The notes under the pieces: model-generated
Databases searched by the model: none
What the model was told of the DNA's origin: nothing
What the model saw: the letters and a program-made list of their open reading frames with translations, nothing else
Program-made: the position numbers and the translations under genes
Origin: Escherichia coli
GTDB taxonomy: Bacteria > Pseudomonadota > Gammaproteobacteria > Enterobacterales > Enterobacteriaceae
Length of the DNA: 64,000 nucleotides
Assembly: GCF_022846255.1 (NCBI RefSeq)
Contig: NZ_AP025682.1
Reading direction: 5' to 3' (one strand)
Shown here: positions 1 through 64,000 of the stretch, in pieces
Numbering within the stretch: position 1 is the first letter of the stretch
Layout of the letters: every line of letters begins with the position of its first letter

Positions 1-651
1 GTTGTCCTGCAAGGTGCCAAGCCCATCTTCGCCCGGCACGCCTTCGGTCGGCTGACCGCTGGCGGCGGTTTCCAGATAGAGGTTGTCGCCCTCGGCGGAA
101 AGCCCCGCCGGGTTGGCGAAGTTCACCAGCGTCAGTTGCCCTAACTCGGTCACGTCGCTGTCGCCGGGTAAGATCGCCGTCACCGTACCGTCCTCACCAA
201 ACGCGACGTTGGTCGCCCCCGCCGGAACGTCGATTTCCGGCTGCAACGGCAAGCCCTGCGAGTTGGTCAGTACGCCGTCAGCGTTCACCTGCAAGTTGCC
301 GTCGCGGGTATAAGCGATATCGCCGTTGGCCTTTTGCACCTGCAAAAATCCCAGCCCCATAATGGCGACATTCATCGCGTTGTCGGTGGTTTCGACGTTG
401 CCTTCGGTGAAGGTTTTCTGAGTGCCGACAATGCGTACGCCGCTACCGAATTGCAGCCCGGTCGGCATAATGTTGTTCTGATCGAGCATCGCGCCCGGCG
501 CTTCCTGGGTCTGGTAAAACAGATCCTGAAACATCACCCGGTCGCGCTTAAAGCCTGTGGTGTTAACGTTGGCGATGTTGTTGGCAATCGCGCTCATTTC
601 AGCATCCTGCGCTGAGAGGCCGGTTTTGCTGATCCATAGTGCTGCGTTCAT
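1..651 (-). CDS. lfgG: Flagellar distal rod protein FlgG (Flag-2 lateral system), 3' end beyond window
   Basis: Reverse-strand ATG at 649-651 translates MNAALWISKTGLSAQDA..., a typical FlgG/rod N-terminus; open to window edge; not in ORF track because truncated. Confidence 0.8.
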   Translation of the reverse strand, partial: MNAALWISKTGLSAQDAEMSAIANNIANVNTTGFKRDRVMFQDLFYQTQEAPGAMLDQNNIMPTGLQFGSGVRIVGTQKTFTEGNVETTDNAMNVAIMGLGFLQVQKANGDIAYTRDGNLQVNADGVLTNSQGLPLQPEIDVPAGATNVAFGEDGTVTAILPGDSDVTELGQLTLVNFANPAGLSAEGDNLYLETAASGQPTEGVPGEDGLGTLQDN

Positions 652-686
652 GGTGGTAAATTCCGTGTTATTTTTTGGCCGCGGTT

Positions 687-721
<35 letters not shown>

Positions 722-729
722 ATGTGCGG

Positions 730-1467
730 TTACGAGCCGCGCAATAAGCGGTTGCCCGCGTCGCTGATATCTTCGGCGGTTTTCATCATCTTGATCTGCG
801 CTTCGAACTGGCGGTTCATGGCGATGGACGACATCATCTCACTCACCGCCGAGACGTTGCTGCCCTCGAGAAAACCGCCGCTGACTTTGATGTTTTCATC
901 GCGCTGGGCCGGAACGCCGTCGGCAGTCACCAGCATCCCTTCAGGATTTTTCGCCAGGTTAGCGACCGGAATATCCACCAGCTTCAGGCGGTCGATATCC
1001 ATCGTCGCGGTCACGTCGCCGTCATCGGGCGTCACCGACAGCGTGCCGTCGCTGCCAAAAGAGGCGATGGCGTTCGGCGGCAGAATAATCGGCCCGTTAT
1101 CCCCCAGCACCAGATTGCCGTCGATGGTCAGTTGCCCCTGGTCGTCCTGCTGAATGTTGCCGTTGCGGGTATAGACTTCGTTGCCGTTTTTATCCTGCAC
1201 CGCAATGTAACCCGCGCCCTGAATCGCCACGTCCAGCGGGCGTTCGGTTTTCTCCGCCACACCCGTGCTGTCGTTCACGCCGCTGGCCCCTTCCTGCGCC
1301 ATATAGCGAGTGTCGAAGCCGCCGCCTTTCACCTTGTCATTGGTCGCCATTGCCATATCGGCGCGAAAACCGTTGGTGTTGACGTTCGCCAGGTTGTTGG
1401 CGCTAATCTGCTGCTCATACAACGTCTGAGAAGCCCCGCTCAGGGCGGTATAAATCAAGCGATCCAT
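730..1467 (-). CDS. lfgF: Flagellar proximal rod protein FlgF
   Basis: 245 aa; MDRLIYTALSGASQTL...NNLANVNTNGFRAD rod N-terminal motif and conserved C-terminus; 1-nt overlap with upstream flgE stop. Confidence 0.85.
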   Translation of the reverse strand: MDRLIYTALSGASQTLYEQQISANNLANVNTNGFRADMAMATNDKVKGGGFDTRYMAQEGASGVNDSTGVAEKTERPLDVAIQGAGYIAVQDKNGNEVYTRNGNIQQDDQGQLTIDGNLVLGDNGPIILPPNAIASFGSDGTLSVTPDDGDVTATMDIDRLKLVDIPVANLAKNPEGMLVTADGVPAQRDENIKVSGGFLEGSNVSAVSEMMSSIAMNRQFEAQIKMMKTAEDISDAGNRLLRGS

Positions 1468-2669
1468 TACATTGCCTGGAACAGCGCGTCATCGAGCTGC
1501 GTGCTGGTGGCGATCACTTTGGTGTTGGCCTGATAGTTACGCTGGGCGGTCATCAGGTTAACCAGTTCGCTGGTAATATCGACGTTAGAGCTCTCAAGCG
1601 CTCCCGACGTGAGCGTGCCGCAGGTTCCGGAACCGGGAACACCAATCAGTGGCGTGCCGGATTCCCCGGTTTGTACCCACGCGGTACCGCTTACGGCTTG
1701 CAGGCCGTCGTCGTTAGGGAAAGTCGCCAGCACCACCTGGCCCTGCAACATGCGCTCGCCGTTGCTGTAGGTGGCGTAAACTTTGCCATCGTCATCGACC
1801 TGCACACCGTTCTGAGTCGCGGAGGCGTAGCCGTCGGCGGCGTTGGTGGTGACAGAAAATTCAGAACCGTATTGCGTACAGGTGGAGTAATCGACGGTCA
1901 AATCGATGGGCGCGGCGGCGTCGGTCTGAAACTCAATGGTCTGCGGCGTGGTTGGCGAAGTCAGCTTCCCGGTGTTCGGGTCGAAGGTTAACGTCGTCGC
2001 CGGAACGCCGGTCTGCTGCTGACCGTCGAAGGTGTACTGCACTTCCCAGGTGTTGTCGCTGGTTTTGGTGAAGTACTGGCATACCGAGTGTTCGTTACCT
2101 AATGAGTCGTACACCGTGGTGGTGTAGCTGTCGGTGTACGAGCTGCTGTTGGTCGCGTCGAACGGTACGGTAGTGCGGTCGATAGCGTCGTCGCTGGCAT
2201 CGAAGTTGGCGGTAAAGGTCAGGCTGCTACTGGCCTGCGCCGGAATATTGCCAGTTTTGATCTGGATATCGGTGACTGTACCGGTTTGCAGAGTGCCCGT
2301 GTCATCGACCGGATAGCCCTGCAAATAAGCGCCCGAGGCGTTGACGATATAGCCGTTTTTGTCGGTTTCAAACGATCCAGCGCGGGTATAAGAAATGTTG
2401 CCCGCGCTGTCGCAGGTAACAAAAAAACCGTCGTCGTTAATCGCCAGATCCAGCGCGTTACCAGTGGAGACCAGCGAACCGCCGCGCGAAATACTTTGCG
2501 CGGTGCCCGCCACGCTGACGCCCATCGCCTGGCTTCCGGCATACATGGCGGAAAACTGGGTGGTCATCGACTTATAGCCCACCGTTCCGGCGTTAGCGAT
2601 GTTGTTACTGATCCCGTCGAGCTGTTCGTTAACGGCATTCAGCCCCGTTGCGGCAATTTCATAACTCAT
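1467..2669 (-). CDS. lfgE: Flagellar hook protein FlgE
   Basis: 400 aa; N-terminus GLNAVNEQLDGISNNIANAGTVGYK and C-terminal NVDITSELVNLMTAQRNYQANTK hook/rod signature. Confidence 0.85.
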   Translation of the reverse strand: MSYEIAATGLNAVNEQLDGISNNIANAGTVGYKSMTTQFSAMYAGSQAMGVSVAGTAQSISRGGSLVSTGNALDLAINDDGFFVTCDSAGNISYTRAGSFETDKNGYIVNASGAYLQGYPVDDTGTLQTGTVTDIQIKTGNIPAQASSSLTFTANFDASDDAIDRTTVPFDATNSSSYTDSYTTTVYDSLGNEHSVCQYFTKTSDNTWEVQYTFDGQQQTGVPATTLTFDPNTGKLTSPTTPQTIEFQTDAAAPIDLTVDYSTCTQYGSEFSVTTNAADGYASATQNGVQVDDDGKVYATYSNGERMLQGQVVLATFPNDDGLQAVSGTAWVQTGESGTPLIGVPGSGTCGTLTSGALESSNVDITSELVNLMTAQRNYQANTKVIATSTQLDDALFQAM

Positions 2670-2692
2670 TGTTTCTTCCTGTTAATTGATTC

Positions 2693-3406
2693 TTACGCCA
2701 CATCACTGTCGGCATCGGGTACGCCAAACTGGCTAATCATGGTGAACGGCACTTCACCTACACCTGCAACGTTAAGTACCGGGGAGCTGCCGTCGAGCGG
2801 GATGCGCACATCTTCCACTTCGCCGGAGACTTCAATCGGTACCTCTTCTTCCCCGGTGTTGGTCACCACCGAGACGTCGTAATCGCCCGGCGGGATGCCG
2901 TAATCCGCCGGATTAATCGAGAAATCGACCTGGCCTGGCCCAACCGACGAACTCCCTTCCGGGATCAGCGAGACGGTGTAGTCATCGCCCGCAGCATCGG
3001 TAAAGTGGAGATCGGCGGTGGTACAGGCGTCATCCAGCGTGGCGCGACCGTTAATGGTCTGATCACTCACCTGCAAGGCGGTGGTCTGCACCATAATGTC
3101 GTCGCCCACCAGATTGCCGAGCGCCATCACCTGAATGTTGCTCATCAGCACCGCGTTGGTGTTGGCCTGCACGCTCATCTCTTCCATCATCGCCACCTGC
3201 GCCATCGAAGAAAGCTGGTCGATATATTCGGTGGCGTCAGTCGGGTCGGTCGGGTCCTGGTTTTGGATCTCAGCGACAAACAGCGTCAGGAAGGTATCGA
3301 CGGGCGAGCTATCGCTGCTACTTTGCGTGTCGCTGGCCGCCACGTTGTTGCTTTCCGCCGTGGCGGTCGGCTGCGGCGATTGCGCATTCAGCGCCAGGGT
3401 ATTCAT
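2693..3406 (-). CDS. lfgD: Hook capping/assembly protein FlgD
   Basis: 237 aa; FLTLFVAEIQNQDPTDPTD motif characteristic of FlgD. Confidence 0.8.
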   Translation of the reverse strand: MNTLALNAQSPQPTATAESNNVAASDTQSSSDSSPVDTFLTLFVAEIQNQDPTDPTDATEYIDQLSSMAQVAMMEEMSVQANTNAVLMSNIQVMALGNLVGDDIMVQTTALQVSDQTINGRATLDDACTTADLHFTDAAGDDYTVSLIPEGSSSVGPGQVDFSINPADYGIPPGDYDVSVVTNTGEEEVPIEVSGEVEDVRIPLDGSSPVLNVAGVGEVPFTMISQFGVPDADSDVA

Positions 3407-3837
3407 CAGGCTTCTCCCAGTTTCAGCAGGCTTTGCTGCATACTTTTCACGTTGTTGAGCACATCGACATTGGTTTCAAAATCGCGCGAGGCCGACATCA
3501 TGTCCGCCATCTGTTCCACCACGTTGACGTCGGGATACCAGACATCCCCGTTAGCATCGGCGAGCGGCGAATGTGGTTCATAGCGTTTCACCGCCCCGCC
3601 GGTTTGCAGCACGTCCTGCACCTGCACGCTGGCACCGTCAATGGCGTGGCGATGCGTTCCCGCCAGCAAGCTGTTGTGATACACCGCCGCAAACACCGGG
3701 CTGCGCGCTTTATACGCCTGCGCCTCGCTGCTGGCGGGCGCATTGGCATTCGCCAGGTTACTGGCAACGGTATTCAGACGCAGCGTTTGCGCCGTCATCG
3801 CCGAGCCGGAAATCTGATAGATATCAGTAAATGACAT
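3406..3837 (-). CDS. lfgC: Flagellar basal-body rod protein FlgC
   Basis: 143 aa; LRLNTVASNLANANAP rod motif; position between flgB and flgD. Confidence 0.85.
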   Translation of the reverse strand: MSFTDIYQISGSAMTAQTLRLNTVASNLANANAPASSEAQAYKARSPVFAAVYHNSLLAGTHRHAIDGASVQVQDVLQTGGAVKRYEPHSPLADANGDVWYPDVNVVEQMADMMSASRDFETNVDVLNNVKSMQQSLLKLGEA

Positions 3838-3839
3838 GC

Positions 3840-4205
3840 TTATTTCCCTTCAATGGCCTCTCTGATGCCGCTGATTTGCAGATTCAGAAAGGTCAGACTG
3901 CTTTGATAATCCATACTATTTTGTGAAAACCGCGCCTGTTCGCTGTTCAGTTCCACGGTGTTGCCATCTTCCGACGGCTGCATCGGCACGCGGTACTGGA
4001 CATCCACCGCCGCGTTATTTGCCCGTTGCATCTCCCTGGCAAAATCAATATCTTTAGCCTTGAAATTTGGCGTATCGACGTTCGCCAGATTCGCAGTCAG
4101 TAGCTCGGTCCTCTCAAGACGTAACTTCACTGCCTGCGGATGCACTCCCAATGCCTGTTGAAAACTGATCCCCATTTCTTGCGTCACTCCTGCTTCAATC
4201 CGCAT
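3840..4205 (-). CDS. lfgB: Flagellar basal-body rod protein FlgB (true start probably the internal ATG at 4175)
   Basis: ANLANVDTPNFKAKDIDF rod motif; the sigma-54 promoter at 4212-4227 leaves too little leader for the 4205 start; a GGAG RBS precedes the ATG at 4175. Confidence 0.8.
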   Translation of the reverse strand: MRIEAGVTQEMGISFQQALGVHPQAVKLRLERTELLTANLANVDTPNFKAKDIDFAREMQRANNAAVDVQYRVPMQPSEDGNTVELNSEQARFSQNSMDYQSSLTFLNLQISGIREAIEGK

Positions 4206-4211
4206 ACGCTA

Positions 4212-4227
4212 AGCAATCGCCGTGCCA
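4212..4227 (-). promoter_or_regulatory. Sigma-54 (RpoN) -24/-12 promoter for the lfgBCDEFG operon
   Basis: Reverse complement reads TGGCACggcgaTTGCT, a perfect TGGCAC-N5-TTGCW match; a sigma-54 activator (lafK) is encoded in the same locus. Confidence 0.6.
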
Positions 4228-4256
4228 TTTTTTAAGTGACTGATGAGAAAAGGTTT

Positions 4257-4994
4257 ATGAGTTTTCAATTTTGCAGGCGGAAGTTTTATTTCCTCCTGGC
4301 GCTGGCCTTACCGGGCTACGCCGCCGTCCATCCCGTGCAACATAGCGCGCGGGAACAAGTCAACGCCCAGGTGCTGAATGCCGCCAGCCAGCAGATTGAA
4401 TCGCTAGCGCAGCAGCGGCAGTGGCATGACTATCGCTACACCTTTAAGGTCTACATTCCCTCGCAGATTTCGACTGCCGCGCCCTGCGCTACGGCCCCCG
4501 GCGTCACGCTGACTTCGCCTGCGGAAATCGCTCTCAACCGGATGAACTTCACCGTCAGTTGCCCGCAAAGCTGGCAGATGAACGTCGCGGTGCGCCCGGA
4601 TGTTCTGGTACCGGTGGTGATGGCAAAGTCACTGGTTGCCCGCGATACGCCGCTCACGGCAAATGATGTGGAGCTGAAGCCCTACAACGTCAGCGCCCAG
4701 CGTCGCGATGTGTTGATGGAGCTTGATGACGCGATTGGTTTCAGCAGTAAACACGCGTTGCAGCCGGGCAGGCCAATCACCAAAGAAGAACTGATATCTC
4801 CGGTGCTGGTCGAGCGCGATCAACCGGTGATGATTGTTTACCAGAGCGCGGGGATCAGCGCCTCGCTGCCCGGCGTGGCGCTGAAAAATGGTCGTAAGGG
4901 CGAGATGGTGAAAGTGCGTAACGCCAGCAGCCAGCGGGTCATCAGCGCGATGGTGGCAGAAAGCGGCGTGGTGACGACGGTAAGCGCGGAGTAA
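4257..4994 (+). CDS. lfgA: Flagellar P-ring assembly chaperone FlgA
   Basis: ORF from 4236 (GTG) with likely ATG start at 4257; signal-peptide-like N-terminus; divergent from flgB as in flg loci; C-terminal SAF-like region. Confidence 0.75.
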   Translation: MSFQFCRRKFYFLLALALPGYAAVHPVQHSAREQVNAQVLNAASQQIESLAQQRQWHDYRYTFKVYIPSQISTAAPCATAPGVTLTSPAEIALNRMNFTVSCPQSWQMNVAVRPDVLVPVVMAKSLVARDTPLTANDVELKPYNVSAQRRDVLMELDDAIGFSSKHALQPGRPITKEELISPVLVERDQPVMIVYQSAGISASLPGVALKNGRKGEMVKVRNASSQRVISAMVAESGVVTTVSAE

Positions 4995-5074
4995 TTTGCG
5001 CAGGCGATTAAAGTTTTGCCGCCTGTTAACCGCTTTACTGGAGTAACCCACCTAAATACCGAGACGAGGTTGCG

Positions 5075-5353
5075 ATGAAAATCACCCCGACTATGCCAGG
5101 CAATCGCCCGACAGCCACAACGGCTGGCTCCAGCCAGCCACGCAAAAGCACGGCGACCACCACCACGACGCAGAGCGCAGACGACATTACCCAGGCGGGA
5201 TTGCAGTCTGCCCAGCAAACGCTGAACGACCAGCAAGAGAGCGATATCGACAGCGATAAAGTGGCGCAAATGCAGGCGATGCTGGCGTCCGGCAGCCTGC
5301 AAGTGGACACCGAACAGTTAGCCAGCGACATGCTGAGTTTTTTCCAGAACTAA
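5075..5353 (+). CDS. lfgM: Anti-sigma-28 factor FlgM
   Basis: 92 aa; C-terminal DSDKVAQMQAMLASGSLQVDTEQLASDML is the FlgM sigma-28 binding region. Confidence 0.8.
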   Translation: MKITPTMPGNRPTATTAGSSQPRKSTATTTTTQSADDITQAGLQSAQQTLNDQQESDIDSDKVAQMQAMLASGSLQVDTEQLASDMLSFFQN

Positions 5354-5365
5354 GAGGCCGATGAA

Positions 5366-5794
5366 GTGAGTATCCGGTTACAACAGGTGAAGGCGTTGTT
5401 GCAGGGCATTCGTGACGACGACGCACTGTACGATTCCCTGCGCGAACTTCTCCAGCGTCAGCGGATCTGCATGATTCGCCGCGCCAGCGAAGATCTGCTG
5501 GCGGTAAACGACGAGATAACGCAGCACTATGAACAGTTGCATGGGCATAGCCATCAGCGGCACAGCCTGCTGAAAATGCTTAATGTCAGTGTAAATCGTG
5601 ACGGTCTGGCGCAGGTTTTTGCCTGGCTTCCGGCTGTGCAAAAAGCAGCAGCACAACAGTTGTGGCAACGCCTTGAGCAAAAAGCGGAACGCTGCAAAGC
5701 CTACAACGACAAAAACGGCGAGCTGTTGATTCGCCAGTATGAATTTATTCAGTCTTTTTTAGGCGGCGAAACAGATTTTCTGTACCAGGAATAA
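5366..5794 (+). CDS. lfgN: Flagellar export chaperone FlgN (GTG start)
   Basis: 142 aa helical protein directly after flgM; size and position typical of FlgN. Confidence 0.65.
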   Translation: MSIRLQQVKALLQGIRDDDALYDSLRELLQRQRICMIRRASEDLLAVNDEITQHYEQLHGHSHQRHSLLKMLNVSVNRDGLAQVFAWLPAVQKAAAQQLWQRLEQKAERCKAYNDKNGELLIRQYEFIQSFLGGETDFLYQE

Positions 5795-5882
5795 CGACAA
5801 TTCCTTCCGCCATCGCGGAAACGGATTTTCCGCCTGATTCTCAATCCCTTGTTTTTGATTACAAAAATTCCCGGCACGCTTA

Positions 5883-6851
5883 TTGCACATTCCGCAAAGT
5901 AATAAAGACTGGAAGCCACCTATGAGTTTTATTGAATGTTACGAACCGGAATACGTGCGCAATTTTATGACGCAATATCCCGATTCGCCTTTGTACGTCC
6001 GCAAGGTCTGGAAGAATGAGATTCGCCAGAGCCTGGCATTGACCGATATTGAAAGTTGCAAAGCGGTGCTCAACGATGCCAGGGCCTTTGATTTACAGCT
6101 CACCTACCGCCCTGTGGAAGACAATGCCGCCGAGCTATCCGCGCGCGATGCGATAGTAAACCAGGCCATTTTGAGCACCCTTACGCTCCCCGATTTAACC
6201 CCGGAGCTTTCCCTGTATGCCGTCGGGATTTTGCTCTCCCGCGCCAGTAAAATGCCGGGCAGAGACGGAGATATTCTTGCCCGCTTGACGACGCTGCCAC
6301 AGGCGCTGGGGGATCATGCACAAAAAGGCACGCTACAGGCACAGTTCGCCCAACTCCCACCCGTGCCACAACTGGCGCGCCAACTGGTGACGCTGCTCGG
6401 GAGTTTTGCGTTTGACTGGTCGATTTTGCCGGAAAGCCCGCGCAAAGCCTCGCTACCGTTGCAGGTGACTTTGCTGACGTTGCATGACGCCAACAGCGAA
6501 GCTTTGTTGCAACAGCAGCTTAAGGTGCAGTGGCAAACCACCTGGCAACAGCATTTTGCCGCCGCGCCGTGGATGATGCGCAACTGGCTGATTTACCGAG
6601 TTTATCACGACGTGATTGGGCAGGCAGACGGAGCAGATTATTGCCCGCTGGTGTGTGATTTTTATCTCATCCGCACGTTAATCAGTTTATGGACGCTGGA
6701 TGGTTCTGCGCTGCGGCAGGAGGATATTTTCGCCCTCTTTGCCATGTTTGAACGCTGGCGGACCAGTGAAAATGCGCTGTTTATTCGCCAGCAAATTCAG
6801 TCGTTATGTGCCGCAGAGCCGCTGCTGTCAGCGTTTTCGCTGCTGACGTGA
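5883..6851 (+). CDS. Hypothetical protein in the Flag-2 variable region
   Basis: 322-aa ORF with no recognisable motif; located between lfgN and the glycosyltransferase gene. Confidence 0.5.
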   Translation: MHIPQSNKDWKPPMSFIECYEPEYVRNFMTQYPDSPLYVRKVWKNEIRQSLALTDIESCKAVLNDARAFDLQLTYRPVEDNAAELSARDAIVNQAILSTLTLPDLTPELSLYAVGILLSRASKMPGRDGDILARLTTLPQALGDHAQKGTLQAQFAQLPPVPQLARQLVTLLGSFAFDWSILPESPRKASLPLQVTLLTLHDANSEALLQQQLKVQWQTTWQQHFAAAPWMMRNWLIYRVYHDVIGQADGADYCPLVCDFYLIRTLISLWTLDGSALRQEDIFALFAMFERWRTSENALFIRQQIQSLCAAEPLLSAFSLLT

Positions 6852-6870
6852 GTCGCTCTGTGCGCGCTTT

Positions 6871-6980
6871 GCCCCTCACCCTAACCCTCTCCCCAAAGGG
6901 GCGAGGGGACCGATCGAGCACGGTGTTAAAATCGGCGCTGGTTTTCTCCCTCTCCCTGTGGGAGGGGGTCGGGGTGAGGG
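6871..6980. repeat. Intergenic palindromic repeat (CCCTCTCCC...GGGAGGGGG family), two inverted units
   Basis: gcccctcaccctaaccctctccccaaaggggcgagggg and ctccctctccctgtgggagggggtcggggtgaggg form nested inverted repeats; related copies at 23085-23140 and 25741-25824. Confidence 0.6.
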
Positions 6981-7029
6981 CATCAGCGCGCACATTCATC
7001 ACATTCACCCATTAACTCACCCAGACACC

Positions 7030-9474
7030 ATGCCAACACCGACCATCATCAAAACACTCGCCACCCACCGCGAAAAACCGTTCGTCAGCGTCGTCACGCC
7101 AACCTGGAACCGCGGCGCATTCCTGCCGTACCTGCTTTATATGTACCGCTATCAGGACTACCCGGCAGACCGCCGCGAACTGGTCATCCTCGACGATTCC
7201 CCGCAAAGCCATCAACACATCATCGACCGCCTGACCAATGGCACGCCGGAGTCCTTCAACATCCGCTACATCCATCACCCGGAAAAACTGCCGCTGGGCA
7301 AAAAACGCAACATGCTCAACGAACTGGCGCGCGGCGAATACATCCTCTGCATGGACGATGACGACTACTACCCGGCAGATAAAATCTCTTACACCATCGC
7401 TATGATGCAAAAAAACCGGGCGCTCATCTCCGGTTCCGACCAGATCCCCATCTGGTACAGCCACATCAATCGCATCTTTCAAAGCCGCAGCTTCGGCCCG
7501 CATAACATCCTCAACGGCACCTTTTGCTATCACCGTAACTACCTGAAAAAGCACCGCTACGATGACGATTGCAATTTAGGCGAAGAGAAAAGTTTCACCG
7601 ACAATTTCAGCGCTAACCCGCTACAACTGCCCGGCGAGCGCACGATTTTGTGTATCTCGCACAGCCACAACACCTTTGATAAAGACTTTATCCTCGGGGC
7701 CAGCACGCCTGTAAACGCGGCGCTTACGGATATCGTCAGCGATCCGCTGCTACGCAACGCTTATCTGGGTCTGCATAACGCCACTCATTATCAGGCGATC
7801 CAGCATCAGGCGATCGATCAGATCGTTCTGCTGAATCTGGATAAACGCCCGGATCGCTTACAGCAGATCCGTGAAGAACTGACATTGCTGCATATTCCGC
7901 CTGAGAAGATCACCCGCCTTGCCGCCAGTGAAAATGAAAACGGTCAACGGGGCCGCCAGCAATCACACTTGCAGGCGCTGCATCTGGCGCAACAGCACGG
8001 CTGGCAAAACTATCTGCTGCTGGAAGATGACGCGGTTATTCTCAAACAGGAGAAACATATTCAGGTGCTGAACGCGCTGCTGGCGAGCCTGGCGAAAATT
8101 CCCTGGCAGGTGATGATCCTCGGCGGCGAAATTTCGCAGGGAACGATGCTAAAAAGTTTGCCTGGGCTGGTGCACGCGCGGGACTGCCGCAAAGTGTGCG
8201 CTTATCTGGTGAACAGCCGCTACTACCTGCAGCTGGCGCAGCAGATGAACAACGATGAGCATTCGCTGGAAGGCGGCTGGCAGCCGCTGCTGCGCACCGA
8301 CAAATGGCTGGCCTGTTACCCGAGCCTTTGTTATCAGCGACCGGGCTTTAGTGATATCGAGAAAAAAGCGACTGATAACATTAACCACTACTTCAATAAG
8401 TTACCCGTAGCCACCAAGCCATCTACATTACCTATCGCCGATACCATCGGCTTTTTTATGGAAACCTCATTCCACTACGCGCTCTACCGCCCAATCATCA
8501 CTGCCCTACAGGCGCAAGGACAAAGCTGCACGCTGGTGATCAACGACCGCGTGTTTAAACCGTTTCTGGATGAAATGCTGAATACGTTAAAAAGCATCGA
8601 CGATCCACAGCTCAAAGGAATGCGCTTATCGGAAATGCAGGCACACGGTCAGCGAGTAAAATGCCTGGTCAGCCCCTATCACACGCCTGCGCTCAGTGGC
8701 CTTTCCCCCCTGAACATTCGCGCCATGTACGGCTTAGCCAAAGAAACGTGGAACCACGCCGACTGGAACCGTTTTTATCAGCGCATTTTGTGTTACAGCC
8801 ACTACAGTCAGCGGGCGCTGGCACATTTCGGCAGCGCAAAAGTGGTCGGCAACCCACGCTTCGACGCCTGGCATAACGGCACGTTCGACCGCGCTCTGCC
8901 GGAAAATATCCAACCCGATTCCCGTAAACCTACGGTGCTCTATGCCCCCACGTTTGGCGCATTAAGCTCCCTGCTCCACTGGGCAGAAAAATTGGGGCGT
9001 TTGAGCGGCGATGTGAACCTGATTTGCAAACTGCACCACGGCACCTGCTCGCGCCCGGAAGAAGCCGCATCGCTGGCACTGGCGCGCAGGCATTTAAAAC
9101 AGCGCACCGACTCTGCCCGCCACACGCTGGCGCTACTGGCAAAGGCCGATTACGTGCTCACCGATAACAGCGGGTTTATTTTCGATGCTATCCACGTTGA
9201 TAAACGGGTGATCCTGCTCGACTTTCCGGGCATGACGGAACTGCTCGACGGTGAGAAAAGCTACTCCACGGCAGAGAGCGCCGACCAGCGAATCCGCGAA
9301 ATATTGCCGGTGGCTCATGATGTTGCGGAACTGCGTTACTTATTGTCAGAGGTATTTGACTGGGGGGCGGTTCAGACGCGGCTTACGGAAATTCGCCATC
9401 ACTATTGCGATGCGTTTATGGATGGCAAGGCGGGAGAACGAGCGGCGTTGGTGATTGTGGAGGCGTTGGGGTAA
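7030..9474 (+). CDS. Multidomain glycosyltransferase: N-terminal GT2-like, central GT25-like, C-terminal CDP-glycerol glycerophosphotransferase (TagB/TagF)-like
   Basis: N-terminus VSVVTPTWNR...LDDS and ILCMDDDDYY (GT-A/GT2 signatures); C-terminus VLYAPTF and VLTDNSGFIFDAIHVDKRVILL resemble TagF-family motifs; ORF from 6958, likely ATG at 7030. Confidence 0.6.
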   Translation: MPTPTIIKTLATHREKPFVSVVTPTWNRGAFLPYLLYMYRYQDYPADRRELVILDDSPQSHQHIIDRLTNGTPESFNIRYIHHPEKLPLGKKRNMLNELARGEYILCMDDDDYYPADKISYTIAMMQKNRALISGSDQIPIWYSHINRIFQSRSFGPHNILNGTFCYHRNYLKKHRYDDDCNLGEEKSFTDNFSANPLQLPGERTILCISHSHNTFDKDFILGASTPVNAALTDIVSDPLLRNAYLGLHNATHYQAIQHQAIDQIVLLNLDKRPDRLQQIREELTLLHIPPEKITRLAASENENGQRGRQQSHLQALHLAQQHGWQNYLLLEDDAVILKQEKHIQVLNALLASLAKIPWQVMILGGEISQGTMLKSLPGLVHARDCRKVCAYLVNSRYYLQLAQQMNNDEHSLEGGWQPLLRTDKWLACYPSLCYQRPGFSDIEKKATDNINHYFNKLPVATKPSTLPIADTIGFFMETSFHYALYRPIITALQAQGQSCTLVINDRVFKPFLDEMLNTLKSIDDPQLKGMRLSEMQAHGQRVKCLVSPYHTPALSGLSPLNIRAMYGLAKETWNHADWNRFYQRILCYSHYSQRALAHFGSAKVVGNPRFDAWHNGTFDRALPENIQPDSRKPTVLYAPTFGALSSLLHWAEKLGRLSGDVNLICKLHHGTCSRPEEAASLALARRHLKQRTDSARHTLALLAKADYVLTDNSGFIFDAIHVDKRVILLDFPGMTELLDGEKSYSTAESADQRIREILPVAHDVAELRYLLSEVFDWGAVQTRLTEIRHHYCDAFMDGKAGERAALVIVEALG

Positions 9475-9484
9475 ACCGCGCAAG

Positions 9485-9561
9485 TGCCTGATGCGCTTCG
9501 CTTATCAGGCCTACGGATCGATCACGTCTTGTAGGCAGATAAGGCGTTTACGCCGCATCCG
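9485..9561. repeat. REP elements (two inverted units)
   Basis: tgcctgatgcgcttcgcttatcaggcctac and gtaggcagataaggcgtttacgccgcatccgg match the REP consensus. Confidence 0.7.
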
Positions 9562-9583
9562 GAAAGAAACAAACATCTCTGTG

Positions 9584-9988
9584 TTAGTACTTTATATAAT
9601 TCCCCCTAATCACCTCAATGATCCCCGTCGTCGATACCGACGGCGTACGGGGAAAATAGACCACCTCACAGATACACGAGAAATCGTCAAACTTCCCTGC
9701 CCAGTCATCACCCATCACCAAAATATCCGCACTGTACCCCCACAGATATTCCGCTTTCTGCGCCAGCGACTCCTCCAGAAATACGCCATCCACGCACGCC
9801 AGCCCGGCGATGATCGACATGCGGTCATCCTGATGGTAAACCGGTGCTCTGCCCTTTTTGGCGATATTTAAGGCGTCGGACGATACGCCGACCAGCAGCC
9901 GTTCGCCCAGCGTGCGGGCGCGTTGTAAAAGGCGCAGATGACCGACATGAAACACATCGAAGGTGCCGAAGGTGATGACCGTTTTCAT
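9584..9988 (-). CDS. Glycerol-3-phosphate cytidylyltransferase (TagD-like)
   Basis: MKTVITFGTFDVFHVGHLRLL contains the HxGH nucleotidyltransferase motif, ~135 aa like TagD; start overlaps the lfiJ stop (ORF track start 10021 is upstream of the likely ATG at 9988). Confidence 0.75.
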   Translation of the reverse strand: MKTVITFGTFDVFHVGHLRLLQRARTLGERLLVGVSSDALNIAKKGRAPVYHQDDRMSIIAGLACVDGVFLEESLAQKAEYLWGYSADILVMGDDWAGKFDDFSCICEVVYFPRTPSVSTTGIIEVIRGNYIKY

Positions 9989-9990
9989 GG

Positions 9991-10425
9991 CTACTCCGCT
10001 AATTTGTGCCGTAGCCAGCACTGAACGGCGATATCATCCACCGCTTTTTGCGCTTTCGCCGTGGCACTTTCATGCTGCTCGCGGCGTTTGTCATCCAGCG
10101 TCAGGGCCACCACTTTCTCTTCGCACGCCGCCGCCGTCAGGTTTTTCTGCATTCGCGTAGCCTTGATGTTAGCCAGCGTTTTTTCCTGCTCCTGCCAGGC
10201 GATCACCTTGCGTAAGGTGCCTTTGTAGCCGCTGACGTTTTTCAGCGATTCCACCGACGCCGCCGCGTCCGCAGACGTTTTCTCCACCAGGTAGCCTAAC
10301 GCTTTGATATTGTTGTCATAGCCCGCGCAGATCTGTTTTTGCTTTGCCAGTTCGACGGTTTTGTCTTTGACCGATTTATCCCGCAGGCGCTGCAACTGCG
10401 CCAGAGTGTCGATGATTTGTCGCAT
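9991..10425 (-). CDS. lfiJ: Flagellar export chaperone FliJ
   Basis: 144-aa coiled-coil-type protein immediately downstream of fliI. Confidence 0.7.
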   Translation of the reverse strand: MRQIIDTLAQLQRLRDKSVKDKTVELAKQKQICAGYDNNIKALGYLVEKTSADAAASVESLKNVSGYKGTLRKVIAWQEQEKTLANIKATRMQKNLTAAACEEKVVALTLDDKRREQHESATAKAQKAVDDIAVQCWLRHKLAE

Positions 10426-10427
10426 GG

Positions 10428-11768
10428 TTATTGCCCTTCTGCCTTTTTGCCGTTGGGAAAGAGGATTTGCAGGCGGCTTTGCACCAGTTCGAGGGAAGCG
10501 GGTTCGTGCATCTCCTGGCGCAAAAATCGCTCGATAGCCGGGAACATTTTCACCGCTTTGTCGACGCTGGCGTCGGCACCTGCCACGTAGCCCCCGAGCG
10601 GGATCAGCGGTTTGATCTCCATATAGGCGGCGTAGTTTTGTTTCATCGCACGGGCGGATTGCTGATGTTCCGGGCTGGTGACCTGGTTCATGCAGCGGCT
10701 GATCGACTGGCCGATATCAATAGCCGGATAGTGCCCCGCTTCCGCCAGTTTGCGGGTTAATACGATATGTCCGTCCAGCACTGCGCGGGCGCAGTCGACT
10801 ATTGGATCTTGCTGGTCGTCGCCTTCCGCCAGCACGGTGTAGATGGCGGTCATCGATCCTGCGCTTTCGCTGTTGCCTGCGCTCTCGACCAGTTTGGGGA
10901 TCATGCCGAATGCCGATGGCGGATAGCCTTTGGTGGCGGGCGGTTCGCCGAGTGAAAGAGCAATTTCCCGCTGAGCCATGGCGTAGCGGGTCAGGGAATC
11001 CACCAGCAGTAAAACGTGATGCCCGCGGTCGCGAAACCAGGCGGCGATGGAGTGGCACAGTTCGGTGGCTTTCAGGCGCATCAGCGGCGATTCATCGGCA
11101 GGCGCGACAACAACGATAGACTTTGCCAGCCCGTCCGCGCCCAGCGAATGGTCAATAAACTCTTTCACTTCGCGCCCGCGTTCGCCAATCAACCCGACCA
11201 CCACAATGTCGGCTTTGGTCTGGCGGGTGATCATCCCCAGCAGCACGCTTTTCCCGACGCCGCTGCCCGCCATCAGCCCGACACGCTGGCCTTTGCCGAT
11301 GGTCAGCAGGCCGTTAATCGCTTTCACGCCCACGTCCAGCGGTTCGTCCACTGAACGGCGGGTTAAGGGATTGACCGAGGGTGGCAGCGGCGGCAGAAGG
11401 TCGTTGCCGTTCAGGCGGCCTTTGCCATCCAGCGGTTCGCCGAGACCGTTAACCACGCGGCCTAACCAGCTTTCGCCAATCAGGATGTCGTGGGCTTTTT
11501 CTTCCGGGAAGACGCGTGCGCCTGCCATCAGGCCGACCGGCTGTTTAAACGGCATTAAGTAGGTGATGTCGCGATTAAAGCCCACGGCCTGCGCGTCGAT
11601 CAGCGTGTGATTGGCGCTTTCGATGCGGCACAGTTGCCCGGTCATTAGCGGGCAGCCGACGCTCTCCAGCAGAATGCCGTTCAGGCGCACCAGCCGCCCG
11701 GCGACGCGGGCCAGCGGGATCGACTCCAGCGAGCGCAGGGCGTTATCGAAAGCAGAAAAATCACTCAC
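10428..11768 (-). CDS. lfiI: Flagellum-specific ATPase FliI
   Basis: 446 aa; Walker A GSGVGKS, F1/T3SS ATPase layout. Confidence 0.9.
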   Translation of the reverse strand: MSDFSAFDNALRSLESIPLARVAGRLVRLNGILLESVGCPLMTGQLCRIESANHTLIDAQAVGFNRDITYLMPFKQPVGLMAGARVFPEEKAHDILIGESWLGRVVNGLGEPLDGKGRLNGNDLLPPLPPSVNPLTRRSVDEPLDVGVKAINGLLTIGKGQRVGLMAGSGVGKSVLLGMITRQTKADIVVVGLIGERGREVKEFIDHSLGADGLAKSIVVVAPADESPLMRLKATELCHSIAAWFRDRGHHVLLLVDSLTRYAMAQREIALSLGEPPATKGYPPSAFGMIPKLVESAGNSESAGSMTAIYTVLAEGDDQQDPIVDCARAVLDGHIVLTRKLAEAGHYPAIDIGQSISRCMNQVTSPEHQQSARAMKQNYAAYMEIKPLIPLGGYVAGADASVDKAVKMFPAIERFLRQEMHEPASLELVQSRLQILFPNGKKAEGQ

Positions 11769-12471
11769 CCTGTGACTCCGGCGTCAGCGTCTCTTGCAGC
11801 GCGGTCATGCATTGTTCAAGGCGATGCTCACAGCCGATATCCAGTTCAGATTTGTCGGTAATCACTCGGCATTCGCCTGGCGGCAGATCCGGCGAAGGCG
11901 TCAGCCCCCATTCGCTGACTTTTTCCGGCACCGCGTCGCGCAGGCGGTTAAACTCTTCTGTACTCAGCATCACTTGCAGGGTCTCCGGCATCGCCGGGAA
12001 GGCCGCCAGCGCCTCTTCCACCAGCGCCAGTAACTGCGTCGGTTGCAGCGCCAGTTCGCAGCGGATCACCTGGCGGGTGACTTTTTCCACCAGTTGCAGC
12101 AAATCTTCCCGCTGTTTGCGTTCGATATGGGCGAGAAAGTCGTTCACTTTTCCGCTGATGGCTTCCAGCGGCTGCGCCGCCTCAACAAACTGTTTGCGTC
12201 CTTCCTGCTGCCCGGCGAGGCTGCCTTCGGTGTAGCCCTGACGTCGCCCCTCGACAAAACCTTGTTGATGACCTTCGCTAAAGCCCTGCTCCTGACCTTC
12301 GGTCATTCCCTGAGCAAACCCTTTTTGCAGCCCTTCCTGAAAACCGTCCATCAACTGACGCTGGTAATCGGCGGCGCTGATACTGGCAGTAAGCGGTTCT
12401 CCGGTCACCGCACGCTGGCGCGGCGGGAAGCGGTGCAGGCGATAGCGCCCGCGCAGTGTTTCAATGGTCAT
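11761..12471 (-). CDS. lfiH: Flagellar assembly protein FliH
   Basis: 236 aa; position between fliG and fliI; Gly/Glu-rich repeat region typical of FliH. Confidence 0.75.
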   Translation of the reverse strand: MTIETLRGRYRLHRFPPRQRAVTGEPLTASISAADYQRQLMDGFQEGLQKGFAQGMTEGQEQGFSEGHQQGFVEGRRQGYTEGSLAGQQEGRKQFVEAAQPLEAISGKVNDFLAHIERKQREDLLQLVEKVTRQVIRCELALQPTQLLALVEEALAAFPAMPETLQVMLSTEEFNRLRDAVPEKVSEWGLTPSPDLPPGECRVITDKSELDIGCEHRLEQCMTALQETLTPESQGE

Positions 12472-12474
12472 GGG

Positions 12475-13485
12475 TTACTCCGCCGTCTGTTCCGCAAAGA
12501 GCTGTAGCTGAATTTCGCCCGCTTCTTCCAGCTCACGGGCGATGCCCATGATTTCGCGGCGGATCTGTTCGATACGGCTAACCGGCACCGGACCCAGACG
12601 CGCGGTGATCGCTTCCAGTTGCTGCGCCTGACGTTTTGGCATTACCGCGTAAATCGAGCGGCGCAGCAGGGCTTCGGTGCCTTTCAGCGCCACCGCCCAG
12701 TCTTCCATCGGCACTTCGTCAAGCAGACGCCGACGCACTTCTTCGTTCTGGCGGCTGAGGATAAAGAAGTCGTACATCTCATCCTGGATCTGCCCCAACA
12801 CCTCTTCGTCGCGTTCGCGCATCTGGTCGAGGATCACCTGCTGATTGCCCTGGAAGCGGTTGACGATATCCGCCGCCTGTTTGATGCCTTTTACCTTCGA
12901 GCCATGTTCCGAAAGTACCGACAGGCCACGTTCAATCAGGCGGTCCAGCTCATCCACCACGTCGCGGTTGACGTCGTTGAGTTTCGCCACCCGATAGAGT
13001 ATTTCGTTTTGCACCGATTCGTTGAGATAAGAGAGCACCGCTGCCGAGATTTCCGGCGTCAGAAACGCGAGGAACACCGCCTGCAATTGCAGATGTTCTT
13101 CGGAAATCAGCATCGCCAGCTGGCGTGGTTCTACCCATTGCAGGCGCGCCATCCGCGAGCGGATCTCATCGCCATAGATGCCGTTGATCACGCTGCTGGC
13201 GATCTCGGTGCCCAGCGCCTTGTTAAGAATGCCCTGCAACATGGAGCGCGATGCGCCGTTGATCCCGCTCTGTTCGCGGAACTCATCAAAGAAGTTATTG
13301 ATCACCTTGCGCGCCATGCTGGTTTTGACGCCGGAAAGCCGCGCCATGTTTTCGCTCAGGCGCACCACTTCTTCGCGGCTGAGTTTTTGCATCACCGTCG
13401 CCGCCGCCTCTTCGCCCAGACACAGCAACAGGATCGCCGCCTGTTCCAGGTAGCTGTTGCTCTTATTTGTTGTCAATTCGCTCAT
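12475..13485 (-). CDS. lfiG: Flagellar motor switch protein FliG
   Basis: 336 aa; size, helical composition and position between fliF and fliH. Confidence 0.85.
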   Translation of the reverse strand: MSELTTNKSNSYLEQAAILLLCLGEEAAATVMQKLSREEVVRLSENMARLSGVKTSMARKVINNFFDEFREQSGINGASRSMLQGILNKALGTEIASSVINGIYGDEIRSRMARLQWVEPRQLAMLISEEHLQLQAVFLAFLTPEISAAVLSYLNESVQNEILYRVAKLNDVNRDVVDELDRLIERGLSVLSEHGSKVKGIKQAADIVNRFQGNQQVILDQMRERDEEVLGQIQDEMYDFFILSRQNEEVRRRLLDEVPMEDWAVALKGTEALLRRSIYAVMPKRQAQQLEAITARLGPVPVSRIEQIRREIMGIARELEEAGEIQLQLFAEQTAE

Positions 13486-15109
13486 TGCTGGTGATCCATT
13501 GTCTGAGAACTTCGGCTACGCGATCGGTGTCGCTCATGGCCAGTTTTTGCAGGAACTCGAGTTTCACTTCGAGGCCAGAACTTTGTGACGGCAGGCTGTC
13601 ATCGCCGGGTAGCGACGGCAGGTCGACGTTTTTGCGCTCTTCTTCCGGCATGGCAATCCACGGTTCGCTGACGGCTTCCGGTTCTGGTGTGATAACCGGC
13701 GCACGTACCGCCGTCAGCCGTTTCATCAACGGACGCACCACGAAAAACAGCAGCAACAGCGCCAGCAGGCCGCAGCCAATCAGCCGCACCCAGGCCAGTA
13801 CGCTGTCATCTTTCCACAGTGGAATAACCGGTCCGACAGGCACCGCCTGCGGTACAAAGTTGAGTAACGATAAGGAGAGATTGTCACCACGCTGGGCGTC
13901 GATCCCGGCGGCATTGTTCAGCAGTGCGGTCAGTTGCGCAGTCTGCTCCGGCTTCCAGTTTTTCAGCACCGGGGCGTTTTGATTGAGCACCACCGCCACG
14001 TTGAGGCGTTTCACCGCAAAACCAGGATGCTGAATATGCTGGACGCTGCGGTCGTAAGAGTAATCGCGCTTGCTTTCGCTGTGTTTGGATAACGCTTCCG
14101 GCGAGCGATTTTCTTCCGTACCGTTGGTCATCTGATTCGCCGCAACCGGCGGGCGGTTGCTGAGCGAACCGGGCACGCCCATCGCCACCTGATTGGTGTC
14201 GCTGTCCAGCACGCTCTCTTCGCGGTTGATTTTCGGCGAGTCGCCGTAGTGTTCCTGGGTTTCGTCAATGGTGCTGAGATCGAGATCCGGCATCACGCTG
14301 ACGCGGTAATTCCCGCTGCCGACCAGCGAATCCAGCACGTTCGCCACGCTGGCGCGGGTTTTGTCCTGGATGTCTTTAAGGATCTGATCGCGTTTACGCG
14401 TTGCGGCAGAAACCGCCTCGCCCGCGCCGATGTCGTCGGTCAGCAGATTTCCCGCCTGATCGACGACGCTGACTTTGCTGGCGTGCAGCCCCGGAATACT
14501 ACCGGAAACCAGATGCACGATGGCGTTCACCTGGTCCATATTCAGCTTCGCGCCGTAGTGCAGGCGCACCACCACCGAGGCGCTGTTTTGCGGCTCATCG
14601 CTGACCACAAACGAACTTTCTTCGTTAAGCGCCAGATGCACCCGCGCACTCTCCACCGCGTCCAGCGACATAATGCTCTGCGCCAGCTCCCCTTCGAGGC
14701 TGCGTTTGTAGCGCACGTTCTGCACGAACTGGCTGCTGCCGAGCACTTCGTCTTTGTCCATCAGCTCGTAGCCGCTGGGCAATATCGCCTGCACGCCTTT
14801 GGCGGCAAGGGTCATGCGCGTTTTCGACAGTTCATCTTCCGGCACCAGTATCTGCCCGCTTTGCGGGTCGATGCGGTAGCTGAGCTTTTCGCCATCCAGC
14901 ACGGTGACAATCTGCGACACGGGCAGATTTTCCTGGCGTCCGTAGAGCGAAACGTAGCCGCGATTACCGGTCCACAGCACGCTGACGATAATCGCCGTCA
15001 CCGCCACGGCAAGCCCCACTCCCGCCATCAACGCCCAGCGTTTGTTATCTACGAGACGCAGTCGAAACGCCGGAAACGCCTGGGTTAACTTCTTTATTTG
15101 TGCATTCAT
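13463..15109 (-). CDS. lfiF: Flagellar MS-ring protein FliF
   Basis: 548 aa; N-terminal TM helix and overall FliF/YscJ layout. Confidence 0.85.
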   Translation of the reverse strand: MNAQIKKLTQAFPAFRLRLVDNKRWALMAGVGLAVAVTAIIVSVLWTGNRGYVSLYGRQENLPVSQIVTVLDGEKLSYRIDPQSGQILVPEDELSKTRMTLAAKGVQAILPSGYELMDKDEVLGSSQFVQNVRYKRSLEGELAQSIMSLDAVESARVHLALNEESSFVVSDEPQNSASVVVRLHYGAKLNMDQVNAIVHLVSGSIPGLHASKVSVVDQAGNLLTDDIGAGEAVSAATRKRDQILKDIQDKTRASVANVLDSLVGSGNYRVSVMPDLDLSTIDETQEHYGDSPKINREESVLDSDTNQVAMGVPGSLSNRPPVAANQMTNGTEENRSPEALSKHSESKRDYSYDRSVQHIQHPGFAVKRLNVAVVLNQNAPVLKNWKPEQTAQLTALLNNAAGIDAQRGDNLSLSLLNFVPQAVPVGPVIPLWKDDSVLAWVRLIGCGLLALLLLFFVVRPLMKRLTAVRAPVITPEPEAVSEPWIAMPEEERKNVDLPSLPGDDSLPSQSSGLEVKLEFLQKLAMSDTDRVAEVLRQWITSNERIDNK

Positions 15110-15113
15110 AGGG

Positions 15114-15455
15114 TTATATCGACATACTCATCAGGTCGTTAAACCCGGTGGCGATTTTATTGCGCACCTGCACCAGCGCGGAGAAAGAGAGCGACGCCTG
15201 CTGGCTGGCGATCATCGCACCTGCTAAATCATCACTTTTGCCCGTGTCGATAGCTGTTTGCTGCTGCTCCGCCACCTGCTGGAACTGGTCAACGTGACCG
15301 AGCGCGCCGGACATAATGCGGTTAAACGAAACGTCCGGGTCGGTGGAACTGAAGGTCATGGCGGGCAGCACCGGTGCCTGGGCGTTGGCCTGCATCCGCT
15401 GCACGTCCTGCATGATTTGCGCCTGCATGGTGCTGTTGATTGTGGTAATGCTCAT
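15114..15455 (-). CDS. lfiE: Flagellar hook-basal body protein FliE
   Basis: 113 aa; position upstream of fliF; C-terminal FNDLMSMSI-type ending. Confidence 0.75.
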   Translation of the reverse strand: MSITTINSTMQAQIMQDVQRMQANAQAPVLPAMTFSSTDPDVSFNRIMSGALGHVDQFQQVAEQQQTAIDTGKSDDLAGAMIASQQASLSFSALVQVRNKIATGFNDLMSMSI

Positions 15456-15469
15456 TTTTAACTTCCGGG

Positions 15470-16456
15470 TCAGGAGAAAACTTCGATACCGTGCTTGCGC
15501 ATGGAGGCCAGTCGATAGCGCAGTGCGCGCGGGGTAATGCCTAACAGGTCGGCAATTTTGCTGCGGTTGCCCTGATATTTACGCATCAGGTCGGCGATAT
15601 ATTGATACTGCGCACTTCGTCCGGCCTGGCCTAAATCGCTGGTTTCCGCAACAGATACGGAGGGCTGAACAGGCCATTGCAGTTCACTGTGATCGGCAAC
15701 GTCTATTTCCGGCAGGCCTAAGGCATCCGGGAAAATCACGCCGTCGCGGTTTAAAATCATTCCCCGCTGAATGGCGTTCTCCAGCTGACGCACGTTGCCG
15801 GGCCAGCGGTAATTGAGCAGCGCCCGGCGGGTAGATTCTGAAAGGGTGATATTTTTCACCAGCACCGTGGAGTATTTTTTAATAAATGACTCTGCCAATG
15901 GAATAATATCGTTCAGACGTTCACGCAGCGGCGGCATGGTAATAGGAATTACCGCCAGACGATAATAGAGATCTTCACGAAAACGCCCGGCGGCAACTTC
16001 CTGTTCAAGGTTTTTATTGGTACAGGCAATCAGGCGAAAATTGAGTTTAATTTGTCGGTTGCTGCCTAATCGCTCAACCTGTTGTTCCTGCAACACGCGT
16101 AATATTTTGGCCTGAAGCGCCAGCGGCATATCGCCAATTTCATCGAGTAATAAGGTGCCGTTATTCGCCAGTTCCATTTTTCCTGGCACGCTGGCAATTG
16201 CGCCGGTAAATGCACCTTTGTCGTAGCCAAATAAGGTAGATTCCAGCATATTTTCCGGGATCGCCGCGCAGTTCACGCCGACATAGGGTGCGCTTTCATT
16301 TTCACCAAAGGCTACGGTGTGAATATATTTTGCCACGCACTCTTTGCCCGCGCCGGTTTCGCCCTGAATGAGCACCGGCACGTTAAATGCGGCGACACGC
16401 TTTGCCAGAGTAAAAGCGTTAATGCTGGAAGCGGCAGTTGCAATAAGTTCAGACAT
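15470..16456 (-). CDS. lafK: Sigma-54-dependent transcriptional activator (LafK-like), AAA+ plus HTH only, no receiver domain
   Basis: Walker A GETGAGKE, GAFTGA sigma-54 contact motif, C-terminal HTH; only 328 aa and begins directly at the AAA+ domain. Confidence 0.8.
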   Translation of the reverse strand: MSELIATAASSINAFTLAKRVAAFNVPVLIQGETGAGKECVAKYIHTVAFGENESAPYVGVNCAAIPENMLESTLFGYDKGAFTGAIASVPGKMELANNGTLLLDEIGDMPLALQAKILRVLQEQQVERLGSNRQIKLNFRLIACTNKNLEQEVAAGRFREDLYYRLAVIPITMPPLRERLNDIIPLAESFIKKYSTVLVKNITLSESTRRALLNYRWPGNVRQLENAIQRGMILNRDGVIFPDALGLPEIDVADHSELQWPVQPSVSVAETSDLGQAGRSAQYQYIADLMRKYQGNRSKIADLLGITPRALRYRLASMRKHGIEVFS

Positions 16457-16584
16457 AGGGTGAACGATATAAGTAGCGACATTAATCAGGATGTTCTGAA
16501 GCGTATCACCGGTGGGATTAACAAGTTCGAATTAAACGATAATAAAAATATTATTTGTTTATAAACAATGAGTTATAACCGCAG

Positions 16585-16663
16585 GCCGGATAAAGCGTTT
16601 ACGCCGCATCCGGCAATCGTGCACCGGTGCCTGATGCGACGCTGCGCGTCTTATCAGGCCTAC
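16585..16663. repeat. REP elements (two units)
   Basis: gccggataaagcgtttacgccgcatccggc and gtgcctgatgcgacgctgcgcgtcttatcaggcctac. Confidence 0.7.
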
Positions 16664-16842
16664 AGTTCGTGCAATGTTTTATGACGATGCCCTATATCTC
16701 GCCCGTTAATAATTTAATTATTTTTTCACCCTATTAATAATTTGCCCCTTTCACTCCCCCTCTATTTAATACCTCACCTTGTGTCACTGCCGGATTTGCG
16801 TGCACAAAATCGCCCATACCATTACAGCAGAGAAAGTAAGCC

Positions 16843-17694
16843 ATGCTGAAGTACAGTAAAACGCCAGGCATCTTTAAATTAGAAGGTAATCGGCTCGGAC
16901 GCCCCTACCATCGCCTGCCGACCCTGTTTACGGGGAATTTTGACGTGATTGATTCGCATCTGGGCAGCTACTTTCTCAAAAAGCATCGCAGCAATATCAC
17001 CTTAAAAAAGATTGGCTGCGAAATGGATATTATTAATAAAAACGCCGAACTGATGGTTTCCCAGGTCGGGCATCTGGCGTTTGATATTGATCGCTCCTTA
17101 TTGTTAATGCTGCTGGGCAATTTTTATGGTCTGGAGTCCTCTCTCGAAGAGGCGAAAGACCATAATGGCCTGCCGACCAAAACCGAAACGCGGTTAAAAA
17201 ACCGCCTCGCGCTGGATATCTGCACGCTGATTTTTAATCTGCAAACCTCCGGTATTGCGCTGAAATTAAAGATGGACAGCAGCACGGTAATTACCCACTG
17301 GGCGTATCAATTAACCTTTACCCTTGCGGGCGATGAAGAGAGCAGCTTTCGTATTTTGCTCGACGACGCCCACACCGATTTTATTTTAAATCTGATCCGC
17401 CACAGCGAGCACAGTAAACCGCAGCAGGTGGCGAAATCGGTCAATAAACCGGCCCTGATTAAAGAAATCATCCGCTCCCTGCCGTTGACTCTGAACGTCA
17501 AAATCGCCGAGCTATCGATGAATGTCGCCGATCTGGCGCAGATAAAAGCCGGGGATATTTTACCCATTTCGCTGGGAGAAACGTTCCCGGTGGCGATTGG
17601 GCAATCTGAATTATTTAGCGCCCTGATTGTGGAAGACAAAGACAAACTGTTTTTGTCGGAGCTGGCGGGCAAGAATGAGAATAGCCATGAGTAA
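16843..17694 (+). CDS. lfiM: Flagellar motor switch protein FliM-like
   Basis: 283 aa; C-terminal SpoA-like segment GDILPISLGETFPVAIG; precedes fliN. Confidence 0.7.
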   Translation: MLKYSKTPGIFKLEGNRLGRPYHRLPTLFTGNFDVIDSHLGSYFLKKHRSNITLKKIGCEMDIINKNAELMVSQVGHLAFDIDRSLLLMLLGNFYGLESSLEEAKDHNGLPTKTETRLKNRLALDICTLIFNLQTSGIALKLKMDSSTVITHWAYQLTFTLAGDEESSFRILLDDAHTDFILNLIRHSEHSKPQQVAKSVNKPALIKEIIRSLPLTLNVKIAELSMNVADLAQIKAGDILPISLGETFPVAIGQSELFSALIVEDKDKLFLSELAGKNENSHE

Positions 17695-18058
17695 GCAAGA
17701 AGATATTTTAGCCGGGGATTTTGGCCTCACCGATGAAGTTGCGCCTGTCGCCAAATCCGCCGACGCCGAAACGCTGGTCACCCGCCTGGAAGACCGATTT
17801 TCCGACTCGATGACGCTACTGAAACGCATTCCGGTGACCTTAACGCTGGAAGTGTCGTCGGTGGAAATCATGTTAGCCGACCTGCTTAACATCGACGACG
17901 ACACGGTGATTGAACTGGATAAACTCGCCGGGGAGCCGCTGGATATTAAAGTGAACAATATCCTGCTGGGCAAAGCGGAAGTGGTGGTGGTCAACGAGAA
18001 GTACGGCCTGCGCGTGCTGGAATTTAACACCCGCGATATCAACGACCTGGCACCATGA
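17687..18058 (+). CDS. lfiN: Flagellar motor switch protein FliN
   Basis: SpoA domain (DIKVNNILLGKAEVVVVNEKYGLRVLEF); ATG at 17687 overlaps the fliM stop (ORF track starts at 17627). Confidence 0.8.
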   Translation: MSKQEDILAGDFGLTDEVAPVAKSADAETLVTRLEDRFSDSMTLLKRIPVTLTLEVSSVEIMLADLLNIDDDTVIELDKLAGEPLDIKVNNILLGKAEVVVVNEKYGLRVLEFNTRDINDLAP

Positions 18059-18807
18059 AACGCCGTACTCAACTGACGCTGGGCCTGGCGCTGCTGGCGC
18101 TCGCCCCGCTGGCGCTCGCCCAGGGCGGCGATATCGCGCTGCTTAACGTGGTGACCCACGGCAACACTCAGGAGTACAGCGTCAAAATTCAGGTACTGAT
18201 TCTGATGACCCTCGTCGGTTTGCTGCCGACGATGGTGCTGATGATGACCTGCTTTACGCGCTTTATTATCGTGCTGTCGCTGCTGCGCCAGGCGCTGGGG
18301 CTGCAACAAACGCCGCCGAACCGCATTCTGATTGGTATTGCGCTCTCACTCACCCTGCTGGTAATGCGCCCCATCTGGCTCAATATTTACGACCACGCGG
18401 TAGTGCCGTTTGAAAACGATCAGATTACCCTGACAGATGCGTTAAGCACCGCCGCGACGCCGCTGAAACGCTTTATGCTGGCGCAGACCGACAAAAAAGC
18501 GATGGCGCAAATCATGACCATCGGCGGCGCGAAGGGCAATGCCGCCGACCAGGATCTCTCCATCGTGGTGCCCGCCTATGTACTGAGCGAGCTGAAAACC
18601 GCCTTCCAGATTGGCTTTATGATTTACATCCCGTTTCTGGTTATCGACCTGATTGTCGCCAGCGTATTGATGGCGATGGGGATGATGATGCTGTCGCCGC
18701 TGATTGTTTCGCTACCCTTTAAACTGATGCTGTTTGTGCTGATTGACGGCTGGTCGCTGACCATCGGCACGCTCACCACCAGCATTCGCGGGCTGGGGCT
18801 GGGCTGA
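18055..18807 (+). CDS. lfiP: Flagellar export apparatus protein FliP
   Basis: 250 aa; signal peptide plus polytopic membrane profile of FliP. Confidence 0.85.
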   Translation: MKRRTQLTLGLALLALAPLALAQGGDIALLNVVTHGNTQEYSVKIQVLILMTLVGLLPTMVLMMTCFTRFIIVLSLLRQALGLQQTPPNRILIGIALSLTLLVMRPIWLNIYDHAVVPFENDQITLTDALSTAATPLKRFMLAQTDKKAMAQIMTIGGAKGNAADQDLSIVVPAYVLSELKTAFQIGFMIYIPFLVIDLIVASVLMAMGMMMLSPLIVSLPFKLMLFVLIDGWSLTIGTLTTSIRGLGLG

Positions 18808-18809
18808 TT

Positions 18810-19082
18810 ATGTTGACCGTAGACGTAGCCGCCGACATTGTCGCCAGCGGCATTAAAGTAGTGATTTTGCTGGTTTCGGTACTGGTGGTGCCAAGCCTGC
18901 TGGTCGGCCTGCTGGTGAGCGTGTTCCAGGCGGTGACGCAGATTAACGAACAGACCCTGAGCTTTTTGCCAAGGCTGATTGTCACGCTGGTGGTGCTGGG
19001 CATGTGCGGCAAATGGATGATTATCCAGTTGCATGATCTCTGCATTCACCTGTTTACCCAGGCCGCGTTGCTGGTTCATTGA
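18810..19082 (+). CDS. lfiQ: Flagellar export apparatus protein FliQ
   Basis: 90-aa two-helix membrane protein between fliP and fliR. Confidence 0.85.
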   Translation: MLTVDVAADIVASGIKVVILLVSVLVVPSLLVGLLVSVFQAVTQINEQTLSFLPRLIVTLVVLGMCGKWMIIQLHDLCIHLFTQAALLVH

Positions 19083-19083
19083 G

Positions 19084-19866
19084 ATGCGCACAAGCGACGT
19101 TACGCAACTGATGGATCTGGCGCTGGGGCTGTGGTTTCCCTTCGTGCGCATTATGGCGTTTCTGCGCTATATGCCGGTGCTGGATAACAGCGCCCTGACC
19201 GCGCGCGTGCGGATTATTTTGTCGCTGGCGCTGGCGATCATCATCACGCCGTTGATCCCCCATCCCATTCCCCACGACCTGCTTTCGCTCAATAGCCTGA
19301 TCCTGACGGTAGAGCAAATTTTATGGGGCATGTTGTTCGGGCTGATGTTTCAGTTTCTGTTTCTGGCGCTGCAACTGGCCGGGCAAATTCTCTCGTTCAA
19401 TATGGGGATGAGCATGGCGGTGATGAACGACCCGAGCAGCGGCGCATCGACCACTGTGCTGGCAGAGTTAATTAACGTTTACGCGATCCTGCTGTTTTTT
19501 GCCATGGACGGGCATCTGCTGCTGGTAAGCGTGCTGTATAAGGGTTTCACCTACTGGCCGATTGGCAACGCCCTGCATCCGCAAACCCTGCGCACCATCG
19601 CGCTGGCCTTTAGCTGGGTGCTGGCGTCGGCATCGCTGCTGGCGCTGCCGACCACTTTTATCATGCTGATTGTGCAGGGCTGCTTTGGCCTGCTCAACCG
19701 CATTGCGCCGCCGCTGAACCTTTTTTCTCTTGGCTTTCCTATCAACATGCTGGCGGGGCTGGTCTGCTTCGCCACCCTGCTCTACAACCTGCCGGATCAC
19801 TATCTGCATCTGGCGAATTTTGTGTTGCAGCAACTCGACGCGCTGAAAGGTCACTATGGCGGATAG
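19084..19866 (+). CDS. lfiR: Flagellar export apparatus protein FliR
   Basis: Polytopic membrane protein; likely ATG at 19084 immediately after the fliQ stop (ORF track starts at 19033). Confidence 0.8.
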   Translation: MRTSDVTQLMDLALGLWFPFVRIMAFLRYMPVLDNSALTARVRIILSLALAIIITPLIPHPIPHDLLSLNSLILTVEQILWGMLFGLMFQFLFLALQLAGQILSFNMGMSMAVMNDPSSGASTTVLAELINVYAILLFFAMDGHLLLVSVLYKGFTYWPIGNALHPQTLRTIALAFSWVLASASLLALPTTFIMLIVQGCFGLLNRIAPPLNLFSLGFPINMLAGLVCFATLLYNLPDHYLHLANFVLQQLDALKGHYGG

Positions 19867-20995
19867 CAGCAGCGAAGAAAAAACAGAGAAACCCTCGGCG
19901 CAAAAGCTGCGTAAAGCGCGTGAAGAGGGGCAGCTACCGCGCTCGAAGGATATGGGGCTGGCGGCGAGCCTGTTTGCAGCGTTTGTGGTGATCTCCAGTA
20001 GTTTTCCGTGGTATGCCGATTTTGTGCGCGAGAGTTTTATCAGCGTGCATCAGTACGCACAGGAGATTAATAACCCGCAGGTGATCGGTCAGTTTCTGCG
20101 CCATCACCTGTTAATTCTCGGCAAGTTTATCCTTACGTTGCTGCCGATGCCCGCCGCCGCACTGCTCTCCTCACTGGTGCCCGGCGGCTGGCTGTTTCTG
20201 CCGAAAAAAATCCTCCCGGATTTCAGCAAAATCAGCCCGTTAAAAGGCATTGGGCGACTGTTTTCCAGCGAACATCTGGCGGAAACGGGGAAGATGACAG
20301 TGAAGTCGGTGGTGGTGCTGGTAATGCTGTGGGTAAGCCTGCGCAATAACTTTGCCGCCTTTCTCGGCCTGCAGGCGCTGCCGTTCAAACTGGCGATGAA
20401 TGATGGATTATCGCTCTACGCCAGCGTGATGCGCAACTTTGTCATCCTGTTTATCTTCTTTGCGTTAATCGACGTGCCGCTGGCGAAAGCCCTGTTCACC
20501 AAAGGGCTGAAGATGACCAAGCAGGAGCTGAAAGAAGAGTACAAAAATCAGGAAGGCAAGCCGGAAGTGAAGGCGCGCGTGCGGCGGCTGCAACGGCAAC
20601 TGGCGATGGGGCAAATTCGCAAAGTGGTGCCGAAAGCCAACGTGGTGATCACCAACCCGACCCACTACGCCGTGGCGTTACAGTATGACTCATCACGTGC
20701 CGCCGCACCGTTTGTGGTGGCGAAAGGCACCGATGAAATCGCCCTCTATATTCGCCAGGTCGCCACTGAAAATCAGGTGGAAGTGGTGGAGTTCCCGCGA
20801 CTCGCGCGCTCGGTTTACTACACCACCCAGGTGAACCAGCAAATTCCGTTTCAGCTTTACCGGGCCATCGCCCACGTTCTGACCTACATCCTGCAAATGA
20901 AACACTGGCGCGAGGGCGCACAGCCGCGCCCGGCCCTGAACAGACATATTTCCATTCCCAAAGAGGTACTTAAACTGGATGGCGAAAACAACTAA
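19856..20995 (+). CDS. lfhB: Flagellar export switch protein FlhB
   Basis: 379 aa; N-terminus EKTEKPSAQKLRKAREEGQLPRSKD and the NPTH autocleavage motif (VVITNPTHYAVAL). Confidence 0.9.
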   Translation: MADSSSEEKTEKPSAQKLRKAREEGQLPRSKDMGLAASLFAAFVVISSSFPWYADFVRESFISVHQYAQEINNPQVIGQFLRHHLLILGKFILTLLPMPAAALLSSLVPGGWLFLPKKILPDFSKISPLKGIGRLFSSEHLAETGKMTVKSVVVLVMLWVSLRNNFAAFLGLQALPFKLAMNDGLSLYASVMRNFVILFIFFALIDVPLAKALFTKGLKMTKQELKEEYKNQEGKPEVKARVRRLQRQLAMGQIRKVVPKANVVITNPTHYAVALQYDSSRAAAPFVVAKGTDEIALYIRQVATENQVEVVEFPRLARSVYYTTQVNQQIPFQLYRAIAHVLTYILQMKHWREGAQPRPALNRHISIPKEVLKLDGENN

Positions 20996-23072
20996 ATCGT
21001 TCCTCGCGCCGCTGCGCGGCGGCAATCTCGGCGTGCCGTTGGTGATCCTGTGTATTCTGGCGATGGTTATTCTGCCGCTGCCGCCTGCGCTGCTGGATAT
21101 TCTGTTCACCTTCAACATTGTGCTGGCGGTGATGGTGCTGCTGGTGGCCGTGTCGGCGAAAAGGCCGCTGGAATTCAGCCTGTTCCCGACCATTTTGCTG
21201 ATCACCACCTTAATGCGTCTGACGCTTAACGTTGCTTCTACGCGCGTGGTGCTGCTACACGGGCATCTCGGCGCGGGCGCGGCGGGTAAGGTGATTGAGT
21301 CGTTTGGTCAGGTGGTGATTGGCGGCAACTTTGTCGTCGGTTTCGTGGTATTTATCATCCTGATGATCATCAACTTTATCGTCGTAACCAAGGGGGCCGA
21401 GCGTATTTCCGAGGTTTCTGCCCGCTTTACCCTGGACGCGATGCCCGGCAAACAGATGGCGATTGACGCCGATCTTAACGCCGGGTTGATCAACCAGACG
21501 CAGGCGCAAACCCGGCGTAAAGATGTCGCCAGCGAGGCCGATTTCTACGGCGCAATGGACGGGGCATCAAAATTTGTGCGCGGGGACGCCATCGCCGGGA
21601 TGATGATTCTGGCGATCAACCTGATCGGCGGCGTCTGTATCGGCATCTTCAAATACAACCTGAGCGCCGACGCCGCCTTCCAGCAATATGTGCTGATGAC
21701 TATCGGCGATGGGCTGGTGGCGCAAATCCCTTCCCTGCTGCTCTCCACCGCGGCGGCGATTATCGTCACCCGCGTCAGCGATAACGGTGATATCGCCCAT
21801 GACGTGCGTAATCAGTTGCTGGCAAGCCCGTCGGTTCTCTACACCGCCACTGGAATTATGTTCGTGCTGGCGGTGGTGCCGGGAATGCCGCATTTCCCGT
21901 TCCTGATGTTCAGCGCCCTGCTTGGTTTTACCGGCTGGCGGATGAGCAAGCGCCCGCAAGCGGCGGAGGCGGAAGAGAAAAGCCTCGAAACGCTAACCCG
22001 TACGATGACAGAAACCAGCGAGCAACAGGTCAGTTGGGAAACTATTCCGCTGATCGAACCTATCAGTTTAAGCCTCGGCTACAAACTGGTGGCGCTGGTG
22101 GATAAAGCGCAGGGCAACCCGCTCACCCAGCGTATTCGCGGCGTACGTCAGGTGATTTCCGACGGCAACGGCGTGCTGCTGCCGGAGATCCGTATTCGGG
22201 AAAACTTCCGTCTCAAGCCCAGCCAGTACGCCATTTTCATCAACGGCATTAAGGCTGATGAAGCGGATATTCCGGCGGATAAACTGATGGCCCTGCCCTC
22301 CAGCGAAACCTACGGCGAGATTGACGGCGTACTGGGGAATGACCCGGCATATGGGATGCCGGTCACCTGGATTCAGCCTGCGCAGAAAGCGAAGGCGCTG
22401 AATATGGGGTATCAGGTGATCGACAGCGCCAGCGTGATTGCCACCCATGTGAACAAGATTGTGCGCAGCTATATTCCTGACCTCTTTAACTATGACGATA
22501 TTACGCAGTTGCATAACCGCCTGTCGTCGATGGCACCGCGACTGGCGGAAGATTTGAGCGCGGCACTCAATTACAGCCAATTGCTGAAAGTGTACCGGGC
22601 GCTGCTGACCGAAGGCGTTTCCCTGCGCGATATCGTCACCATCGCCACCGTGCTGGTCGCCAGTAGTGCGGTGACCAAAGATCATATTCTGCTGGCGGCA
22701 GATGTGCGCCTGGCGCTGCGGCGCAGCATTACCCATCCGTTCGTTCGCAAGCAGGAGCTGACGGTGTATACGCTGAATAATGAGCTGGAAAATCTGCTGA
22801 CCAACGTGGTGAATCAGGCGCAACAGGCCGGCAAAGTGATGCTCGACAGCGTGCCAGTGGACCCGAATATGCTCAACCAGTTCCAGAGTACGATGCCGCA
22901 GGTAAAAGAGCAGATGAAAGCGGCGGGGAAAGATCCGGTGCTGCTGGTGCCTCCGCAGCTGCGCCCTTTGCTGGCGCGCTATGCAAGGTTGTTTGCGCCG
23001 GGGCTGCATGTGCTGTCGTATAACGAAGTGCCGGATGAGTTGGAGTTGAAGATAATGGGGGCGTTGAGTTGA
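20979..23072 (+). CDS. lfhA: Flagellar export gate protein FlhA
   Basis: 697 aa; FHxxK-type N-terminal TM region and large cytoplasmic domain. Confidence 0.9.
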   Translation: MAKTTKSFLAPLRGGNLGVPLVILCILAMVILPLPPALLDILFTFNIVLAVMVLLVAVSAKRPLEFSLFPTILLITTLMRLTLNVASTRVVLLHGHLGAGAAGKVIESFGQVVIGGNFVVGFVVFIILMIINFIVVTKGAERISEVSARFTLDAMPGKQMAIDADLNAGLINQTQAQTRRKDVASEADFYGAMDGASKFVRGDAIAGMMILAINLIGGVCIGIFKYNLSADAAFQQYVLMTIGDGLVAQIPSLLLSTAAAIIVTRVSDNGDIAHDVRNQLLASPSVLYTATGIMFVLAVVPGMPHFPFLMFSALLGFTGWRMSKRPQAAEAEEKSLETLTRTMTETSEQQVSWETIPLIEPISLSLGYKLVALVDKAQGNPLTQRIRGVRQVISDGNGVLLPEIRIRENFRLKPSQYAIFINGIKADEADIPADKLMALPSSETYGEIDGVLGNDPAYGMPVTWIQPAQKAKALNMGYQVIDSASVIATHVNKIVRSYIPDLFNYDDITQLHNRLSSMAPRLAEDLSAALNYSQLLKVYRALLTEGVSLRDIVTIATVLVASSAVTKDHILLAADVRLALRRSITHPFVRKQELTVYTLNNELENLLTNVVNQAQQAGKVMLDSVPVDPNMLNQFQSTMPQVKEQMKAAGKDPVLLVPPQLRPLLARYARLFAPGLHVLSYNEVPDELELKIMGALS

Positions 23073-23084
23073 TGGGGGAGACTA

Positions 23085-23140
23085 TATAAGGTCTCGGACT
23101 GTCCCCTCGCCCCTTTGGGGCGAGGGAGAAAAACGTGTAC
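23085..23140. repeat. Palindromic repeat (CCCCTCGCCCC...GGGGCGAGGG)
   Basis: gtcccctcgcccctttggggcgagggag perfect hairpin between convergent lfhA and yafL; same family as 6871-6980; could also act as a terminator. Confidence 0.6.
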
Positions 23141-23169
23141 GACTTTAACTTTTTCGCAGTATTGCCGTC

Positions 23170-23928
23170 CTACAAAATCGTCTCTTCCGTCAAAATCCGC
23201 CGCGCGCCTAAAAAATGATCCTGCCAGAAAGGTTCAGCTAACCGGCTTATCCGAATGGTTTCGCCGGTACGTGGTGACTCGATAAACTGACCGTCTCCCA
23301 GATACACCCCCATATGATCGGCTATCTCGCGGCTGTGAATATGGAAAAACAGCAAATCTCCCCGGCGCAGGTCGTTATTCGCCACAATCGTTGCCCGACG
23401 GTAGTGGTACATCTCATTGGCCGTGCGCGGGAGCTTAGCCTCAAGGATCTTGTTGTAGGCATAAAAAACCAACCCGCTACAGTCGAAGCCTTTATCAGGC
23501 CGCGTGCCCCCCCAGATATAAGGCTTACCTAGCTGCTGCTCCAGGCGGTGAATCGCCACTTCGGTGATGTTATGTAGATGGTCGCTGCTTAAGAAATGAT
23601 TATTCTCCACCAACGCCTGCCAGCGTCTGTCACTCGCCTTGAGCGGCGCAGGAAACCATTCTGGATGCTGTTTTATCTGCTCCCGATTATGCTGGCGCAG
23701 CGCCCTTCTGCTTTTGGCATTGCCTTCCACAATATAGCTGGCCTGCTTTTTCAGATGGGTTTGGTACTGTTTTAATAAACGCGCACGGTTTTGCATCCGC
23801 TGGCGGGCGGCGTAGCTAAAAGAGATATGTGATGTGGTGGCGCTGGCGAGTAAAGGGAGCAAAACGCATAACGAAAACACGCCTGGATGCAGAAATCTGC
23901 CGTGCAAGAACGAAGACATGAAGGACAT
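23170..23928 (-). CDS. yafL: NlpC/P60-family lipoprotein peptidase YafL
   Basis: DCSGLVFYAYN catalytic Cys motif and later His; signal peptide. Confidence 0.8.
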   Translation of the reverse strand: MSFMSSFLHGRFLHPGVFSLCVLLPLLASATTSHISFSYAARQRMQNRARLLKQYQTHLKKQASYIVEGNAKSRRALRQHNREQIKQHPEWFPAPLKASDRRWQALVENNHFLSSDHLHNITEVAIHRLEQQLGKPYIWGGTRPDKGFDCSGLVFYAYNKILEAKLPRTANEMYHYRRATIVANNDLRRGDLLFFHIHSREIADHMGVYLGDGQFIESPRTGETIRISRLAEPFWQDHFLGARRILTEETIL

Positions 23929-24230
23929 AAACCAGCTGAATGAAGGTGAGAATTTTAAAAGACCGGAGGAGTAAACGGGATTATTAATTGCTTATTTGCA
24001 TATTACTATTGCGGTTTCATAATCTTAGGAAATAAGAAATAAATCTACAATCCATGCGCTTTTCGGACTCTTGAAAACTGCCCCTGTGCTAAATTTGTAA
24101 ACCCTGCGCCGACAGGCTTGCGTAAAACTCTTTTGGTGATAATGTGAGCCTTCCAAATCCAGACTATTCCGATTTGGGATTCATTTTGCCGTCCTGGCGT
24201 GTGTAACCGTTTTATCAAGGAATAAGCAGT

Positions 24231-24971
24231 ATGCGTAAAATCGCATTAATTCTTGCGATGTTGTTGATCCCGTGCGTTTCGTTTGCCGGTTTGCTGGGCA
24301 GCAGTAGCTCGACCACGCCAGTGAGCAAAGAGTATAAGCAGCAGTTGATGGGATCCCCTGTCTACATCCAGATCTTCAAGGAAGAACATACGCTCGATCT
24401 CTACGTCAAAATGGGCGAGCAATATCAACTGCTCGACAGCTATAAAATCTGTAAATATTCCGGCGGCTTAGGGCCAAAACAGCGTCAGGGCGATTTCAAA
24501 AGCCCGGAAGGGTTTTATAGCGTCCAGCGTAATCAGTTAAAACCAGACAGCCGTTACTACAAAGCGATTAATATTGGATTCCCAAACGCCTATGACCGTG
24601 CGCATGGTTATGAAGGGAAATACCTGATGATTCACGGCGATTGTGTTTCCATCGGCTGCTACGCGATGACCAATCAGGGTATTGATGAGATCTTCCAGTT
24701 CGTTACTGGTGCGCTGGTGTTTGGTCAGCCGAGCGTGCAAGTGAGTATTTATCCGTTCCGCATGACCGACGCCAATATGAAGCGCCATAAATATTCCAAC
24801 TTTAAGGACTTCTGGGAGCAACTGAAGCCGGGCTACGACTACTTTGAGCAAACCCGTAAGCCACCGACCGTTTCTGTGGTCAATGGCCGTTACGTGGTCA
24901 GCAAGCCGTTAAGCCACGAAGTTGTGCAGCCACAACTGGCATCAAACTACACGCTCCCCGAGGCAAAATAA
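24231..24971 (+). CDS. yafK: L,D-transpeptidase-like protein YafK
   Basis: YkuD-like [12 protein letters not shown] motif; signal peptide. Confidence 0.8.
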
Positions 24972-25709
24972 GCGCCATTCACCTGGCATAATCTTTTGCC
25001 AGGTTTCATTGCCCGTCAGCGGCTGTGTCGCAATCACCGTGACCACATCATTCGGTGTGGTCTGCGAGCTGAAGTCGATTTCCACATCCTGATCCAGCAA
25101 CGTTGCCACGCCAAACGGCGCGCGGCGGGTGATCCAGTGTAAATTAGTCGAGCAATACGCCATTACATAGCGCCCATCCGAAAGTAGCATGTTGAAAACG
25201 CCCTTCTGCCGCAGTTCATCCGCCAGTGAGGCGATATATTTAAACACTGCCGCCATGTTGCCCGGTGTGCGCGGGTAACGCTGCGTTAATTTATGCAGGA
25301 GCCAGCAAAAGGCTTTTTCGCTATCGGTTTCACCGACCGGGCGGAAGTTGCCGGTTTCCAGTGATTTGTAGCCCGTCAGTTGTCCATTATGGGCATAAGT
25401 CCAGTTACGCCCCCATAACTCGCGGGTAAACGGGTGAGTATTTTCCAGCGCCACCTCGCCCCGATTAGCCTGGCGAATATGAGCCACCACCGAACAGGAT
25501 TTTATCGGGTAGTCCTGGACAAGTTTGGCGATGGGGGAATTAAAGCTGGGTTGCGGATCTTTAAATGTGCGACAGCCTTTACCTTCGTAAAAGGTAATGC
25601 CCCAGCCATCTTTATGTGGCCCGGTTCCACCACCACGCTGTACAAGTCCGGTGAAACTAAAGCAGATATCGGTAGGGACATTGGCGCTCATCCCGAGCAA
25701 TTCGCACAT
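24942..25709 (-). CDS. yafJ: Class II glutamine amidotransferase-like protein YafJ
   Basis: [11 protein letters not shown]-terminal nucleophile Cys right after Met; ORF track starts 15 nt upstream at 25724. Confidence 0.8.
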
Positions 25710-25740
25710 GGGTAACCTCCACAACAGCGGGAGCGCATGG

Positions 25741-25824
25741 CCCCCGGCGAAGATTGATTAAAAAGTAAAAAGGTGCAGGCTGTTACCCTCACCCCGGCCC
25801 TCTCCCTGAAAGGGAGAAAAGACC
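25741..25824. repeat. Palindromic repeat (CCCTCTCCCtgaaaGGGAGAAAAG)
   Basis: ccctcaccccggccctctccctgaaagggag; same repeat family as 6871-6980. Confidence 0.55.
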
Positions 25825-26403
25825 TTACTTAACCATCTCTTTTTCAATTAACTGGATCAGGATATGGATCACTTTAATGTGGATCTCCTGAATGCGGTCG
25901 GCATAACCAAAGTGCGGAACGCGAATTTCAATATCCGCCGTGCCAGCCATTTTGCCGCCGTCTTTACCGGTCAGGGTGATCACTTTCATCCCCTTCTCAC
26001 GCGCCGCCGCGATCGCTTTGATCACGTTTGCAGAGTTACCGGAAGTGGAGATCCCCAGCAGTACATCGCCTTCGCGACCTACCGCTTCAACGTAACGGGA
26101 GAAAATATCATTGAAACCAAAATCATTACCGACGCAGGAAATATGGCTGACGTCAGAAATGGCAATCGCCGGGTAGCCCGGACGGTTTTCACGGTAGCGA
26201 CCGGTCAACTCTTCGGCAAAGTGCATGGCGTCGCAATGGGAGCCGCCGTTGCCACAGGAAAGCACTTTGCCACCGGCTTTAAAGCTGTCTGCTAACAGGA
26301 CCGCCGCGCGCTGAATGGCGTGAATATTGGCGTCATCTTTTAAAAAGTTAGCCAGCGTTTCCGCCGCTTCGTTCAGTTCATTACGAATAAGATCCTGGTA
26401 CAT
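25825..26403 (-). CDS. gmhA: Phosphoheptose isomerase GmhA
   Basis: [17 protein letters not shown]... SIS domain, 192 aa; the ORF track's extended start at 26565 is upstream of the real ATG. Confidence 0.9.
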
Positions 26404-26642
26404 GAGGATATCCTTCAGCATAAATGTAATAGACAAAATGCAGTGTACCGGATACCGCCAAAAGCGAGAAGTACGGGCAGGTGCTATGACCAGGACTTTT
26501 TGACCTGAAGTGCGGATAAAAACAGCAACAATGTGAGCTTTGTTGTAATTATATTGTAAACACATTGCTAAATATTTTCACATCCACTACAACCATATCA
26601 TCACAAGTGGTCAGACCTCCTACAAGTAAGGGGCTTTTCGTT

Positions 26643-29087
26643 ATGATGATTTTGAGTATTCTCGCTACGGTTGTCCTGCTCGGCGCATTGTTCTATCACC
26701 GCGTGAGCTTATTTATCAGCAGTCTGATTTTGCTCGCCTGGACAGCCGTCCTCGGCGTTGCTGGTCTGTGGTCGGCGTGGGTACTAGTGCCTCTGGCCAT
26801 TATCCTCGTGCCATTTAACTTTGCGCCTATGCGTAAGTCGATGATTTCCGCACCGGTATTTCGCGGTTTCCGTAAGGTGATGCCGCCGATGTCGCGCACT
26901 GAGAAAGAAGCGATTGATGCGGGCACCACCTGGTGGGAGGGCGACTTGTTCCAGGGCAAGCCGGACTGGAAAAAGCTGCATAACTATCCGCAGCCGCGCC
27001 TGACCGCTGAAGAACAAGCGTTTCTCGACGGCCCGGTAGAAGAAGCCTGCCGGATGGCGAATGATTTCCAGATTACTCATGAGCTGGCGGACCTGCCGCC
27101 GGAGTTGTGGGCGTACCTTAAAGAGCATCGTTTCTTCGCGATGATCATCAAAAAAGAGTACGGTGGGCTGGAGTTCTCGGCTTATGCCCAATCTCGTGTG
27201 CTGCAAAAACTCTCCGGCGTGAGCGGGATCCTGGCAATTACCGTCGGCGTGCCGAACTCATTAGGCCCGGGCGAGCTGCTGCAACATTACGGCACTGACG
27301 AGCAGAAAAATCACTATCTGCCGCGTCTGGCGCGTGGTCAGGAGATCCCTTGCTTTGCACTGACCAGCCCCGAAGCGGGTTCCGATGCGGGCGCGATTCC
27401 GGATACCGGGATTGTCTGCATGGGCGAATGGCAGGGCCAGCAGGTGCTGGGGATGCGTCTGACCTGGAACAAACGCTACATTACGCTGGCACCGATTGCG
27501 ACCGTGCTTGGTCTGGCGTTTAAACTCTCCGACCCGGAGAAATTACTCGGCGGTGCAGAAGATTTAGGTATTACCTGTGCGCTGATCCCGACCACCACGC
27601 CGGGCGTGGAAATTGGTCGTCGCCACTTCCCGCTGAACGTACCGTTCCAGAACGGACCGACGCGCGGTAAAGATGTGTTCGTGCCGATCGATTACATCAT
27701 CGGCGGGCCGAAAATGGCCGGGCAAGGCTGGCGGATGCTGGTGGAGTGCCTCTCGGTAGGCCGCGGCATCACCCTGCCTTCCAACTCAACCGGCGGCGTG
27801 AAATCGGTAGCGCTGGCAACGGGTGCGTATGCGCACATTCGCCGTCAGTTCAAAATTTCTATTGGTAAGATGGAAGGGATTGAAGAGCCGCTGGCGCGTA
27901 TTGCCGGTAATGCCTATGTAATGGATGCTGCGGCATCGCTGATTACCTACGGCATTATGCTCGGTGAAAAACCCGCCGTGCTGTCGGCTATCGTTAAGTA
28001 TCACTGTACCCACCGCGGGCAGCAGTCGATTATTGATGCGATGGATATCACTGGTGGCAAAGGCATTATGCTCGGGCAGAGCAACTTCCTGGCCCGTGCT
28101 TACCAGGGGGCACCGATTGCCATCACCGTTGAAGGGGCAAATATTCTGACCCGTAGCATGATGATCTTCGGTCAGGGGGCGATTCGTTGCCATCCGTACG
28201 TGCTGGAAGAGATGGAAGCGGCGAAGAACAATGACGTTAACGCGTTCGATAAACTGCTGTTCAAACATATCGGTCACGTCGGTAGCAACAAAGTTCGCAG
28301 CTTCTGGCTGGGCCTGACGCGCGGTTTAACCAGCAGCACGCCAACCGGCGACGCCACTAAACGCTACTATCAGCATCTGAACCGCCTGAGTGCCAACCTC
28401 GCCCTGCTTTCTGATGTCTCGATGGCGGTGCTGGGCGGCAGCCTGAAACGTCGTGAGCGCATCTCGGCCCGTCTGGGGGATATTTTAAGCCAGCTTTACC
28501 TCGCCTCTGCCGTTCTGAAGCGTTATGACGACGAAGGCCGTAATGAAGCCGATCTGCCGCTGGTGCACTGGGGCGTACAGGATGCGCTGTATCAGGCAGA
28601 ACAGGCGATGGACGATTTACTGCAAAACTTCCCGAACCGTGTGGTTGCCGGGCTGCTGAATGTGGTGATCTTCCCGACCGGACGTCATTACCTGGCACCG
28701 TCTGACAAGCTGGATCATAAAGTGGCGAAGATTTTACAAGTACCGAACGCCACTCGTTCACGTATTGGTCGCGGTCAGTACCTGACGCCGAGCGAGCATA
28801 ACCCGGTTGGTTTACTGGAAGAGGCGCTGGTGGATGTGATTGCCGCCGACCCGATTCATCAGCGGATCTGTAAAGAGTTGGGTAAAAACCTGCCGTTTAC
28901 CCGTCTGGATGAACTGGCGCACAACGCGCTGGCGAAGGGGCTGATTGATAAAGATGAAGCCGCTATTCTGGTGAAAGCTGAAGAAAGCCGTCTGCGTAGT
29001 ATTAACGTTGATGACTTTGATCCAGAAGAGCTGGCGACGAAGCCGGTAAAGTTGCCGGAGAAAGTGCGGAAAGTTGAAGCCGCGTAA
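26643..29087 (+). CDS. fadE: Acyl-CoA dehydrogenase FadE
   Basis: 814 aa from [11 protein letters not shown]; N-terminal membrane segment plus acyl-CoA dehydrogenase domains. Confidence 0.9.
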
Positions 29088-29095
29088 TTGAATAA

Positions 29096-29120
29096 CGGAG
29101 CCTTTCGGCTCCGTTTTTTT
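29096..29120 (+). terminator. Rho-independent terminator between convergent fadE and ivy
   Basis: cggagcc-tttc-ggctccg stem-loop followed by TTTTTTT. Confidence 0.7.
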
Positions 29121-29129
29121 ATCGGCTAA

Positions 29130-29603
29130 TTATTTAAAATTAAAGCCATCCGGATGGTTTTCCAGGCTGCCGGTCAACGCCGCGAACAGCACCGTTTTAC
29201 CATCAATAGAAAGCGCATCGTTCACATTCAACCAGGTGAGTTTCTCTTGCGACGTTTTCTCATCAATGGTCGAGAACAGCCCCGTCATCTGATTAGATTT
29301 CTCGGACCACATCACAGCGATACGTTGCGAGCCACAGTCATGCGGTTTGCACGCGCTCATCACCTGATACGTCTCATCTCCCAACGTTACGGTTTGTGCA
29401 GGGGTATAAGTACCGCCTTTCATCACCCAGGCCGGCAGCTTATGCCCTTGCACCATCTGATTAAACGCCGCTTTGGTGGTTTCGCCCTTTGCAAGACTGC
29501 TAATGGTTAAATCATCCTGCGCCATTGCACTGGTGGCGATGACCAGAGCGGCGACTGTCGTTATTGCCTTAAACATCATTCCTCCCGGGCTTATCCTGCC
29601 CAT
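29130..29603 (-). CDS. ivy: Inhibitor of vertebrate lysozyme Ivy
   Basis: 157-aa periplasmic protein with the CKPHDCG motif typical of Ivy. Confidence 0.85.
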   Translation of the reverse strand: MGRISPGGMMFKAITTVAALVIATSAMAQDDLTISSLAKGETTKAAFNQMVQGHKLPAWVMKGGTYTPAQTVTLGDETYQVMSACKPHDCGSQRIAVMWSEKSNQMTGLFSTIDEKTSQEKLTWLNVNDALSIDGKTVLFAALTGSLENHPDGFNFK

Positions 29604-29756
29604 GTGATTAACTCCCTAAAGCCTGGCGATAACACGATAATTTGCAAATCAGATATTTCCAATATCAGCATTTGTTATCAATTTATTCTGCGCTAAGGCA
29701 ACTGCCTGATAAGGTGTTAGAGTTATAAAACCCTTCGCATAAAGGAGTTGTACACC

Positions 29757-30527
29757 GTGCCTGGTTTGAAGATTACGCTTTTGCAGCAACCACTGGTGTG
29801 GATGGATGGTCCTGCCAACCTGCGCCATTTTGATCGTCAACTGGAAGGTATTACCGGGCGCGATGTGATCGTTCTACCGGAGATGTTTACCAGCGGCTTT
29901 GCCATGGAAGCGGCAGCTTCGTCGCTAGCACAAGATGACGTAGTGAACTGGATGACAGTCAAAGCGCAGCAGTGCAATGCGCTGATTGCAGGCAGTGTTG
30001 CATTACAAACGGAGTCTGGTTCGGTTAACCGCTTTTTGCTGGTTGAGCCGGGCGGCACGGTACATTTTTATGATAAGCGTCATCTGTTCCGCATGGCAGA
30101 TGAGCATCTACATTATAAAGCGGGCAATGCGCGAGTGATTGTGGAATGGCGCGGCTGGCGTATTTTGCCGCTGGTGTGCTACGACTTACGTTTTCCGGTG
30201 TGGTCGCGCAATCTCAACGATTATGACCTCGCCCTGTACGTCGCCAACTGGCCTGCTCCGCGCTCTCTACACTGGCAGGCATTGCTGACAGCCCGCGCGA
30301 TTGAGAATCAGGCGTATGTGGCGGGATGCAATCGCGTCGGCAGCGATGGCAACGGCTGCCATTATCGTGGTGACAGCCGGGTGATTAATCCGCAAGGCGA
30401 GATTATCGCTACTGCCGACGCGCATCAGGCAACGCGCATTGATGCGGAGCTGTCGATGATGGCATTGCGGGAATATAGAGAAAAGTTTCCGGCATGGCGG
30501 GATGCGGATGAGTTTAGGTTGTGGTGA
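29757..30527 (+). CDS. yafV: Nitrilase-family omega-amidase YafV
   Basis: CN-hydrolase family (LPEMF, CYDLRFP motifs); GTG start at 29757. Confidence 0.85.
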   Translation: MPGLKITLLQQPLVWMDGPANLRHFDRQLEGITGRDVIVLPEMFTSGFAMEAAASSLAQDDVVNWMTVKAQQCNALIAGSVALQTESGSVNRFLLVEPGGTVHFYDKRHLFRMADEHLHYKAGNARVIVEWRGWRILPLVCYDLRFPVWSRNLNDYDLALYVANWPAPRSLHWQALLTARAIENQAYVAGCNRVGSDGNGCHYRGDSRVINPQGEIIATADAHQATRIDAELSMMALREYREKFPAWRDADEFRLW

Positions 30528-30552
30528 GTGGGTGTTGTGTTTAGGGCCGGGG

Positions 30553-31770
30553 AGAGTCAGGGTAAGACTACGAAAGCCCGCTCCCAGCAAGGACTGACGC
30601 CAGGTAGTTTCTGTCCATGGCTGCTTTTCGCATCTTACGTCTTAACCCTGCCTTGAATACATTATCATTCGTTAAAATATTAATAGCGATGTGCCGTATC
30701 CCTGAAAATAATTCTGCTGCATTTCCTCTTCTTATTTTGCAGTCGTCTTCATTCATTACCACGTCCAGACGCCAGTGCAGCTTATTCTCCACGTGCCAGT
30801 GGTTTCGGATTGCTGTGGCGAACTTCTCTGCGGTTAAATCAGCAGAACTGATATAATATCTGACCGTCATTTCTGGCTCTTTCTTTTGTTCTGCTATTAT
30901 TGACCGAAAGGAGACTGCCACGCATAATTTCTTCAGACCTTTCCATTCAAACATGAAATCAATAAGTTCATCAGGGACATCGCAAACAATGTGAAGACGG
31001 ATTTCTTCTCTGCCGTGACTTTTTTCACTAATTGCGTAACTGTCATGCTCTGGATTATTTAATTCTTTCAGTGGGAATTTTTCCTCAAAGGCTTTATTAA
31101 GCCGCCCCTGATTTCCTTTTACAGCGAATAAATAATCACCGCCCTGTTTTTGTATCTTCTCTGCGATATCTTTCTGGCAACCCATCGCATCAGTTGTGAT
31201 AATTTTTCCTTTAATATCCAACATGTTAAGAAGTTCATGGATAGCTGTGATCTCATTGGATTTCTCATCCGTCCTGATCTGTCCGATGACCAGACTGTGC
31301 ATTGTTGAGAACGCACTAATGACATGAATCGCTCCCCTGCGGCGACTCTTGTCATAAGAATGCCGGAGCGTTTTTCCATCAATTGCAATAACGTCTTTAT
31401 CATCTGAAGAATGGCAGTCACGCATCCAGTTAATAAAGCACTCGTGAAATTTTGCAGGACTGATACAGGATACAACTCTGGCAATGGTATCGTGAACAGG
31501 AATACCATTTTCAAAATCACCATATTGCTTCAAAAAATCGAGATGTGTTTCCCCAAAATCCTCTATATCTTCCCAGCCTTCTGCACCAGAAATAACGGCA
31601 CAAATAGTCAACAGTAGAATACCCGATAATTTATGTTCCACTTTCCAGGCTTGTCTGTAATCGGGGATAATAGAAATATGTTCCATCAATTTTTTAAGTT
31701 CCATTTTGTTCTACTTAATTATGTAAGGAGTATTTGATCATGTATACGCAATAAAAAACAGCTTCAGGTA
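30553..31770 (-). mobile_element. H-repeat (H-rpt) element, ISAs1-family, copy A (intact)
   Basis: 1214-bp unit directly repeated at 31767-32985; encodes a 378-aa DDE transposase-like H-repeat-associated protein. Confidence 0.8.
30568..31704 (-). CDS. H-repeat-associated protein / ISAs1-family transposase
   Basis: 378 aa, [27 protein letters not shown]..., resembles the YhhI/YdcC H-rpt protein family. Confidence 0.85.
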
Positions 31771-32985
31771 ACAGGGCAAGATTACGAAAGCCCGCTCCCC
31801 GCAAGGACTGACGCCAGATAGTTTCTGTCCATGGCTGCTTTTCGCATCTTACGTCTTAACCCTGCCTTGAATACCTTATCATTCGTCAAAATATTAATAG
31901 CGATGTGCCGTATCCCTGAAAATAATTCTGCTGCATTTCCTCTTCTTATTTTGCAGTCGTCTTCATTCATTACCACGTCCAGACGCCAGTGCAGCTTATT
32001 CTCCACGTGCCAGTGGTTTCGGATTGCTGTGGCGAACTTCTCTGCGGTTAAATCAGCAGAACTGATATAATATCTGACCGTCATTTCTGGCTATTTCTTT
32101 TGTTCTGCTATTATGGACCGAAAGGAGACTGCCACGCATAATTTCTTCAGTCCTTTCCATTCAAACGTGAAATCAATAAGTTCATCAGGGACATCGCAAA
32201 CAATATGAAGACGGATTTCTTCTCTGCCGTGACTTTTTTCACTAATTGCGTAACTGTCATGCTCTGGATTATTCAATTCTTTCAGCGGAAATTTTTCCTC
32301 GAAGGCTTTATTTAGCCGCCCCTGGTTTCCTTTTACAGCGAATAAATAATCACCTCCCTGTTTTTGTATCTTCTCTGCAATATCTTTCTGGCAACCCATC
32401 GCATCAGTTGTGATGATTTTTCCTTTAATATCCAGCATGTTAAGAAGTTCAGGGATAGCTGTAATTTCATTGGATTTCTCATCCGTCCTGATCTGTCCGA
32501 TGACCAGACTGTGCATTGTTGAGAACGCACTAATGACATGAATCGCTCCCCTGCGGCGACTCTTGTCATAAGAATGTCGGAGCGTTTTTCCATCAATTGC
32601 AATAACGTCTTTATCATCTGAAGAATGGCAGTCACGCATCCAGTTAATAAAGCACTCGTGAAATTTTGCAGGACTGATACAGGATACAACTCTGGCAATG
32701 GTATCGTGAACAGGAATACCATTTTCAAAATCACCATATTGCTTCAAAAAATCGAGATGTGTTTCCCCAAAATCCTCTATATCTTCCCAGCCTTCTGCAC
32801 CAGAAATAACGGCACAAATAGTCAACAGTAGAATATCCGATAATTTATGTTCCACTTTCCAGGCTTGTCTGTAATCGGGGATAATAGAAATATGTTCCAT
32901 CAATTTTTTAAGTACCATTTTGTTCTCCTTAATTATGTAAGGAGTATTTGATCATGTATAAGCAATAAAAAACAGCTTCAGGTAA
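31767..32985 (-). mobile_element. H-repeat element copy B (tandem direct repeat of copy A)
   Basis: Near-identical to copy A with a 1214-bp offset, flanking sequence included. Confidence 0.8.
31782..32918 (-). pseudogene. H-repeat-associated transposase gene disrupted by a nonsense mutation
   Basis: GAG to TAG change at 32091-32093 relative to copy A splits the ORF into 275-aa and 100-aa pieces. Confidence 0.8.
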
Positions 32986-33147
32986 TGAGGAATATCTCAA
33001 TTTTTAAACATAAAATGCGAATTATTTAGTACAAAAAAGCAGCGTTACGTGATCTTTCCCTGACTGTGTAGGAAAACAGGTTTCCAAGCCCTTCCGAACC
33101 ATTCATGCCTGCAAACAAAAGCAGCTGCGGCGGCACCGCACTACCAC

Positions 33148-33468
33148 TTACTGTGACGTTATGCGCCCCGGACCACCGGCAGCAAGCGACGCCGCCGCAT
33201 CCTGAACTGCACCAGCCATATCCGAGATCCCTGCTGCTGCAGCGGCAGCCTGCGCAGCAGCTACTGCTGCTTTAACCAGACCTGACGGTTCCGGCAACGC
33301 ACCAAACAGGTCCGCCGCTGCCTGTTCTGCCATCTCCTCGGCGGCACCAGATACATCGGTTACGGCTGAACCTGTGCTCATACCGCCACTTTCGCCAGCT
33401 ATTGGTGGTGTGGTGATGACGGGTCCACCGTTTCCAGCTGGTTTGTTACCCGTAGATACAAAACTCAT
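33148..33468 (-). CDS. Hypothetical Ala/Gly-rich small protein
   Basis: 106-aa ORF, low-complexity composition; coding status uncertain. Confidence 0.3.
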
Positions 33469-33492
33469 GATATTTATTCCTTTAATATCGGA

Positions 33493-33864
33493 TTAGAATT
33501 TAGCGCCCGGCTGCCAGAAAAAATAAGAAATAACCCGCCACTGTCCATCTTTATAATGAAAAAAACATGTCAGATTTAAATCCCCCCGCAAATGCCAAAA
33601 CATTTCTTTGATGGGAATATTTCTGAATTCAGTATTCGTTGAGCGATAGGTGTTTTCAATTTCTATATAATACTCACCGACAAATTTATAACGAGGCTTT
33701 ATAAATTCATACGCTGGCTGACCATAGTTATTTAATAGAACATTCTCTTCAACTCCATTATACACACCACTCGCATTCAGATAAGCATGCCCAGGAATAT
33801 CAGACATGCTATTTTTCGCCCCACCCACTATCAAAAAAATTATCACAGCGTATATTAGTTTCAT
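33493..33864 (-). CDS. Small secreted protein, candidate immunity protein for the upstream zincin-like protein
   Basis: N-terminal signal peptide (MKLIYAVIIFLIVGGA); 4-nt overlap with the upstream gene. Confidence 0.5.
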   Translation of the reverse strand: MKLIYAVIIFLIVGGAKNSMSDIPGHAYLNASGVYNGVEENVLLNNYGQPAYEFIKPRYKFVGEYYIEIENTYRSTNTEFRNIPIKEMFWHLRGDLNLTCFFHYKDGQWRVISYFFWQPGAKF

Positions 33865-34601
33865 TTTTTTACGCTTTTCACAAAAAAATTAGAACCCGGA
33901 ACCATTCTATTTAACCGCTCAATGACATTTCTCATATAACGAGAGCGCAGTTCCATACCAATATTCATTAACGCACTGGCGTCCCCGGAGAATGGTGTAG
34001 TTGCTTTATCTGCATCATCACTATAGTATTCATCAGCAAGATATCCAATAATATGCCCAAGCTCGTGAGACAGCCCTATTTGCTCATGGCAAACTTTTGA
34101 TGAGCCAAGACATTTAGCTGCTGCAACTATATCTTTAGAGTCAAGTTCAACGTATCGACTATTCCAGACAATGGAACTCTGTCGAAAACTATTTGGATCA
34201 TCATTATCAATTTTAAACACCACCACATCCCAATACCCATGACGATCAGTCTGAATTATTTCTATTGAGAAAGATAAATCCTTACCATTAAACTTACTGG
34301 CAAACTCAGACTTCCCAGAAACGGATAAAAAAATCTTATTATTCCATGTTTGATTAATGACAAAAATAACTTTCCCATGAAAGGCATTTTTCTCCAAATC
34401 TGTCCAGTCAGTTTTTGCATCCCATCTTTTTATCCAATTATATTTCCATCTCAGCAACAATGAGATTGCACCATTTTCACGGTCAATTCTTAAATCTCCC
34501 CAGGCATCATTGTCCCTGATATATCGTTTATCCAGCATTAAGTCGTCATAAGCATCGTATGCCTGCTGAATAGCTTCATCATGAGAGTCACCCATGTTCA
34601 C
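33861..34601 (-). CDS. Putative zinc metallopeptidase (HExxH zincin), candidate T6SS effector
   Basis: HELGHIIGYLADEY motif; located in the T6SS effector array and paired with a signal-peptide protein. Confidence 0.5.
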   Translation of the reverse strand: MNMGDSHDEAIQQAYDAYDDLMLDKRYIRDNDAWGDLRIDRENGAISLLLRWKYNWIKRWDAKTDWTDLEKNAFHGKVIFVINQTWNNKIFLSVSGKSEFASKFNGKDLSFSIEIIQTDRHGYWDVVVFKIDNDDPNSFRQSSIVWNSRYVELDSKDIVAAAKCLGSSKVCHEQIGLSHELGHIIGYLADEYYSDDADKATTPFSGDASALMNIGMELRSRYMRNVIERLNRMVPGSNFFVKSVKK

Positions 34602-34802
34602 CTCCTTATATTGCTATATATCCAATAAACCTGAAGATGCTTGCTTACCCACCAACGCAGACGGGACCAAGGGTAGCCTGAAGTCAACAGATAGCAGTCA
34701 ACTTGAAGTTCATGGGGATATTTGTTTCCCCATCTACACGTTTATCGTCATATTTTTGTATAGCTATTCTCAGCATTCGTGGGTAGATTATTTTTTTCCA
34801 AC

Positions 34803-34915
34803 CGCAGCGCATCCACATACCGCCCCTCGCTGTTCTGCTGCCACAACCAGCCCTGCCCCTGCTGCGCCTGCGTTAACATTTTTGCTAGCCAGCACGGTCA
34901 CGGCAGGCAATTCCA
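34803..34915 (-). repeat. Degenerate duplicate of the 3' end of tagF
   Basis: ~76 bp near-identical to 35897-35972, then a diverged related stretch; direct orientation. Confidence 0.75.
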
Positions 34916-34924
34916 TGACAGGTA

Positions 34925-35398
34925 CTACTCATCCGTACAACCCAGCCCCCGGCGCTGAACCACTTCACTGGCAAACGTAGCTCCGGTTTTTTTCATTATT
35001 CCTTTTTGTATTTTTTGCAGCGCGGGAAATGAGATTCTCCTGCATGAATCCTCTTCCCATATATCACCAGTTACAGGACTAACTGAAAATAGTCCCCACA
35101 CATCTGTCGCTCCGGCGGAAGGAGAATCATAACCTACCCCAAAACTAAAATACCCAGGATGATACAGGTTACCTTTTTTATCTTTCAGAGAACCGTCAAG
35201 AAAAAACCCAGACAATTCCACATTATATTTTTCATTTTTTAGTGAAAAAACCAATAATGCCTGCGCCTGTATTTCAGTAAGACCTGACTGGTTAACAGTC
35301 GTTAGATCAAACCGCGGCACATTCCTGATAAGAATTTCAGCACAACAATTCACGGACACGACCATGAAAAGCAATACTGATATTAATTTACAGGACAT
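34925..35398 (-). CDS. Secreted protein, candidate immunity protein for the GH73-like effector
   Basis: Signal peptide (MSCKLISVLLFMVVSVNC); overlaps the upstream effector-like gene. Confidence 0.5.
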   Translation of the reverse strand: MSCKLISVLLFMVVSVNCCAEILIRNVPRFDLTTVNQSGLTEIQAQALLVFSLKNEKYNVELSGFFLDGSLKDKKGNLYHPGYFSFGVGYDSPSAGATDVWGLFSVSPVTGDIWEEDSCRRISFPALQKIQKGIMKKTGATFASEVVQRRGLGCTDE

Positions 35399-35853
35399 GT
35401 TATTCTCCGCTTAACCATATTAATCACCCACACTAACTCACTAGCATAACCGGTATGGCCGCCATTACTGTTTTTACCTGAATTAAAACCAGAATCAATC
35501 AATGCCTGCGCAAATTGCTCCGGAGATTTTTTATTTCTGACCGCATTACCAAATCGGATTGCAAAGGACTTTCCGCTAGTTGAAAAAAAGGTATAAGTGG
35601 CAACCCACACTTGATTACTCCCCAGCGGGTGAACCTGTCCTGACTGTAAAGGTGCCGGACCATGCATGGAAAAGTAGTTATTGTATTCTGTCGCGATTCT
35701 ACCCTGCCCGTAAAAGGACTCCTTTGCAGCAAGCCCCAGGATATTTTCCACAGGCACATCAAGTTGCTTAGCGATTAATTCACATTCTTTCAGATATTGC
35801 TGTACAAACCTGACTGCACCAGTGTTATTACAGGCTTTATCATAAGACCCCAT
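35383..35853 (-). CDS. Glucosaminidase (GH73/FlgJ-like) domain protein, candidate T6SS peptidoglycan glycoside hydrolase effector
   Basis: LGLAAKESFYGQGRIATEYNNYFSMHG resembles the FlgJ/GH73 catalytic region; no signal peptide; small (156 aa). Confidence 0.55.
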   Translation of the reverse strand: MGSYDKACNNTGAVRFVQQYLKECELIAKQLDVPVENILGLAAKESFYGQGRIATEYNNYFSMHGPAPLQSGQVHPLGSNQVWVATYTFFSTSGKSFAIRFGNAVRNKKSPEQFAQALIDSGFNSGKNSNGGHTGYASELVWVINMVKRRITCPVN

Positions 35854-35880
35854 GATTCACTACTCCTTGTCTGATTATTT

Positions 35881-36651
35881 TTAATGCGGCCGGATATCCA
35901 GCCGCAACGCATCCACATACCGCCCCTCGCTGTTCTGCTGCCAGAACCAGCCCTGCCCCTGCTGCGCCTGCGTCAGCATTTTGTCCGGCCAGCCCGGCCA
36001 CGGCAGGTGGCGCACACCGGGCAGTTCCACTACCGGCACGTCCGGCAGGCCGGTGAGTTCCCGGCTACGCTGCGGTACACGTCGTAAGCCGCGTAGCCAC
36101 TGCGCCCAGCGCGGCCCCGGTCGCCACATCGCCCAGAGCTGGTCTGTCTGCTCCGCCAGTCGACCGCAGCGTTCTGTCTGTGGTGAGACATGAGCTGCCG
36201 TCAACTGCGCCAGCCAGTACAGCCAGCCCTGTGTGTCATCCAGGCTCTCTTCCAGCCATTCCCGCCCGACACGCTGGTAAATCACCAGTGGCCACGGCCT
36301 GCCCGTACTGTCACGCGAGGCGGTCAGGACCCCGGTCAGCCACTCATCGCGCCCGCCAATGGGGAGAAATCCCGGCGACAGCACAAAACTCCACGGCAAT
36401 GGGTGGTGCTCCGGTAGTGCCGTTTTCTCACGTGGTGACAGGTGCATCCAGCCGTCATTTGTTCCGGCCTTCGCAGCATCCGTTCCTTCCGGCAGAACAA
36501 TATGCCGTCCCTGTCCCAGCCACGTTTGCTGGTTCAGCCACGCCTGCCACACCTGCCCTTCGTTCGCGCTCACTCGCCAGCGCACATAGTCCCGCTGGTC
36601 CGGCAGTCTGCCGAACATCGCCGGGGCCGATATCTCTGCCCGGCGCATCAC
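35881..36651 (-). CDS. tagF: T6SS-associated protein TagF (DUF2094 family)
   Basis: N-terminal FGRLPDQRDYVRWR resembles the TagF GKLPxxGDFVxR signature; Trp-rich; follows tssM as in SPI-6-type clusters. Confidence 0.6.
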   Translation of the reverse strand: MMRRAEISAPAMFGRLPDQRDYVRWRVSANEGQVWQAWLNQQTWLGQGRHIVLPEGTDAAKAGTNDGWMHLSPREKTALPEHHPLPWSFVLSPGFLPIGGRDEWLTGVLTASRDSTGRPWPLVIYQRVGREWLEESLDDTQGWLYWLAQLTAAHVSPQTERCGRLAEQTDQLWAMWRPGPRWAQWLRGLRRVPQRSRELTGLPDVPVVELPGVRHLPWPGWPDKMLTQAQQGQGWFWQQNSEGRYVDALRLDIRPH

Positions 36652-36836
36652 AACGTCCTTACCGGACAGGTGAAGTTTTTCAGCAATTCCCGGTAATACA
36701 GAACATAATTCTTCATTTCAATAATAAAGTCAGATATCAGGATTAATTTTCTTCCACAGGAATCAGAGCATTTATAATAAAATCGCTCAGGCATCCCCCC
36801 AACAAAGAGAACAGGAATCAGCTTCCAATAAAATTG

Positions 36837-37313
36837 TTAATTCAGTTCCCAGAACCAGATTTCCTTGCAGCTAAAATAGCAATGTGAATGACATATAGCA
36901 CCTGTGGTAGAAGGCTCAATAAGATCTATATGACCGCCACCGTAACCCGTAATTTTCCAGAAAAAGACCACTCCTCTTTTATTACTGGTGTCTGTTTTAA
37001 ATTTTTCTGAGTCACACCAGATAACTGGTCTTCCAAAAACATCAGCTCGGGAAAGCTGATCTGCCAGTAATTTCGCACCGGTTTCTATTTTCTTCCCTTT
37101 CCAGTCACCACTTTTGATCGTCAGTCGCCCGTTAAAGCTGACGCCTGATTTAATCAGCGCCAGACTCATACGTGTGGCACAGGTATTTACATAACCAGCA
37201 TTTTGCTGTTGCAGTGCTTCATAGTTATAACCCACTTCACTGTACAAAACATCACCATCAATCTGAACTGATGAGTAATGGTTTTTTTTAAGTGTGAAAA
37301 ATGAAGGTTTCAT
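36837..37313 (-). CDS. Tae4-like type VI amidase effector (papain-like Cys/His peptidoglycan amidase)
   Basis: AGYVNTCATRMSLAL (Cys) and GGGHIDLIEP (His) resemble the Tae4 catalytic motifs as I recall them; 158 aa, no signal peptide. Confidence 0.55.
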   Translation of the reverse strand: MKPSFFTLKKNHYSSVQIDGDVLYSEVGYNYEALQQQNAGYVNTCATRMSLALIKSGVSFNGRLTIKSGDWKGKKIETGAKLLADQLSRADVFGRPVIWCDSEKFKTDTSNKRGVVFFWKITGYGGGHIDLIEPSTTGAICHSHCYFSCKEIWFWELN

Positions 37314-38005
37314 TTATTATTTCCTTTATCACAGGAGTGTTTACTTAGTGCCTCAATAATAATATTTGCAGCCCGTTCATTCAGTTTATCTGACGTTTTT
37401 TTTCTGAAATACCAGTAAATAATCTCATCCAGTGTAACTGTTTTAATCGTTTTATAATCGCACCATGTTTTTCTTTCCGTGGCATCTTCTATACCCAAAA
37501 GATAGATTTTCGCATTAAGCCTATCCTGCCTGTTATCTGACTGCCAGAAGCGGAAAAAATCATCTCCGTTCAGATCGAACGCGCCAGAGGTCAGGTGTGA
37601 AACAGATGAATGCCGGGGAGATTTTTTTTCCGGTGATGCCATATCCGGGCAGGGAAACAGCCTGACCATCGCTTGTTCAATCAGAGTTGAAGCTCGCATA
37701 TTCATATCGTTAACCGACTGCTGATTAAGATATGTCAGTACCGATGAATAAAGTTCTATTTCATTAATCTTATTATATCCACACCAGGTTTTACTTTCTG
37801 TCGCATCACTCACACCAAGGACATACATCAGAACATTTTCTTTTTCCTGTGACGTTCCACGAGCATAAAATGACAAAAATTCCTGCGCACTGAGATTAAT
37901 ATAATCGGGGTCAATAGTTCCTGTGTTTTTTCTGATATCAGCAAAAACATTTCCTGACATGGCATATAACAAAAAAATAATAAAAAAACGCGTATATTGT
38001 TGCAT
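37310..38005 (-). CDS. Secreted tandem-repeat protein, candidate immunity protein (two ~100-aa repeats each with paired Cys)
   Basis: Signal peptide; internal duplication (VLGVSDATESKTWCGYNKI... / LLGIEDATERKTWCDYKTI...). Confidence 0.5.
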   Translation of the reverse strand: MQQYTRFFIIFLLYAMSGNVFADIRKNTGTIDPDYINLSAQEFLSFYARGTSQEKENVLMYVLGVSDATESKTWCGYNKINEIELYSSVLTYLNQQSVNDMNMRASTLIEQAMVRLFPCPDMASPEKKSPRHSSVSHLTSGAFDLNGDDFFRFWQSDNRQDRLNAKIYLLGIEDATERKTWCDYKTIKTVTLDEIIYWYFRKKTSDKLNERAANIIIEALSKHSCDKGNNK

Positions 38006-38251
38006 ATCATGCTTCCTGAATCACGGTAGTAGGATGGTCGCTATAACGTCGGTTTAAGAAAGTTTATAGTTTTGTTGCGTCGTTGCCCTGCCATCTCAGT
38101 ATATAAGTGACATTAATGGTGCCTTTTTGCTCACCTGGTGTAACGGCCTGTTTTAGCATACAACTCCACGTCAAGACATCCGTGAATGCAGCCTTTAGCA
38201 TAGTCACATGGGTCCGGTAGTCTGCCAACGATACTGCCGCCGCCCGGCGTA

Positions 38252-41200
38252 TCACAGCGCTCGCTCCGGGCAGGCGAAGCGTTGTAATAGTCCGCGATCC
38301 ACTGGGTCAAAATCCCGTCCGGCGGTGATTTCCAGTATCACCCGCCGCCCGTCAAAGCTGTACTCCACCTGCTGTGTTCCCCGTACCGCCGTTTCTTGCG
38401 CTTTTCCCGCATCCAGCAGGTGAAACAGCGCCCACGGTCCATTAGTCAGCAGCGTCGAGGTGTCCTGGCGGATGCGCGGGCTGGCGGTTATTTCCGCCAT
38501 TGAGCCGTTGCGCGGACCCGGCCAGTTCACTTTCAGCGGCCTGACCGGGCCGTGAGCGTAACGCAGTACCTGGCCGTCAATGTCAATCACCAGTTCGGTG
38601 ATGGCCGGGTCCATATCCACGACGCGGACCTGCATCGCCCATGAGAACTTTTTCCCTCCGTCGCCGTTAAAAAACACGCTGCGGATCTGTTTCGCCTCCT
38701 GAAACGGCGTCAGGTCTGGACCCTGTAAGGTCATGTTGCCTTCGGTCGGTTTGTAGCGCCACGGGTTGCTGGCGGTATCCGCCAGTGGGGCCAGTTGCTT
38801 CGTCCAGAAGGCATCCAGCACGCCGCCGCTGGCAAAGATACGGTTAAAATCGTCCGCGCTGACCTCCTGCGGGCTGTCGGTGAAGGGGTAGCGCCCGTCG
38901 ATGGCGTCGCGGCACTCATCACCGATCACCGCCTCCATCTGCGCGTTCAGCACTTCACCGGTGCCGGCGTTGATTTTTCGCGTTCCCTGCTGCGTGAGAT
39001 CCAGCAGAATATTTTTCAGCGGCGCGGGCAGTTTTGCCGCCTCCAGTTGCAGTTTATCCGCCGCAGAAATGCGCCCCGGCAGAGTGCTCGCAGCCAGCGC
39101 ACTGTCGGCAATGGTGAGCTGGGTGTAGTACTCATTGAGCATCGTCAGCAGCGAATTTAATTGCGGCACGCCGCCGCCCTGCCCGCTGTCCGTCTGCCCG
39201 GAAACCACTTCCCGCAGGGCGGCGAAACGGTCATCCACCAGTGATTTTTCCAGCCGCTCTTCCGGGTGAATGTCCTGCAACAGCTTCGCCGTCTGCACCG
39301 CTTTTCCCGCATTGCCGGAGAGCCGGTCCTGCGCGCGCTGGGCCATCTGCTTTTGTCTGGCCTGCGCATTCAGCGGCGGCACCAGCGTGGTCTGCTCCAC
39401 CACCGCTTTACTCAGGCGCATCAGCGGGGAATCCGGCGAGGCCAGAGTACGCAGCACCTGAAGGTCATACGCTAGTCCAGGGCTACCGTCCTCCCCGGCG
39501 CTGTTGATGCTGTGAATGCTTGCCAGAAAATCCTGCCATCGGCGAGCATATTCAGCCAGGTACAGACGACGTACCTCACGGGTAACCGGGAGTTCCTGCC
39601 CCGGCAACTGGCTCATCACAATATCAGTCGTTTTTTTTTGCGCACTTTCCCGGCCCATCACCCAGGCGTCGTCCGCTGATGCGGCGGCGACAAACTCCGA
39701 CAGCCGTTTGTCGAACAGTTCCCGGTAGCCTTCGCGGGTGAAGATGCCGGGCACGCCCCTGTCCAGCGGCGCGCCATCCGTGCGGACAAAAACTGTTCCC
39801 GCATCCGCGCCCACAGCGCGAACCAGCGAAAACTCCTGCGGTGCTTCGCTCTCCATGGAAGCCAGGGCTCGAGTGTAGATACGCTCAGTGCTGGTATGGC
39901 CGTCAAGGAAGGCCCGCGCCTGGCGGATCAGCCCCTCATCTTTTTCCCAGGGCGAATGCACCACGCGGCTGCCGTCAAACAGGGCGTCAATATGCTCCAG
40001 CACGGCTGCGCGACCGCCAAACTCCGCTACGCTGTCGCGGTTGTCCAGATCGTTCAGCACCCAGGCGTGGATCTCCGCCGCGTTGTATTTGTCCTCGTGG
40101 TCCTTATCGAGGTTCAGCAGCAGATAAACATGCAGGGCGTCATAGGCGGCTTTGCTGTCCTGACGCGCAATCGCATCTGAAAGCACGTATTCCATTCGTT
40201 TCACCAGCGGAGGGAGCAGTAGCTGGTCCAGCAGGCGGTCATACAGGGATGCGACACTCTCCATCACCGGCGGGACGCTGTAAAGACCATAACGCCAGGC
40301 CAGCGGCGGCGAGTCCGGGTCCAGCCCCGGCCAGGCAGAGAGCGCCCGCGCCTGGTTCAGCAGGGCCGGAACAGGCTGCATAGCAGGTTTTCCGGTATAG
40401 GCTTTGACATCACCATCCAGTTGGGTCGTCCGGCTGGCGATTTCATTCAGATAACCGCTGTTACCCTGCTGGCTACCCTGCATTCCCTGCCACAACCAGA
40501 AAGCCAGCGCCAATACCAGCAGATGCCCGCCGGTACGCAGCAGGCGATAACGCCAGGCCCATTGAAGATTCGGCTCCACCAGGTGCGCTTCGCGGAAGAT
40601 AAACTGCGTCAGTAGATCGTGCAGGAAATAGCTGCGGTTGCCGTCCGGCAGGGTATGGGATGGGGAATCCGCCTTCCCTTTGATCGCCCGGACAAAACGC
40701 TGCCAGATGCCCGTCTGATCGGCCACCGCGTCTGCCTGCGCCTGCGCGGCACTGGTGAAAAATACGCCGCGCAGGGTGTTGTTAAGCTGGGTAGCATCAA
40801 ATTTTGAATCGAGGAAAATCTGTTCAATAGCTTCCAGCAGCGGCGCACCCAGCGCGGCAAATTCACGCGGGAAGCGGTAGAGCCGCTGACGGCTTTTAAG
40901 GTCATATTCTTCCTGCAACCGGGTATCCAGCCCCTGATCCAGCCGCTGTGTCAGGTTTGCCAGTTCCCGGCCACAGAGCGCATGCAGCGACTGCGGATCG
41001 CTGGCGTGACGCCTGCGGCTGTAAGGCAGGGTGAAGCCCCAGACCTGGGCTCGCAGGTGACTGGTCAACCCACGGAAATACTCCGTAAAGCCCGGCAGCA
41101 GATCCATCTTGGTGACAACCAGATAGACCGGAAAACGAATGCCCAGCGTCTCCCGCAGTTCCGCCAGCCGCGCACGCAGAGCTGCACAGGCAGCCAGCCG

Positions 41201-42118
41201 TTCCGCCGGGGACTGCGCGGTCAGATCCGCCACGTTCAGCGTCAGGATCACGCCGTTGAGCGGTGCGCCGGGGCGGTGTTTACGCAGCAGTCCCAGAAAC
41301 CCCTGCCACTCCCCGGCGTTGCGCTGGGTCGCGCTGATTTCGCCACCGTCATCGTGGCGAGCATAGCGCCCGGCGGTGTCAATAAGCACTGCTTCGTTGG
41401 TAAACCACCAGTCGCAGTGCAGCGTGCCGCCGCCCGGCACGGTGAGAATATGCGCGGTTTGCTCCATCTGCTCCGCCAGCGGAAACTGTAGCCCGGTGTT
41501 AAGCAGCGCGGTGGTTTTACCATCGCCGGGGCTGCCGATAACCATAAACCACGGCAGCTCGTACAGAAAACGCTTTCCTTCCAGGACTTTTCGCCAGCCA
41601 GGAAGATCCACACGCAGTTGTTTCAGTTGCCGGATGGCGCGGTTGACAATATGGCTGACGGTACGCAGGTCGGCTTTAATTTCCCCCTCCACCGGTACGT
41701 CTTCCCCACGCGGATGCAGGAAACGGCGCAGCAGTTGTTCATCCAGACGCAGCGCCCGCCACAGCCGGTACAGGCCATACAGCGCATAAGTCAGCAGGAT
41801 CAGACCGATAAGCGTCAGACGCAGCCACAGCGGCGCAAATGGATGAACATCACCGAGGGACAGCAGGGGTGAAACAAAACCGATGACCAGGCACAGAACC
41901 GTCACGCCAATGATGCTCATCGACCAGTTAACCAGCCACAGTGCGAGGAACATCAGTAACAGAACGATGGTGACTACCCGACTTCCCACAGACGCGAGCG
42001 GATGCACGGTGTCAAACGCCACCAGCGGCCCGATAAACCAGACCAGCAGCGCCAGTACCGCCACGCCGACAACAGCCAGCGCGCGGCGGGAAAACAGCAG
42101 ACTGAGAAATTTTTGCAT
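38252..42118 (-). CDS. tssM: T6SS membrane complex protein TssM (IcmF family)
   Basis: 1288 aa; three N-terminal TM helices, Walker A GSPGDGKTT, IcmF-like periplasmic region. Confidence 0.9.
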   Translation of the reverse strand: MQKFLSLLFSRRALAVVGVAVLALLVWFIGPLVAFDTVHPLASVGSRVVTIVLLLMFLALWLVNWSMSIIGVTVLCLVIGFVSPLLSLGDVHPFAPLWLRLTLIGLILLTYALYGLYRLWRALRLDEQLLRRFLHPRGEDVPVEGEIKADLRTVSHIVNRAIRQLKQLRVDLPGWRKVLEGKRFLYELPWFMVIGSPGDGKTTALLNTGLQFPLAEQMEQTAHILTVPGGGTLHCDWWFTNEAVLIDTAGRYARHDDGGEISATQRNAGEWQGFLGLLRKHRPGAPLNGVILTLNVADLTAQSPAERLAACAALRARLAELRETLGIRFPVYLVVTKMDLLPGFTEYFRGLTSHLRAQVWGFTLPYSRRRHASDPQSLHALCGRELANLTQRLDQGLDTRLQEEYDLKSRQRLYRFPREFAALGAPLLEAIEQIFLDSKFDATQLNNTLRGVFFTSAAQAQADAVADQTGIWQRFVRAIKGKADSPSHTLPDGNRSYFLHDLLTQFIFREAHLVEPNLQWAWRYRLLRTGGHLLVLALAFWLWQGMQGSQQGNSGYLNEIASRTTQLDGDVKAYTGKPAMQPVPALLNQARALSAWPGLDPDSPPLAWRYGLYSVPPVMESVASLYDRLLDQLLLPPLVKRMEYVLSDAIARQDSKAAYDALHVYLLLNLDKDHEDKYNAAEIHAWVLNDLDNRDSVAEFGGRAAVLEHIDALFDGSRVVHSPWEKDEGLIRQARAFLDGHTSTERIYTRALASMESEAPQEFSLVRAVGADAGTVFVRTDGAPLDRGVPGIFTREGYRELFDKRLSEFVAAASADDAWVMGRESAQKKTTDIVMSQLPGQELPVTREVRRLYLAEYARRWQDFLASIHSINSAGEDGSPGLAYDLQVLRTLASPDSPLMRLSKAVVEQTTLVPPLNAQARQKQMAQRAQDRLSGNAGKAVQTAKLLQDIHPEERLEKSLVDDRFAALREVVSGQTDSGQGGGVPQLNSLLTMLNEYYTQLTIADSALAASTLPGRISAADKLQLEAAKLPAPLKNILLDLTQQGTRKINAGTGEVLNAQMEAVIGDECRDAIDGRYPFTDSPQEVSADDFNRIFASGGVLDAFWTKQLAPLADTASNPWRYKPTEGNMTLQGPDLTPFQEAKQIRSVFFNGDGGKKFSWAMQVRVVDMDPAITELVIDIDGQVLRYAHGPVRPLKVNWPGPRNGSMAEITASPRIRQDTSTLLTNGPWALFHLLDAGKAQETAVRGTQQVEYSFDGRRVILEITAGRDFDPVDRGLLQRFACPERAL

Positions 42119-42445
42119 TATTGTTCAGAACTCCACATTGTAATCATCAACAATAAAAGGCCACAAGCTGAAAATGTTTTCCCGATTCAGCACAAAAAAA
42201 TAGATGGCGATCCGAAACATCACTAAACCTGAAAAATAAAATTTCGCAGCATCATTTTATTTACATCATCACGCAACAACGTTGTCATTATAAGGTTTAT
42301 GCTCAATATTTTAATTTATATACAAAATCATTCGAGTTGCATCAAGGCGGCAAGCGAGAGGATCCCGAATCATTTATTCCGGTAAGTGACTCGGGTGAAC
42401 GAGTGCAGTCAACGCAGAGGCAACCTGAAGGATAAGGTGTATACA

Positions 42446-42901
42446 TCAAAATTCTCTGGATAGAATAATATAGCCATTGAATCTTACGGAACACTCATTT
42501 TCATTAATAAGGCCGGATGCAATAAAAACATCTTTCCCTCTGTCATTGTTAATATAGGTATATTTTGCCACAATAGACTTGGCATGATTTTCATAGTAGC
42601 TATCAAAATACGATTTTTCATCTAACATTGCCTTCTTATTTCTGGCTTTGTCCTTCTCATAATCAATCTTAGCCAGAGACTCTGCATAAAACTTAGACAC
42701 AGGAGAAACATCAAGAACTTCTACCCTTGTTTTATCTCTTAAAATAGTAGAAGAATTTATATTCAAATCACTTTTCATTGCATCAAATAACGACAACTCT
42801 ATTGAGGCTCCAACCGTAGCGCAACCATCATTTTGTGCATATGAAATTGCAGGTATGCCAGCTAACAGGCAGATTATTACCTTGAACATATTAGTCCTCA
42901 A
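42446..42901 (-). CDS. Secreted protein, candidate immunity protein for the L,D-transpeptidase-like effector
   Basis: Signal peptide (MFKVIICLLAGIPAISYA); overlaps the upstream effector gene. Confidence 0.5.
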   Translation of the reverse strand: MRTNMFKVIICLLAGIPAISYAQNDGCATVGASIELSLFDAMKSDLNINSSTILRDKTRVEVLDVSPVSKFYAESLAKIDYEKDKARNKKAMLDEKSYFDSYYENHAKSIVAKYTYINNDRGKDVFIASGLINENECSVRFNGYIILSREF

Positions 42902-43259
42902 CCACTAATATTTTATCAGTACTGGCAGCAATAACCTTGCGATAAGGTAAATCCAGAATTATACAGCCATCAGAGGCTTCTCCTGGATGGGCTGAACTCT
43001 CTCCGTGTATCATGAAACCGTCACGCCCGCACATTTGATTTTCGGGGTAAGGCGTGAGCCTCATCGTCCATGCTCTTGTTCTGGCATGAAAAAATGCAAG
43101 TCCAATTGTATATGTACCTCTTGGCAATGGTCCCTTATCTCTTACACACTCATTAACAGAGTCATCTTTAAAACCCGGTCTGCCAGAATATCTGGCATTG
43201 AACTGATAGCTACCATTTAAATAAAATGAACGTGCATTAATTTTGTATACCCAAGGCAT
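42891..43259 (-). CDS. YkuD/L,D-transpeptidase-fold protein, Tlde1-like candidate T6SS effector
   Basis: FMIHGESSAHPGEASDGCIIL matches the YkuD catalytic H...SxGC motif; between tssL and tssM. Confidence 0.6.
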   Translation of the reverse strand: MPWVYKINARSFYLNGSYQFNARYSGRPGFKDDSVNECVRDKGPLPRGTYTIGLAFFHARTRAWTMRLTPYPENQMCGRDGFMIHGESSAHPGEASDGCIILDLPYRKVIAASTDKILVVED

Positions 43260-43350
43260 TACACAATCTCCTTTTTGTTAAAAAATAATAGTCAGATCAG
43301 AACACCATATTTTATTGTTAGTTTTCTGACCTAACCATAGTCATATTAAT

Positions 43351-44667
43351 TCACTCCACCACCAGAATTTCCACCCGACGGTTCTGCGCCCGTCCGGTTT
43401 TAGTGCGGTTATCGGTCACCGGTACGGTATCTCCTTTCCCGACAACCCGGATCCGGCGGGCCGGAATACCATCGGACGTCAGCAGTGAAGCCACTTCCGC
43501 CGCCCGTTTTTCCGACAATACCTGGTTGGACGGGAATTCAGCGGAGTGGATCGGCTGGCTGTCCGTGTGGCCGGTCACCGTCACCGCGCCCCCCACACGC
43601 GCAATCTCACGCGCGGCCTTGTCAATCACCGGGCGCAGCGCATCATTCACGGTTTTCTGCCCCGGTATAAACATCGTATCGCCACGAAAAATTACACGGC
43701 TGTGATGGTCATCTTCCTCCACCGTCAGCAGGCCACGGGCGATTTCGTTCGCCAGCAGGATTTTCAACCGCAGTTTATGCACCGGAACGGGTGGCGGAGG
43801 AAGATTTTTACCAATGGCGTCGATACGCTGTTGTACGGTTTCGGTGGCGAGGTTCATCCGGTGGCTGTAAAGGCCAAACAGCGTCAGCATCACCAGCAGG
43901 GCGATTCCGGCGCTCAGCCAGACCGGCACCCGGCGCATCCGCCGCATTCGCCCACTGACGGCACCGGCAAAACCCGGCGAGAGCGTCGGCGTGATCGGAT
44001 CGCGACGCTGGACCAGTTGAGTCAGCAGTTGCTGGCGGATATCGTCCAGTTGTTTACGCCCGTCAGGCCGTACACTGTAGCGGCCTTCAAAACCCAGTCC
44101 CAGAATGTGGTAAATGATTTCCAGTACATCGCTGTGCTCCTGGAAGCTGGCGGCCAGACGCCCGATTATCTGAAACAGCTTGATGCCGCCTTCACTTTCG
44201 CCATGAAAAGTCACCAGCAGGCTCTTCCCGGCCCAGACACCGCGTCGCCCCCAGACGGTGTTGTTGGCAGCTTCATCCAGCGCCGTGCACACGCAGTAAC
44301 GTACCGCCAGCACATGTTCGCGGCGCAGGTTTGCCTGGTCGCACAGCGTCTGATACCGGCGGACTTCACGCTCCAGTAGGGCGCGATAATGTTCGACAAA
44401 ACCAGGGGAAAGTTCACGGGGCATTTGCGCCAGCGCGCATAACAGAGGGCTGGCCGCCGCCAGAAGAGGATTCACAGCAGCAGTGATCTCAGCCAAGCGG
44501 AGCTTCAAATCTGGCCCGTCTTCAACCACCATTTTTATATCTTCCCTGCGAAGGCTGTCCTGGACGAGCGTATCGTAACCGTCATTATCAGGCGACCTTG
44601 TTCCCCTCATTGAAGGCTGTAATTGCAGGGTATTCACCGCAGGTTGCGTCAGAATATCGTCGGTCAT
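43351..44667 (-). CDS. tssL: T6SS membrane complex protein TssL (DotU) with C-terminal OmpA-like peptidoglycan-binding domain
   Basis: 438 aa; DotU-like N-terminal domain, TM helix, OmpA-like C-terminus (TDSQP...NRRVEI). Confidence 0.85.
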   Translation of the reverse strand: MTDDILTQPAVNTLQLQPSMRGTRSPDNDGYDTLVQDSLRREDIKMVVEDGPDLKLRLAEITAAVNPLLAAASPLLCALAQMPRELSPGFVEHYRALLEREVRRYQTLCDQANLRREHVLAVRYCVCTALDEAANNTVWGRRGVWAGKSLLVTFHGESEGGIKLFQIIGRLAASFQEHSDVLEIIYHILGLGFEGRYSVRPDGRKQLDDIRQQLLTQLVQRRDPITPTLSPGFAGAVSGRMRRMRRVPVWLSAGIALLVMLTLFGLYSHRMNLATETVQQRIDAIGKNLPPPPVPVHKLRLKILLANEIARGLLTVEEDDHHSRVIFRGDTMFIPGQKTVNDALRPVIDKAAREIARVGGAVTVTGHTDSQPIHSAEFPSNQVLSEKRAAEVASLLTSDGIPARRIRVVGKGDTVPVTDNRTKTGRAQNRRVEILVVE

Positions 44668-46007
44668 TTATCGCGAACTCCCCACAGCTCCAGCTCCAGC
44701 CCTGGAAACTCTCCGGCGGTATGCATTGCCATGCCACCATAGCGGGCGATATGTTCCCACAACACGCCGTCGCGGCGGATGTCGTAATAGATGTAACCGG
44801 ACTGGAACGGGATCTGACGCGGTGGCACTGGCAGCACCTGTAGAACAAGACCAGGAAGGTGCGAGCGAATCAGTTCCGGCAGGCGTTCTGATGGCCCTAT
44901 TTTGGTCTGAGCCGAAAAATGTTGTAGTAAGGTGTCGGCGGACATCTGTGCCTTCACCGCCAATACTAACGAGCTGAAATCTGACAGTTCGGTAGGTTCA
45001 ACCACCGCATTGAGAATACCGTAAGTTCCCTCTTCCAGAGGGATTCGCTGCGCCCCACGTATTAGCACAGCATTCAGCAGATACTGAACCTCGTCCACCA
45101 CCGATTTCAGCCCGGCATAGGGCGTCAGGTGCTTATATTCTTTATATTCTTCCGGACGACGTGTTTGCGGACGCACGTAGGTAGAGAGTTCTCCGGCCAG
45201 TGCGCAGAGGTTACGATAGAGTACTTCAGGCGATAGCGGCGTTTTCGACATATGGATCAATAAGGGGCCGAAACGATTAAGAACTTGCAGAAGCAGGTAA
45301 TCCGACACTTCCGCCGCTTCATGACCGTGTTTGTCGCTCCCCGTCAATCGTTCCGCCAGCGAATCTGCACGCATTTTTATCAGATCGTTAATCCACGACA
45401 GCCAGGTACATATCAGCGTACTGGCCTGGTAGTTCGCCACTGGCGGGATCAACTCTTTGTCTATATCGACCCGACCATCGGGATGCAGCGCCGTGATGCG
45501 CGTCAGCGGCAGGCCGATCCACGCGTCTGTCACCGCCTTTTCCGGTAACAGTCGCAAGCGCAGGTGGCTAAGTTGCAGCAGTTGCGCGCCTCGCCCCAGC
45601 GAATTGGCATCACGGATTTCACTTTCATGTACCGAAAAACGTGCCAGTGATTCAGGGTTATTGTCGAAACTGGTTTCTTCACTGTTCGGCGTACGTATTG
45701 GCACAGCCAGATAAATCAACTGGTTAAGATGTTCTGGAAGGATGGTCAGAGGCGGCGGGAGTGGTGTATGACCCGGCGCATTAAAAGGTGTACCGTCAGC
45801 AAATACCCCGGAAGCCTTCGTAAGTACCAGTTTTCCGATGTTCAGCGCCTCACTACCAATACCATACTCATTGAAGCCCCAGTAAAAAGGTGAAAGAGGC
45901 AAACTGCGATAATGAATGACATGTTCCAGATAGCGTTCCTGCTGCTGAAACATCTGTGGCAACAAAAATTGTCCTTCACTCCAGACCACCCGGTTATTCC
46001 AACTCAT
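44664..46007 (-). CDS. tssK: T6SS baseplate protein TssK
   Basis: 447 aa; N-terminus MSWNNRVVWSEGQFLLPQMFQQQERY typical of TssK. Confidence 0.9.
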   Translation of the reverse strand: MSWNNRVVWSEGQFLLPQMFQQQERYLEHVIHYRSLPLSPFYWGFNEYGIGSEALNIGKLVLTKASGVFADGTPFNAPGHTPLPPPLTILPEHLNQLIYLAVPIRTPNSEETSFDNNPESLARFSVHESEIRDANSLGRGAQLLQLSHLRLRLLPEKAVTDAWIGLPLTRITALHPDGRVDIDKELIPPVANYQASTLICTWLSWINDLIKMRADSLAERLTGSDKHGHEAAEVSDYLLLQVLNRFGPLLIHMSKTPLSPEVLYRNLCALAGELSTYVRPQTRRPEEYKEYKHLTPYAGLKSVVDEVQYLLNAVLIRGAQRIPLEEGTYGILNAVVEPTELSDFSSLVLAVKAQMSADTLLQHFSAQTKIGPSERLPELIRSHLPGLVLQVLPVPPRQIPFQSGYIYYDIRRDGVLWEHIARYGGMAMHTAGEFPGLELELWGVRDK

Positions 46008-46010
46008 AAT

Positions 46011-46565
46011 TTACTCATCCCGTTCTTTAATCACTATGGCGCTTTGCTCTATGCCAGCATCCAGTTCGACTTTTTTCTTTGGCATAAAGCGGCTGTACCA
46101 ACTTTTTTCCGGTGGATCAGGAATTTTATATGTAGCCCGCCAGACCGATTTTCCCAGATTGCGGTATCCGGCGAGGATCCCCAGCGTGGTAGTTTCCTTA
46201 TTGAGGGCGCGGCGTAATTTTTTCTCCTCGCCCGGACGCAGGATAAAGCTGTCGCGGTGGAGTAAATCATCGGCAAGAACAGCCTTGTCATTGTCCTGAA
46301 GGGACCACCAGTCCGCCGCCGTGAAAGCTGCATCAATTTTCAGTTCATAAACGCGTATCTCTATGGGCGCGGCTTTTTTCTGATTGTCAGGATTCACCTT
46401 ATCGGAAGCCTTAATCACCAGATCGAGTCTTTGTGACATCAGGTCCGGCACGTCGTCGCTGTCAATGCTGCACCCGGAAAGCAGGAAGACAAAAGACAAA
46501 GCTACCGCACATAACCACCCACCGGGGTTACGCCATTTATTCACTGTAATTTCCTTTAAAATCAA
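46011..46565 (-). CDS. tssJ: T6SS outer-membrane lipoprotein TssJ
   Basis: Lipobox LLSGC; size and position between hcp and tssK. Confidence 0.8.
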   Translation of the reverse strand: MILKEITVNKWRNPGGWLCAVALSFVFLLSGCSIDSDDVPDLMSQRLDLVIKASDKVNPDNQKKAAPIEIRVYELKIDAAFTAADWWSLQDNDKAVLADDLLHRDSFILRPGEEKKLRRALNKETTTLGILAGYRNLGKSVWRATYKIPDPPEKSWYSRFMPKKKVELDAGIEQSAIVIKERDE

Positions 46566-46611
46566 ATAATAAAAACCGGCCAGGCTATATACCTGGCCGG
46601 GAAAATGTTGC

Positions 46612-47103
46612 TTAAATTTCTTTGTTAGCTTTGAAATCGTAACCTGCCGTGATAGTGCCGCCGCTGCCGCCCTGCTGGTTCTGCACCACGTATTCCTGCT
46701 TCACGGTGCTGAAAGATAGTTCGACTCTCTCGCGGGAGGCGATCTCACCCTCCTTACTACCACTGGGGGAAACAACAGCCACAATCAGGTCAGTGAAGGT
46801 ATATTTGAGGTATTCCAGCGGATTGCCGCCTGCTTTGCGCATGACAAGGATGGACTTCGGAATATGCTTACCAGAGGCGCAGTATTTGAACAGGTTCGGG
46901 CTAGCGCGATCGATGTAATGTTCAAACTCCAGGTTAGTCACGGAGACTTTGCCGGATCCCAGACCGCTACCTGCGTGCATGGTGGACTCCTGGTGGATAT
47001 TCCAGCGCCAGCTCAGCACCTCAATTTCATTTTTATGTTTGTCATCCATTGACTCGCCGTCAATGCCGTCAATTTTCAGAAAAATGTCATAAGCCATTTT
47101 CAT
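46612..47103 (-). CDS. hcp: T6SS tube protein Hcp (TssD)
   Basis: 163 aa; N-terminus MAYDIFLKIDGIDGES... and overall Hcp pattern. Confidence 0.9.
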   Translation of the reverse strand: MKMAYDIFLKIDGIDGESMDDKHKNEIEVLSWRWNIHQESTMHAGSGLGSGKVSVTNLEFEHYIDRASPNLFKYCASGKHIPKSILVMRKAGGNPLEYLKYTFTDLIVAVVSPSGSKEGEIASRERVELSFSTVKQEYVVQNQQGGSGGTITAGYDFKANKEI

Positions 47104-47276
47104 TTCCTTATTAAGAATTACTTAAAATAATCCCTGGTTTATCTTCGCATATGAATTCAGGTAAACCATGGCCGTACAGAACCCCCTCTCCTTAATTTCA
47201 GAAGAATAGAAGGCTGTATAATTTCCGGTAATGAGATACCGGCACGTCATTAATTCACAAAATGAATGTATTACCT

Positions 47277-47729
47277 CTATTTACATGTCACAGATACCGA
47301 TGACTCTCCTGGTACCCGCTGCCCCGGCAAAGAAGATGCCTGGCACTGTGTCGCCAATGCAGGGACCGGTTGTGATAACCAAACCTGTCCATGGTTATAA
47401 ATACAGGAAACCCAGTAACGTTCACTATTCTGATTACTGGCCATTGTGGTATCCCATATTTGCCTGGTTTCACCCTTTATTGTCTCTGTCTCTGGTTTTA
47501 GATCCACCCGATTTTCAGGTTTTCCCTGCGACATCCCTACCCCGTCCAACCACAGACGGGGTTCATAGCGGGAAGATCTCTGCCACGATGCAGATATATC
47601 TGGCTCCAGTACTGTTGTTGAGGATTTTATATTGATAAACACGGGGCAACTGACTTCCCACGCAGTAACAAATTGTGAATAAAACAACATAAAACCCAAC
47701 AACAGAGAAAAAATAAAACGTGTCCCCAT
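47277..47729 (-). CDS. Secreted Cys-containing protein, candidate immunity protein
   Basis: Signal peptide (MGTRFIFSLLLGFMLFYSQFVTA); follows a small effector-like ORF. Confidence 0.45.
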   Translation of the reverse strand: MGTRFIFSLLLGFMLFYSQFVTAWEVSCPVFINIKSSTTVLEPDISASWQRSSRYEPRLWLDGVGMSQGKPENRVDLKPETETIKGETRQIWDTTMASNQNSERYWVSCIYNHGQVWLSQPVPALATQCQASSLPGQRVPGESSVSVTCK

Positions 47730-47741
47730 TGAATCTATCCT

Positions 47742-48149
47742 CTACTCAATAATATAAAAAGCTTCCGCATTATTACTGGCATCAGGATATGTTCCATCGC
47801 TGCGCATTCCACCTTTTCGGGAAATAGGGCGTGCAGAGACTTTCGTGGTTTTACCTGTCCACTGGTCCATAACATAAATATACTGACTATCCTGTTCCAG
47901 ATAGAAAGCGGCATGCTTATGCTCATTCTGCCTCGAGGGATACTTTCCGTTAACAAAAGTGGCAATTGCTGTTCCTCTGGGGATCGATTTATCCCCAAAA
48001 ACCTTTCGCCCCTGCTTCCAGGCTCCAGTATTCCCCACATGTGCATATACCTGAACTAAGAACACACATTCCTTTCTGTCTCCTGCCCCCGCCATTCCCA
48101 CCATGTCAGTGCCCTGCAATGAATCTACCAGTCCATAAACATATGCCAT
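47742..48149 (-). CDS. Small putative T6SS effector (unassigned family) between tssC and hcp
   Basis: 135 aa, no signal peptide, single Cys (ECVFLV) and His cluster (NEHKH); sits where SPI-6-type clusters carry tae/tai cassettes. Confidence 0.4.
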   Translation of the reverse strand: MAYVYGLVDSLQGTDMVGMAGAGDRKECVFLVQVYAHVGNTGAWKQGRKVFGDKSIPRGTAIATFVNGKYPSRQNEHKHAAFYLEQDSQYIYVMDQWTGKTTKVSARPISRKGGMRSDGTYPDASNNAEAFYIIE

Positions 48150-48199
48150 ATATCCCCCAGAGTATTACCCGGCATCATTCATTAAAATATTCATAAAAA

Positions 48200-49714
48200 T
48201 CAGGCATTACCCTGTTTTACTGACGGCAGTTTTGTCACCAGACGCAGTGATCCTGTTAACCCTTCAAGCTGAAAATGCGGGCGCAGGAAGAATTTGGCGT
48301 CGTAATAGCCCGGATTCCCCTCCACCTCTTCCACCACCACTTCAGCAGCTGCCAGCGGGCGACGAGCTTTGGTTTCCTGTGAGGAGTTCACCGGATCGGC
48401 ATCGACGTAGTTCATGATCCACTCATTGAGCCAGCGCTGCATATCTTCGCGCTCTTTGAACGAGCCGATCTTGTCGCGCACGATACATTTGAGGAAGTGC
48501 GCAAACCGTGAGCAGGCGAAAAGATATGGCAAACGAGCTGAGAGATTGGCGTTGGCCGTAGCATCCGGATCGTAATACTCCTGCGGTTTTTGTAGAGACT
48601 GCGCGCCAATAAAGGCGGCGTAATCAGAGTTTTTGCGGTGGATAAGTGGGATAAAACCATTTTTCGCCAGTTCAGCTTCACGACGGTCAGAGATGGCAAT
48701 TTCTGTCGGGCATTTCATATCCACGCCGCCGTCATCGGTCGGGAAGGTATGACAGGGCAGATTTTCCACCGCGCCACCAGATTCAACACCGCGGATCAAC
48801 GTACACCAACCGTAATGTTTGAAAGAGCGGTTGATATTTACACCCATTGCATAGGCGGCATTGCTCCAGACATATTTGCTGTGATCTGCGCCATCCGCAT
48901 CTTCTTCAAAATCAAACTCATCGACAGGGTTTGTTTTCGCACCATAAGGCAAACGGGAGAGAAAACGTGGCATCGTCAGGCCAATGTAGCGAGAATCCTC
49001 ACTTTTTCGCAGCGAGTTCCACGGTGCGTATTCGAGGTTTTGGGTCACAATTTTGGTCAGATCACGCGGGTTAGCCAGTTCCTGCCAGGAATCCATCTGC
49101 AACACTGATGGAGAGGCCCCAGCAATAAACGGCGCATGGGCTGAGGCTGCCACTTTGGCAATGGAGCCGAGCAGATCCACATCCGGTGGCGTGTGATCAA
49201 AATAATAATCCGCAATAATACAACCGTAAGGTTCTCCGCCTAACTGCCCATATTCGGCTTCATACAGCTTTTTGAACATGGGGCTTTGATCCCACGCGAT
49301 CCCTTTGTAACGCTTCATATTTTTCCGCAATTCATCCTTCGAAAGGTTCATAAAGCGGATTTTTAATTTTTCATCGGTTTCGGTGTTGTAAACCAAATGT
49401 TCCATCCCACGCCAGGAGGACTCCAGTTTCTGAAATTCCGGATGATTCAGGATTAGTTTGATCTGCTCAGTTAATTTGAAATCGATCTGCTCAATAATTG
49501 CAGCAATACTTTTATAAGCATCATCACTAACAGTGATCGTATTTGTCAGAGCCTGTTGGGCCAGCGTCTGAACTGCCGCCTCAACAGCCTTTGCAGCCTG
49601 AGGAGTCTTGGGACGGAAAGCTTTATCCAGCAGCGAATCAAATTCCGTTTCCTGATAGGCAGTGGTTTGCGCAGCAGAGAGGTCGCCAGTCGCCAGAAGA
49701 GTATCGTTTACCAT
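48200..49714 (-). CDS. tssC: T6SS contractile sheath large subunit TssC (VipB)
   Basis: 504 aa; conserved TssC layout downstream of tssB. Confidence 0.9.
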   Translation of the reverse strand: MVNDTLLATGDLSAAQTTAYQETEFDSLLDKAFRPKTPQAAKAVEAAVQTLAQQALTNTITVSDDAYKSIAAIIEQIDFKLTEQIKLILNHPEFQKLESSWRGMEHLVYNTETDEKLKIRFMNLSKDELRKNMKRYKGIAWDQSPMFKKLYEAEYGQLGGEPYGCIIADYYFDHTPPDVDLLGSIAKVAASAHAPFIAGASPSVLQMDSWQELANPRDLTKIVTQNLEYAPWNSLRKSEDSRYIGLTMPRFLSRLPYGAKTNPVDEFDFEEDADGADHSKYVWSNAAYAMGVNINRSFKHYGWCTLIRGVESGGAVENLPCHTFPTDDGGVDMKCPTEIAISDRREAELAKNGFIPLIHRKNSDYAAFIGAQSLQKPQEYYDPDATANANLSARLPYLFACSRFAHFLKCIVRDKIGSFKEREDMQRWLNEWIMNYVDADPVNSSQETKARRPLAAAEVVVEEVEGNPGYYDAKFFLRPHFQLEGLTGSLRLVTKLPSVKQGNA

Positions 49715-49738
49715 GAAAGTTCCTTAATAAAATCGCAG

Positions 49739-50284
49739 TTAGTCTGCTGTTCCCGTTTCACCTGATAAGACACTTTCCTGTTGAGCGACAGGTTTTGGCG
49801 CGCTGGCCAGAGCTTTCAGTAACGTCGGGTCTTGTAATAGTTTGTTGATCAGATTTTCTGCTCCCGCTTTACCATCCATGTAGGTTTGCAGGTTGGCAAG
49901 CTGAGTACGTGCTTCCAGCAGCTGGTTCAGGGCATCCACCTTACGGGCAATCTGCGCAGGCGAGAAATCGTCCATATTCTCCAGCGTGATATCGACCATC
50001 AACTGCCCTTCGCCCGTCAGCGTATTGGGGACAGCAAACGCCACGCGCGGCGCAATGGCTTTCATCCTCTCGTTGAAGTTATCGATATCAATATCAAGGA
50101 ATTTACGATCGGTGACCGGCGGCAGCTCTTCACGCGGTTTACCCGCCAGGTCGGCCAGCACCGCCATGACAAACGGCAGTTCGATTTTTTTCTCGGAGCC
50201 GTAAATCTCAACGTCATACTCAATCTGCACGCGGGGCGCGCGGTTGCGGGCAATAAACTTCTGCGCGCTGTTGTTGATAGCCAT
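49739..50284 (-). CDS. tssB: T6SS contractile sheath small subunit TssB (VipA)
   Basis: 181 aa; PRVQIEYDVEIYGSEKKIELPFVMAVLADL is the canonical TssB core. Confidence 0.9.
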   Translation of the reverse strand: MAINNSAQKFIARNRAPRVQIEYDVEIYGSEKKIELPFVMAVLADLAGKPREELPPVTDRKFLDIDIDNFNERMKAIAPRVAFAVPNTLTGEGQLMVDITLENMDDFSPAQIARKVDALNQLLEARTQLANLQTYMDGKAGAENLINKLLQDPTLLKALASAPKPVAQQESVLSGETGTAD

Positions 50285-50345
50285 AATCCTTCATTTCCTT
50301 ATCAGTGAGCCGACGACCACCAGGGGAGCGGTTCGACGGTACAGT

Positions 50346-50636
50346 TTAAAAATCATACGCAGAGAGTATTTTTATAATCTCTTTGTTTTCTTTGTACTTT
50401 TCCCGCAGCACAGGGAGTGATTTCTTTGCCGGAGGACACCAGGTATCAACCCCCTTTTCGATGTCTCTTTTATCCTTCTCTGGTAAAGAACTGTCCCATT
50501 CACCAGCAAGATGCTGGCACATTTCCGCATTACTCAGAAAATGCTGCACATCCTGTGGTAAAGGCGGTTCCCCCTGAACACAGAAAGCGAAAATCATTAA
50601 CAGGAATGTCAACAACATCGGATAACGAAATGCCAT
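50346..50636 (-). CDS. Small secreted protein, candidate immunity protein for the M15-like peptidase
   Basis: Signal peptide (MAFRYPMLLTFLLMIFAFCVQG); directly follows the peptidase gene. Confidence 0.5.
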   Translation of the reverse strand: MAFRYPMLLTFLLMIFAFCVQGEPPLPQDVQHFLSNAEMCQHLAGEWDSSLPEKDKRDIEKGVDTWCPPAKKSLPVLREKYKENKEIIKILSAYDF

Positions 50637-50638
50637 AC

Positions 50639-51202
50639 TTAATGTCCATCAATTGACCAGTGAGGTATATCTGTATTGCCGCCAACAAATTTTCTGACGC
50701 CGTAACCCAGACCTACCGCCTGAAGCTGGGCATTCATTCCGGTTCGAGGTAGTGTATTAATTGCAACATTCTGACCATTGCTCCCCGCAATTGTTAATGT
50801 TCCGCTCCAACTGATATTCATATCTATCGCAGTACCGCGTGTATGGTTGGAGCTCAGTGCAGGCGCGACATTCAGATTATTCATACCATAGGCCGTAACC
50901 ATAGCCTGCGCCGCTTCAAGCGAGGCTTGCTCAGTCGGGTGAACCCACTCAATATCCACCCCCTCCATCGCCGGGACGTTTTTTGCCTGAACGATTTCAT
51001 GAGCAATCAACCATGACCAGTGCATGAGATATGCTCTGGCGGGAGGGCGATATGTTGCAGAAATACTGACCCTTGCGCGTGCATTACCAAGCGCTCGCAA
51101 AAAATTATCTACCGATGCACGAAAAGTCCCCTGCAAATCATTAGTGGAAGAACTTCCAGGAAAGCGACTGACCCACAGTGCGCCACTTAATTCTTTTGCC
51201 AT
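50639..51202 (-). CDS. Zinc peptidase M15 (VanY/hedgehog-type) fold protein, candidate peptidoglycan-peptidase T6SS effector
   Basis: SNHTRGTAID matches SxHxxGxAxD and a terminal His (DIPHWSIDGH) is present; no signal peptide; between clpV and tssB. Confidence 0.55.
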   Translation of the reverse strand: MAKELSGALWVSRFPGSSSTNDLQGTFRASVDNFLRALGNARARVSISATYRPPARAYLMHWSWLIAHEIVQAKNVPAMEGVDIEWVHPTEQASLEAAQAMVTAYGMNNLNVAPALSSNHTRGTAIDMNISWSGTLTIAGSNGQNVAINTLPRTGMNAQLQAVGLGYGVRKFVGGNTDIPHWSIDGH

Positions 51203-51214
51203 AAGGATGCTCCA

Positions 51215-53848
51215 TTAATCCGTGTCAAAAATAATCTGTTCATCCTCATCAACACGAATGCGGATTTGCGTGATGGCCGTTTTCTCTGTCATCGCCTGCA
51301 GCCAATAACGGGACAGTTGTGGGAGGATATGTTGTTCGATATAGCCGATGAGCAAACGAGCGCCGGTTTCGTGCATCGGGCAGCGCGACACAATATGCGT
51401 AATCAGTTCATCGCCATACACCAGTGAAACGCCATGCTGCTCCGCCATCCGATCCATCAATCTGCCAAGATGCAGGCGGGCAATAACACCACGCGCGGTC
51501 TCATCCAGCGGTAAATAAGGAATAACCGTCACACGCCCCAGGAAAGCCGCCGGGAAGTGTTTACGTAACTCCGGCATTAACGCCTCTTTTAACCCTGCCG
51601 AATCGGGCATCAGCGCCGGATCCTCACAGAGCTGGCTGATAAGTTCCGCCCCCGCGTTAGTCGTCAACAACAGCGTGGTATTTTTGAAATCGATGTGGAC
51701 ACCTTCGCCATCTTCCATCGCCCCCTTATCAAACACCTGGAAGAACAGCTCGTGGACGTCGTGATGGGCTTTTTCAATTTCATCCAGCAATACCACGCTC
51801 CAGGGATGGCGGCGTACCGCTTCCGTCAACACGCCGCCTTCGCCATAGCCGACGTAGCCGGGCGGCGCGCCTTTCAGAGTGGAGACTGTGTGAGACTCTT
51901 GATACTCGCTCATGTTGATGGTGATCAGATTCTGTTCACCGCCATAGATTGCTTCTGCCAGTGCCAGCGCGGTCTCAGTCTTGCCTACTCCGGACGGCCC
52001 GGCCAGCAAAAAGACACCCACTGGCTTACGCGGGTCACCTAAACCCGCCCGCGCGGTCTGGATACGCTCGCCAATCTGCGCCAACGCATCCATCTGCCCG
52101 GTAACACGCTGCGCCAAACGGGTGGGCAATTCCAGTATCTGACTGGCTTCATCTTTCACCATCCGTCCGGCGGGAATACCGGTCCAGTCGGAGACAATCT
52201 CTGCCACCACGGTTGCACTGACTTCCGGGTACACGACGGGGTTTTCACCCTGCCAGCCTCTTAATGCCGTTTCTGCCTGTTGTAGAGTGATTTCGTCGCG
52301 CTCGCCAGGCGCTGCGCCGCGTTGCTCCTGTAAACTGCGAACCAACTCCAGTTCCTGCTGCCACCGCGCTTCGGTGTCAGAAAGATCGGCATTAAGCGAT
52401 ATAATCCGCGCCGTCAGTACATCGCCCCGCTCCGAGCGGATACCCATTTTTTCCTGCTTTAATAACAACTCCTGCTCCAGTTCGGCAGCGTTGAGCTGCT
52501 GGCGCAGATACTGGACTCTCGCAGGCGGGGTATGCAGCGACAGCGCTACACGGGCCGCCGCCGTATCCAGCAGGCTGATGGCCTTATCCGGTAGTTGCCG
52601 GGCCGGAATGTAACGGTGAGAAAGCTGTACAGCGGCGCGCACGGCCTCATCAAGAATCAGGACATCATGGTGTTCTTCAAGCGTGGTGACTAATCCGCGC
52701 ACCATCTCAACAGCCGCAACCTCTTCCGGCTCAGCAACCTGCAATACCTGAAAACGCCGGGTCAGCGCCGGATCCTTTTCGATATGGCGTTTGTACTCGC
52801 TCCAGGTGGTTGCGCCGATGGTGCGCAGAGTGCCACGCGCCAGCGCCGGTTTCAGCAGGTTGGCAGCATCCCCCGTACCGGATGTACCACCAGCGCCCAC
52901 CAGGGTGTGAACTTCATCAACAAAAAGTATCACCGGCTGCGCCGAGCGCGCGGCCTCTTCCAGCAAAGCTTTCAGGCGGGATTCAAATTCACCCTTCATG
53001 GACGCCCCAGCCAGCAGCGCTCCAACATCCAGTGACAGCAACCGCACGTTACGCAGTGAAGGCGGCACTTCCCCCCCGGCAATCGCCAGCGCGAATCCTT
53101 CCACCACTGCCGTTTTCCCGACCCCCGCCTCGCCGGTCAGCAGCGGATTGTTCTGGCGACGGCGCAGCAGAATATCCGTCATAGTACGGATCTCGTGTTC
53201 GCGTCCGGTGACCGGATCGATATTGCCTTCACGGGCCAGCGCAGTCATGTCCTGGCAGTATTTCGCCAGCGCGGATTTACTTCCGGTTGATTCGCCGGCA
53301 AAGACCTGGCTAGCTTCCCCCGGTACTGCAAAATTTAAATCCGAGCCGTCATAAGGTATTTCTGTTAATTCAGGAGATGAAGCGATTAAAGACGGAAGAA
53401 TATCTAATAGTTCATCTACCGGTAGCCCTGCCAATGGCGCACAGATATTTTTTAACACCCGATACAATTCTGGCGTGGTTAACCAGGCAAGTAATAACCA
53501 TCCACTACGAATTTTTTGATCACCAAAGCGGATACTTGCCAACATCCAGGCTTTTTCAACAGAAAGATCGATATGATGGGAAAAATCGTTAATTACACTC
53601 GCTCCGGCAGGCAATATATTCAATTGCTGAATTAACGCCTTCTCAACATCAGCAGATGTTATTTGATAATGTCGAAGCACATTGTGAATGTCATTCTCTG
53701 GTTGTTGTATTAACTGATGCAACCAATGCGTCAGTTCGACATAAGGATTAGCGCGTAATTTACAGAACGTCGTCGCAGATTCCAAAGATCTAAACAAAGA
53801 TTTGGTTAGCTTTCCATACAGTGCACTGCGCGAAACAGGAGTGTCCAT
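51215..53848 (-). CDS. clpV: T6SS AAA+ ATPase ClpV (TssH)
   Basis: 877 aa; two AAA+ modules with Walker A motifs GEAGVGKT and GPSGVGKT; ClpB-like without middle-domain expansion. Confidence 0.9.
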   Translation of the reverse strand: MDTPVSRSALYGKLTKSLFRSLESATTFCKLRANPYVELTHWLHQLIQQPENDIHNVLRHYQITSADVEKALIQQLNILPAGASVINDFSHHIDLSVEKAWMLASIRFGDQKIRSGWLLLAWLTTPELYRVLKNICAPLAGLPVDELLDILPSLIASSPELTEIPYDGSDLNFAVPGEASQVFAGESTGSKSALAKYCQDMTALAREGNIDPVTGREHEIRTMTDILLRRRQNNPLLTGEAGVGKTAVVEGFALAIAGGEVPPSLRNVRLLSLDVGALLAGASMKGEFESRLKALLEEAARSAQPVILFVDEVHTLVGAGGTSGTGDAANLLKPALARGTLRTIGATTWSEYKRHIEKDPALTRRFQVLQVAEPEEVAAVEMVRGLVTTLEEHHDVLILDEAVRAAVQLSHRYIPARQLPDKAISLLDTAAARVALSLHTPPARVQYLRQQLNAAELEQELLLKQEKMGIRSERGDVLTARIISLNADLSDTEARWQQELELVRSLQEQRGAAPGERDEITLQQAETALRGWQGENPVVYPEVSATVVAEIVSDWTGIPAGRMVKDEASQILELPTRLAQRVTGQMDALAQIGERIQTARAGLGDPRKPVGVFLLAGPSGVGKTETALALAEAIYGGEQNLITINMSEYQESHTVSTLKGAPPGYVGYGEGGVLTEAVRRHPWSVVLLDEIEKAHHDVHELFFQVFDKGAMEDGEGVHIDFKNTTLLLTTNAGAELISQLCEDPALMPDSAGLKEALMPELRKHFPAAFLGRVTVIPYLPLDETARGVIARLHLGRLMDRMAEQHGVSLVYGDELITHIVSRCPMHETGARLLIGYIEQHILPQLSRYWLQAMTEKTAITQIRIRVDEDEQIIFDTD

Positions 53849-54180
53849 CTGTTACACCTAATGATGTAAGAACATATAAATGATACATAAACATAACTGT
53901 ACCGATTAAAACTTCTAATTAATAGAATTATCAAAAAGGCCGAATGAAACAATGATGCATATCACAGAACACAATGTAATATAGCAGGTAGTATCTTTTT
54001 CATGGTGATATTCAATAGAGCAAGCCAATTTCATACATACAATGAATATATTAAATTAAAAATCGCCACTATATATTTCCGCGAAAACTTATATTGATAA
54101 AGTAAATTGATCAGCATTGCTTATCTAAAAATTTAGAAAACTTATTCTTTTGAAATAAACATTCTACACAGTGATACACA
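53849..54180. promoter_or_regulatory. AT-rich divergent promoter region between clpV and fha operons
   Basis: ~330-bp intergenic region, strongly AT-rich relative to flanking coding sequence, between the two divergent T6SS operons. Confidence 0.5.
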
Positions 54181-55095
54181 ATGAAACCAAATATTACGTG
54201 GGGACTCCAAAAAATACAGGCGCACGGGATCGCCGATAACACAATTTACGCGACTGAAGGAACCCAAATTATCTTCACCGTTACCTCACCCTGGATTCCT
54301 GTTTTTGAGGTGAATGATGATGTAAAGATTGCCCTCAGTCTGACCCGCCACGAAGAAGCATGGTGGATTATCAATCAGTCTACCGAATATTGCTGTACGG
54401 TAAACGACCAGATTGTGGAACCTCATCACCGTATGCGTCTGAATGAAGGCGACCTGATAGAATGGGGGTTATCTTCATGGTGCCTTGTGCACGGCAATCC
54501 ATCATCTCCGGACCTGAGCGCAGTAAAAACGACATCGCAGACTGCCACCATGTCGGAAACAATAACCGAATATCTGGATCTGGATTGGTTCAGGCAGCAG
54601 CATCTGACATCACAAAATCCATTCGATATCATTCCTGTTCATGGAGCCTCCTCCACTGGAGAAGATGCTAAAAAAGAAAATGCCCTGACTCGACTTTATC
54701 AGGAATACCGCGAGGCGTTGTTATCTCCTGAACAAGATCTTCATCGCCATGCTGATCCTTTTCCTTTTAACGAAGAGCCCTCCTCACAGGATCTGGATTC
54801 ATTGCGTGATCTGGTCACTGAAGCCGAGACATTGCAGGATATGGTCACTGGCGGGTTAAGCATTGACGCTATTCTCGATGTCCTGGACGCCACCGGCGAA
54901 GGGGAAACCGCCTGGCCTGCCGAAAAGACACCCCCAGATATCCTGCACCTGCTATCCCCGGAATGCGCACCGGAAACAGCGCATAACACCGTTCTACCCG
55001 ACCTGACACGCAAAGAGCATCGCATCATTGGCATTGACAGCCATTATCGGATAAACCCGGCACAACACGGAGAGATATCTCATGACAAACAATAA
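54181..55095 (+). CDS. FHA-domain T6SS accessory protein (Fha/TagH-like)
   Basis: 304 aa; first gene of the + operon; N-terminal region consistent with an FHA fold; assignment by position and composition. Confidence 0.55.
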   Translation: MKPNITWGLQKIQAHGIADNTIYATEGTQIIFTVTSPWIPVFEVNDDVKIALSLTRHEEAWWIINQSTEYCCTVNDQIVEPHHRMRLNEGDLIEWGLSSWCLVHGNPSSPDLSAVKTTSQTATMSETITEYLDLDWFRQQHLTSQNPFDIIPVHGASSTGEDAKKENALTRLYQEYREALLSPEQDLHRHADPFPFNEEPSSQDLDSLRDLVTEAETLQDMVTGGLSIDAILDVLDATGEGETAWPAEKTPPDILHLLSPECAPETAHNTVLPDLTRKEHRIIGIDSHYRINPAQHGEISHDKQ

Positions 55096-55912
55096 CGAGC
55101 TACCGGCTACCCTGTCGGCGCTGCTGCGGGATTATTCCGTGGCGGAGGGCATTCAAATGGCAGAGCAGCAGGTCAGGATGTACCCGGCGCAGGCCTCCCG
55201 CCGCCACAGCCTATTTCAGTTATTGTGCGTGGCAGGCTACTGGTCGCGGGCACTGCAACAGATCCAGCTATGCGCCCGGATGGACGCAAATTATACCCGC
55301 GAAGCGCAGGTATTTGGCGAGCTGATACGCTGTGAGATATACCGCCACGCCTGCTTTCAGGGAGAACAGCGGCCCGATTTTATTCTCCCGCCGCCCGCCT
55401 GGATGGAGGATCTGCTGACCGCCCTCGCCTGTAACGCTCGTGGTGAAGCGCAGGAAGCTGACGCCCACCGCAGCCGCGCACTTGAGGCCATAACAGATAC
55501 TGCAGGGCAGTGGAATGGCGGCGCATTTGACTGGATTAGCGACAGCGACTCCCGTACCGGTCCGGTACTCGAACTCATCGCGGGCGGAGTATATATCTGG
55601 CTGCCGTTTTCACAAATCTGTTCGCTAAAATCGCCGCGGCCTGCGCATCTGACCGATTTGATCTGGAAACCCGTCAACGTCACACTGAATAATGGCGACA
55701 CACACAGTGCCTGGCTGTTTTCCCGCTACAGCGGCTCTGAAAAGGCTGCCGACTCCCTGCGTCTGTGCCGGGAAACGGTCTGGCAGGACGGGCCGGGAGA
55801 GACTCTGGTACAGGCGCTGGGTCAGAGGGTGTGGCTCACCGGTCACGGCGATATCAGCCTGCTGGATTTGTCCACCTGTACCTTTAACACCGCTGAAGGA
55901 AGCGACGCGTGA
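55082..55912 (+). CDS. tagJ: T6SS accessory protein TagJ (ImpE/SciE family)
   Basis: 276 aa, immediately upstream of tssE as sciE is in SPI-6-type clusters. Confidence 0.55.
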   Translation: MTNNNELPATLSALLRDYSVAEGIQMAEQQVRMYPAQASRRHSLFQLLCVAGYWSRALQQIQLCARMDANYTREAQVFGELIRCEIYRHACFQGEQRPDFILPPPAWMEDLLTALACNARGEAQEADAHRSRALEAITDTAGQWNGGAFDWISDSDSRTGPVLELIAGGVYIWLPFSQICSLKSPRPAHLTDLIWKPVNVTLNNGDTHSAWLFSRYSGSEKAADSLRLCRETVWQDGPGETLVQALGQRVWLTGHGDISLLDLSTCTFNTAEGSDA

Positions 55913-56403
55913 GCGCTTCCCGCCAGCGTCCGGGCAATCACCTGCTGCCCACGCTGTTTGACCGCCTGTGTGATGATGCCCCAAACCAGAAACGCGACCA
56001 CGATATCAGCGTCAGCCCGGTTCAGCTTAAGGAGATCATTCGCCGGGATTTGTCATTTCTGCTCAACACCGTCAGCCATGAAGATGATATTGATGCTGCA
56101 CGTTATCCGGACGCGGCAGCGTCCGTACTGAACTACGGCCTGCCGCCACTGGCGGGCAGCTTTCTGTATGAACACAAGTGGGACGATATTCGCAGGGCCA
56201 TTTTGCGTACCATCATCCGGTTTGAACCCCGGCTGAAAGCGTCCACCCTGCAAATCATCCCACTTCAGGATGAGCGCCACCAGAGCGGCCATAACACATT
56301 ACAGTTTGAAATTCGCGGCGAGATCCTCACGCAGCCCTACCCGATGGCATTCCGGGTACGCAGCGCGCTGGATATGGAACAGAGCCGCATTACGTTTTTT
56401 TAA
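55909..56403 (+). CDS. tssE: T6SS baseplate protein TssE (gp25-like)
   Basis: 164 aa; LFDRLCDD... gp25-like signature. Confidence 0.85.
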   Translation: MSASRQRPGNHLLPTLFDRLCDDAPNQKRDHDISVSPVQLKEIIRRDLSFLLNTVSHEDDIDAARYPDAAASVLNYGLPPLAGSFLYEHKWDDIRRAILRTIIRFEPRLKASTLQIIPLQDERHQSGHNTLQFEIRGEILTQPYPMAFRVRSALDMEQSRITFF

Positions 56404-56418
56404 TTCAGAGAGAAACCG

Positions 56419-58302
56419 ATGGATCCACGGCTACTGGAATACTACAACCGCGAACTGAGCTATCTGCGGGAAACGGGAGCCGAATTTGCCGCCCGTCATC
56501 CTAAAGTCGCCGCCCGACTGGGTATGCAGGGAACGGATATTGCCGATCCGTATGTGGAGCGAATGGTCGAGGCCTTCAGCTTCCTGACCGCCCGCACGCA
56601 GCTAAAAATTGACGCTGAATTCCCCCGTTTCACCCAGCGTCTGCTGGAAGTGGTCAGCCCCAATTACGTCACACCCACGCCCTCAATGAGCGTGGCGCAG
56701 CTTCATCCCGATCCGGAAGAAGGCGATCTGGCGAAGGGATTCACCGTCCCGCGCAACACGGCCTTTTTTTCCGCCATTCCGGAAGGCGAAAGTACCGCCT
56801 GCCAGTTTCGTAGCAGCCAGAATGTGACGCTGTGGCCGCTTGCCATCGAAGAGGTGCGGCTGACCGCCGCGCCGCCGGATATGCCTGCCCTGCACCGCTA
56901 CCTGCCAGCCAACATTCACGTCGCTGGTGCGCTGCGTATTACCCTGCGCACCTTTGGTGAACTGACGTTCAGTCAGCTTGCAGGGCTGAACAAGCTGCCA
57001 TTTTATCTCTGCGGCGAGGAGCGCACGGCCTCACACCTGTTCGAACTACTGCATACCAGCGCCATCGCGAGCCTGGCTGGCATTCCGGGGCATTTTGACG
57101 GCGCACTGGATGTGAATCTGAAACAGCCCGTTATGTACGAAGGCCTGGATCCGGATCAGGGACTGTTGCCGCTGGCGTGGAATGTGTTTCACGGCCATAA
57201 CCTGCTACATGAATATTTTACCTGTCCGGAACGCTTCTTTTTTTTCACCCCGACAGGCCTGTCTGACGGGTTACAGAAAATTAACGGCGGCGTGGCGGAG
57301 ATTGTTATCCTGCTGAACCGCCTGCCGCCGGACTGGCTGATCCACCAGACAAACGCGGCACAGTTCAGCCTGTTCTGTACCCCGGTTATCAACCTGTTTC
57401 CCCGCGTCGCCGCCCGGATCGATGTCACGCACAGCACGACGGAACAGCATCTGGTGGTGGACAGAACCCATCCGCTGGATTATGAGGTGTTCTCGGTCCA
57501 AGAAGTGGAAGGGCTGGAAACTGACACCACACGGAAGATGGCCTTTCGCCCGCTCTACCACACCCGCAATAATGATGAAGGCAATCACGGACGTTATTTT
57601 TCCCTGCGCCGGGAGCCGCGCCGGTTGTCGGAAAATGCCCGCCGCTATGGCACCCGCACCTCCTATACAGGATCAGAAGTGTTCCTGTCGCTGGTTGACC
57701 AGTATGAAGCGCCGTACCCGGAAAATCTGCGCCATATCACCATCACGGCTATGGTCACCAACCGCGATCTGCCCTGTCTTATTGCCCGCAATGGACGGGA
57801 CGATCTGACCGTGGATGCGGCCATCCCGGTGGCGGGTGTGGGGCTTATCCGTCCGCCGCGTCCGCCGCAGCCTCCGCTGGCTGAACGTGAAATGGCCTGG
57901 CGGTTGATCCGCCAGTTATCCTTTAACTATCTGCCGCTGGCCGATCTGGATCACCGTACCGGTGGTCAGGCGCTGCGCGATCTGCTTAACCTGTTTATTC
58001 CGGCGCATGACAGTCCGCAGTCGCGCCAGGTGCGCAGCCTGATTGGCTGCAACACCACCCCGGTCACCCGCCGTCTGCCCGGTTCCGGGCTGCTGGTCTA
58101 TGGGCGCGGCGTCAGTTGTGAACTGACCGTGGATGAGGAGGGGTTCTCCGGTATCAGTCCGTATCTGTTCGGTCTGGTGTTGGAGCACTATATCGCCCGT
58201 CATGTTTCCATTAATACCTTCTCGCAGATGACGCTGCACAGCATGCAGCGCGGCAAAATTATGACCTGGCCTGCCAGGACGGGACAGCGGGGAAGCGTAT
58301 GA
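56419..58302 (+). CDS. tssF: T6SS baseplate protein TssF
   Basis: 627 aa; N-terminus MDPRLLEYYNRELSYLRETGAEFAARHPKVAARL typical of TssF. Confidence 0.9.
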   Translation: MDPRLLEYYNRELSYLRETGAEFAARHPKVAARLGMQGTDIADPYVERMVEAFSFLTARTQLKIDAEFPRFTQRLLEVVSPNYVTPTPSMSVAQLHPDPEEGDLAKGFTVPRNTAFFSAIPEGESTACQFRSSQNVTLWPLAIEEVRLTAAPPDMPALHRYLPANIHVAGALRITLRTFGELTFSQLAGLNKLPFYLCGEERTASHLFELLHTSAIASLAGIPGHFDGALDVNLKQPVMYEGLDPDQGLLPLAWNVFHGHNLLHEYFTCPERFFFFTPTGLSDGLQKINGGVAEIVILLNRLPPDWLIHQTNAAQFSLFCTPVINLFPRVAARIDVTHSTTEQHLVVDRTHPLDYEVFSVQEVEGLETDTTRKMAFRPLYHTRNNDEGNHGRYFSLRREPRRLSENARRYGTRTSYTGSEVFLSLVDQYEAPYPENLRHITITAMVTNRDLPCLIARNGRDDLTVDAAIPVAGVGLIRPPRPPQPPLAEREMAWRLIRQLSFNYLPLADLDHRTGGQALRDLLNLFIPAHDSPQSRQVRSLIGCNTTPVTRRLPGSGLLVYGRGVSCELTVDEEGFSGISPYLFGLVLEHYIARHVSINTFSQMTLHSMQRGKIMTWPARTGQRGSV

Positions 58303-59294
58303 GCGACGATTTCACTCAGGCGCAGGAACCCCCCTGGCGTTACGGTTTTCTGAACCTGATGCGCCGCGTGGATGTGCAGTTGTGTACTGTTCCGGCAGGC
58401 AACACCTGGCAACCACGGATGGAAAAATTTCGCCTCGGACAAACTCCCGCGCTGACCTTTGCGCCACGGGAAATCGCCAGTGTGAGCTGGCAGGAAGAGC
58501 GGCTGCACATCAGTTTGTACAGTCTCGGGCTGTGGGGGCCGAACGGTCCACTGCCGCTGCACTACACCGAACTGGCGCGCAACCGGACTGAAAGCCGAAG
58601 AGACCCGACGCTAACCCGTTTTTCTGATCTTTTTCATCACCGCTGGCTGACGCAGTTTTACCAGGCATGGCGCAGCGCCCAGTCCGCTGGGGGCGGTCTG
58701 GATAAACCACAACATGACCGTTTTGCCTTTTATATCGCCAGCCTCAGCGGGCAGGATTTGCGGGAGAGCGCCGACAGCCCGTTGCCGGATCACGCTCGCC
58801 TGGCGGCATCGGCCCATCTGGTGCGTGAGTCCCGCAATCCGGACGGTCTGGCCACCACGCTGGCGCACTATTTCGGTGTACCTTTCCGGATACAGGAGTA
58901 TGTCCTGCACTGGATAGCCGTGGCGGACGATGAGATCACCCGGCTGGGGATGCCAGCCCCCTCTTCCGTTATTGGCAACGGTGCACTCATCGGCCAGGCC
59001 GTGCCGGACATGCAGTATAAGTTCCGGCTGGTTATCGGCCCGCTGACGCTGGAGGATTACCGACGTTTTCTGCCTGGCGGCAATAACCTGCCAGTCCTGA
59101 CAGAACTGGTCCGCGCCTTTAGCGGTTTTGAATACTGCTGGGAAATTGAGCTACAGCTAAAGCCCCACGCCGCCCCTCCGGCTGTTACCGGTGGTTCGTA
59201 CCAACTGGGCTGGACCGCATGGGCGGGTAAAGCCATGCACGAAAACCCGGTGACGGGCATGATTTTCGAACCAGAACACTACCTGGCGCACTGA
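58299..59294 (+). CDS. tssG: T6SS baseplate protein TssG
   Basis: 331 aa; overlaps the tssF stop; TssG-like N-terminus. Confidence 0.85.
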   Translation: MSDDFTQAQEPPWRYGFLNLMRRVDVQLCTVPAGNTWQPRMEKFRLGQTPALTFAPREIASVSWQEERLHISLYSLGLWGPNGPLPLHYTELARNRTESRRDPTLTRFSDLFHHRWLTQFYQAWRSAQSAGGGLDKPQHDRFAFYIASLSGQDLRESADSPLPDHARLAASAHLVRESRNPDGLATTLAHYFGVPFRIQEYVLHWIAVADDEITRLGMPAPSSVIGNGALIGQAVPDMQYKFRLVIGPLTLEDYRRFLPGGNNLPVLTELVRAFSGFEYCWEIELQLKPHAAPPAVTGGSYQLGWTAWAGKAMHENPVTGMIFEPEHYLAH

Positions 59295-59304
59295 GGATAA
59301 TTTA

Positions 59305-60351
59305 ATGGATACATCCCTGTCTGACCCAATTTCGGAAGAATGCCCCTGCGGCCCGGATCTGGAGTACGATCCGGAATACCTGCTACTGTTCACGCGCGCC
59401 GCACAGCGTGAAGAAGCGCAATACGGCGATTTTGTCAGTACGCCGGAAACCATTAACTGGGCGGAGCTTGAGCGGGATGCCTGCCGCCTACTGACGCGCA
59501 GCAAAGATATCCGCATTCTGGTTGTCCTGCTGCGCTGCCGTATCCAGCAGGCCGGTGTCAGGGGACTGGCGGAGGCGCTCGCGCTGCTGGAAACGTTGTG
59601 CGCTACGTACCCGAACGCCATCCACCCGCAACTGCTCGCGACTGAAGATATCACCGCCGAAGAGGCGGCAGTGGCACGTAGTAACGCCCTGGCGGCGTTG
59701 CTGGACCATGAAGGCGTAATAGCGGATATTCGTGGCATTACACTGTCAAACAATGCTGCCATACGCCTTCAGGTACGGGATGTGGAGCGTTCGCTGTCTG
59801 CATCACGCCCGGCGGATGCGCTGGCACCAGAATCGGTACGCCAGCAACTGGCCGACCTGGAGGCGCGCGGCACACTGCCGCTGGATGCCTTTCGCCAGGC
59901 CGCAGAGACCACTGAGCGGCTGCAACGCCATGCGCGTGAAACGCTGAATGACCAGGCACCGAACCTATCCCGTCTGACACAATTGCTGGCCCTGTTGCCG
60001 GGAGCGATACGGACCACCACGCCGGAGATCCTGCCACAACCAGTGGCTGAACAGGCGGAGAGCACCACCATCGTTCATACTGAACAGATATCATCAGAGC
60101 AGATTGCGCTACCGGTGCATATCGCGGAGGAAATATCACCGATGTCCGGCGCAGAACCCCGGCAGATCCGCGACCGGAACGACGCGCTGGAACGCCTGCG
60201 TGTCATCCGTCGCTGGTTTGAGCACAGCGAACCGAGCAGCCCGACCATTCCTTTGCTGCGCCAGGCAGAACGCCTGGTCGGAAAACGCTTCTCGGAGGTA
60301 ATAAATGAAATTCCAGTAGAACTGCTGGAAAAATGGGATGCGCTGGAGTAA
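59305..60351 (+). CDS. tssA: T6SS protein TssA (ImpA N-terminal domain)
   Basis: 348 aa; ImpA_N-like N-terminus (CPCGPDLEYDPEY...). Confidence 0.85.
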   Translation: MDTSLSDPISEECPCGPDLEYDPEYLLLFTRAAQREEAQYGDFVSTPETINWAELERDACRLLTRSKDIRILVVLLRCRIQQAGVRGLAEALALLETLCATYPNAIHPQLLATEDITAEEAAVARSNALAALLDHEGVIADIRGITLSNNAAIRLQVRDVERSLSASRPADALAPESVRQQLADLEARGTLPLDAFRQAAETTERLQRHARETLNDQAPNLSRLTQLLALLPGAIRTTTPEILPQPVAEQAESTTIVHTEQISSEQIALPVHIAEEISPMSGAEPRQIRDRNDALERLRVIRRWFEHSEPSSPTIPLLRQAERLVGKRFSEVINEIPVELLEKWDALE

Positions 60352-60357
60352 CAGAAG

Positions 60358-60389
60358 TGGCCAGAATTTATATTATCTGGCCATTTTTT
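60358..60389 (+). terminator. Rho-independent terminator after tssA
   Basis: tggccaga...tctggcca stem-loop followed by TTTTTT. Confidence 0.65.
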
Positions 60390-60435
60390 AAATCATATTC
60401 GTTTTACTTGCGGAGTGAAAAATTCTCGCTTCACC

Positions 60436-60468
60436 AAAACGACGAAAGCCCGAATCAGTAATGATTCG
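60436..60468 (-). terminator. Hairpin downstream of aspV (tRNA terminator)
   Basis: aaagcccgaatc-agtaat-gattcgggcttt perfect stem-loop just 3' of the tRNA on the minus strand. Confidence 0.6.
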
Positions 60469-60482
60469 GGCTTTCTGAATAT

Positions 60483-60559
60483 TGGCGGAACGGACGGGAC
60501 TCGAACCCGCGACCCCCTGCGTGACAGGCAGGTATTCTAACCGACTGAACTACCGCTCC
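60483..60559 (-). tRNA. aspV: tRNA-Asp (GUC anticodon)
   Basis: Reverse complement is GGAGCGGTAGTTCAGTCGGTTAGAATACCTGCCTGTCACGCAGGGGGTCGCGGGTTCGAGTCCCGTCCGTTCCGCCA, the E. coli tRNA-Asp sequence with CCA end. Confidence 0.95.
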
Positions 60560-60691
60560 GCGTTGTGTTCCGTTGGGAACGAGGCGAATATTACGGATTG
60601 CCTCACCCTTCGTCAACGGTTTTTCTCATCTTTTGAATCGTTTGCTGCAAAAATCGCCCAAGTCGCTAATTTTAGCGCCTTTTACAGGTAT

Positions 60692-61423
60692 TTATGCCCG
60701 CCAGAGGCAGCTTCCGCCCTTTTTCTGCACCAGATCGAGACGGGCTTCATGTGCTGCAAGCTCTTCATCTGTCGCAAAAACAACGCGTAACTTACTTGCC
60801 TGACGCACAATGCGCTGAATTGTTGTTTCACCTTGTTGCTGTTGTGTCTCTCCTTCCATCGCAAAAGCCATCGACGTTTGACCACCGGTCATCGCCAGAT
60901 AAACTTCCGCAAGGATCTGGGCATCGAGTAATGCCCCATGCAGCGTTCGTTTACTGTTATCTATTTCGTAGCGGGCACATAACGCATCGAGGCTGTTGCG
61001 TTTACCGGGAAACATTTTCCTCGCCACCGCAAGGCTATCGGTGACCTTACAGAAGGTATTGGTCTTCGGAATATCGCGCTTAAGCAACGAAAACTCGTAG
61101 TCCATAAAGCCGATATCGAACGTTGCGTTATGGATCACCAGCTCCGCGCCGCGGATATAGTCCATGAACTCATCGGCGACCTCGGCAAACGTGGGCTTAT
61201 CGAGCAAAAATTCATCGGCAATACCATGTACGCCAAAGGCTTCCGGATCCACCAGCCGATCGGGTTTGAGATAAACATGGAAGTTATTGCCCGTCAGGCG
61301 ACGGTTCACCACTTCAACGGCACCAATCTCAATGATCTTGTGGCCTTCATAGTGCGCACCAATCTGGTTCATACCGGTGGTTTCGGTATCGAGAACGATC
61401 TGGCGTGTAATTGCAGTGCTCAT
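60692..61423 (-). CDS. dnaQ: DNA polymerase III epsilon subunit (proofreading exonuclease)
   Basis: [17 protein letters not shown]... DEDDh exonuclease motifs; ORF track start at 61432 is 9 nt upstream. Confidence 0.9.
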
Positions 61424-61487
61424 AGCGGTCATTTATGTCAGACTTGTCGTTTTACAGTTCGATTCAATTACAGGAAGTCTACCAGAG

Positions 61488-61955
61488 ATGCTTAAACAGG
61501 TAGAAATTTTCACCGATGGTTCGTGTCTGGGTAATCCTGGACCTGGGGGTTACGGCGCTATTTTACGCTATCGCGGACACGAGAAAACCTTTAGCGCTGG
61601 CTACACCCGCACCACCAACAACCGTATGGAGTTGATGGCCGCTATTGTCGCGCTGGAGGCGTTAAAAGAACATTGCGAAGTCATTTTGAGTACCGACAGC
61701 CAGTATGTCCGCCAGGGTATCACCCAGTGGATCCATAACTGGAAAAAACGTGGCTGGAAAACAGCAGACAAAAAACCAGTAAAAAATGTCGATCTCTGGC
61801 AACGTCTTGATGCTGCGCTGGGGCAGCATCAAATCAAATGGGAATGGGTTAAAGGCCATGCCGGTCATCCAGAAAACGAACGTTGCGATGAACTGGCTCG
61901 TGCCGCAGCGATGAATCCCACACTGGAAGATACGGGCTATCAAGTCGAAGTTTAA
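61488..61955 (+). CDS. rnhA: Ribonuclease HI
   Basis: [23 protein letters not shown]... 155 aa; divergent from dnaQ; ORF track start at 61377 is upstream of the real ATG. Confidence 0.9.
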
Positions 61956-62674
61956 GCCTGTGGTTTACGACATTGCCGGGTGGCTCCAACCGCCTGGCGA
62001 ATTCGTGGCTTGTTTTTACTCTGTTTCATCGGATTTAGCGTTAAAGGAATAGTCCGTTTCCGGGCGACAATAAGTTGTAAGCAACCAAGCGCAGGAATAT
62101 GCGCATTCAATAGTTTTCCACCGTGTTTGTTCCACGGGAGAACGTGGAAACGGCTGGCGTGTAGCACTTCAAAATTCAACAAAGAGAGCCAGTCCAGCTG
62201 CCGCATCAGAGTAAACATCCGGCTGTTATAGGGCGATGTTTTGCGCAATACCGGCACAAGTTTGCGTAATCCCATTAAACTGATGGGATTGAAGCCACTA
62301 ATCACCAGCCAACCATCATCAATCAGTACCCGATCGGCTTCACGCAATAAACGATGCGGATCAGTGCACCACGGCAATGTATGTGCCAGTAGACAAACAT
62401 CAACGGATTTATCGGCAAAAGGAAGATGAAGTGGGTCCGCCTGCACCTGGACGGGCATTCCTTGCGCAGAAACATTCACTTGATGAGAAACCGCGCACGC
62501 TTCGCAATTGATTTCTGCGCTTAAATTGCCAATCTTAAGCAGATGAAAACCATACATTTTAGTGAACCACGGGTTGAGCTGACGCTCCAGCGCCTTGCGA
62601 TAAAGCTCTCCCCAGGGCAAATCGCCCCAGCAATCAGGAGCCACGACAGTTTGAGGGACTCTTGCCGGTTTCAT
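61952..62674 (-). CDS. yafS: SAM-dependent methyltransferase YafS
   Basis: 240 aa from [10 protein letters not shown]; class I methyltransferase-like. Confidence 0.8.
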
Positions 62675-62704
62675 CACAACCTTCCGTTTCACACTGAGAG
62701 GTAA

Positions 62705-63463
<759 letters not shown>

Positions 63464-63534
63464 TAAAACTTTCTTGTCATCGGCTCCGTTCGCCGTTATG
63501 ATCGGTCGTCTTTTAAGCAACTATTGACACACAC

Positions 63535-64000
63535 ATGAAGGCAAAAGCGATATTACTCGCCTCTGTCCTGCTCGTGGGTTGCCAGAGCACCGGCAACGTT
63601 CAACAGCACGCACAGAGCCTTTCTGCAGCTGGTCAAGGGGAAGCAGCAAAGTTTACAAGTCAGGCACGATGGATGGACGATGGGACGTCTATCGCGCCAG
63701 ATGGTGACTTGTGGGCTTTCATTGGCGACGAGCTAAAGATGGGAATTCCGGAAAACGACCGGATTCGCGAACAGAAACAGAAATATTTACGCAATAAGAG
63801 CTATCTCCACGATGTAACTTTACGGGCAGAGCCGTATATGTACTGGATAGCCGGGCAAGTTAAAAAACGTAACATGCCTATGGAACTGGTACTACTACCC
63901 ATAGTGGAGAGCGCTTTTGATCCTCACGCAACGTCTGGCGCCAATGCCGCAGGCATCTGGCAGATCATTCCGAGCACGGGGCGCAATTATGGTTTGAAAC
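63535..64000 (+). CDS. mltD: Membrane-bound lytic murein transglycosylase D, 3' end beyond window
   Basis: Lipoprotein signal LLVGCQS, followed by lytic transglycosylase N-terminal region; open to window end. Confidence 0.8.
   Translation, partial: MKAKAILLASVLLVGCQSTGNVQQHAQSLSAAGQGEAAKFTSQARWMDDGTSIAPDGDLWAFIGDELKMGIPENDRIREQKQKYLRNKSYLHDVTLRAEPYMYWIAGQVKKRNMPMELVLLPIVESAFDPHATSGANAAGIWQIIPSTGRNYGLK

What the first reader, a model, noticed from the sequence alone, without database searches (positions are those of the whole stretch)
15470..16663. Sigma-54 activator lacks any N-terminal regulatory domain and abuts REP elements
The LafK-like protein starts directly at the AAA+ domain (328 aa), a PspF/HrpS-like architecture. 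The in-frame upstream extension is only 25 codons with no alternative start before a stop, and REP elements lie ~130 bp upstream. Either this regulator family is naturally receiver-less, or an N-terminal domain was lost, which would make flagellar gene activation signal-independent or dependent on a partner protein.
Basis: partly seen in the sequence, partly recalled or inferred. Interest (0 to 1): 0.45.

Follow-up and report, generated by a model that had tools for sequence, protein, structure and literature searches.

The report
Receiver-less LafK flagellar activator, ancestrally shortened
The regulator of E. coli's second (Flag-2) flagellar system is an intact gene under purifying selection that lacks the N-terminal domain its Vibrio, Shewanella and Pseudomonas counterparts carry; the domain was lost once, long ago, in the enterobacterial lineage, and the nearby REP repeats had no part in it.

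Summary
lafK (15470..16456, minus strand) encodes 328 aa that begin 3 to 5 residues before the sigma-54 AAA+ core. A stop lies 26 codons upstream with no alternative start. A REP pair lies 129 bp upstream.

It is not a recent truncation:
- The same 987-bp gene is annotated in divergent E. coli lineages.
- Orthologues at 60-98% identity are 324-348 aa; the named ones come from about a dozen enterobacterial genera.
- dN/dS is about 0.04-0.12.
- No trace of a lost domain remains upstream.

The family is not receiver-less everywhere, though. LafK in syntenic lateral-flagella loci of Vibrio (443-444 aa), Photobacterium, Shewanella and Pseudomonas/Stutzerimonas (about 445-510 aa) has a 113-150 aa N-terminal degenerate receiver that lacks the phospho-acceptor Asp. 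A bootstrapped NJ tree nests the short enterobacterial clade among these long forms, which points to a single ancestral loss.

The REP pair matches Rfam naRNA4. It is seen only in the Escherichia loci examined and is rearranged in one of the four E. coli copies compared. It is absent from the Citrobacter and Hafnia loci examined, whose LafK is already short, so it is incidental.

Likely mechanism (inferred): a PspF-like, constitutively assembly-competent activator controlled through its own expression or an unknown partner. It would drive sigma-54 promoters such as the perfect consensus upstream of lfgB. The gene is known; interest is modest.

The parts
15470..16456 (-). lafK coding sequence, 328 aa: sigma-54-dependent activator (bEBP) of the Flag-2 lateral-type flagellar locus, with no N-terminal regulatory domain
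   Evidence: ORF. Pfam domains. The same 987-bp CDS is annotated in E. coli genomes. dN/dS is 0.04-0.12.
15941..16441 (-). AAA+ sigma-54 interaction domain (residues 6-172). It includes Walker A GETGAGKE (16340-16363) and the GAFTGA sigma-54 contact loop (16199-16216).
   Evidence: Pfam PF00158, 216.8 bits. Both motifs were read from the sequence and are largely invariant across 23 orthologues: every residue except Ala36 in Walker A, and all of GAFTGA.
15719..15925 (-). AAA+ lid domain (residues 178-246)
   Evidence: Pfam PF25601, 70.4 bits.
15506..15607 (-). C-terminal Fis-type helix-turn-helix (residues 284-317), the presumed enhancer-binding domain
   Evidence: Pfam PF02954, 35.6 bits. The stretch LGITPRALRYRLASMR is invariant in orthologues.
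16457..16534 (-). 25 in-frame sense codons upstream of the ATG, closed by a TAA stop (16532-16534). There is no alternative start and no obvious Shine-Dalgarno sequence before the ATG.
16584..16660 (.). REP pair (BIME): two oppositely oriented REP hairpins at 16585-16614 and 16629-16659. An incidental repeat seen only in the Escherichia loci examined, sitting in the divergent lafK/lfiM intergenic region.
   Evidence: Inverted repeats. Rfam RF02564 naRNA4, 79 bits, full length. RNA fold -52.6 kcal/mol, z = -5.6. Dispersed across E. coli genomes. Different arrangement in strain CFSAN061770. Absent from the other genera examined.
15114..15455 (-). lfiE (FliE homologue), 14 bp downstream of lafK; next gene of the lafK-lfiEFGHIJ operon
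   Evidence: ORF. Annotation in E. coli genomes. Same gene order in Hafnia, Citrobacter, P. fragi and Vibrio.
16843..17694 (+). lfiM (FliM-like switch protein), divergently transcribed; first gene of lfiMNPQR-lfhBA
   Evidence: Divergent arrangement conserved.
4212..4227 (-). Candidate LafK/sigma-54 target promoter: perfect -24/-12 consensus TGGCACGGCGATTGCT immediately upstream of lfgB
   Evidence: Same site and position in strain JNE120442. flgB_L carries an RpoN site in V. parahaemolyticus (PMC9817140).
5872..5887 (+). Second sigma-54-like promoter, CGGCACGCTTATTGCA, 36 nt upstream of the ATG of a FliB-like lysine methylase gene (variable region 1)

Best explanation
This is lafK, the sigma-54-dependent activator of the Flag-2 (lateral-type) flagellar locus, in its normal enterobacterial form: AAA+ ATPase plus Fis-type HTH, with no N-terminal domain.

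Origin. LafK of Vibrio, Photobacterium, Shewanella and Pseudomonas has an N-terminal receiver-fold domain. That domain most resembles the FleR receiver but has lost the phospho-acceptor aspartate, so it is a pseudo-receiver. The enterobacterial lineage deleted this domain completely, once, before the sampled families diverged. The gene has since been kept under strong purifying selection.

How it most likely works (inferred, not shown). With no inhibitory or gating domain, the protein self-assembles into an active AAA+ ring, as PspF does. It binds enhancers through its HTH, contacts sigma-54 through the GAFTGA loop, and opens sigma-54 promoters of the locus: lfgB, the fliB-like VR1 gene, and lafB/fliD. 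Control would therefore lie in how much LafK is made, or in an unidentified trans-acting partner, rather than in phosphorylation.

The REP pair upstream is a later insertion, seen only in the Escherichia loci examined, between the lafK-proximal and lfiM-proximal promoter regions.
For: Identity and intactness: Pfam and NCBIfam hits. Walker A (all but Ala36), Walker B DE and GAFTGA are invariant in 23 orthologues. dN/dS is 0.07-0.12 within E. coli and about 0.04-0.05 against Citrobacter.

Not a local truncation: an identical 987-bp CDS is annotated in E. coli lineages that are 94-98% identical. Orthologues from several enterobacterial families are 324-348 aa. Synteny lfiM<- ->lafK-lfiEFGHI holds in Hafnia and Citrobacter. 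Their 594-641 bp AT-rich intergenic regions contain no ORF or receiver remnant.

Long relatives: V. parahaemolyticus/harveyi LafK is 443-444 aa in the context motY_L-lafK-fliE_L. Thaumasiovibrio LafK is 445 aa. Photobacterium, Vibrio and Shewanella forms are 431-465 aa. P. fragi (468 aa) has the exact E. coli synteny, and its Pseudomonas/Stutzerimonas relatives are about 445-509 aa.

N-terminal domain is a receiver fold: Pfam Response_reg scores 45.6 bits in P0290 and is sub-threshold in the others. A profile of 22 N-termini hits PDB receiver domains, best being FleR 7w9h at E 1.8e-11. Asp54 is replaced by Ser/Ala, the acidic pair is lost, and Lys104 is replaced by Arg/Gln/Ala.

Polarity of the change: in an NJ tree on 319 columns, Enterobacterales are monophyletic in 100/100 replicates, their sister group is all long-form in 90/100, and the LafK clade is recovered in 87/100.

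Target promoters: a perfect sigma-54 consensus lies upstream of lfgB here and in another strain, and a one-mismatch site lies upstream of fliD_L. This agrees with the V. parahaemolyticus data (PMC9817140).

Literature: LafK is already grouped with PspF and HrpR/S as lacking a signal domain (PMC3162934).
Against: No experiment shows that the enterobacterial LafK is active or constitutive.

In some bEBPs (NtrC type) the receiver promotes assembly, so a receiver-less form could be weak without a partner.

The tree is neighbour-joining on a limited sample. P. fragi is the sole sister in only 50/100 replicates. Aeromonas, Yersinia proper and Chromobacterium were not sampled.

No sigma-70 or sigma-54 promoter for lafK could be identified, and no enhancer motif rose above chance.

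E. coli strain 042 Flag-2 is reported as non-functional because of a frameshift (PMC6993521), so function in Escherichia is unproven, although every flagellar ORF inspected in this window is intact.
Confidence: 0.72

Rival explanations
1. Recent truncation or pseudogene. A deletion in this strain or species, perhaps mediated by the adjacent REP elements, removed the 5' part of lafK and left a decaying or deregulated fragment.
For: REP elements lie 129 bp upstream. Vibrio and Pseudomonas orthologues are about 115-150 aa longer.
Against: The short form, with a conserved start (M[SF]ELIA), occurs in divergent E. coli lineages and in Citrobacter. Other enterobacterial genera have only 3-19 residues before the core. 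REPs are absent from the Citrobacter and Hafnia loci, which are already short. dN/dS is 0.04-0.12. No vestige of the domain remains upstream.
Confidence: 0.03
2. Partner-dependent activator. Like HrpS with HrpR/HrpV, or PspF with PspA, the receiver-less LafK is held in check or co-activated by another protein, and that protein carries the signal. One possibility is a product of the Flag-2 locus such as the winged-helix protein LafZ, though LafZ may instead act on lafK transcription.
For: The architecture is the same as PspF and HrpR/S (PMC3162934). Flag-2 cluster 3 encodes a winged-helix regulator at the LafZ position. LafK and LafZ are described as Flag-2-specific regulators (PMC6993521; PMC7526173). 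In V. parahaemolyticus the degenerate EAL protein LafV acts together with LafK (PMC9303241).
Against: No PspA-, HrpV- or second-bEBP-like gene was seen next to lafK. No interaction data exist. This rival is compatible with, rather than exclusive of, the best explanation.
Confidence: 0.2
3. The short form is ancestral, and the N-terminal domain was gained in the Vibrio, Shewanella and Pseudomonas lineages.
For: Short bEBPs (336-350 aa) also sit directly upstream of fliE in a Steroidobacteraceae genome, a Pseudomonadales MAG and another metagenome contig. Deep branches of the NJ tree are poorly resolved.
Against: The N-terminal domains of the three long lineages are homologous to one another and to the FleR/NtrC-type receivers of the nearest bEBP relatives. 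The short enterobacterial clade nests among long forms in 90/100 bootstraps. Independent gains of the same degenerate domain are less parsimonious than one loss.
Confidence: 0.05

Closest known systems
LafK of Vibrio parahaemolyticus (lateral-flagella sigma-54 activator)
   Same: Orthologous position as first regulator gene before fliE_L, divergent from the fliM_L operon. AAA+ plus HTH_8. The two nearest Vibrionaceae representatives in the library search are about 48-49% identical to the window protein. Groups in the same clade in 87/100 replicates. Sigma-54 sites at flgB_L and lafB in both.
   Different: The Vibrio protein is 443-444 aa, with a roughly 125-aa N-terminal pseudo-receiver, and follows motY_L. 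The window protein has 3 residues before the AAA+ core and no motY_L.
PspF (E. coli phage-shock activator)
   Same: Same two-domain architecture without an N-terminal regulatory domain. LafK 4-234 aligns to PspF 8-238. Both are listed as 'type Ic' EBPs (PMC3162934).
   Different: Only about 185 bits against 255 for FlrC. PspF is controlled in trans by PspA (established knowledge), and no PspA-like gene is in the Flag-2 locus. The regulon is different.
HrpR/HrpS (Pseudomonas syringae T3SS activators)
   Same: Receiver-less bEBPs that control a type III secretion-related apparatus (PMC3162934).
   Different: They act as a pair of tandem paralogues regulated by HrpV/HrpG (established knowledge). 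Here there is a single lafK.
FlrC / FleR (polar-flagellum two-component sigma-54 activators)
   Same: Best PDB sequence match is the FlrC AAA+ domain (4qhs, 255 bits). The FleR receiver is the best PDB match for the N-terminal domain of long LafKs. The gene sits immediately upstream of fliE in both. JGI labels many LafK-like proteins 'FlrC'.
   Different: FlrC and FleR have a canonical phosphorylatable receiver and a cognate kinase, FlrB or FleS (established knowledge). Flag-2 has neither.
REP/BIME elements; Rfam RF02564 naRNA4 (REP325-derived RNA)
   Same: Full-length match at 79 bits. Two inverted REP hairpins. Dispersed in thousands of E. coli genomes.
   Different: This is a single REP pair, not the multi-unit REP325 array. 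Nothing shows it is expressed as naRNA. It sits between divergent genes.

Membership tests
Bacterial enhancer-binding protein (sigma-54 activator) | AAA+ sigma-54 interaction domain with Walker A and B motifs | tested here: met
   PF00158 at 216.8 bits. GETGAGKE and LLLDEIG are present; apart from Ala36 they are invariant across orthologues.
Bacterial enhancer-binding protein (sigma-54 activator) | GAFTGA loop that contacts sigma-54 | tested here: met
   GAFTGA at residues 81-86 (16199-16216), invariant in 23 orthologues.
Bacterial enhancer-binding protein (sigma-54 activator) | DNA-binding HTH for enhancer sites | tested here: met
   PF02954 HTH_8 at residues 284-317, 35.6 bits.
Bacterial enhancer-binding protein (sigma-54 activator) | Sigma-54 (-24/-12) promoters in the regulon | tested here: met
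   Perfect TGGCAC-N5-TTGCT upstream of lfgB here and in strain JNE120442; one-mismatch sites upstream of the fliB-like gene and of fliD_L. Dependence on LafK was not tested.
Bacterial enhancer-binding protein (sigma-54 activator) | ATP-dependent open-complex formation | not testable with these tools
   Needs biochemistry.
LafK orthologous group (lateral / Flag-2 flagella) | First gene of the lafK-fliEFGHIJ_L operon, divergent from fliMNPQR-flhBA_L | tested here: met
   Window, E. coli annotation, Hafnia, Citrobacter, P. fragi and Vibrio.
LafK orthologous group (lateral / Flag-2 flagella) | Groups phylogenetically with the characterised Vibrio LafK | tested here: met
   The clade of Enterobacterales, P. 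fragi, Vibrio and Shewanella is recovered in 87/100 NJ bootstraps. Neighbour-joining only.
LafK orthologous group (lateral / Flag-2 flagella) | N-terminal pseudo-receiver domain, as in Vibrio LafK | tested here: not met
   Three residues precede the AAA+ core. This defines the enterobacterial variant.
Two-component response regulator (NtrC/FlrC class) | Receiver domain with a phospho-acceptor Asp, and a cognate kinase | tested here: not met
   No Response_reg hit. No kinase gene was identified among the annotated and inspected Flag-2 genes.
PspF-type ('type Ic') receiver-less bEBP architecture | AAA+ and HTH only, no N-terminal sensory domain | tested here: met
   classification in PMC3162934.
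PspF-type ('type Ic') receiver-less bEBP architecture | Control by a trans-acting inhibitor (PspA-like) | not tested
   No obvious candidate lies next to lafK. The locus was not searched systematically for PspA- or HrpV-like proteins.
REP / BIME | Imperfect GC-rich palindromes of about 30-35 nt in inverted pairs, dispersed in the genome | tested here: met

The most novel reading that the evidence does not exclude
Enterobacterial LafK may be the end point of a stepwise degeneration: a phosphorylatable FleR/FlrC-type receiver, then a non-phosphorylatable pseudo-receiver (Vibrio, Shewanella, Pseudomonas LafK), then no domain at all. The result would be an always-on ATPase. All signal input to Flag-2 would then have moved to the level of lafK expression, for example through the Flag-2 winged-helix regulator LafZ, the SD-less start codon, or the REP-containing upstream region.
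Probability: 0.35. Interest if true: 0.45.

Novelty: already known. Interest (0 to 1): 0.3.

Why it matters
Flag-2 is carried by about a quarter of E. coli genomes: 1276 of 5426 complete genomes hold this segment, and the literature reports 24%. Its function and regulation in Enterobacterales remain largely unknown.

Knowing that its only sigma-54 activator has no sensory domain, and that this is a fixed, selected state rather than damage, tells experimenters where to look for control: lafK transcription or translation, or a partner protein, and not phosphorylation.

It also corrects a simplification in the literature. Vibrio LafK is not domain-less; it carries a pseudo-receiver. The complete loss was seen here only in the enterobacterial clade among LafK orthologues.

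Tried and rejected
- Papers not held. Ren et al. 2005 (the Flag-2 description) and Kim & McCarter 2004 could not be read. I therefore cannot say whether the shorter E. coli LafK was already remarked on there. None of the five held papers that contain both 'lafK' and 'Flag-2' was seen to discuss its architecture (one of them was not opened).
- Apparent long close relatives. P0057, P0070 and P0078 (462-521 aa, 68-71% identical) are assembly chimeras joined at the conserved FREDLYYRL motif; two carry E. coli NtrC and TyrR N-termini. P0009 and P0011 are frameshift fusions with LfiE and LfiG. All were rejected.
- P0150 (368 aa). It looked like a short Vibrio-type LafK, but it starts inside the last helix of the receiver and comes from an assembly with fragmented flhA and fliF. 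Rejected as evidence.
- Sigma-70 promoter and terminator scan of 16400-16900 found nothing.
- Sigma-54 scan of the lafK-lfiM intergenic region gave only a weak site, TGGGCGATTTTGTGCA at 16816..16801, minus strand. It is not claimed. This fits the report that fliM_L is not LafK-dependent in Vibrio (PMC3930126).
- Search for a shared enhancer motif upstream of the two strong sigma-54 sites gave one shared 9-mer, TTCCGCCTG, which is about what chance predicts.
- tblastn of receiver domains against the upstream regions of E. coli, Citrobacter and Hafnia gave only noise.
- The representative-library search was dominated by multi-AAA proteins and needed context look-ups to interpret.

Full report
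**What is in the window**

The finding covers a minus-strand ORF, 15470..16456, of 328 aa with an ATG start. Pfam places the sigma-54 interaction (AAA+) domain at residues 6-172 (E 1.9e-64), an AAA+ lid at 178-246 and a Fis-type HTH at 284-317. NCBIfam matches only the central and C-terminal parts of NifA, FlbD, NorR, NtrC and similar models, and no equivalog cut-off is reached.

Translating further upstream gives 25 sense codons and then TAA, with no ATG, GTG or TTG among them. Against solved structures, LafK 4-234 aligns with PspF 8-238. The best hit is the V. cholerae FlrC AAA+ domain.

The neighbours identify the Flag-2 locus:
- lfiE-F-G-H-I-J lie downstream on the same strand.
- lfiM-N-P-Q-R and lfhB-A lie divergently.
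- lfgN, M, A and B onwards lie to the left, together with a variable region holding a FliB-like methylase and a glycosyltransferase.
- yafL- and yafK-like genes lie beyond lfhA.

The observation as written is therefore correct.

**The REP elements**

Two GC-rich hairpins lie at 16585-16614 and 16629-16659. They match Rfam RF02564 (naRNA4, a REP-derived RNA) over the whole model at 79 bits, and together they fold into a very stable structure. In a BLAST of 15100-16900 against 5426 complete E. coli genomes, 1276 genomes hold at least 80% of the query; thousands more match only this roughly 85-bp stretch.

The flanking intergenic sequence is conserved between E. coli lineages. In strain CFSAN061770, however, the REP pair is arranged differently at the same site. 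The corresponding intergenic regions of Citrobacter (594 bp), Hafnia (641 bp) and Pseudomonas fragi contain no REP-like palindromes. Since Citrobacter and Hafnia already have the short LafK, the REP pair is a later passenger that did not cause the short architecture.

**Is the short protein a local truncation? No.**

The same 987-bp CDS is annotated in E. coli genomes whose locus is 94-98% identical to the window. A search of 5.8 billion proteins returns orthologues from 98% down to 60% identity, all 324-348 aa apart from fragments and artefacts. They come from Citrobacter, Leminorella, Enterobacter, Pseudescherichia, Scandinavium, Atlantibacter, Siccibacter, Budvicia, Pantoea, Pragia, Hafnia and Regiella.

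In an alignment of 23 of them, the catalytic motifs and the HTH are largely invariant, and only 0-17 residues precede the position of the E. coli start. Hafnia and Citrobacter have the same gene order. Their upstream regions are AT-rich, with no ORFs and no similarity to receiver domains. dN/dS is 0.07-0.12 within E. coli and about 0.04-0.05 against Citrobacter. The few long 'relatives' in the hit list are assembly chimeras or frameshift fusions.

**Is the whole LafK family receiver-less? No.**

Context look-ups of more distant relatives showed that LafK in syntenic lateral-flagella loci elsewhere is long:
- The V. parahaemolyticus/V. harveyi/V. alginolyticus cluster is 443-444 aa, in the order fliM_L operon <- -> motY_L-lafK-fliE_L-F-G-H-I.
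- Thaumasiovibrio is 445 aa.
- Photobacterium is 445-455 aa and Shewanella 431-439 aa.
- Pseudomonas fragi is 468 aa with exactly the E. coli arrangement, lfiM <- -> lafK-fliE.
- Its Pseudomonas and Stutzerimonas relatives are about 445-509 aa.

The extra 113-150 residues are a receiver-fold domain. Pfam Response_reg scores 45.6 bits in a Photobacterium protein and 13-27 bits in the Vibrio, Thaumasiovibrio and P. fragi proteins scanned, with no hit in the two Shewanella proteins. A profile built from 22 such N-termini finds PDB receiver domains, the best being FleR (7w9h, E 1.8e-11).

Aligned with the NtrC receiver, the long LafKs have Ser or Ala in place of the phospho-acceptor Asp54. They have also lost the acidic pair, Thr82 and Lys104. 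It is thus a pseudo-receiver. This may explain why a 2011 survey lists LafK with PspF and HrpR/S as lacking a signal-recognition domain (PMC3162934).

**Direction of change**

I built a neighbour-joining tree on 319 columns of the AAA+-to-HTH region of 42 proteins:
- The enterobacterial short forms are monophyletic in 100/100 bootstraps.
- Their sister group consists only of long forms in 90/100. It is P. fragi alone in 50, and P. fragi plus Vibrio/Shewanella in most of the rest.
- The clade of Enterobacterales, P. fragi and Vibrio/Shewanella is recovered in 87/100.

The N-terminal domains of the long lineages are homologous to one another and to FleR/NtrC-type receivers. The parsimonious reading is therefore a single complete deletion of the pseudo-receiver in the ancestor of the enterobacterial Flag-2 locus. 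The E. coli start (MSELIA...) falls exactly where the linker ends in the long forms (...NIVAES...).

This is a neighbour-joining result on a modest sample. Aeromonas, Yersinia proper and Chromobacterium were not sampled.

**How it probably works**

Shown:
- The protein has every sequence feature of an active bEBP.
- It is under purifying selection.
- A perfect sigma-54 promoter, TGGCACGGCGATTGCT, lies immediately upstream of lfgB at 4227..4212. The site is present, with one spacer difference, in another strain.
- One-mismatch sites precede the fliB-like VR1 gene (5872-5887) and, in strain JNE120442, fliD_L. This parallels the RpoN sites reported for flgB_L and lafB in V. parahaemolyticus (PMC9817140).

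Inferred:
- Without any N-terminal domain, LafK should assemble and hydrolyse ATP constitutively, like PspF. From memory and not checked here: the isolated FlrC AAA+ domain is reported to form heptamers on its own.
- Regulation would then act on lafK expression or through a partner.

No convincing promoter for lafK, or sigma-54 site for lfiM, was found. The latter agrees with the report that fliM_L is not LafK-dependent in Vibrio (PMC3930126). Enterobacterial lafK start codons lack an obvious Shine-Dalgarno sequence, unlike the Vibrio ones. Flag-2 cluster 3, which lies outside this window, encodes a winged-helix regulator at the LafZ position. That regulator is a candidate for upstream control, but this is speculation.

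**Comparison with known systems, and novelty**

The gene is the known lafK of Flag-2 (Ren et al. 2005, as cited in PMC6993521). It fulfils the bEBP criteria and the positional and phylogenetic criteria for LafK. It fails the 'pseudo-receiver' feature of the characterised Vibrio protein. It shares its architecture, but not close sequence similarity, with PspF and HrpR/S.

The receiver-less state of 'LafK' is already in the literature in general terms. Two points were seen in none of the accessible papers that were opened: that Vibrio LafK has a degenerate receiver, and that the enterobacterial clade alone among the LafK orthologues examined deleted it completely. The original Flag-2 paper could not be read.

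I therefore rate the feature as already known and of modest interest. A specialist would not be surprised. The result does, however, direct experiments on Flag-2 regulation away from phosphorylation and towards lafK expression or partners.

Noticed in passing
window 4212-4227 (-) and 5872-5887 (+): There are strong sigma-54 promoter matches. A perfect consensus lies directly upstream of lfgB, which implies the real lfgB start is Met11 of the listed ORF. A one-mismatch site lies 36 nt upstream of the ATG of a FliB-like lysine methylase, followed by an 838-aa glycosyltransferase. The variable-region cargo genes therefore appear wired into the sigma-54 regulon.
   Followed up: partly
L005 (E. coli CFSAN061770) versus window 16575-16680: The REP pair between lafK and lfiM is differently arranged in this strain: the Z-type REP comes first and the Y-type second. 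The flanks are conserved. The BIME at this site is therefore polymorphic within E. coli.
   Followed up: partly
window 16457-16475; L003 and L004 upstream of position 4001: Enterobacterial lafK start codons have no recognisable Shine-Dalgarno sequence (E. coli ...cgttcaccctATG). Vibrio and Thaumasiovibrio lafK have GAAGG or GGGAGG. This may be a by-product of the new start created when the N-terminal domain was lost.
   Followed up: no
L007 (Pseudomonadales MAG), L006 (Steroidobacteraceae), L008: Other short bEBPs (336-350 aa, no receiver) sit directly upstream of fliE in polar-type clusters. In L007 the order is FleQ, then a 251-aa HisKA/HATPase kinase, then the receiver-less bEBP, then fliE. 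That is a FleS-like kinase whose expected partner has no receiver domain.
   Followed up: no
proteins P0057, P0070, P0078 (metagenome contigs of 2.6-5.2 kb): Chimeric predicted proteins carry a foreign N-terminal part (E. coli NtrC in P0070, TyrR in P0078, another response regulator in P0057) fused to the LafK C-terminus at the conserved FREDLYYRL motif. These are assembly artefacts that mimic a 'LafK with receiver domain'.
   Followed up: yes
lafK in the window versus E. coli R11 (L002): Synonymous divergence between lafK alleles annotated as E. coli is high (dS about 0.28). The best nucleotide match in 5426 complete E. coli genomes is only 98%. Flag-2 alleles look old or exchanged between lineages.
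   Followed up: no
window 687-700 (+) and 9550-9563 (-): Further REP-like matches lie inside the Flag-2 locus. One falls within the unannotated 138-aa ORF 9455-9871 at the edge of variable region 1, which may therefore be non-coding.
   Followed up: no
window 23072-24231: Beyond lfhA lie an NlpC/P60 gene (23170-23928, minus strand) and yafK/ldtF (24231-24971), separated by only about 300 bp. From memory of the K-12 map, dinJ-yafQ and the REP-associated transposase gene rayT lie in this neighbourhood; they appear to be absent here.
   Followed up: no
window 16801-16816 (-): A weak sigma-54-like site, TGGGCGATTTTGTGCA, points towards lafK. If used, it would place the REP pair in a roughly 330-nt lafK leader. 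The GG and GC dinucleotides are kept in strain R11. This is speculative.
   Followed up: no
L014 (E. coli JNE120442), record 295835-298549: In this strain, genes for a type II restriction endonuclease and a cytosine methyltransferase lie next to flgA at the variable-region-1 end of cluster 2, where this window carries the fliB-like methylase and glycosyltransferase genes. The full extent of that strain's variable region was not examined.
   Followed up: no

Follow-up and report, generated by a model that had tools for sequence, protein, structure and literature searches.

Absence of rayT and dinJ-yafQ beside yafL in an Escherichia coli chromosome: probable allelic replacement at one junction and a putatively ancestral gap at the other

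Introduction

In Escherichia coli K-12, the gene yafL lies between two modules, rayT, which encodes a REP-associated tyrosine transposase (RAYT), on the lfhA side and the toxin-antitoxin pair dinJ-yafQ on the dpaA (yafK) side. A first-pass annotation of the E. coli DNA analysed here, a stretch of 64,000 nucleotides referred to as the window, described this arrangement, and the gene order of MG1655 (dpaA, yafQ, dinJ, yafL, rayT, lfhA pseudogene, lafU pseudogene) agrees with it. In the window, both modules appeared to be missing and the sites appeared to be marked by palindromic repeats, which raises the question of whether rayT and dinJ-yafQ were acquired later in the K-12 lineage or were lost from the chromosome under study.

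Strain differences at both sites have been described before. Park et al. 2021 divided E. coli genomes into those with and those without a RAYT gene (PMC8049555, Fig. 2), and rayT-less E. coli genomes are also found in the RAREFAN preprint. González-Alba et al. 2019 reported that yafQ-dinJ is limited to the EB1A lineage and phylogroup F (PMC6896753), and an uneven spread of dinJ-yafQ among phylogroups is attributed to Fiedoruk 2015 where that work is cited in PMC7167474. The two absences beside yafL are thus common and already described, and they represent two independent, ordinary presence/absence polymorphisms. The finding matters little in itself; what is added to the known biology is mechanistic detail.

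Gene order and gene content around yafL

The genes of the window are arranged in the order lfhA (plus strand), yafL (minus), dpaA/yafK (plus), yafJ (minus), gmhA (minus) and fadE (plus), with the Flag-2 genes to the left of lfhA, which is the K-12 order reversed. lfhA (20979-23072, plus strand; identified as an ORF and by tblastn) encodes the paralogue of FlhA that belongs to the Flag-2 lateral-flagellar cluster, a full-length product of 697 amino acids ending in MGALS before the stop codon, whereas the K-12 lfhA is a pseudogene, which aligns to the window only from 21369 onward. yafL (23170-23928, minus strand) encodes an NlpC/P60 (C40) peptidase (Pfam PF00877, E = 8e-33), and the RefSeq start for the identical sequence corresponds to position 23919. 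The product of dpaA (yafK; 24231-24971, plus strand), a YkuD-fold peptidoglycan amidase (Pfam PF03734), shares 99.6% amino-acid identity with K-12 DpaA. The Flag-2 lateral-flagellar cluster, which occupies positions 1-23072, appears intact; K-12 and many of the compared strains keep only lfhA/lafU remnants. The source chromosome is proposed to be E. coli-like and to combine an intact Flag-2 cluster with a backbone that resembles phylogroup B2.

The two intergenic regions had been estimated at about 100 and 300 bp, which fits their actual lengths of 97 nt for the convergent lfhA-yafL gap (23073-23169) and 302 nt for the divergent yafL-dpaA gap (23929-24230), the latter being devoid of any gene or repeat-family element. 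A tblastn search over the 64 kb with RayT, DinJ, YafQ, HicA and HicB yielded no homologue (best E = 0.94); the best E value was 0.94 for K-12 RayT, so there is no RAYT ORF in the window, and 1.2-4.8 for DinJ and YafQ, again with no homologous ORF. The reported absence of both modules was thereby borne out for these 64 kb, and rayT might have a copy elsewhere in the genome. Mechanical ORFs of 43-57 amino acids overlap both gaps; however, the four small ORFs within or overlapping the gaps gave zero Pfam matches, and RefSeq annotates no gene in the gaps of strains with identical sequence. An Rfam search of 22500-24700 (E <= 1) returned just two chance-level matches, to a eukaryotic antizyme frameshift element and a miRNA, and promoter and terminator predictions between 22900 and 24400 did not exceed the counts obtained for shuffled sequences. 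The alignment to K-12, which had been suggested as a check, was carried out and revealed different gene content at both junctions, with 896 versus 97 nt on the lfhA side and 838 versus 243 nt on the dpaA side. Segments have been replaced at both junctions, and a clean insertion accounts for neither difference.

The lfhA-yafL gap contains the remnant of a BoxC pair

Homology of lfhA to K-12 ends at 23067 and resumes within yafL at 23165. In between, K-12 carries two BIME arrays around rayT, and the window carries 97 unrelated nucleotides. These include a perfect palindrome at 23104-23126, CCCTCGCCCC-TTT-GGGGCGAGGG, with a 10-bp stem and a 3-nt loop. This 23-mer was not matched in any of 100 shuffles, and another copy of the family is located at 6885-6907. 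The BoxC/PIT/TMECO consensus consists of three blocks, CCCTCNCCC-N3-6-GGGNGAGGG-N3-GGGNGAGGG (PMC4666352). When 23104-23126 is compared with it, the sequence reads CCCTCGCCC, CTTTG, GGGCGAGGG, followed by AGA and AAAACGTGT. The first two blocks agree with the consensus, and there is no third, G-rich block. Complete BoxC units are present elsewhere in the window, at 6873-6907 (minus) and 6948-6980 (plus).

Membership of the palindrome in the family follows from descent. VCSW7, 21 other E. coli genomes and Pseudocitrobacter vendiensis possess two complete inverted BoxC units at the orthologous site, with identical flanks, and the window differs from these double-BoxC alleles by a 64-nt deletion; the same inner 64 nt are also missing in ECONIH1 and SC418. 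The intact pair folds into a hairpin of about 36 bp (DNA, -47.6 kcal/mol, z = -8.8). The deletion is bounded by two imperfect direct repeats of 10 nt, GGGGAGAGGG, which is kept in SC418, and GGGGCGAGGG, which is kept in the window and ECONIH1. Slippage or recombination between these direct repeats would have produced the deletion, as two separate events or as a single one that was resolved differently. In the proposed course, an allele with two inverted BoxC/TMECO units would have lost 64 nt between the repeats, so that the interior of the hairpin disappeared and its base was left as the perfect 10-bp palindrome. The palindrome is a collapsed remnant of an inverted BoxC/PIT/TMECO pair; it is neither a REP nor a rayT scar, and the repeat family that had been implied for it at first was the wrong one.

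As expected for a BoxC element, the remnant is intergenic, flanked by the stop codons of lfhA and yafL, which converge here. A smaller hairpin, GAGACT-ATATAA-GGTCTC at 23078-23095, was found by RNA folding and is kept in all BoxC-type alleles. A scan for a GC-rich hairpin followed by a U-tract detected no intrinsic terminator in this gap, and the palindrome hairpin lacks a U-tract on either strand, being followed by AGAAAAAC on the plus strand and by ACAGTCC on the minus strand. Earlier work, as cited in PMC4666352, ascribes neither promoter nor terminator activity to PIT elements, and Holder et al. 2015 connected TMECO loci with elevated local rearrangement and genome variability (PMC4666352).

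A regular-expression scan for canonical REPs (GTAGGCCGGATAAGGCG...GCCGGATGCGGC) gave no match in 23073-24230; within the window, REPs are found only near 685-721, 9501-9514 and 16577-16664. The only REP-like trace in the gap is GTAGGACGG (23165-23173, minus strand), which overlaps the yafL stop codon and is identical to the initial 9 nt of the REP abutting yafL in rayT-bearing alleles. In the yafL-dpaA gap, the inverted repeats are all weak, AT-rich and imperfect, and no palindrome of a repeat family is present. The statement that palindromic repeats mark the sites therefore holds for the lfhA-yafL gap and fails for the yafL-dpaA gap.

A probable recombinant patch of about 1.15 kb covers the rayT-less junction

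The mosaic structure of the locus was tested by binned divergence, by site-by-site comparison and by runs of informative sites. The B2-type strains CFIAFB20120266 and UPEC129, which carry rayT, show zero mismatches to the window across 21615-22210 and 23339-24300. Between these stretches lies a recombinant patch (22211-23338) that comprises the 3' end of lfhA, the whole first gap and the 3' end of yafL, and whose breakpoints fall within 22167-22211 and 23338-23377. CFIAFB20120266 differs from the window at 54 of 1,031 aligned nucleotides inside the patch and at 0 of 1,558 nucleotides in the flanks (Fisher p = 1e-22). Inside the patch, the window follows the allele of the ECONIH1 type, which is rayT-less and has the same short junction; this allele occurs in ST648-like strains, probably of phylogroup F. 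The exact mosaic or its donor was not found among the complete genomes: identity to the patch reaches 97.6% at best and is below 99% in all of them, so the donor is unsampled.

In the preferred account, rayT and its flanking REP/BIME arrays would have filled the slot before E. coli and E. albertii separated, and a homologous-recombination patch of about 1.15-1.2 kb would later have exchanged the rayT (or BIME) allele for a rayT-less BoxC-type allele on a B2-like backbone. The donor would have been another E. coli lineage, whose closest relatives are ECONIH1-like and probably belong to phylogroup F. Removal of rayT from the window lineage by an allelic replacement of about 1.15 kb, and not by excision, is the most likely reading of the sequence comparison. 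Gene content, breakpoints, SNP mosaic, allele frequencies and outgroup states are direct observations, and the direction of recombination is an argument from parsimony: transfer toward the rayT-less state is favored, since rayT or BIMEs occur in every close relative of the backbone. Of the two possibilities raised at the outset for rayT, loss in this lineage thus gains support from the breakpoints and the SNP mosaic, albeit as an exchange of alleles.

Several further features were observed near the patch. In CFIAFB20120266, the closest backbone relative, rayT is annotated with an internal stop (locus L032, 4989-5486). The segment 19000-20500 of the window (Flag-2 fliR/flhB) is about 3% diverged from this strain, and 20500-21250 is free of mismatches; the divergent segment may be another recombination patch. 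A Chi site (GCTGGTGG) is situated at 22094-22101 on the plus strand, about 70-115 nt outside the left breakpoint, and the window contains 14 Chi sites compared with 2.2 expected from shuffles, an enrichment of a kind that is usual in E. coli. The Chi site was set aside as evidence for the patch, as its orientation has no clear mechanistic reading.

Outgroups and the age of rayT at the lfhA-yafL slot

Species-representative genomes were scanned with YafL, and the resulting 25 loci were annotated by tblastn. The 12 Citrobacter loci contain neither rayT nor dinJ-yafQ, and yafL adjoins lfhA in them; in 10 of the 12, the yafL-lfhA gap measures only 43-44 nt and carries a simple hairpin. Phytobacter, Kluyvera and Atlantibacter also have yafL beside lfhA without rayT, and wherever dpaA lies upstream in loci of these four genera, dinJ-yafQ is absent. 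E. albertii and Escherichia sp. E1V33 possess rayT with flanking BIMEs at the slot and lack dinJ-yafQ, and Escherichia sp. MOD1-EC7003 has both rayT and dinJ-yafQ. Since rayT occupies the slot in E. albertii and in the two Escherichia sp. genomes, it would predate E. coli; its absence from the window would be secondary at the level of the genus, with older ancestors lacking it. An acquisition of rayT in the K-12 lineage, as proposed at first, finds no support in view of these three genomes.

The BoxC-type and hicAB-type alleles both end lfhA in ALS and a stop codon, and the BoxC-type allele shares this ending with Citrobacter. Because the ending, which is ancestral, is common to Citrobacter, the BoxC-type allele class could go back to a time before rayT arrived, and not to a deletion of rayT. 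The yafL-proximal flank of the BoxC-type allele shows no similarity to Citrobacter, and its comparisons with the hicAB-type and REP-type flanks are weak (23 of 500 shuffles scored as well).

The junction is also polymorphic outside of Escherichia. The yafL and Flag-2 block of Pseudocitrobacter is 94-95% identical at the nucleotide level to window positions 18237-23830, with 99% amino-acid identity for LfhA (P. vendiensis, locus L006, 5051-10708; P. faecalis, locus L008). Upstream of the block, Pseudocitrobacter has Orn/Lys/Arg decarboxylase, EamA, TetR, LprI and MatE genes, not dpaA-yafJ-gmhA. At the yafL-lfhA junction, P. faecalis carries a rayT/BIME allele and P. vendiensis a double-BoxC allele. 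Judged from these sequences, the block looks like a recent inter-genus transfer, with the same junction polymorphism in both genera. On the 3.4-kb contig SFGJ01000062.1 (locus L005), which belongs to a metagenome-assembled genome labelled 'Clostridiales bacterium', lfhA and yafL are 93-94% identical to the window at the nucleotide level, and hicAB lies between them, with HicA and HicB 99-100% identical in amino-acid sequence to an E. coli strain; this contig is almost certainly an E. coli contamination of the bin.

Alternative explanations for the rayT-less junction

Three other explanations for the short gap have to be weighed against allelic replacement. That rayT was never in the window lineage, with the short gap being ancestral and rayT acquired later in K-12-like lineages, would agree with the absence of rayT between yafL and lfhA in Citrobacter, Kluyvera, Phytobacter and Atlantibacter and with the Citrobacter-like lfhA ending kept in the BoxC-type allele. 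It is nonetheless unlikely, as rayT and BIMEs are present at the slot in E. albertii, E1V33, MOD1-EC7003 and 66% of E. coli, the backbone is identical to that of rayT-bearing B2-type strains up to sharp breakpoints on both sides, and the 97-nt filler does not resemble the 44-nt gap of Citrobacter. The short gap could also be an assembly artefact in which REP/BIME repeats have collapsed. BIME arrays are repetitive and may collapse in short-read assemblies, but about 126 independently finished complete genomes share the junction and the filler is unique sequence instead of REP, which makes such an artefact practically negligible.

In-place deletion of rayT, either by recombination between REPs or by RayT catalysis and with the palindrome as the scar, has a precedent at this locus, since the junction of GPEC1165 retains BIMEs only; the 9 nt of GTAGGACGG at the yafL stop codon, which begin the adjoining REP in rayT alleles, could likewise be taken as a leftover. 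However, the gap is devoid of canonical REPs, none of the rayT alleles contains an equivalent of its 97 nt, and the change of junction was accompanied by 54 SNPs in the flanks. The palindrome is a member of an unrelated family, BoxC, and has an uncollapsed homologue at the same site in 22 genomes, and among the alleles inspected, none combines rayT/BIME with the BoxC filler. In-place excision is hence very improbable for the window, and a REP-mediated deletion was rejected because of the missing REPs and the joint change of junction and flanking SNPs. Allelic replacement accordingly forms part of the preferred account, which combines an ancestral empty yafL-dpaA gap, loss of rayT via the patch and a palindrome that represents a collapsed BoxC pair, and which as a whole is held to be probable.

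The yafL-dpaA gap

Homology of yafL to K-12 stops at 23847, inside the signal-peptide codons, and resumes at 24091. The segment without a K-12 counterpart (23848-24090, delimited by blastn breakpoints) has 243 nt and includes the 5' end of yafL with its signal-peptide codons and the yafL-side promoter region; K-12 has in its place 838 nt with an alternative yafL 5' end, a promoter region, dinJ and yafQ. The edge of the dinJ-yafQ cassette thus lies inside yafL (window 23848-23928 versus locus L001, 6713-6785). The K-12-type and window-type YafL proteins have unrelated N-terminal signal-peptide regions (MSLPSIPSFVLSG... versus MSFMSSFLHGRFL...) and the same mature protein from ...SATTSH onward. 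The homology to Pseudocitrobacter likewise ends near the cassette edge in yafL, at 23830.

The gap of the window aligns base for base with E. albertii, Escherichia sp. E1V33 and an E. coli contig of strain SCPM-O-B-8794 (locus L009), and it aligns with Citrobacter in conserved blocks. From this collinearity, which is partial for Citrobacter, it follows that the empty dinJ-yafQ site would be ancestral; the comparison supports the view that the empty gap is the ancestral Escherichia form, which never received dinJ-yafQ, and that K-12 shows a derived state. The 243 nt would have given way, in K-12-like lineages, to an 838-nt cassette consisting of dinJ-yafQ, a promoter region and a different yafL signal-peptide end. 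Alternatively, dinJ-yafQ could once have been located between yafL and dpaA and have been deleted in the window lineage. Chromosomal toxin-antitoxin modules do decay, an example being the frameshifted yafQ of ECONIH1 (locus L030, 4380-4657), where the module decays in place, and dinJ-yafQ is carried by MOD1-EC7003, which belongs to Escherichia and is a species separate from E. coli in GTDB. This deletion is nevertheless improbable: the 243 nt absent from K-12, including the different yafL signal-peptide end, match E. albertii, E1V33 and the SCPM-O-B-8794 contig and, in blocks, Citrobacter; a deletion of dinJ-yafQ would not recreate outgroup sequence, and tblastn detected no trace of dinJ or yafQ in the window gap. 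The ancestral empty gap is therefore preferred for this junction. The suggestion that dinJ-yafQ was a later acquisition of the K-12 lineage was right in that the module was acquired elsewhere, and wrong in that it is not specific to K-12.

Distribution of the junction states

The frequency of each state was determined across 5,426 complete E. coli genomes. rayT is present in 3,575 (66%) and missing in about 34%; it occurs in at most two places per genome and is almost always single copy where present. The hicAB cassette was detected in 1,480 genomes (27%), and every row inspected has hicAB in the lfhA-yafL slot; in CFSAN061763, the HicA/HicB pair takes the place of rayT (locus L003, 1977-2604). 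The window-type (BoxC-type) junction was found in 126 genomes (2.3%), 22 of which have the uncollapsed BoxC pair. The remainder, about 245 genomes, includes BIME-only junctions such as that of GPEC1165, in which rayT is gone and the REPs are kept. On the other side of yafL, dinJ-yafQ is present in 3,340 of the 5,426 genomes and missing from about 38%, and an uninterrupted gap as in the window is present in 2,082. Many of these empty gaps are 100% identical to that of the window, among them those of Nissle 1917, NU14, ATCC 11775 and the relatives of NC101, which belong to phylogroup B2. The toxin-antitoxin modules dinJ-yafQ and hicAB can flank yafL on either side, and their combinations vary.

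Discussion

The gene order of K-12 is not the norm of the species, given that rayT is missing from about one third of the complete E. coli genomes and dinJ-yafQ from more than one third. The locus offers a clean case in which a RAYT gene was probably lost through a short recombination patch, not a deletion, and the orthologous intact and collapsed BoxC pairs constitute a natural record of hairpin-associated deletion. The dinJ-yafQ cassette, for its part, would have come together with a replacement for the signal-peptide end of yafL. At least four mutually exclusive fillings of the lfhA-yafL slot exist, namely rayT with BIMEs, BIMEs only, hicAB, and BoxC pairs or their collapsed remnant. It might be speculated, albeit tentatively, that this junction is a contested slot whose fillings move between E. 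coli phylogroups on recombination patches of about 1 kb and are shared with Pseudocitrobacter. If this were the case, natural rayT-null lineages would arise repeatedly by allele replacement, and the locus would be a ready natural experiment on the decay of REPIN populations after the loss of a RAYT.

Comparison with known systems

The repeat in the lfhA-yafL gap resembles the BoxC/PIT/TMECO intrastrand-triplex repeats described by Holder et al. 2015 (PMC4666352) in its blocks 1 and 2 and in its intergenic site. Unlike complete BoxC units, the window copy lacks the third G-rich block and therefore cannot form the triplex, and what is left after the 64-nt internal deletion is a plain hairpin. 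The hicAB cassette allele, found for example in CFSAN061763, is an alternative rayT-less filling of the same lfhA-yafL slot and has the same lfhA ending; it differs from the window in carrying a HicA/HicB toxin-antitoxin pair and no BoxC, whereas the window has no HicAB homologue. The RAYT-REPIN system of K-12, with the Group 2 RAYT encoded by rayT (yafM), occupies the same chromosomal slot, and the flanking genes yafL and lfhA are homologous, with 94% nucleotide identity; in the window, however, 97 unrelated nucleotides replace 896 nt, and both rayT and canonical REPs are absent. Finally, the type II toxin-antitoxin system dinJ-yafQ of K-12 is located in the same divergent yafL-dpaA region as the second gap of the window, which lacks the module and instead keeps the 243 nt and the yafL N-terminus of the type that is probably ancestral.

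Follow-up and report, generated by a model that had tools for sequence, protein, structure and literature searches.

The SPI-6 T6SS of Salmonella is a subtype i3 system that adjoins aspV (PMC11669294; PMC2907695), and Tae2, Tae4, Tge2, and Tlde1 form its conserved VR1-2 effector set (PMC11669294; PMC13224477). Most E. coli genomes carry at the aspV site either an unrelated i1 T6SS, typified by the SPI-19-like OI#7 of O157:H7, or nothing. The i1 system is found in 38-55% of complete E. coli genomes, whereas a SPI-6-type system is present in only ~2% of them (117 of 5,426 genomes; ~37 at aspV and ~89 at aspU). Systems of this kind are known; the SPI-6-type member has been little described in E. 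coli. Here, we analyzed a window of 64,000 nucleotides from E. coli (GCF_022846255.1 NZ_AP025682.1) whose aspV-yafV interval harbors such a gene cluster (Table 1). In our assessment, this segment is quite likely the E. coli orthologue of the SPI-6 T6SS (i3), an ancient, antibacterial system that has lost its spike module through a deletion adjacent to an ISAs1 element.

Table 1. Features of the aspV-yafV interval, with positions counted from the first nucleotide of the window.
Feature	Position	Strand	Evidence or remark
yafV	29748..30527	+	left core-genome flank
ISAs1/ISEc1 copy A	30557..31771	-	intact 378-aa transposase; adjoins yafV
ISAs1/ISEc1 copy B	31772..33062	-	transposase split, 100 + 275 aa; abuts vgrG break
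vgrG (tssI) remnant	33063..33468	-	first ~135 of 737 codons, frameshifted near codon 101
orf123, small, candidate immunity protein	33493..33864	-	translation; signal peptide
orf246, candidate metallopeptidase effector	33861..34601	-	HELGH (HExxH) motif in translation; family matches weak only
Tgi2PP-type immunity protein	34925..35398	-	RefSeq annotation of homologues; signal peptide
Tge2-like glucosaminidase effector	35383..35853	-	Pfam PF01832 2.2e-7; RefSeq annotation in relatives
TagF accessory	35881..36651	-	TIGR03373 41.7 bits
Tae4-family amidase effector, Ssp1-like	36837..37313	-	PDB 4BI3 (Ssp1) 1.7e-57
Tandem Rap1a-type immunity protein	37310..38005	-	Pfam PF18602 twice
TssM membrane-complex subunit, intact	38252..42118	-	TIGR03348 1064 bits
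Putative Tldi1-type immunity protein	42446..42901	-	position; signal peptide
Tlde1-domain effector (L,D-carboxy/transpeptidase type)	42891..43259	-	Pfam PF10908 2.3e-12
TssL, long form with OmpA-like domain	43351..44667	-	NF005999, TIGR03349, TIGR03350
TssK baseplate	44664..46007	-	TIGR03353 401 bits
TssJ lipoprotein	46011..46565	-	TIGR03352
Hcp/TssD tube	46612..47103	-	TIGR03344 61.3 bits
Tai2-type immunity protein (STY0301 family)	47277..47729	-	NF042415; signal peptide
Tae2 amidase effector (BPSL0067 family), in VR1	47742..48149	-	NF033857; PDB 6WIN 4e-32
TssC sheath large subunit	48200..49714	-	TIGR03355 715 bits; best PDB match 5N8N_B, 804 bits
TssB sheath small subunit	49739..50284	-	TIGR03358 190 bits
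orf96, small, putative immunity partner of orf187	50346..50636	-	translation; signal peptide
orf187, LAS-type (VanY/M15-like) zinc peptidoglycan peptidase, putative effector	50639..51202	-	homologues, triad, AF2, Foldseek
TssH/ClpV ATPase	51215..53848	-	TIGR03345 1216 bits
Divergent intergenic region between the two operons	53849..54180		ORF orientation
TagK accessory	54181..55095	+	NF033418 553.5 bits
TagJ (ImpE) accessory	55082..55912	+	Pfam PF07024 1.1e-40
TssE baseplate	55909..56403	+	TIGR03357 68 bits
TssF baseplate	56419..58302	+	TIGR03359 618 bits
TssG baseplate	58299..59294	+	TIGR03347 334 bits
TssA (ImpA family, short form)	59305..60351	+	TIGR03363 149.5 bits (cutoff 160.85); 70% identical to mainstream Salmonella TssA
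aspV terminator hairpin	60444..60475		sequence and empty-site alignment; common to empty-site genomes; island begins ~60436
tRNA-Asp (GTC), aspV	60483..60559	-	ARAGORN; Rfam RF00005 67.7 bits; island anchor

Alignment with E. coli M3, in which the site is truly empty, delimits an island of 29.9 kb (30535-60436) between yafV and aspV. The original prediction had placed it at 30540-60482; these coordinates are essentially right, except that the right edge does not coincide with the 3' end of the tRNA and lies ~46 bp beyond it, after the aspV terminator hairpin. This terminator is common to 757 empty-site genomes (14%), which still carry the 46-bp tRNA-proximal sequence. The prediction of a genomic island that adjoins aspV on its 3' side and is missing from K-12 was thus borne out. 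Homology of K-12 to the window ends at 30848 and 60476, and K-12 possesses at this site, as anticipated, only a few small genes (yafT-ykfM-yafU'-yafF', ~2.1 kb); these, however, are a remnant of the i1 island and not an empty site. The first gene beyond the 3' end of aspV is tssA, while at the other boundary yafV is followed by the predicted H-rpt elements, of which we found two ISAs1/H-rpt copies; an ISAs1 element next to yafV, the position of copy A, occurs in ~60% of E. coli. The GC content is a mosaic, with 56.7% in the T6SS core genes, 41.1% in the cargo, and 50.9% in the flanks.

Twelve of the 13 core components of an i3/SPI-6-type cluster are encoded intact in two divergent operons, TssI/VgrG being represented by a stub. 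Apart from this stub, the HMM searches uphold the Tss assignments made beforehand: curated models support TssB, C, E, F, G, H, J, K, L, and M, as well as Hcp, TagF, and TagK, with TssA scoring just under the cutoff, and Pfam supports TagJ. One label had to be changed, since the gene of the tssA operon named fha in the original prediction matches TagK; no FHA protein is encoded in the island. The divergent intergenic region contains no match to the sigma-70 consensus. Homology suggests a T6SS function for the island. As far as can be judged from the protein families, the TssJLM membrane complex and the TssEFGK baseplate would nucleate an Hcp tube inside the TssBC sheath, contraction of the sheath would push this tube into a neighboring bacterium, and ClpV would recycle the sheath; TssA, TagF, TagJ, and TagK would serve as accessory proteins.

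The designation of the system as SPI-6-like proved well founded. The island and the S. enterica locus are identical in gene order, orientation, and core flank (the tssA-aspV-dnaQ junction), with the common order tssA-G-F-E-tagJ-tagK in one operon and clpV-tssB-tssC-VR1-hcp-tssJ-K-L-...-tssM-...-tagF-...-vgrG-eagR-rhs in the other, so that the SPI-6 arrangement with TagJ, TagK, and TagF is found next to aspV. Gene lengths are nearly identical as well, and TssB/C/F/G/ClpV share 84-96% of their amino acids with the Salmonella proteins (TssC 92%, TssB 96%, TssF 90%). By bit scores and pairwise identity, the island's sheath and baseplate belong with i3 references; TssC, for instance, scores 804 bits against 5N8N_B, which we take to be TssC1 of the P. 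aeruginosa H1-T6SS, and 376 bits against VipB. The layout had also been thought to match that of the aspV-linked T6SS of E. coli, a statement that does not hold for the common one. OI#7 of O157:H7 occupies the same aspV-yafV interval, and its distal end consists of VgrG-Rhs-ISAs1 next to yafV, as also seen in relatives of the present strain, features that would suit an ordinary i1 island. Yet its gene order is different, it starts with yafT beside the tRNA, it has TagH/FHA where the island has TagK/TagJ, its core proteins are just 27-43% identical (TssC 43%, TssB 32%, TssF 27%), and megablast returned no match between the island and the O157 i1 cluster. We regard the identity of the island with the ordinary E. 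coli aspV T6SS as refuted, with practically no probability left to it.

The cargo comprises six leaderless effectors, each preceded or followed by an immunity protein; across these six pairs, signal peptides are present in the immunity proteins and absent from the effectors. As in SPI-6, members of the Tae2, Tae4, Tge2, and Tlde1 families reside in effector-immunity modules of the variable regions. The Tae2 assignment is supported by a structure entitled 'Type 6 secretion amidase effector 2' (PDB 6WIN), whereas the HMM search yielded no family match for the putative Tldi1-type protein. The protein encoded by orf187 has 926 homologue clusters, mostly with the homologous segment as a C-terminal domain, and its zinc triad H120/D127/H181 (H-x6-D...H) is invariant in 39 homologues. 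Its Pfam match is not significant; the AF2 model (pLDDT 97) retrieves LAS peptidases as all of the top 19 PDB matches in Foldseek, at TM-scores of only 0.37-0.54. With the zinc triad and the modeled LAS fold, orf187 is a LAS-type enzyme whose activity is predicted. Every identifiable effector belongs to a peptidoglycan-directed family (Tae2, Ssp1-type Tae4, Tlde1, Tge2-like glucosaminidase, LAS-type zinc peptidase), which points to an antibacterial system directed at the periplasm, where the effectors would attack the peptidoglycan of target bacteria.

Strain 2014C-3338 carries a near-identical cluster with all 13 core genes. Relative to this strain, 7.2 kb next to ISAs1 are deleted, a loss that takes in eagR, the PAAR-Rhs gene, and the greater part of vgrG; the deletion junction is present in no other complete genome. 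The original prediction, which described the insertion as degraded, missed this ISAs1-adjacent loss of vgrG-eagR-rhs, the degradation that matters. The loss has probably disabled the machine and left six immunity genes, which would still protect against kin carrying the system. Small T6SS effectors of the kind retained here are usually carried by Hcp. One can envisage a T6SS that still functions in this strain, with a VgrG (and PAAR) from elsewhere in the genome delivering Hcp-dependent peptidoglycan effectors; the deletion is recent, and all remaining core genes retain their full length, with 99.7-100% identity to the strain that has the intact cluster. However, only a frameshifted stub is left of the cognate vgrG, eagR and PAAR-Rhs are gone, no second vgrG lies within the window, and VgrGs of i1 or i2 systems would not be expected to fit an i3 baseplate. 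We consider continued function rather unlikely: without a substitute VgrG from elsewhere in the genome, the T6SS can probably not fire.

The age that had been proposed for the insertion agrees with the divergence of the locus. In comparison with Salmonella, dS amounts to 0.70-1.93 for the T6SS genes and to 0.96-1.45 for the flanking dnaQ, rnhA, yafS, and gloB genes, values near or above 1 being close to saturation; the comparison with Citrobacter is similar. Since the T6SS genes match the flanking core genes in this respect, the locus is ancient in the Escherichia/Salmonella/Citrobacter group and no recent import. A recent horizontal transfer of SPI-6 from Salmonella to E. coli would be in keeping with the same gene order and insertion site, but it is effectively refuted by these dS values and by the nucleotide identity of 63-86% per gene, and we view it as extremely improbable. 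Judged by dS, a recent transfer from Salmonella or Citrobacter is excluded, while vertical descent and an equally old transfer would both fit. The tssA-tRNA-Asp-dnaQ adjacency recurs in C. amalonaticus and in three further Escherichia lineages, and Escherichia genomes share a homologous tssA-tRNA junction. In Salmonella and Citrobacter, the non-coding junctions could not be aligned to the window, and a single ancestral insertion is therefore not established. Within Escherichia, dS is higher for the T6SS (0.13-0.87) than for the flanks (0.10-0.46), and a nucleotide difference of 5-9% separates the two forms of the system in E. coli; this indicates transfers between lineages and a history that is not purely vertical. 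Relative to strain 2014C-3338, 14 kb of the island contain only 2 mismatches, whereas the two flanks show 10-43 per kb; homologous recombination via the conserved flanks dnaQ-aspV and ISAs1-yafV appears to carry alleles from strain to strain.

As predicted, the window holds neither an integrase nor a repeat of the tRNA 3' end: none of its ORFs encodes an integrase, and 14-25-nt pieces of the 3' 50 nt of the tRNA have no other copy in it when 1-3 mismatches are allowed. The junction is not inside the tRNA 3' end, nor is there a direct repeat of this end at the far boundary. In 89 E. coli genomes, the same T6SS adjoins aspU, a tRNA gene identical to aspV; there, an integrase disrupted by IS3 separates tssA from the tRNA, and the aspU copies of E. 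coli M3 and Salmonella hold remnants of one P4-type integrase in this position. Two Salmonella contigs have an Escherichia-like aspU copy with a remnant of this integrase (93% aa identical) whose divergence is close to that of the T6SS. The aspU sister form is linked to a P4-type integrase, and these copies favor a classical integrative island, in which the T6SS entered the 3' end of a tRNA-Asp gene by means of a P4-type tyrosine integrase and the aspV copy subsequently lost integrase and att repeats; site-specific integration is the simplest explanation for the same island in the same orientation at two tRNA-Asp genes. Such an origin is nevertheless somewhat unlikely. A tRNA-derived repeat is absent from the window, from strain 2014C-3338, and from the integrase-bearing M3 locus, and an integrase is also missing from strain 2014C-3338; tssA adjoins aspV without an integrase in Salmonella, Citrobacter, and three Escherichia lineages; and the integrase at aspU may be part of another islet that arrived later. 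Moreover, an aspV junction past the shared terminator is a poor fit to integration into the tRNA 3' end. The degraded integrative island of the original prediction gains indirect support from the integrase remnants of the aspU copies. Our broader proposal, which we advance tentatively and at somewhat less than even probability, is that the SPI-6-type system represents a fourth E. coli T6SS subclass (i3) missed by reference-based surveys; it would be the ancestral aspV occupant in Escherichia, Salmonella, and Citrobacter, later replaced by i1 or deleted in most E. coli, with its 46-bp tRNA-proximal sequence left behind in the empty-site genomes, and would exist also in a form that an integrase carries from one tRNA-Asp gene, and from one genus, to another. 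This rare system, which occupies the tRNA-Asp site used in Salmonella, would then be the fourth T6SS type of E. coli.

Against the background of this kinship with SPI-6, the E. coli island has traits of its own. TagK and TssA are just 56% and 70% identical to their Salmonella counterparts, an extra orf187/orf96 pair is located between clpV and tssB, Tlde1 lies upstream and the Tae4/Rap1a pair downstream of tssM, the saf/tcf fimbrial operons are absent, and VR3 (vgrG-eagR-rhs) is deleted in the present strain. The Ssp1-like effector aligns end to end with Ssp1 of Serratia marcescens, and its neighbor carries Rap1a domains; in contrast to the Serratia pair, the immunity partner here carries Rap1a twice in tandem, and the two genes are situated between tssM and tagF of the E. 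coli cluster. The P. aeruginosa H1-T6SS, the i3 archetype, provides by far the closest solved sheath to the island TssC. It shares with the island the TagJ and TagF accessories and the delivery of periplasm-acting peptidoglycan hydrolases, whereas the island has TagK instead of the Fha/PpkA/PppA/TagQRST signaling genes.

Alignment to the aspV site of Escherichia coli strain M3, which is truly empty in that yafV is followed by aspV after ~98 bp, placed the extent of the island at 30535-60436. The corresponding aspV-yafV interval of K-12 MG1655 contains only yafT, ykfM and the pseudogenes yafU and yafF, and K-12 homology to the window stops at 30848, 280 bp into the first ISAs1 element (copy A, equivalent to yafF), and at 60476. 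Hence, the gene coordinates and the K-12 alignment agree with the original prediction of a tRNA-Asp-linked island bounded by tssA/aspV and by yafV/H-rpt elements. Its further statement that neither an integrase nor a repeat of the tRNA 3' end is present also held: family searches with the window ORFs revealed no integrase encoded in the island, and no 14-25-nt piece of the 3' 50 nt of the tRNA recurred in the window when 1-3 mismatches were allowed.

Features of the island, its flanks and its cargo (window positions)
Feature	Position	Strand	Remarks
yafV	29748-30527		Other flank; followed by two ISAs1 (H-rpt) elements
ISAs1 copy A	30557-31771		Intact 378-aa transposase
ISAs1 copy B	31772-33062		Split transposase
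orf246/orf123 pair	33493-34601		
orf187/orf96 pair	50346-51202		
Tae2/Tai2 pair			PDB 6WIN, 4e-32; STY0301 family
Tlde1 and partner			Pfam PF10908
Ssp1-type Tae4 and tandem Rap1a protein			
Tge2-like glucosaminidase and Tgi2PP			
tssA	59305-60351	plus	Adjoins 3' end of aspV
tRNA-Asp(GTC) aspV	60483-60559	minus	ARAGORN and Rfam

The 46 bp 3' of aspV (60437-60482; 41868-41913 of the empty-site locus L009), including the terminator hairpin, are common to empty-site genomes and to those occupied by the SPI-6-type (subclass i3) T6SS, while K-12 and O157, which carry the common aspV-linked T6SS (subclass i1) or its remnant, diverge 7 bp past the tRNA. Since these 46 bp are shared with empty-site genomes and a repeat was not found, the aspV junction in the window does not look like the product of integration into the tRNA. 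None of the occupied loci compared contains the 46-71 bp that are peculiar to the empty site; empty sites may derive from i3-occupied ones by deletion, or may represent the target into which i3 was inserted. The yafV-ISAs1 junction is present in 3,259 complete E. coli genomes. A 94-nt "tRNA-His" called by ARAGORN inside tssF (58085-58178) was rejected, as Rfam finds no tRNA there; the same call at L003 34652-34745 (the M3 aspU locus) and L004 10695-10788 marks it as a recurrent false positive in a conserved coding stretch.

The plus-strand operon encodes TagK, TagJ (ImpE), TssE, TssF, TssG and TssA (NCBIfam and Pfam), and the minus-strand operon ClpV, TssB, TssC, Hcp, TssJ, TssK, TssL, TssM and TagF (NCBIfam). 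The gene previously labeled fha is tagK, its product scoring 553 bits against the TagK equivalog. Between the two divergent operons, a simple scan of the intergenic region for promoters and terminators returned nothing. Situated between the core genes are six pairs, each composed of a leaderless protein and a small neighbour with a signal peptide; the GC content of this cargo averages 41%, compared with 57% for the core and 51% for the flanks.

Pfam yielded nothing significant for orf246 or orf187, and PDB sequence searches with these two proteins and the Tlde1-like protein gave no match. Among cluster representatives, 926 contain the orf187 domain; most have it at the very C-terminal end, in proteins that reach 5,317 aa, a position that is typical of polymorphic-toxin architecture. 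Its residues H120, D127 and H181 are invariant, and the top 19 Foldseek hits of the structural model (pLDDT 97) are all LAS zinc peptidoglycan peptidases (Ply500, VanY, VanX, LdcB). The orf187 protein is a predicted LAS-type (VanY-like) zinc peptidase domain and a putative effector. Its partner orf96 is a small, Cys-containing protein with a signal peptide. The pair is missing in Salmonella SPI-6 and truncated in the Escherichia lineages E69 and E1V33. The orf246 protein carries a HELGH zinc-metallopeptidase motif; its gene and that of orf123, which has a signal peptide, lie just upstream of vgrG, and with 41% and 59% aa identity to their M3 versions the two proteins are fast-evolving.

What the original prediction overlooked is the loss of the spike module. 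VgrG, the thirteenth core component, is missing: only the first ~135 of 737 codons of vgrG remain (33063-33468), and this stub, which has a frameshift near codon 101, is joined to ISAs1 copy B. Relative to strain 2014C-3338, which carries a near-identical intact cluster, copy B replaces 7.2 kb comprising most of vgrG, a DcrB-related (EagR) gene and the genes for a 1,368-aa Rhs protein and its partner. The vgrG-copy B junction occurs in no other complete genome, all matches beginning at ~33060, so that the deletion is private and recent. A fresh tandem duplication of ISAs1 was ruled out by 29 differences between the two copies over 1,214 positions. Outside the island, the window consists of the Flag-2 locus and core genes, with no second vgrG among them. 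Because VgrG is required for baseplate assembly, and only a stub of its gene remains, the T6SS of this strain is probably inactive unless complemented from elsewhere, with its six immunity genes kept. It would thus exemplify disarmament without loss of protection.

How long the system has resided at aspV was assessed from synonymous divergence (Nei-Gojobori). Between the window and Salmonella, dS is 0.70-1.93 for eight T6SS genes and 3.4 for tagK, and 0.96-1.45 for the flanking genes dnaQ, rnhA, yafS and gloB; the values against Citrobacter amalonaticus are similar. The similarity of T6SS and flank dS excludes a recent import from either genus, and the system appears to be about as old at the aspV site as the genera themselves, dS saturation barring finer dating. 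The order tssA-tRNA-Asp-dnaQ also exists in Escherichia MOD1-EC7003, E69 and E1V33 and in C. amalonaticus, and homology of the non-coding junction extends over its full length within Escherichia (77-98% identity).

The history of the locus has not been purely vertical. Within Escherichia, dS of the T6SS genes (0.13-0.87) exceeds that of the flanks (0.10-0.46); the E. coli forms located at aspV and at aspU, an identical tRNA-Asp gene after rrnH ~8 kb away, are 5-9% apart at the nucleotide level, compared with 1.7-2.7% for their core flanks; and 14 kb of the island (44001-58000) show 2 mismatches to 2014C-3338, as against 10-43 per kb in both flanks. From these three observations we infer that the island has been swapped between strains by homologous recombination via its conserved flanks; its central part is far younger than the DNA on either side, which fits import by recombination. 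Elsewhere in the window, the Flag-2 lateral-flagella locus (1-23079) is 94.5% identical to M3 and the neighbouring core genes 97-98%; at Flag-2, 2014C-3338 has only a lafU/flhA' deletion remnant.

The core of the M3 cluster at aspU is 91-95% identical to the window at the nucleotide level, with other cargo in the variable slots, and between tRNA and tssA it carries higA and a P4-type integrase gene split by IS3. In this copy (L003 15160-19025 and 39677-42217) tssM is frameshifted as well. Coverage of the 6.6-kb tssA-to-aspU segment, IS3 included, reaches at least 80% in 89 complete genomes; this points to one widespread, possibly inactive lineage. Two Salmonella enterica contigs (L013 11648-12740, Salmonella GCA_005934015.1; also L014) possess an Escherichia-like copy at aspU followed by 5S rRNA, with 86-90% nucleotide identity to M3 and only 78-82% to mainstream SPI-6, pointing to an exchange of the island between genera. 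Both contain a 116-aa remnant of the M3 integrase (93% aa identity over 88 residues; 88.6% nucleotide identity). As remnants of one integrase occur in M3 and in Salmonella, the integrase-linked form is present in two genera and has diverged along with the T6SS. The aspU integrase may have moved the T6SS, or it may belong to a separate islet; an internal att repeat was not found in the M3 locus.

Of 5,426 complete E. coli genomes, 117 were positive for the i3 system by megablast. The tssA-aspV-dnaQ junction is present in ~37 genomes and the M3 arrangement in 89; 757 have an empty aspV-yafV site, and the i1 core occurs in 2,073-2,960. A search with the K-12 segment (2,977 genomes) was not used to count remnants, since yafT-ykfM-yafU adjoin aspV in K-12-like remnants and i1 genomes alike and the two are inseparable. 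The aspV-yafV interval is thus a site with alternative occupants (i1, i3, remnants or none), and a tractable case in which to study the swapping of whole weapon systems by recombination. Published accounts of T6SS diversity in E. coli admit only subclasses i1, i2 and i4b, and so does the largest survey, of 131,610 genomes (PMC12282107); i3 was invisible to it because the screen demanded a nucleotide identity of 85% or more to a reference from one of these three subclasses. A SPI-6-type system equipped with a complete peptidoglycan-degrading effector set is carried by about 2% of complete E. coli genomes, whose sources are human, animal and environmental; they would accordingly score as lacking it. 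We did not find an i3/SPI-6-like T6SS of E. coli described in the freely accessible literature searched, which yielded only the above survey and unrelated papers.

The original prediction equated the island with the usual aspV-linked T6SS of E. coli, and this proved wrong. That system, OI#7 of O157 Sakai, has been termed SPI-19-like (PMC2907695); it has yafT beside the tRNA, another gene order and a TagH/FHA protein, and its core proteins are only 27-43% identical to those of the window. Both ends of the Sakai i1 island (L010 887-37387) have counterparts in K-12 (L002 3336-5379), one being yafT and the other the yafF pseudogene, which is a fragment of ISAs1, so that the K-12 site looks like a deletion remnant of an O157-type i1 island, not a naive site.

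The predicted likeness to Salmonella SPI-6 is real, and most of the original interpretation stands. Seeding a scan of species-representative genomes with TagK gave just 5 loci, none of them from Salmonella, because its TagK has diverged too far to be caught by exact-peptide seeds; the S. enterica locus was reached instead via TssA homologues. Its order is tssC-tssB-clpV with divergent tagK-tagJ-tssE-tssF-tssG-tssA, its gene lengths are near those of the window, and tssA is followed by tRNA-Asp, dnaQ, rnhA, yafS, gloB and mltD. Amino acid identities are 96% for TssB, 92% for TssC, 90% for TssF and 84% each for TssG and ClpV. Against 5N8N, the Pseudomonas aeruginosa H1 sheath, the window TssC has a score of 804 bits, and against Vibrio cholerae VipB one of 376. 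SPI-6 belongs to subtype i3 (PMC11669294), and its published layout, with VR1 after tssC, VR2 around tssM, VR3 formed by tssI-eagR-rhs, and the conserved effectors Tae2, Tae4, Tge2 and Tlde1 (PMC11669294; PMC13224477), is that found in the island. With gene order, flank and effector families in common, the likeness can be upgraded to orthology. The island encodes a known kind of machine, in a member little described in E. coli.

Follow-up and report, generated by a model that had tools for sequence, protein, structure and literature searches.

Insertion sequences of the ISEc1 type, the H-repeats (H-rpt) of Escherichia coli, belong to the ISAs1 family, whose members are ~1.2–1.3 kb in length, end in short terminal repeats, and duplicate 8–10 bp of target DNA. 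Loci homologous to them are named 'ISAs1-like element ISEc1 family transposase' in E. coli annotations, and the element described here is 96–98.7% identical over 1291 bp to such loci in thousands of genomes. K-12 examples include yhhI in RhsB and ydcC in RhsE. In the RhsC locus of K-12, complete and partial H-rpts (ybfQ, ybfL, ybfD) lie in the same orientation with no spacer between them, downstream of an intact rhsC, and comprise, in order along the array, element positions up to 1271, 1–1291, and 911–1291; they are known as H-rptC1–C3, names attributed to Zhao et al. (1993, J Bacteriol). A further K-12 remnant, yafF, also called 'H-rpt min.5', retains positions 1 to ~291 only; the aspV island has there undergone a deletion of the whole type VI secretion (T6SS) cluster, and yafF marks its yafV-side edge. 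Transposition of an H-rpt, according to the literature, has never been observed experimentally (PMC3032704). Rearrangement mediated by H-repeats, on a replicative-transposition model, has been proposed for the O-antigen group D2 of Salmonella, through adjacent deletion by the IS or recombination between IS copies: the rearrangement junction lies exactly at an H-repeat end, neighbouring genes were lost or replaced, two gene clusters were joined, and an H-repeat remnant was left behind (PMC3715488).

The window that we analysed, 64,000 nucleotides of an E. coli-type chromosome, contains a pair of such elements where the aspV-to-yafV T6SS island borders yafV. They differ from ISEc1/H-rpt in no fundamental way. 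Copy B is 1291 bp long, the inverted repeats terminate in CAGGG, copy A has a single 378-aa DDE open reading frame (ORF), and identity to other copies is 97–99%. The differences are matters of detail: B carries an amber codon of its own, 77 bp and one inverted repeat are missing from A, and no target-site duplication brackets either copy. Like the K-12 RhsC array, the pair joins a complete H-rpt to a partial one, but the truncation points differ, and the neighbouring rhs gene, intact in K-12, has been deleted. Like yafF, copy A occupies the ancestral insertion site, with the same terminal alleles, and marks the yafV-side edge of an island deletion; unlike yafF, it retains 1214 bp, is accompanied by a second copy, and has most of the T6SS genes still beside it. 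And as in Salmonella D2, a junction coincides exactly with the end of an H-repeat; here, though, a full copy remains and the change is a simple loss of 10 kb. Tandem complete and partial H-rpts have long been known, and the pair is one more private instance of them, an ordinary IS scar rather than a new element. It consists of two non-sister ISEc1 copies, arranged head-to-tail, that were probably brought together by insertion of ISEc1 followed by one or two deletions ending exactly at an IS terminus.

Locus and flanks

To the left of the pair, the fadE–ivy–yafV segment (26565–30527) has matches in all complete E. coli genomes, with identities of up to 98.8%, and yafV itself (29748–30527, + strand), an ORF bearing that name in its E. 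coli matches and specifying 2-oxoglutaramate amidase, forms the immediate flank. Strain VCSW7 is collinear with the window from the Flag-2 flagellar genes through yafV to the T6SS cluster (TagF, tssM … tssA) and on toward aspV–dnaQ. At the yafV|IS junction, the window has the same sequence as K-12 (the yafF remnant), 042 and 2012C-4502.

Farther left, positions ~1–23,100 are collinear with the Flag-2 (lateral flagellar) cluster of VCSW7, and include fliE, a sigma-54 activator, fliM/N, fliPQR and flhBA; yafL–dpaA–yafJ–lpcA come next. At the Flag-2 position, K-12 has only the lfhA and lafU pseudogenes left.

Boundaries of the two copies

The original prediction was of two near-identical units of 1214 bp, and alignment bears this out. 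By repeat search, MAFFT and direct count, 30558–31771 (copy A) and 31772–32985 are collinear over 1214 bp, with 29 mismatches (18 transitions and 11 transversions) and no gaps, or 97.6% identity, a similarity far above chance. The first unit had been placed 5 bp too far to the left, at 30553; the alignment starts at 30558.

The repeat unit is not the whole element, however. ISEc1/H-rpt is 1291 bp long, and the second copy, B, extends 77 bp past 32985, to 33062. At other E. coli loci, full-length copies align with B throughout positions 1–1291, and in relatives that lack the IS, homology to the window begins at 33063. Because of these three observations, the structure is that of one truncated copy, A, shortened at its upstream end, and one full-length copy, B, rather than of two equal units. 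For annotation, then, the IS unit is 1291 bp, not 1214 bp.

Copy A (30558–31771, − strand) comprises ISEc1/H-rpt positions 1–1214, numbered along the + strand, and is missing 77 bp and the inverted repeat at the end upstream of the transposase gene. The inverted repeat on the transposase-downstream side survives (30558–30572, CAGGGTAAGACTACG) and agrees with the other inverted repeat of B at 12 of 15 positions. Copy B (31772–33062, − strand) has both of its 15-nt terminal repeats. The first, CAGGGCAAGATTACG (31772–31786), stands directly against position 1214 of A with zero spacer; the second (33048–33062, reverse complement CAGGGAAAGATCACG) borders a truncated vgrG gene, and the two agree at 13 of 15 positions. 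In length and in terminal repeats B is thus a regular ISAs1-family element, while A has one inverted repeat.

Transposase genes

That these are H-repeats of the ISAs1 family, as originally proposed, is borne out by Pfam, by NCBIfam, and by the E. coli loci annotated as ISEc1. The products of both copies match Pfam DDE_Tnp_1_assoc and DDE_Tnp_1, and both score well above the cut-off of 70 bits for the NCBIfam ISAs1 equivalog NF033564 (413.5 bits for A, 307 bits for the B fragment). The gene in copy A (30568–31704, − strand) is intact, as had been supposed: an ORF of 378 aa with Pfam and NCBIfam ISAs1 matches. Its product has one substitution, D28G, that is private with respect to the other sampled copies (alignment column 1065).

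The gene in copy B is broken by a single change, GAG to TAG, at 32091–32093 (− strand), and this too accords with the prediction. The altered base is 32093; the corresponding codon in A is GAG at 30877–30879, and alignment with A reveals no frameshift or other disruption of the B frame. The N-terminal part, 275 codons (32091–32918, − strand), stops at the amber codon, leaving a product from which the C-terminal third of the DDE domain is missing, and with it the conserved HVENKLHW segment (residue 304). The remainder, codons 277–378 (31782–32090, − strand), is still in frame. All nine other sampled copies have GAG here, as A does, and TAG is private to B (alignment column 322); internal stops in the ISEc1 copies of other strains occur at different codons, 15 and 302. 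Exact-protein look-ups with the A transposase, and with the 275-aa fragment of B in search of other carriers of the amber codon, found neither on record. A promoter scan upstream of both ATGs gave a weak 9/12 match, no better than shuffled sequence.

Relationship of A to B

The pair was originally described as a tandem direct duplication, that is, as local copying of one unit. In-situ duplication of a resident H-rpt by unequal crossing-over or slippage, followed by divergence and the gain of one stop codon, would account for units that share an orientation, abut exactly, and repeat, ungapped, with a period of 1214 bp. The affinities of the two copies point elsewhere. A differs from the yafV-side copy of 2012C-4502 (L001:8188–9477) at 8 positions and from B at 29, and so the copy of another strain is far closer to A than is its own neighbour. 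K-12, 042 and 2012C-4502 have the same yafV|IS junction as A, and their yafV-side remnants carry its terminal alleles, T6 and C11; A is therefore the ancestral resident copy, as found beside yafV across E. coli. B differs from every sampled copy at 26–51 positions, and its best identity among 5,426 E. coli genomes is 98.7%.

Within the ORF, A and B differ by 20 synonymous and 6 non-synonymous codons, and they therefore diverged as working transposase genes under purifying selection. B is a complete element from a different ISEc1 sub-lineage than A, and its transposase was lost recently, through one amber mutation. The junctions have a different history. Neither of two 70-mers, across A|B and across B|vgrG, has a match among the 5,426 complete E. 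coli genomes, and a 34-mer across A|B has 0 matches in the GTDB species representatives and JGI metagenomes. Because A|B is found in no other genome despite the 20:6 codon split, the junction is young and the divergence old, the reverse of what duplication in place, with later divergence, would produce.

Duplication is at odds with the ends of the copies, too. B is 77 bp longer than A, with a proper inverted repeat where the additional sequence ends, and between IS position 1214/1215 and the sequence to the left of position 1 there is no homology to drive unequal crossing-over. We regard in-situ duplication as improbable. With units of unequal length (1214 and 1291 bp), a young junction, and a closer relative of A in another strain, the description of the pair as a tandem duplication does not stand, and A and B are, on these comparisons, non-sister copies. 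Gene conversion could obscure sister relationships where a genome has several ISEc1 copies, and among the 5,426 E. coli genomes the median is 5 places per genome. Coverage counts from a query that contained both copies are inflated, as one subject copy aligns to both query copies, and these were not used for counting the copies adjacent to yafV.

Fused and fragmentary copies in other strains

Fusions of the same general form occur elsewhere. In strain 0-4, a truncated copy, positions 1–1100, is fused straight to the end of a full copy (1–1291). In 2012C-4502 there are two direct fusions to full copies, of positions 1–29 in one case and 1 to ~44 in the other. Altogether, ISEc1 fragments fused to full-copy termini retain 29, ~44, 1100 or 1271 bp; their loci, together with those of the 12-bp and 98-bp fragments described below, are L001 8159–8187 and 11860–11905, L005 6787–7886 and 9178–9189, L003 5543–5638, and L009 10303–12926. 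Their recurrence suggests that deletions associated with IS ends have taken place repeatedly in these arrays. Closely spaced copies are common in any event: same-orientation H-rpt pieces with spacers of 52–330 bp are present in 1,665 of 5,426 genomes, a count obtained with a 200-bp junction query and uninformative on exact abutment. The pair in the window adds an example of H-repeats that form tandem complete/partial arrays and mark the endpoints of deletions; its significance is mainly one of annotation.

Several smaller fragments were seen in passing. Strain 0-4 has a 12-bp end fragment after a full ISEc1 copy, and AR_0077 has a 98-bp ISEc1 fragment against a different vgrG breakpoint. In E. 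coli 042 (L004 9199–12379), one ISEc1 copy next to the yafV-side array is split at position 204/205 by a group II intron with an ltrA reverse transcriptase/maturase gene.

Junctions and target sites

Direct repeats were sought around A, around B, and around A+B together, and no target-site duplication was found for any of them. Simple ISEc1 insertions in other E. coli strains, at L001 10151–11441 and L005 9250–10540, are flanked by 10-bp duplications, TTGTTAAACC and TTATAAACCC. Because simple insertions have such duplications and A, B and A+B do not, both ends of B are taken to be secondary junctions; the missing duplication probably reflects later rearrangement, and not exclusion from the ISAs1 family, duplications being usual in that family and absent at this locus. 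Neither end of B is a simple insertion site: position 1214 of A is joined to the first, and codon ~135 of vgrG to the second. The vgrG target, ACTGTGTAGG, does not look like either of the duplications seen.

Between themselves, TTGTTAAACC and TTATAAACCC are similar, a resemblance that may reflect a preferred target (TTRTWAAACC) or recurrent insertion into one conserved sequence downstream of Rhs (n = 2). We considered whether a pseudo-end might have been used at A|B, for CAGGTAA, at positions 1208–1214 of A, resembles the CAGGGTAA terminus; the break falls after this sequence, however, not before it, and the idea was set aside.

Certain insertion sequences, among them IS21, IS30, IS911 and IS2, transpose through head-to-tail (IS)2 intermediates with a highly reactive junction, and the order and zero spacer of A and B invite comparison with an active dimer of this kind, its inverted repeats abutted and ready to react. 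In a dimer, two opposite inverted repeats meet, a few bp apart. Here the upstream inverted repeat of A is gone, along with 77 bp, and the inverted repeat of B meets internal A sequence. Dimer copies would be identical, moreover, whereas 29 sites distinguish A from B, and the transposase of B is broken. With A's inverted repeat missing from it, the junction sequence itself rules the dimer out, and we leave this reading next to no probability.

Repeats are typical sites of misassembly, and with ISEc1 present at a median of 5 places per genome, one copy might have been expanded in the assembly, or two distant copies misjoined; a frameshift in a homopolymer of the neighbouring vgrG remnant hints at possible read-level errors as well. 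A misjoin, though, is expected inside homologous sequence, whereas at this junction position 1214 of one copy meets position 1 of the other. The two copies, moreover, have 29 differences. The flanks are distinct and sensible, with the ancestral yafV junction on one side and a vgrG break exactly at the inverted repeat on the other, and comparable abutting arrangements are present in finished genomes, including K-12. An assembly artefact is therefore quite improbable.

The truncated vgrG and the missing rhs module

On its right, the pair ends in the vgrG remnant (33063–33468, − strand), approximately the first 135 codons of the gene, cut at 33062|33063 by the end of B. The remnant is also frameshifted. 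A C-run at 33166–33169 has 4 C where VCSW7 and AR_0077 have 5, a 1-bp deletion that may reflect either true decay of the gene or a sequencing error in the homopolymer. The deletion creates a stop, so that the remnant looks like a free-standing ORF of 106 aa (33148–33468); this ORF is a piece of vgrG and should not be annotated as a gene.

In VCSW7 and AR_0077, vgrG runs on past this point; between it and the yafV-side ISAs1 copy lie a DcrB/EagR-like gene and then an RHS core gene. Relative to VCSW7, the stretch absent from the window amounts to 9,955 bp. The VCSW7 counterpart of vgrG is itself annotated as a pseudogene. We found no Rhs motifs (YD repeats, or the PxxxxDPxGL core end) in the six frames of the 64-kb window, no match to the window by tblastn with two Rhs core proteins, and no homologue of Rhs or EagR/DcrB within it. 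Rhs elements are composites of an rhs core, tips and an H-rpt, and without an rhs core ORF the window does not contain one. The absence of rhs had been noted originally, and rearrangement or deletion proposed. That deduction holds up, because the end of B cuts vgrG, 9,955 bp are missing compared with VCSW7, and no rhs is present in the window. The accompanying premise, that H-rpts outside rhs loci are abnormal, goes too far: an H-rpt is a conserved landmark on the yafV side, and its K-12 remnant, yafF, has no rhs nearby.

What disappeared, by comparison with these relatives, is ~10 kb: the part of vgrG beyond the break, the gene for the DcrB/EagR-like chaperone, and the rhs toxin gene with its downstream genes. 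With three VgrG proteins as queries, tblastn detected in the window only the N-terminal remnant (residues 1 to ~135) and no full-length vgrG, and the T6SS cluster (~33,000–60,400) therefore lacks a spike gene of its own there. Having lost the vgrG–chaperone–rhs module at an IS boundary, the island encodes neither a spike nor an Rhs toxin of its own within the window.

How the pair may have arisen

Insertion followed by deletion, the reading that we prefer, would proceed in two steps. First, an ISEc1 copy would insert in the array; then, one or two deletions, each with one end precisely at an IS terminus, would remove what lay beside it. Two such histories fit the data. In one, ISEc1 would insert into vgrG, and a deletion from its downstream end would extend into A at position 1214. 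In the other, position 1214 of A would be where B inserted, and a deletion from the upstream end of B would extend into vgrG. The deletions might be the work of transposase, through intramolecular transposition of the kind that gives adjacent deletions, or of RecA, through homologous recombination between ISEc1 copies in the same orientation, and we consider these routes about equally likely. Because H-rpt transposition has not been witnessed (PMC3032704), the argument for a transposase-driven step comes from the junctions, which fall exactly at IS termini.

Past mobility of ISEc1 we infer from the target-site duplications and from the variability of the sites that it occupies. A bolder reading is that ISEc1/H-rpt, long held to be an immobile relic, is active, or was so until recently, and that its termini make adjacent deletions that repeatedly prune vgrG–rhs modules from the T6SS islands of E. 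coli. The observations are compatible with this, because the fusion of truncated to full copies recurs, in the window, in K-12 RhsC, in strain 0-4 and in 2012C-4502; we think it rather unlikely nonetheless. Were it true, A and B would make a natural trans-complementation pair, A with an intact transposase and one end missing, and B with both ends and a broken transposase. On the main reading as well, A could in principle provide B, which keeps both ends, with transposase in trans. The pair itself serves no cellular function; its consequence is that the island has lost its vgrG–rhs module.

Other genes of the island

Directly upstream of the vgrG remnant is a pair of overlapping ORFs (33493–34601, − strand), one of 246 aa and the other of 123 aa. 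The 246-aa ORF (33861–34601) has a HELGH (HExxH) motif, with sub-threshold matches only, to M64 and M57 zinc metallopeptidases (E-values 0.011 and 0.09), and no NCBIfam match; the 123-aa ORF (33493–33864) has no matches. In relatives, both are annotated as hypothetical proteins. Their position and layout suggest a candidate T6SS effector/immunity pair, as yet uncharacterised.

Several effector/immunity cassettes of the T6SS cluster lie beyond, all on the − strand: a Tgi2PP immunity protein and a glucosaminidase-domain effector (34925–35853), a Tae4 amidase with Rap1a/Tai immunity (36837–38005), and a Tlde1-domain L,D-transpeptidase-like effector (42891–43259). Two segments of the cluster, at 36.7–38.2 kb and 47.1–48.2 kb, are not collinear with VCSW7, which suggests that cassettes have been swapped.
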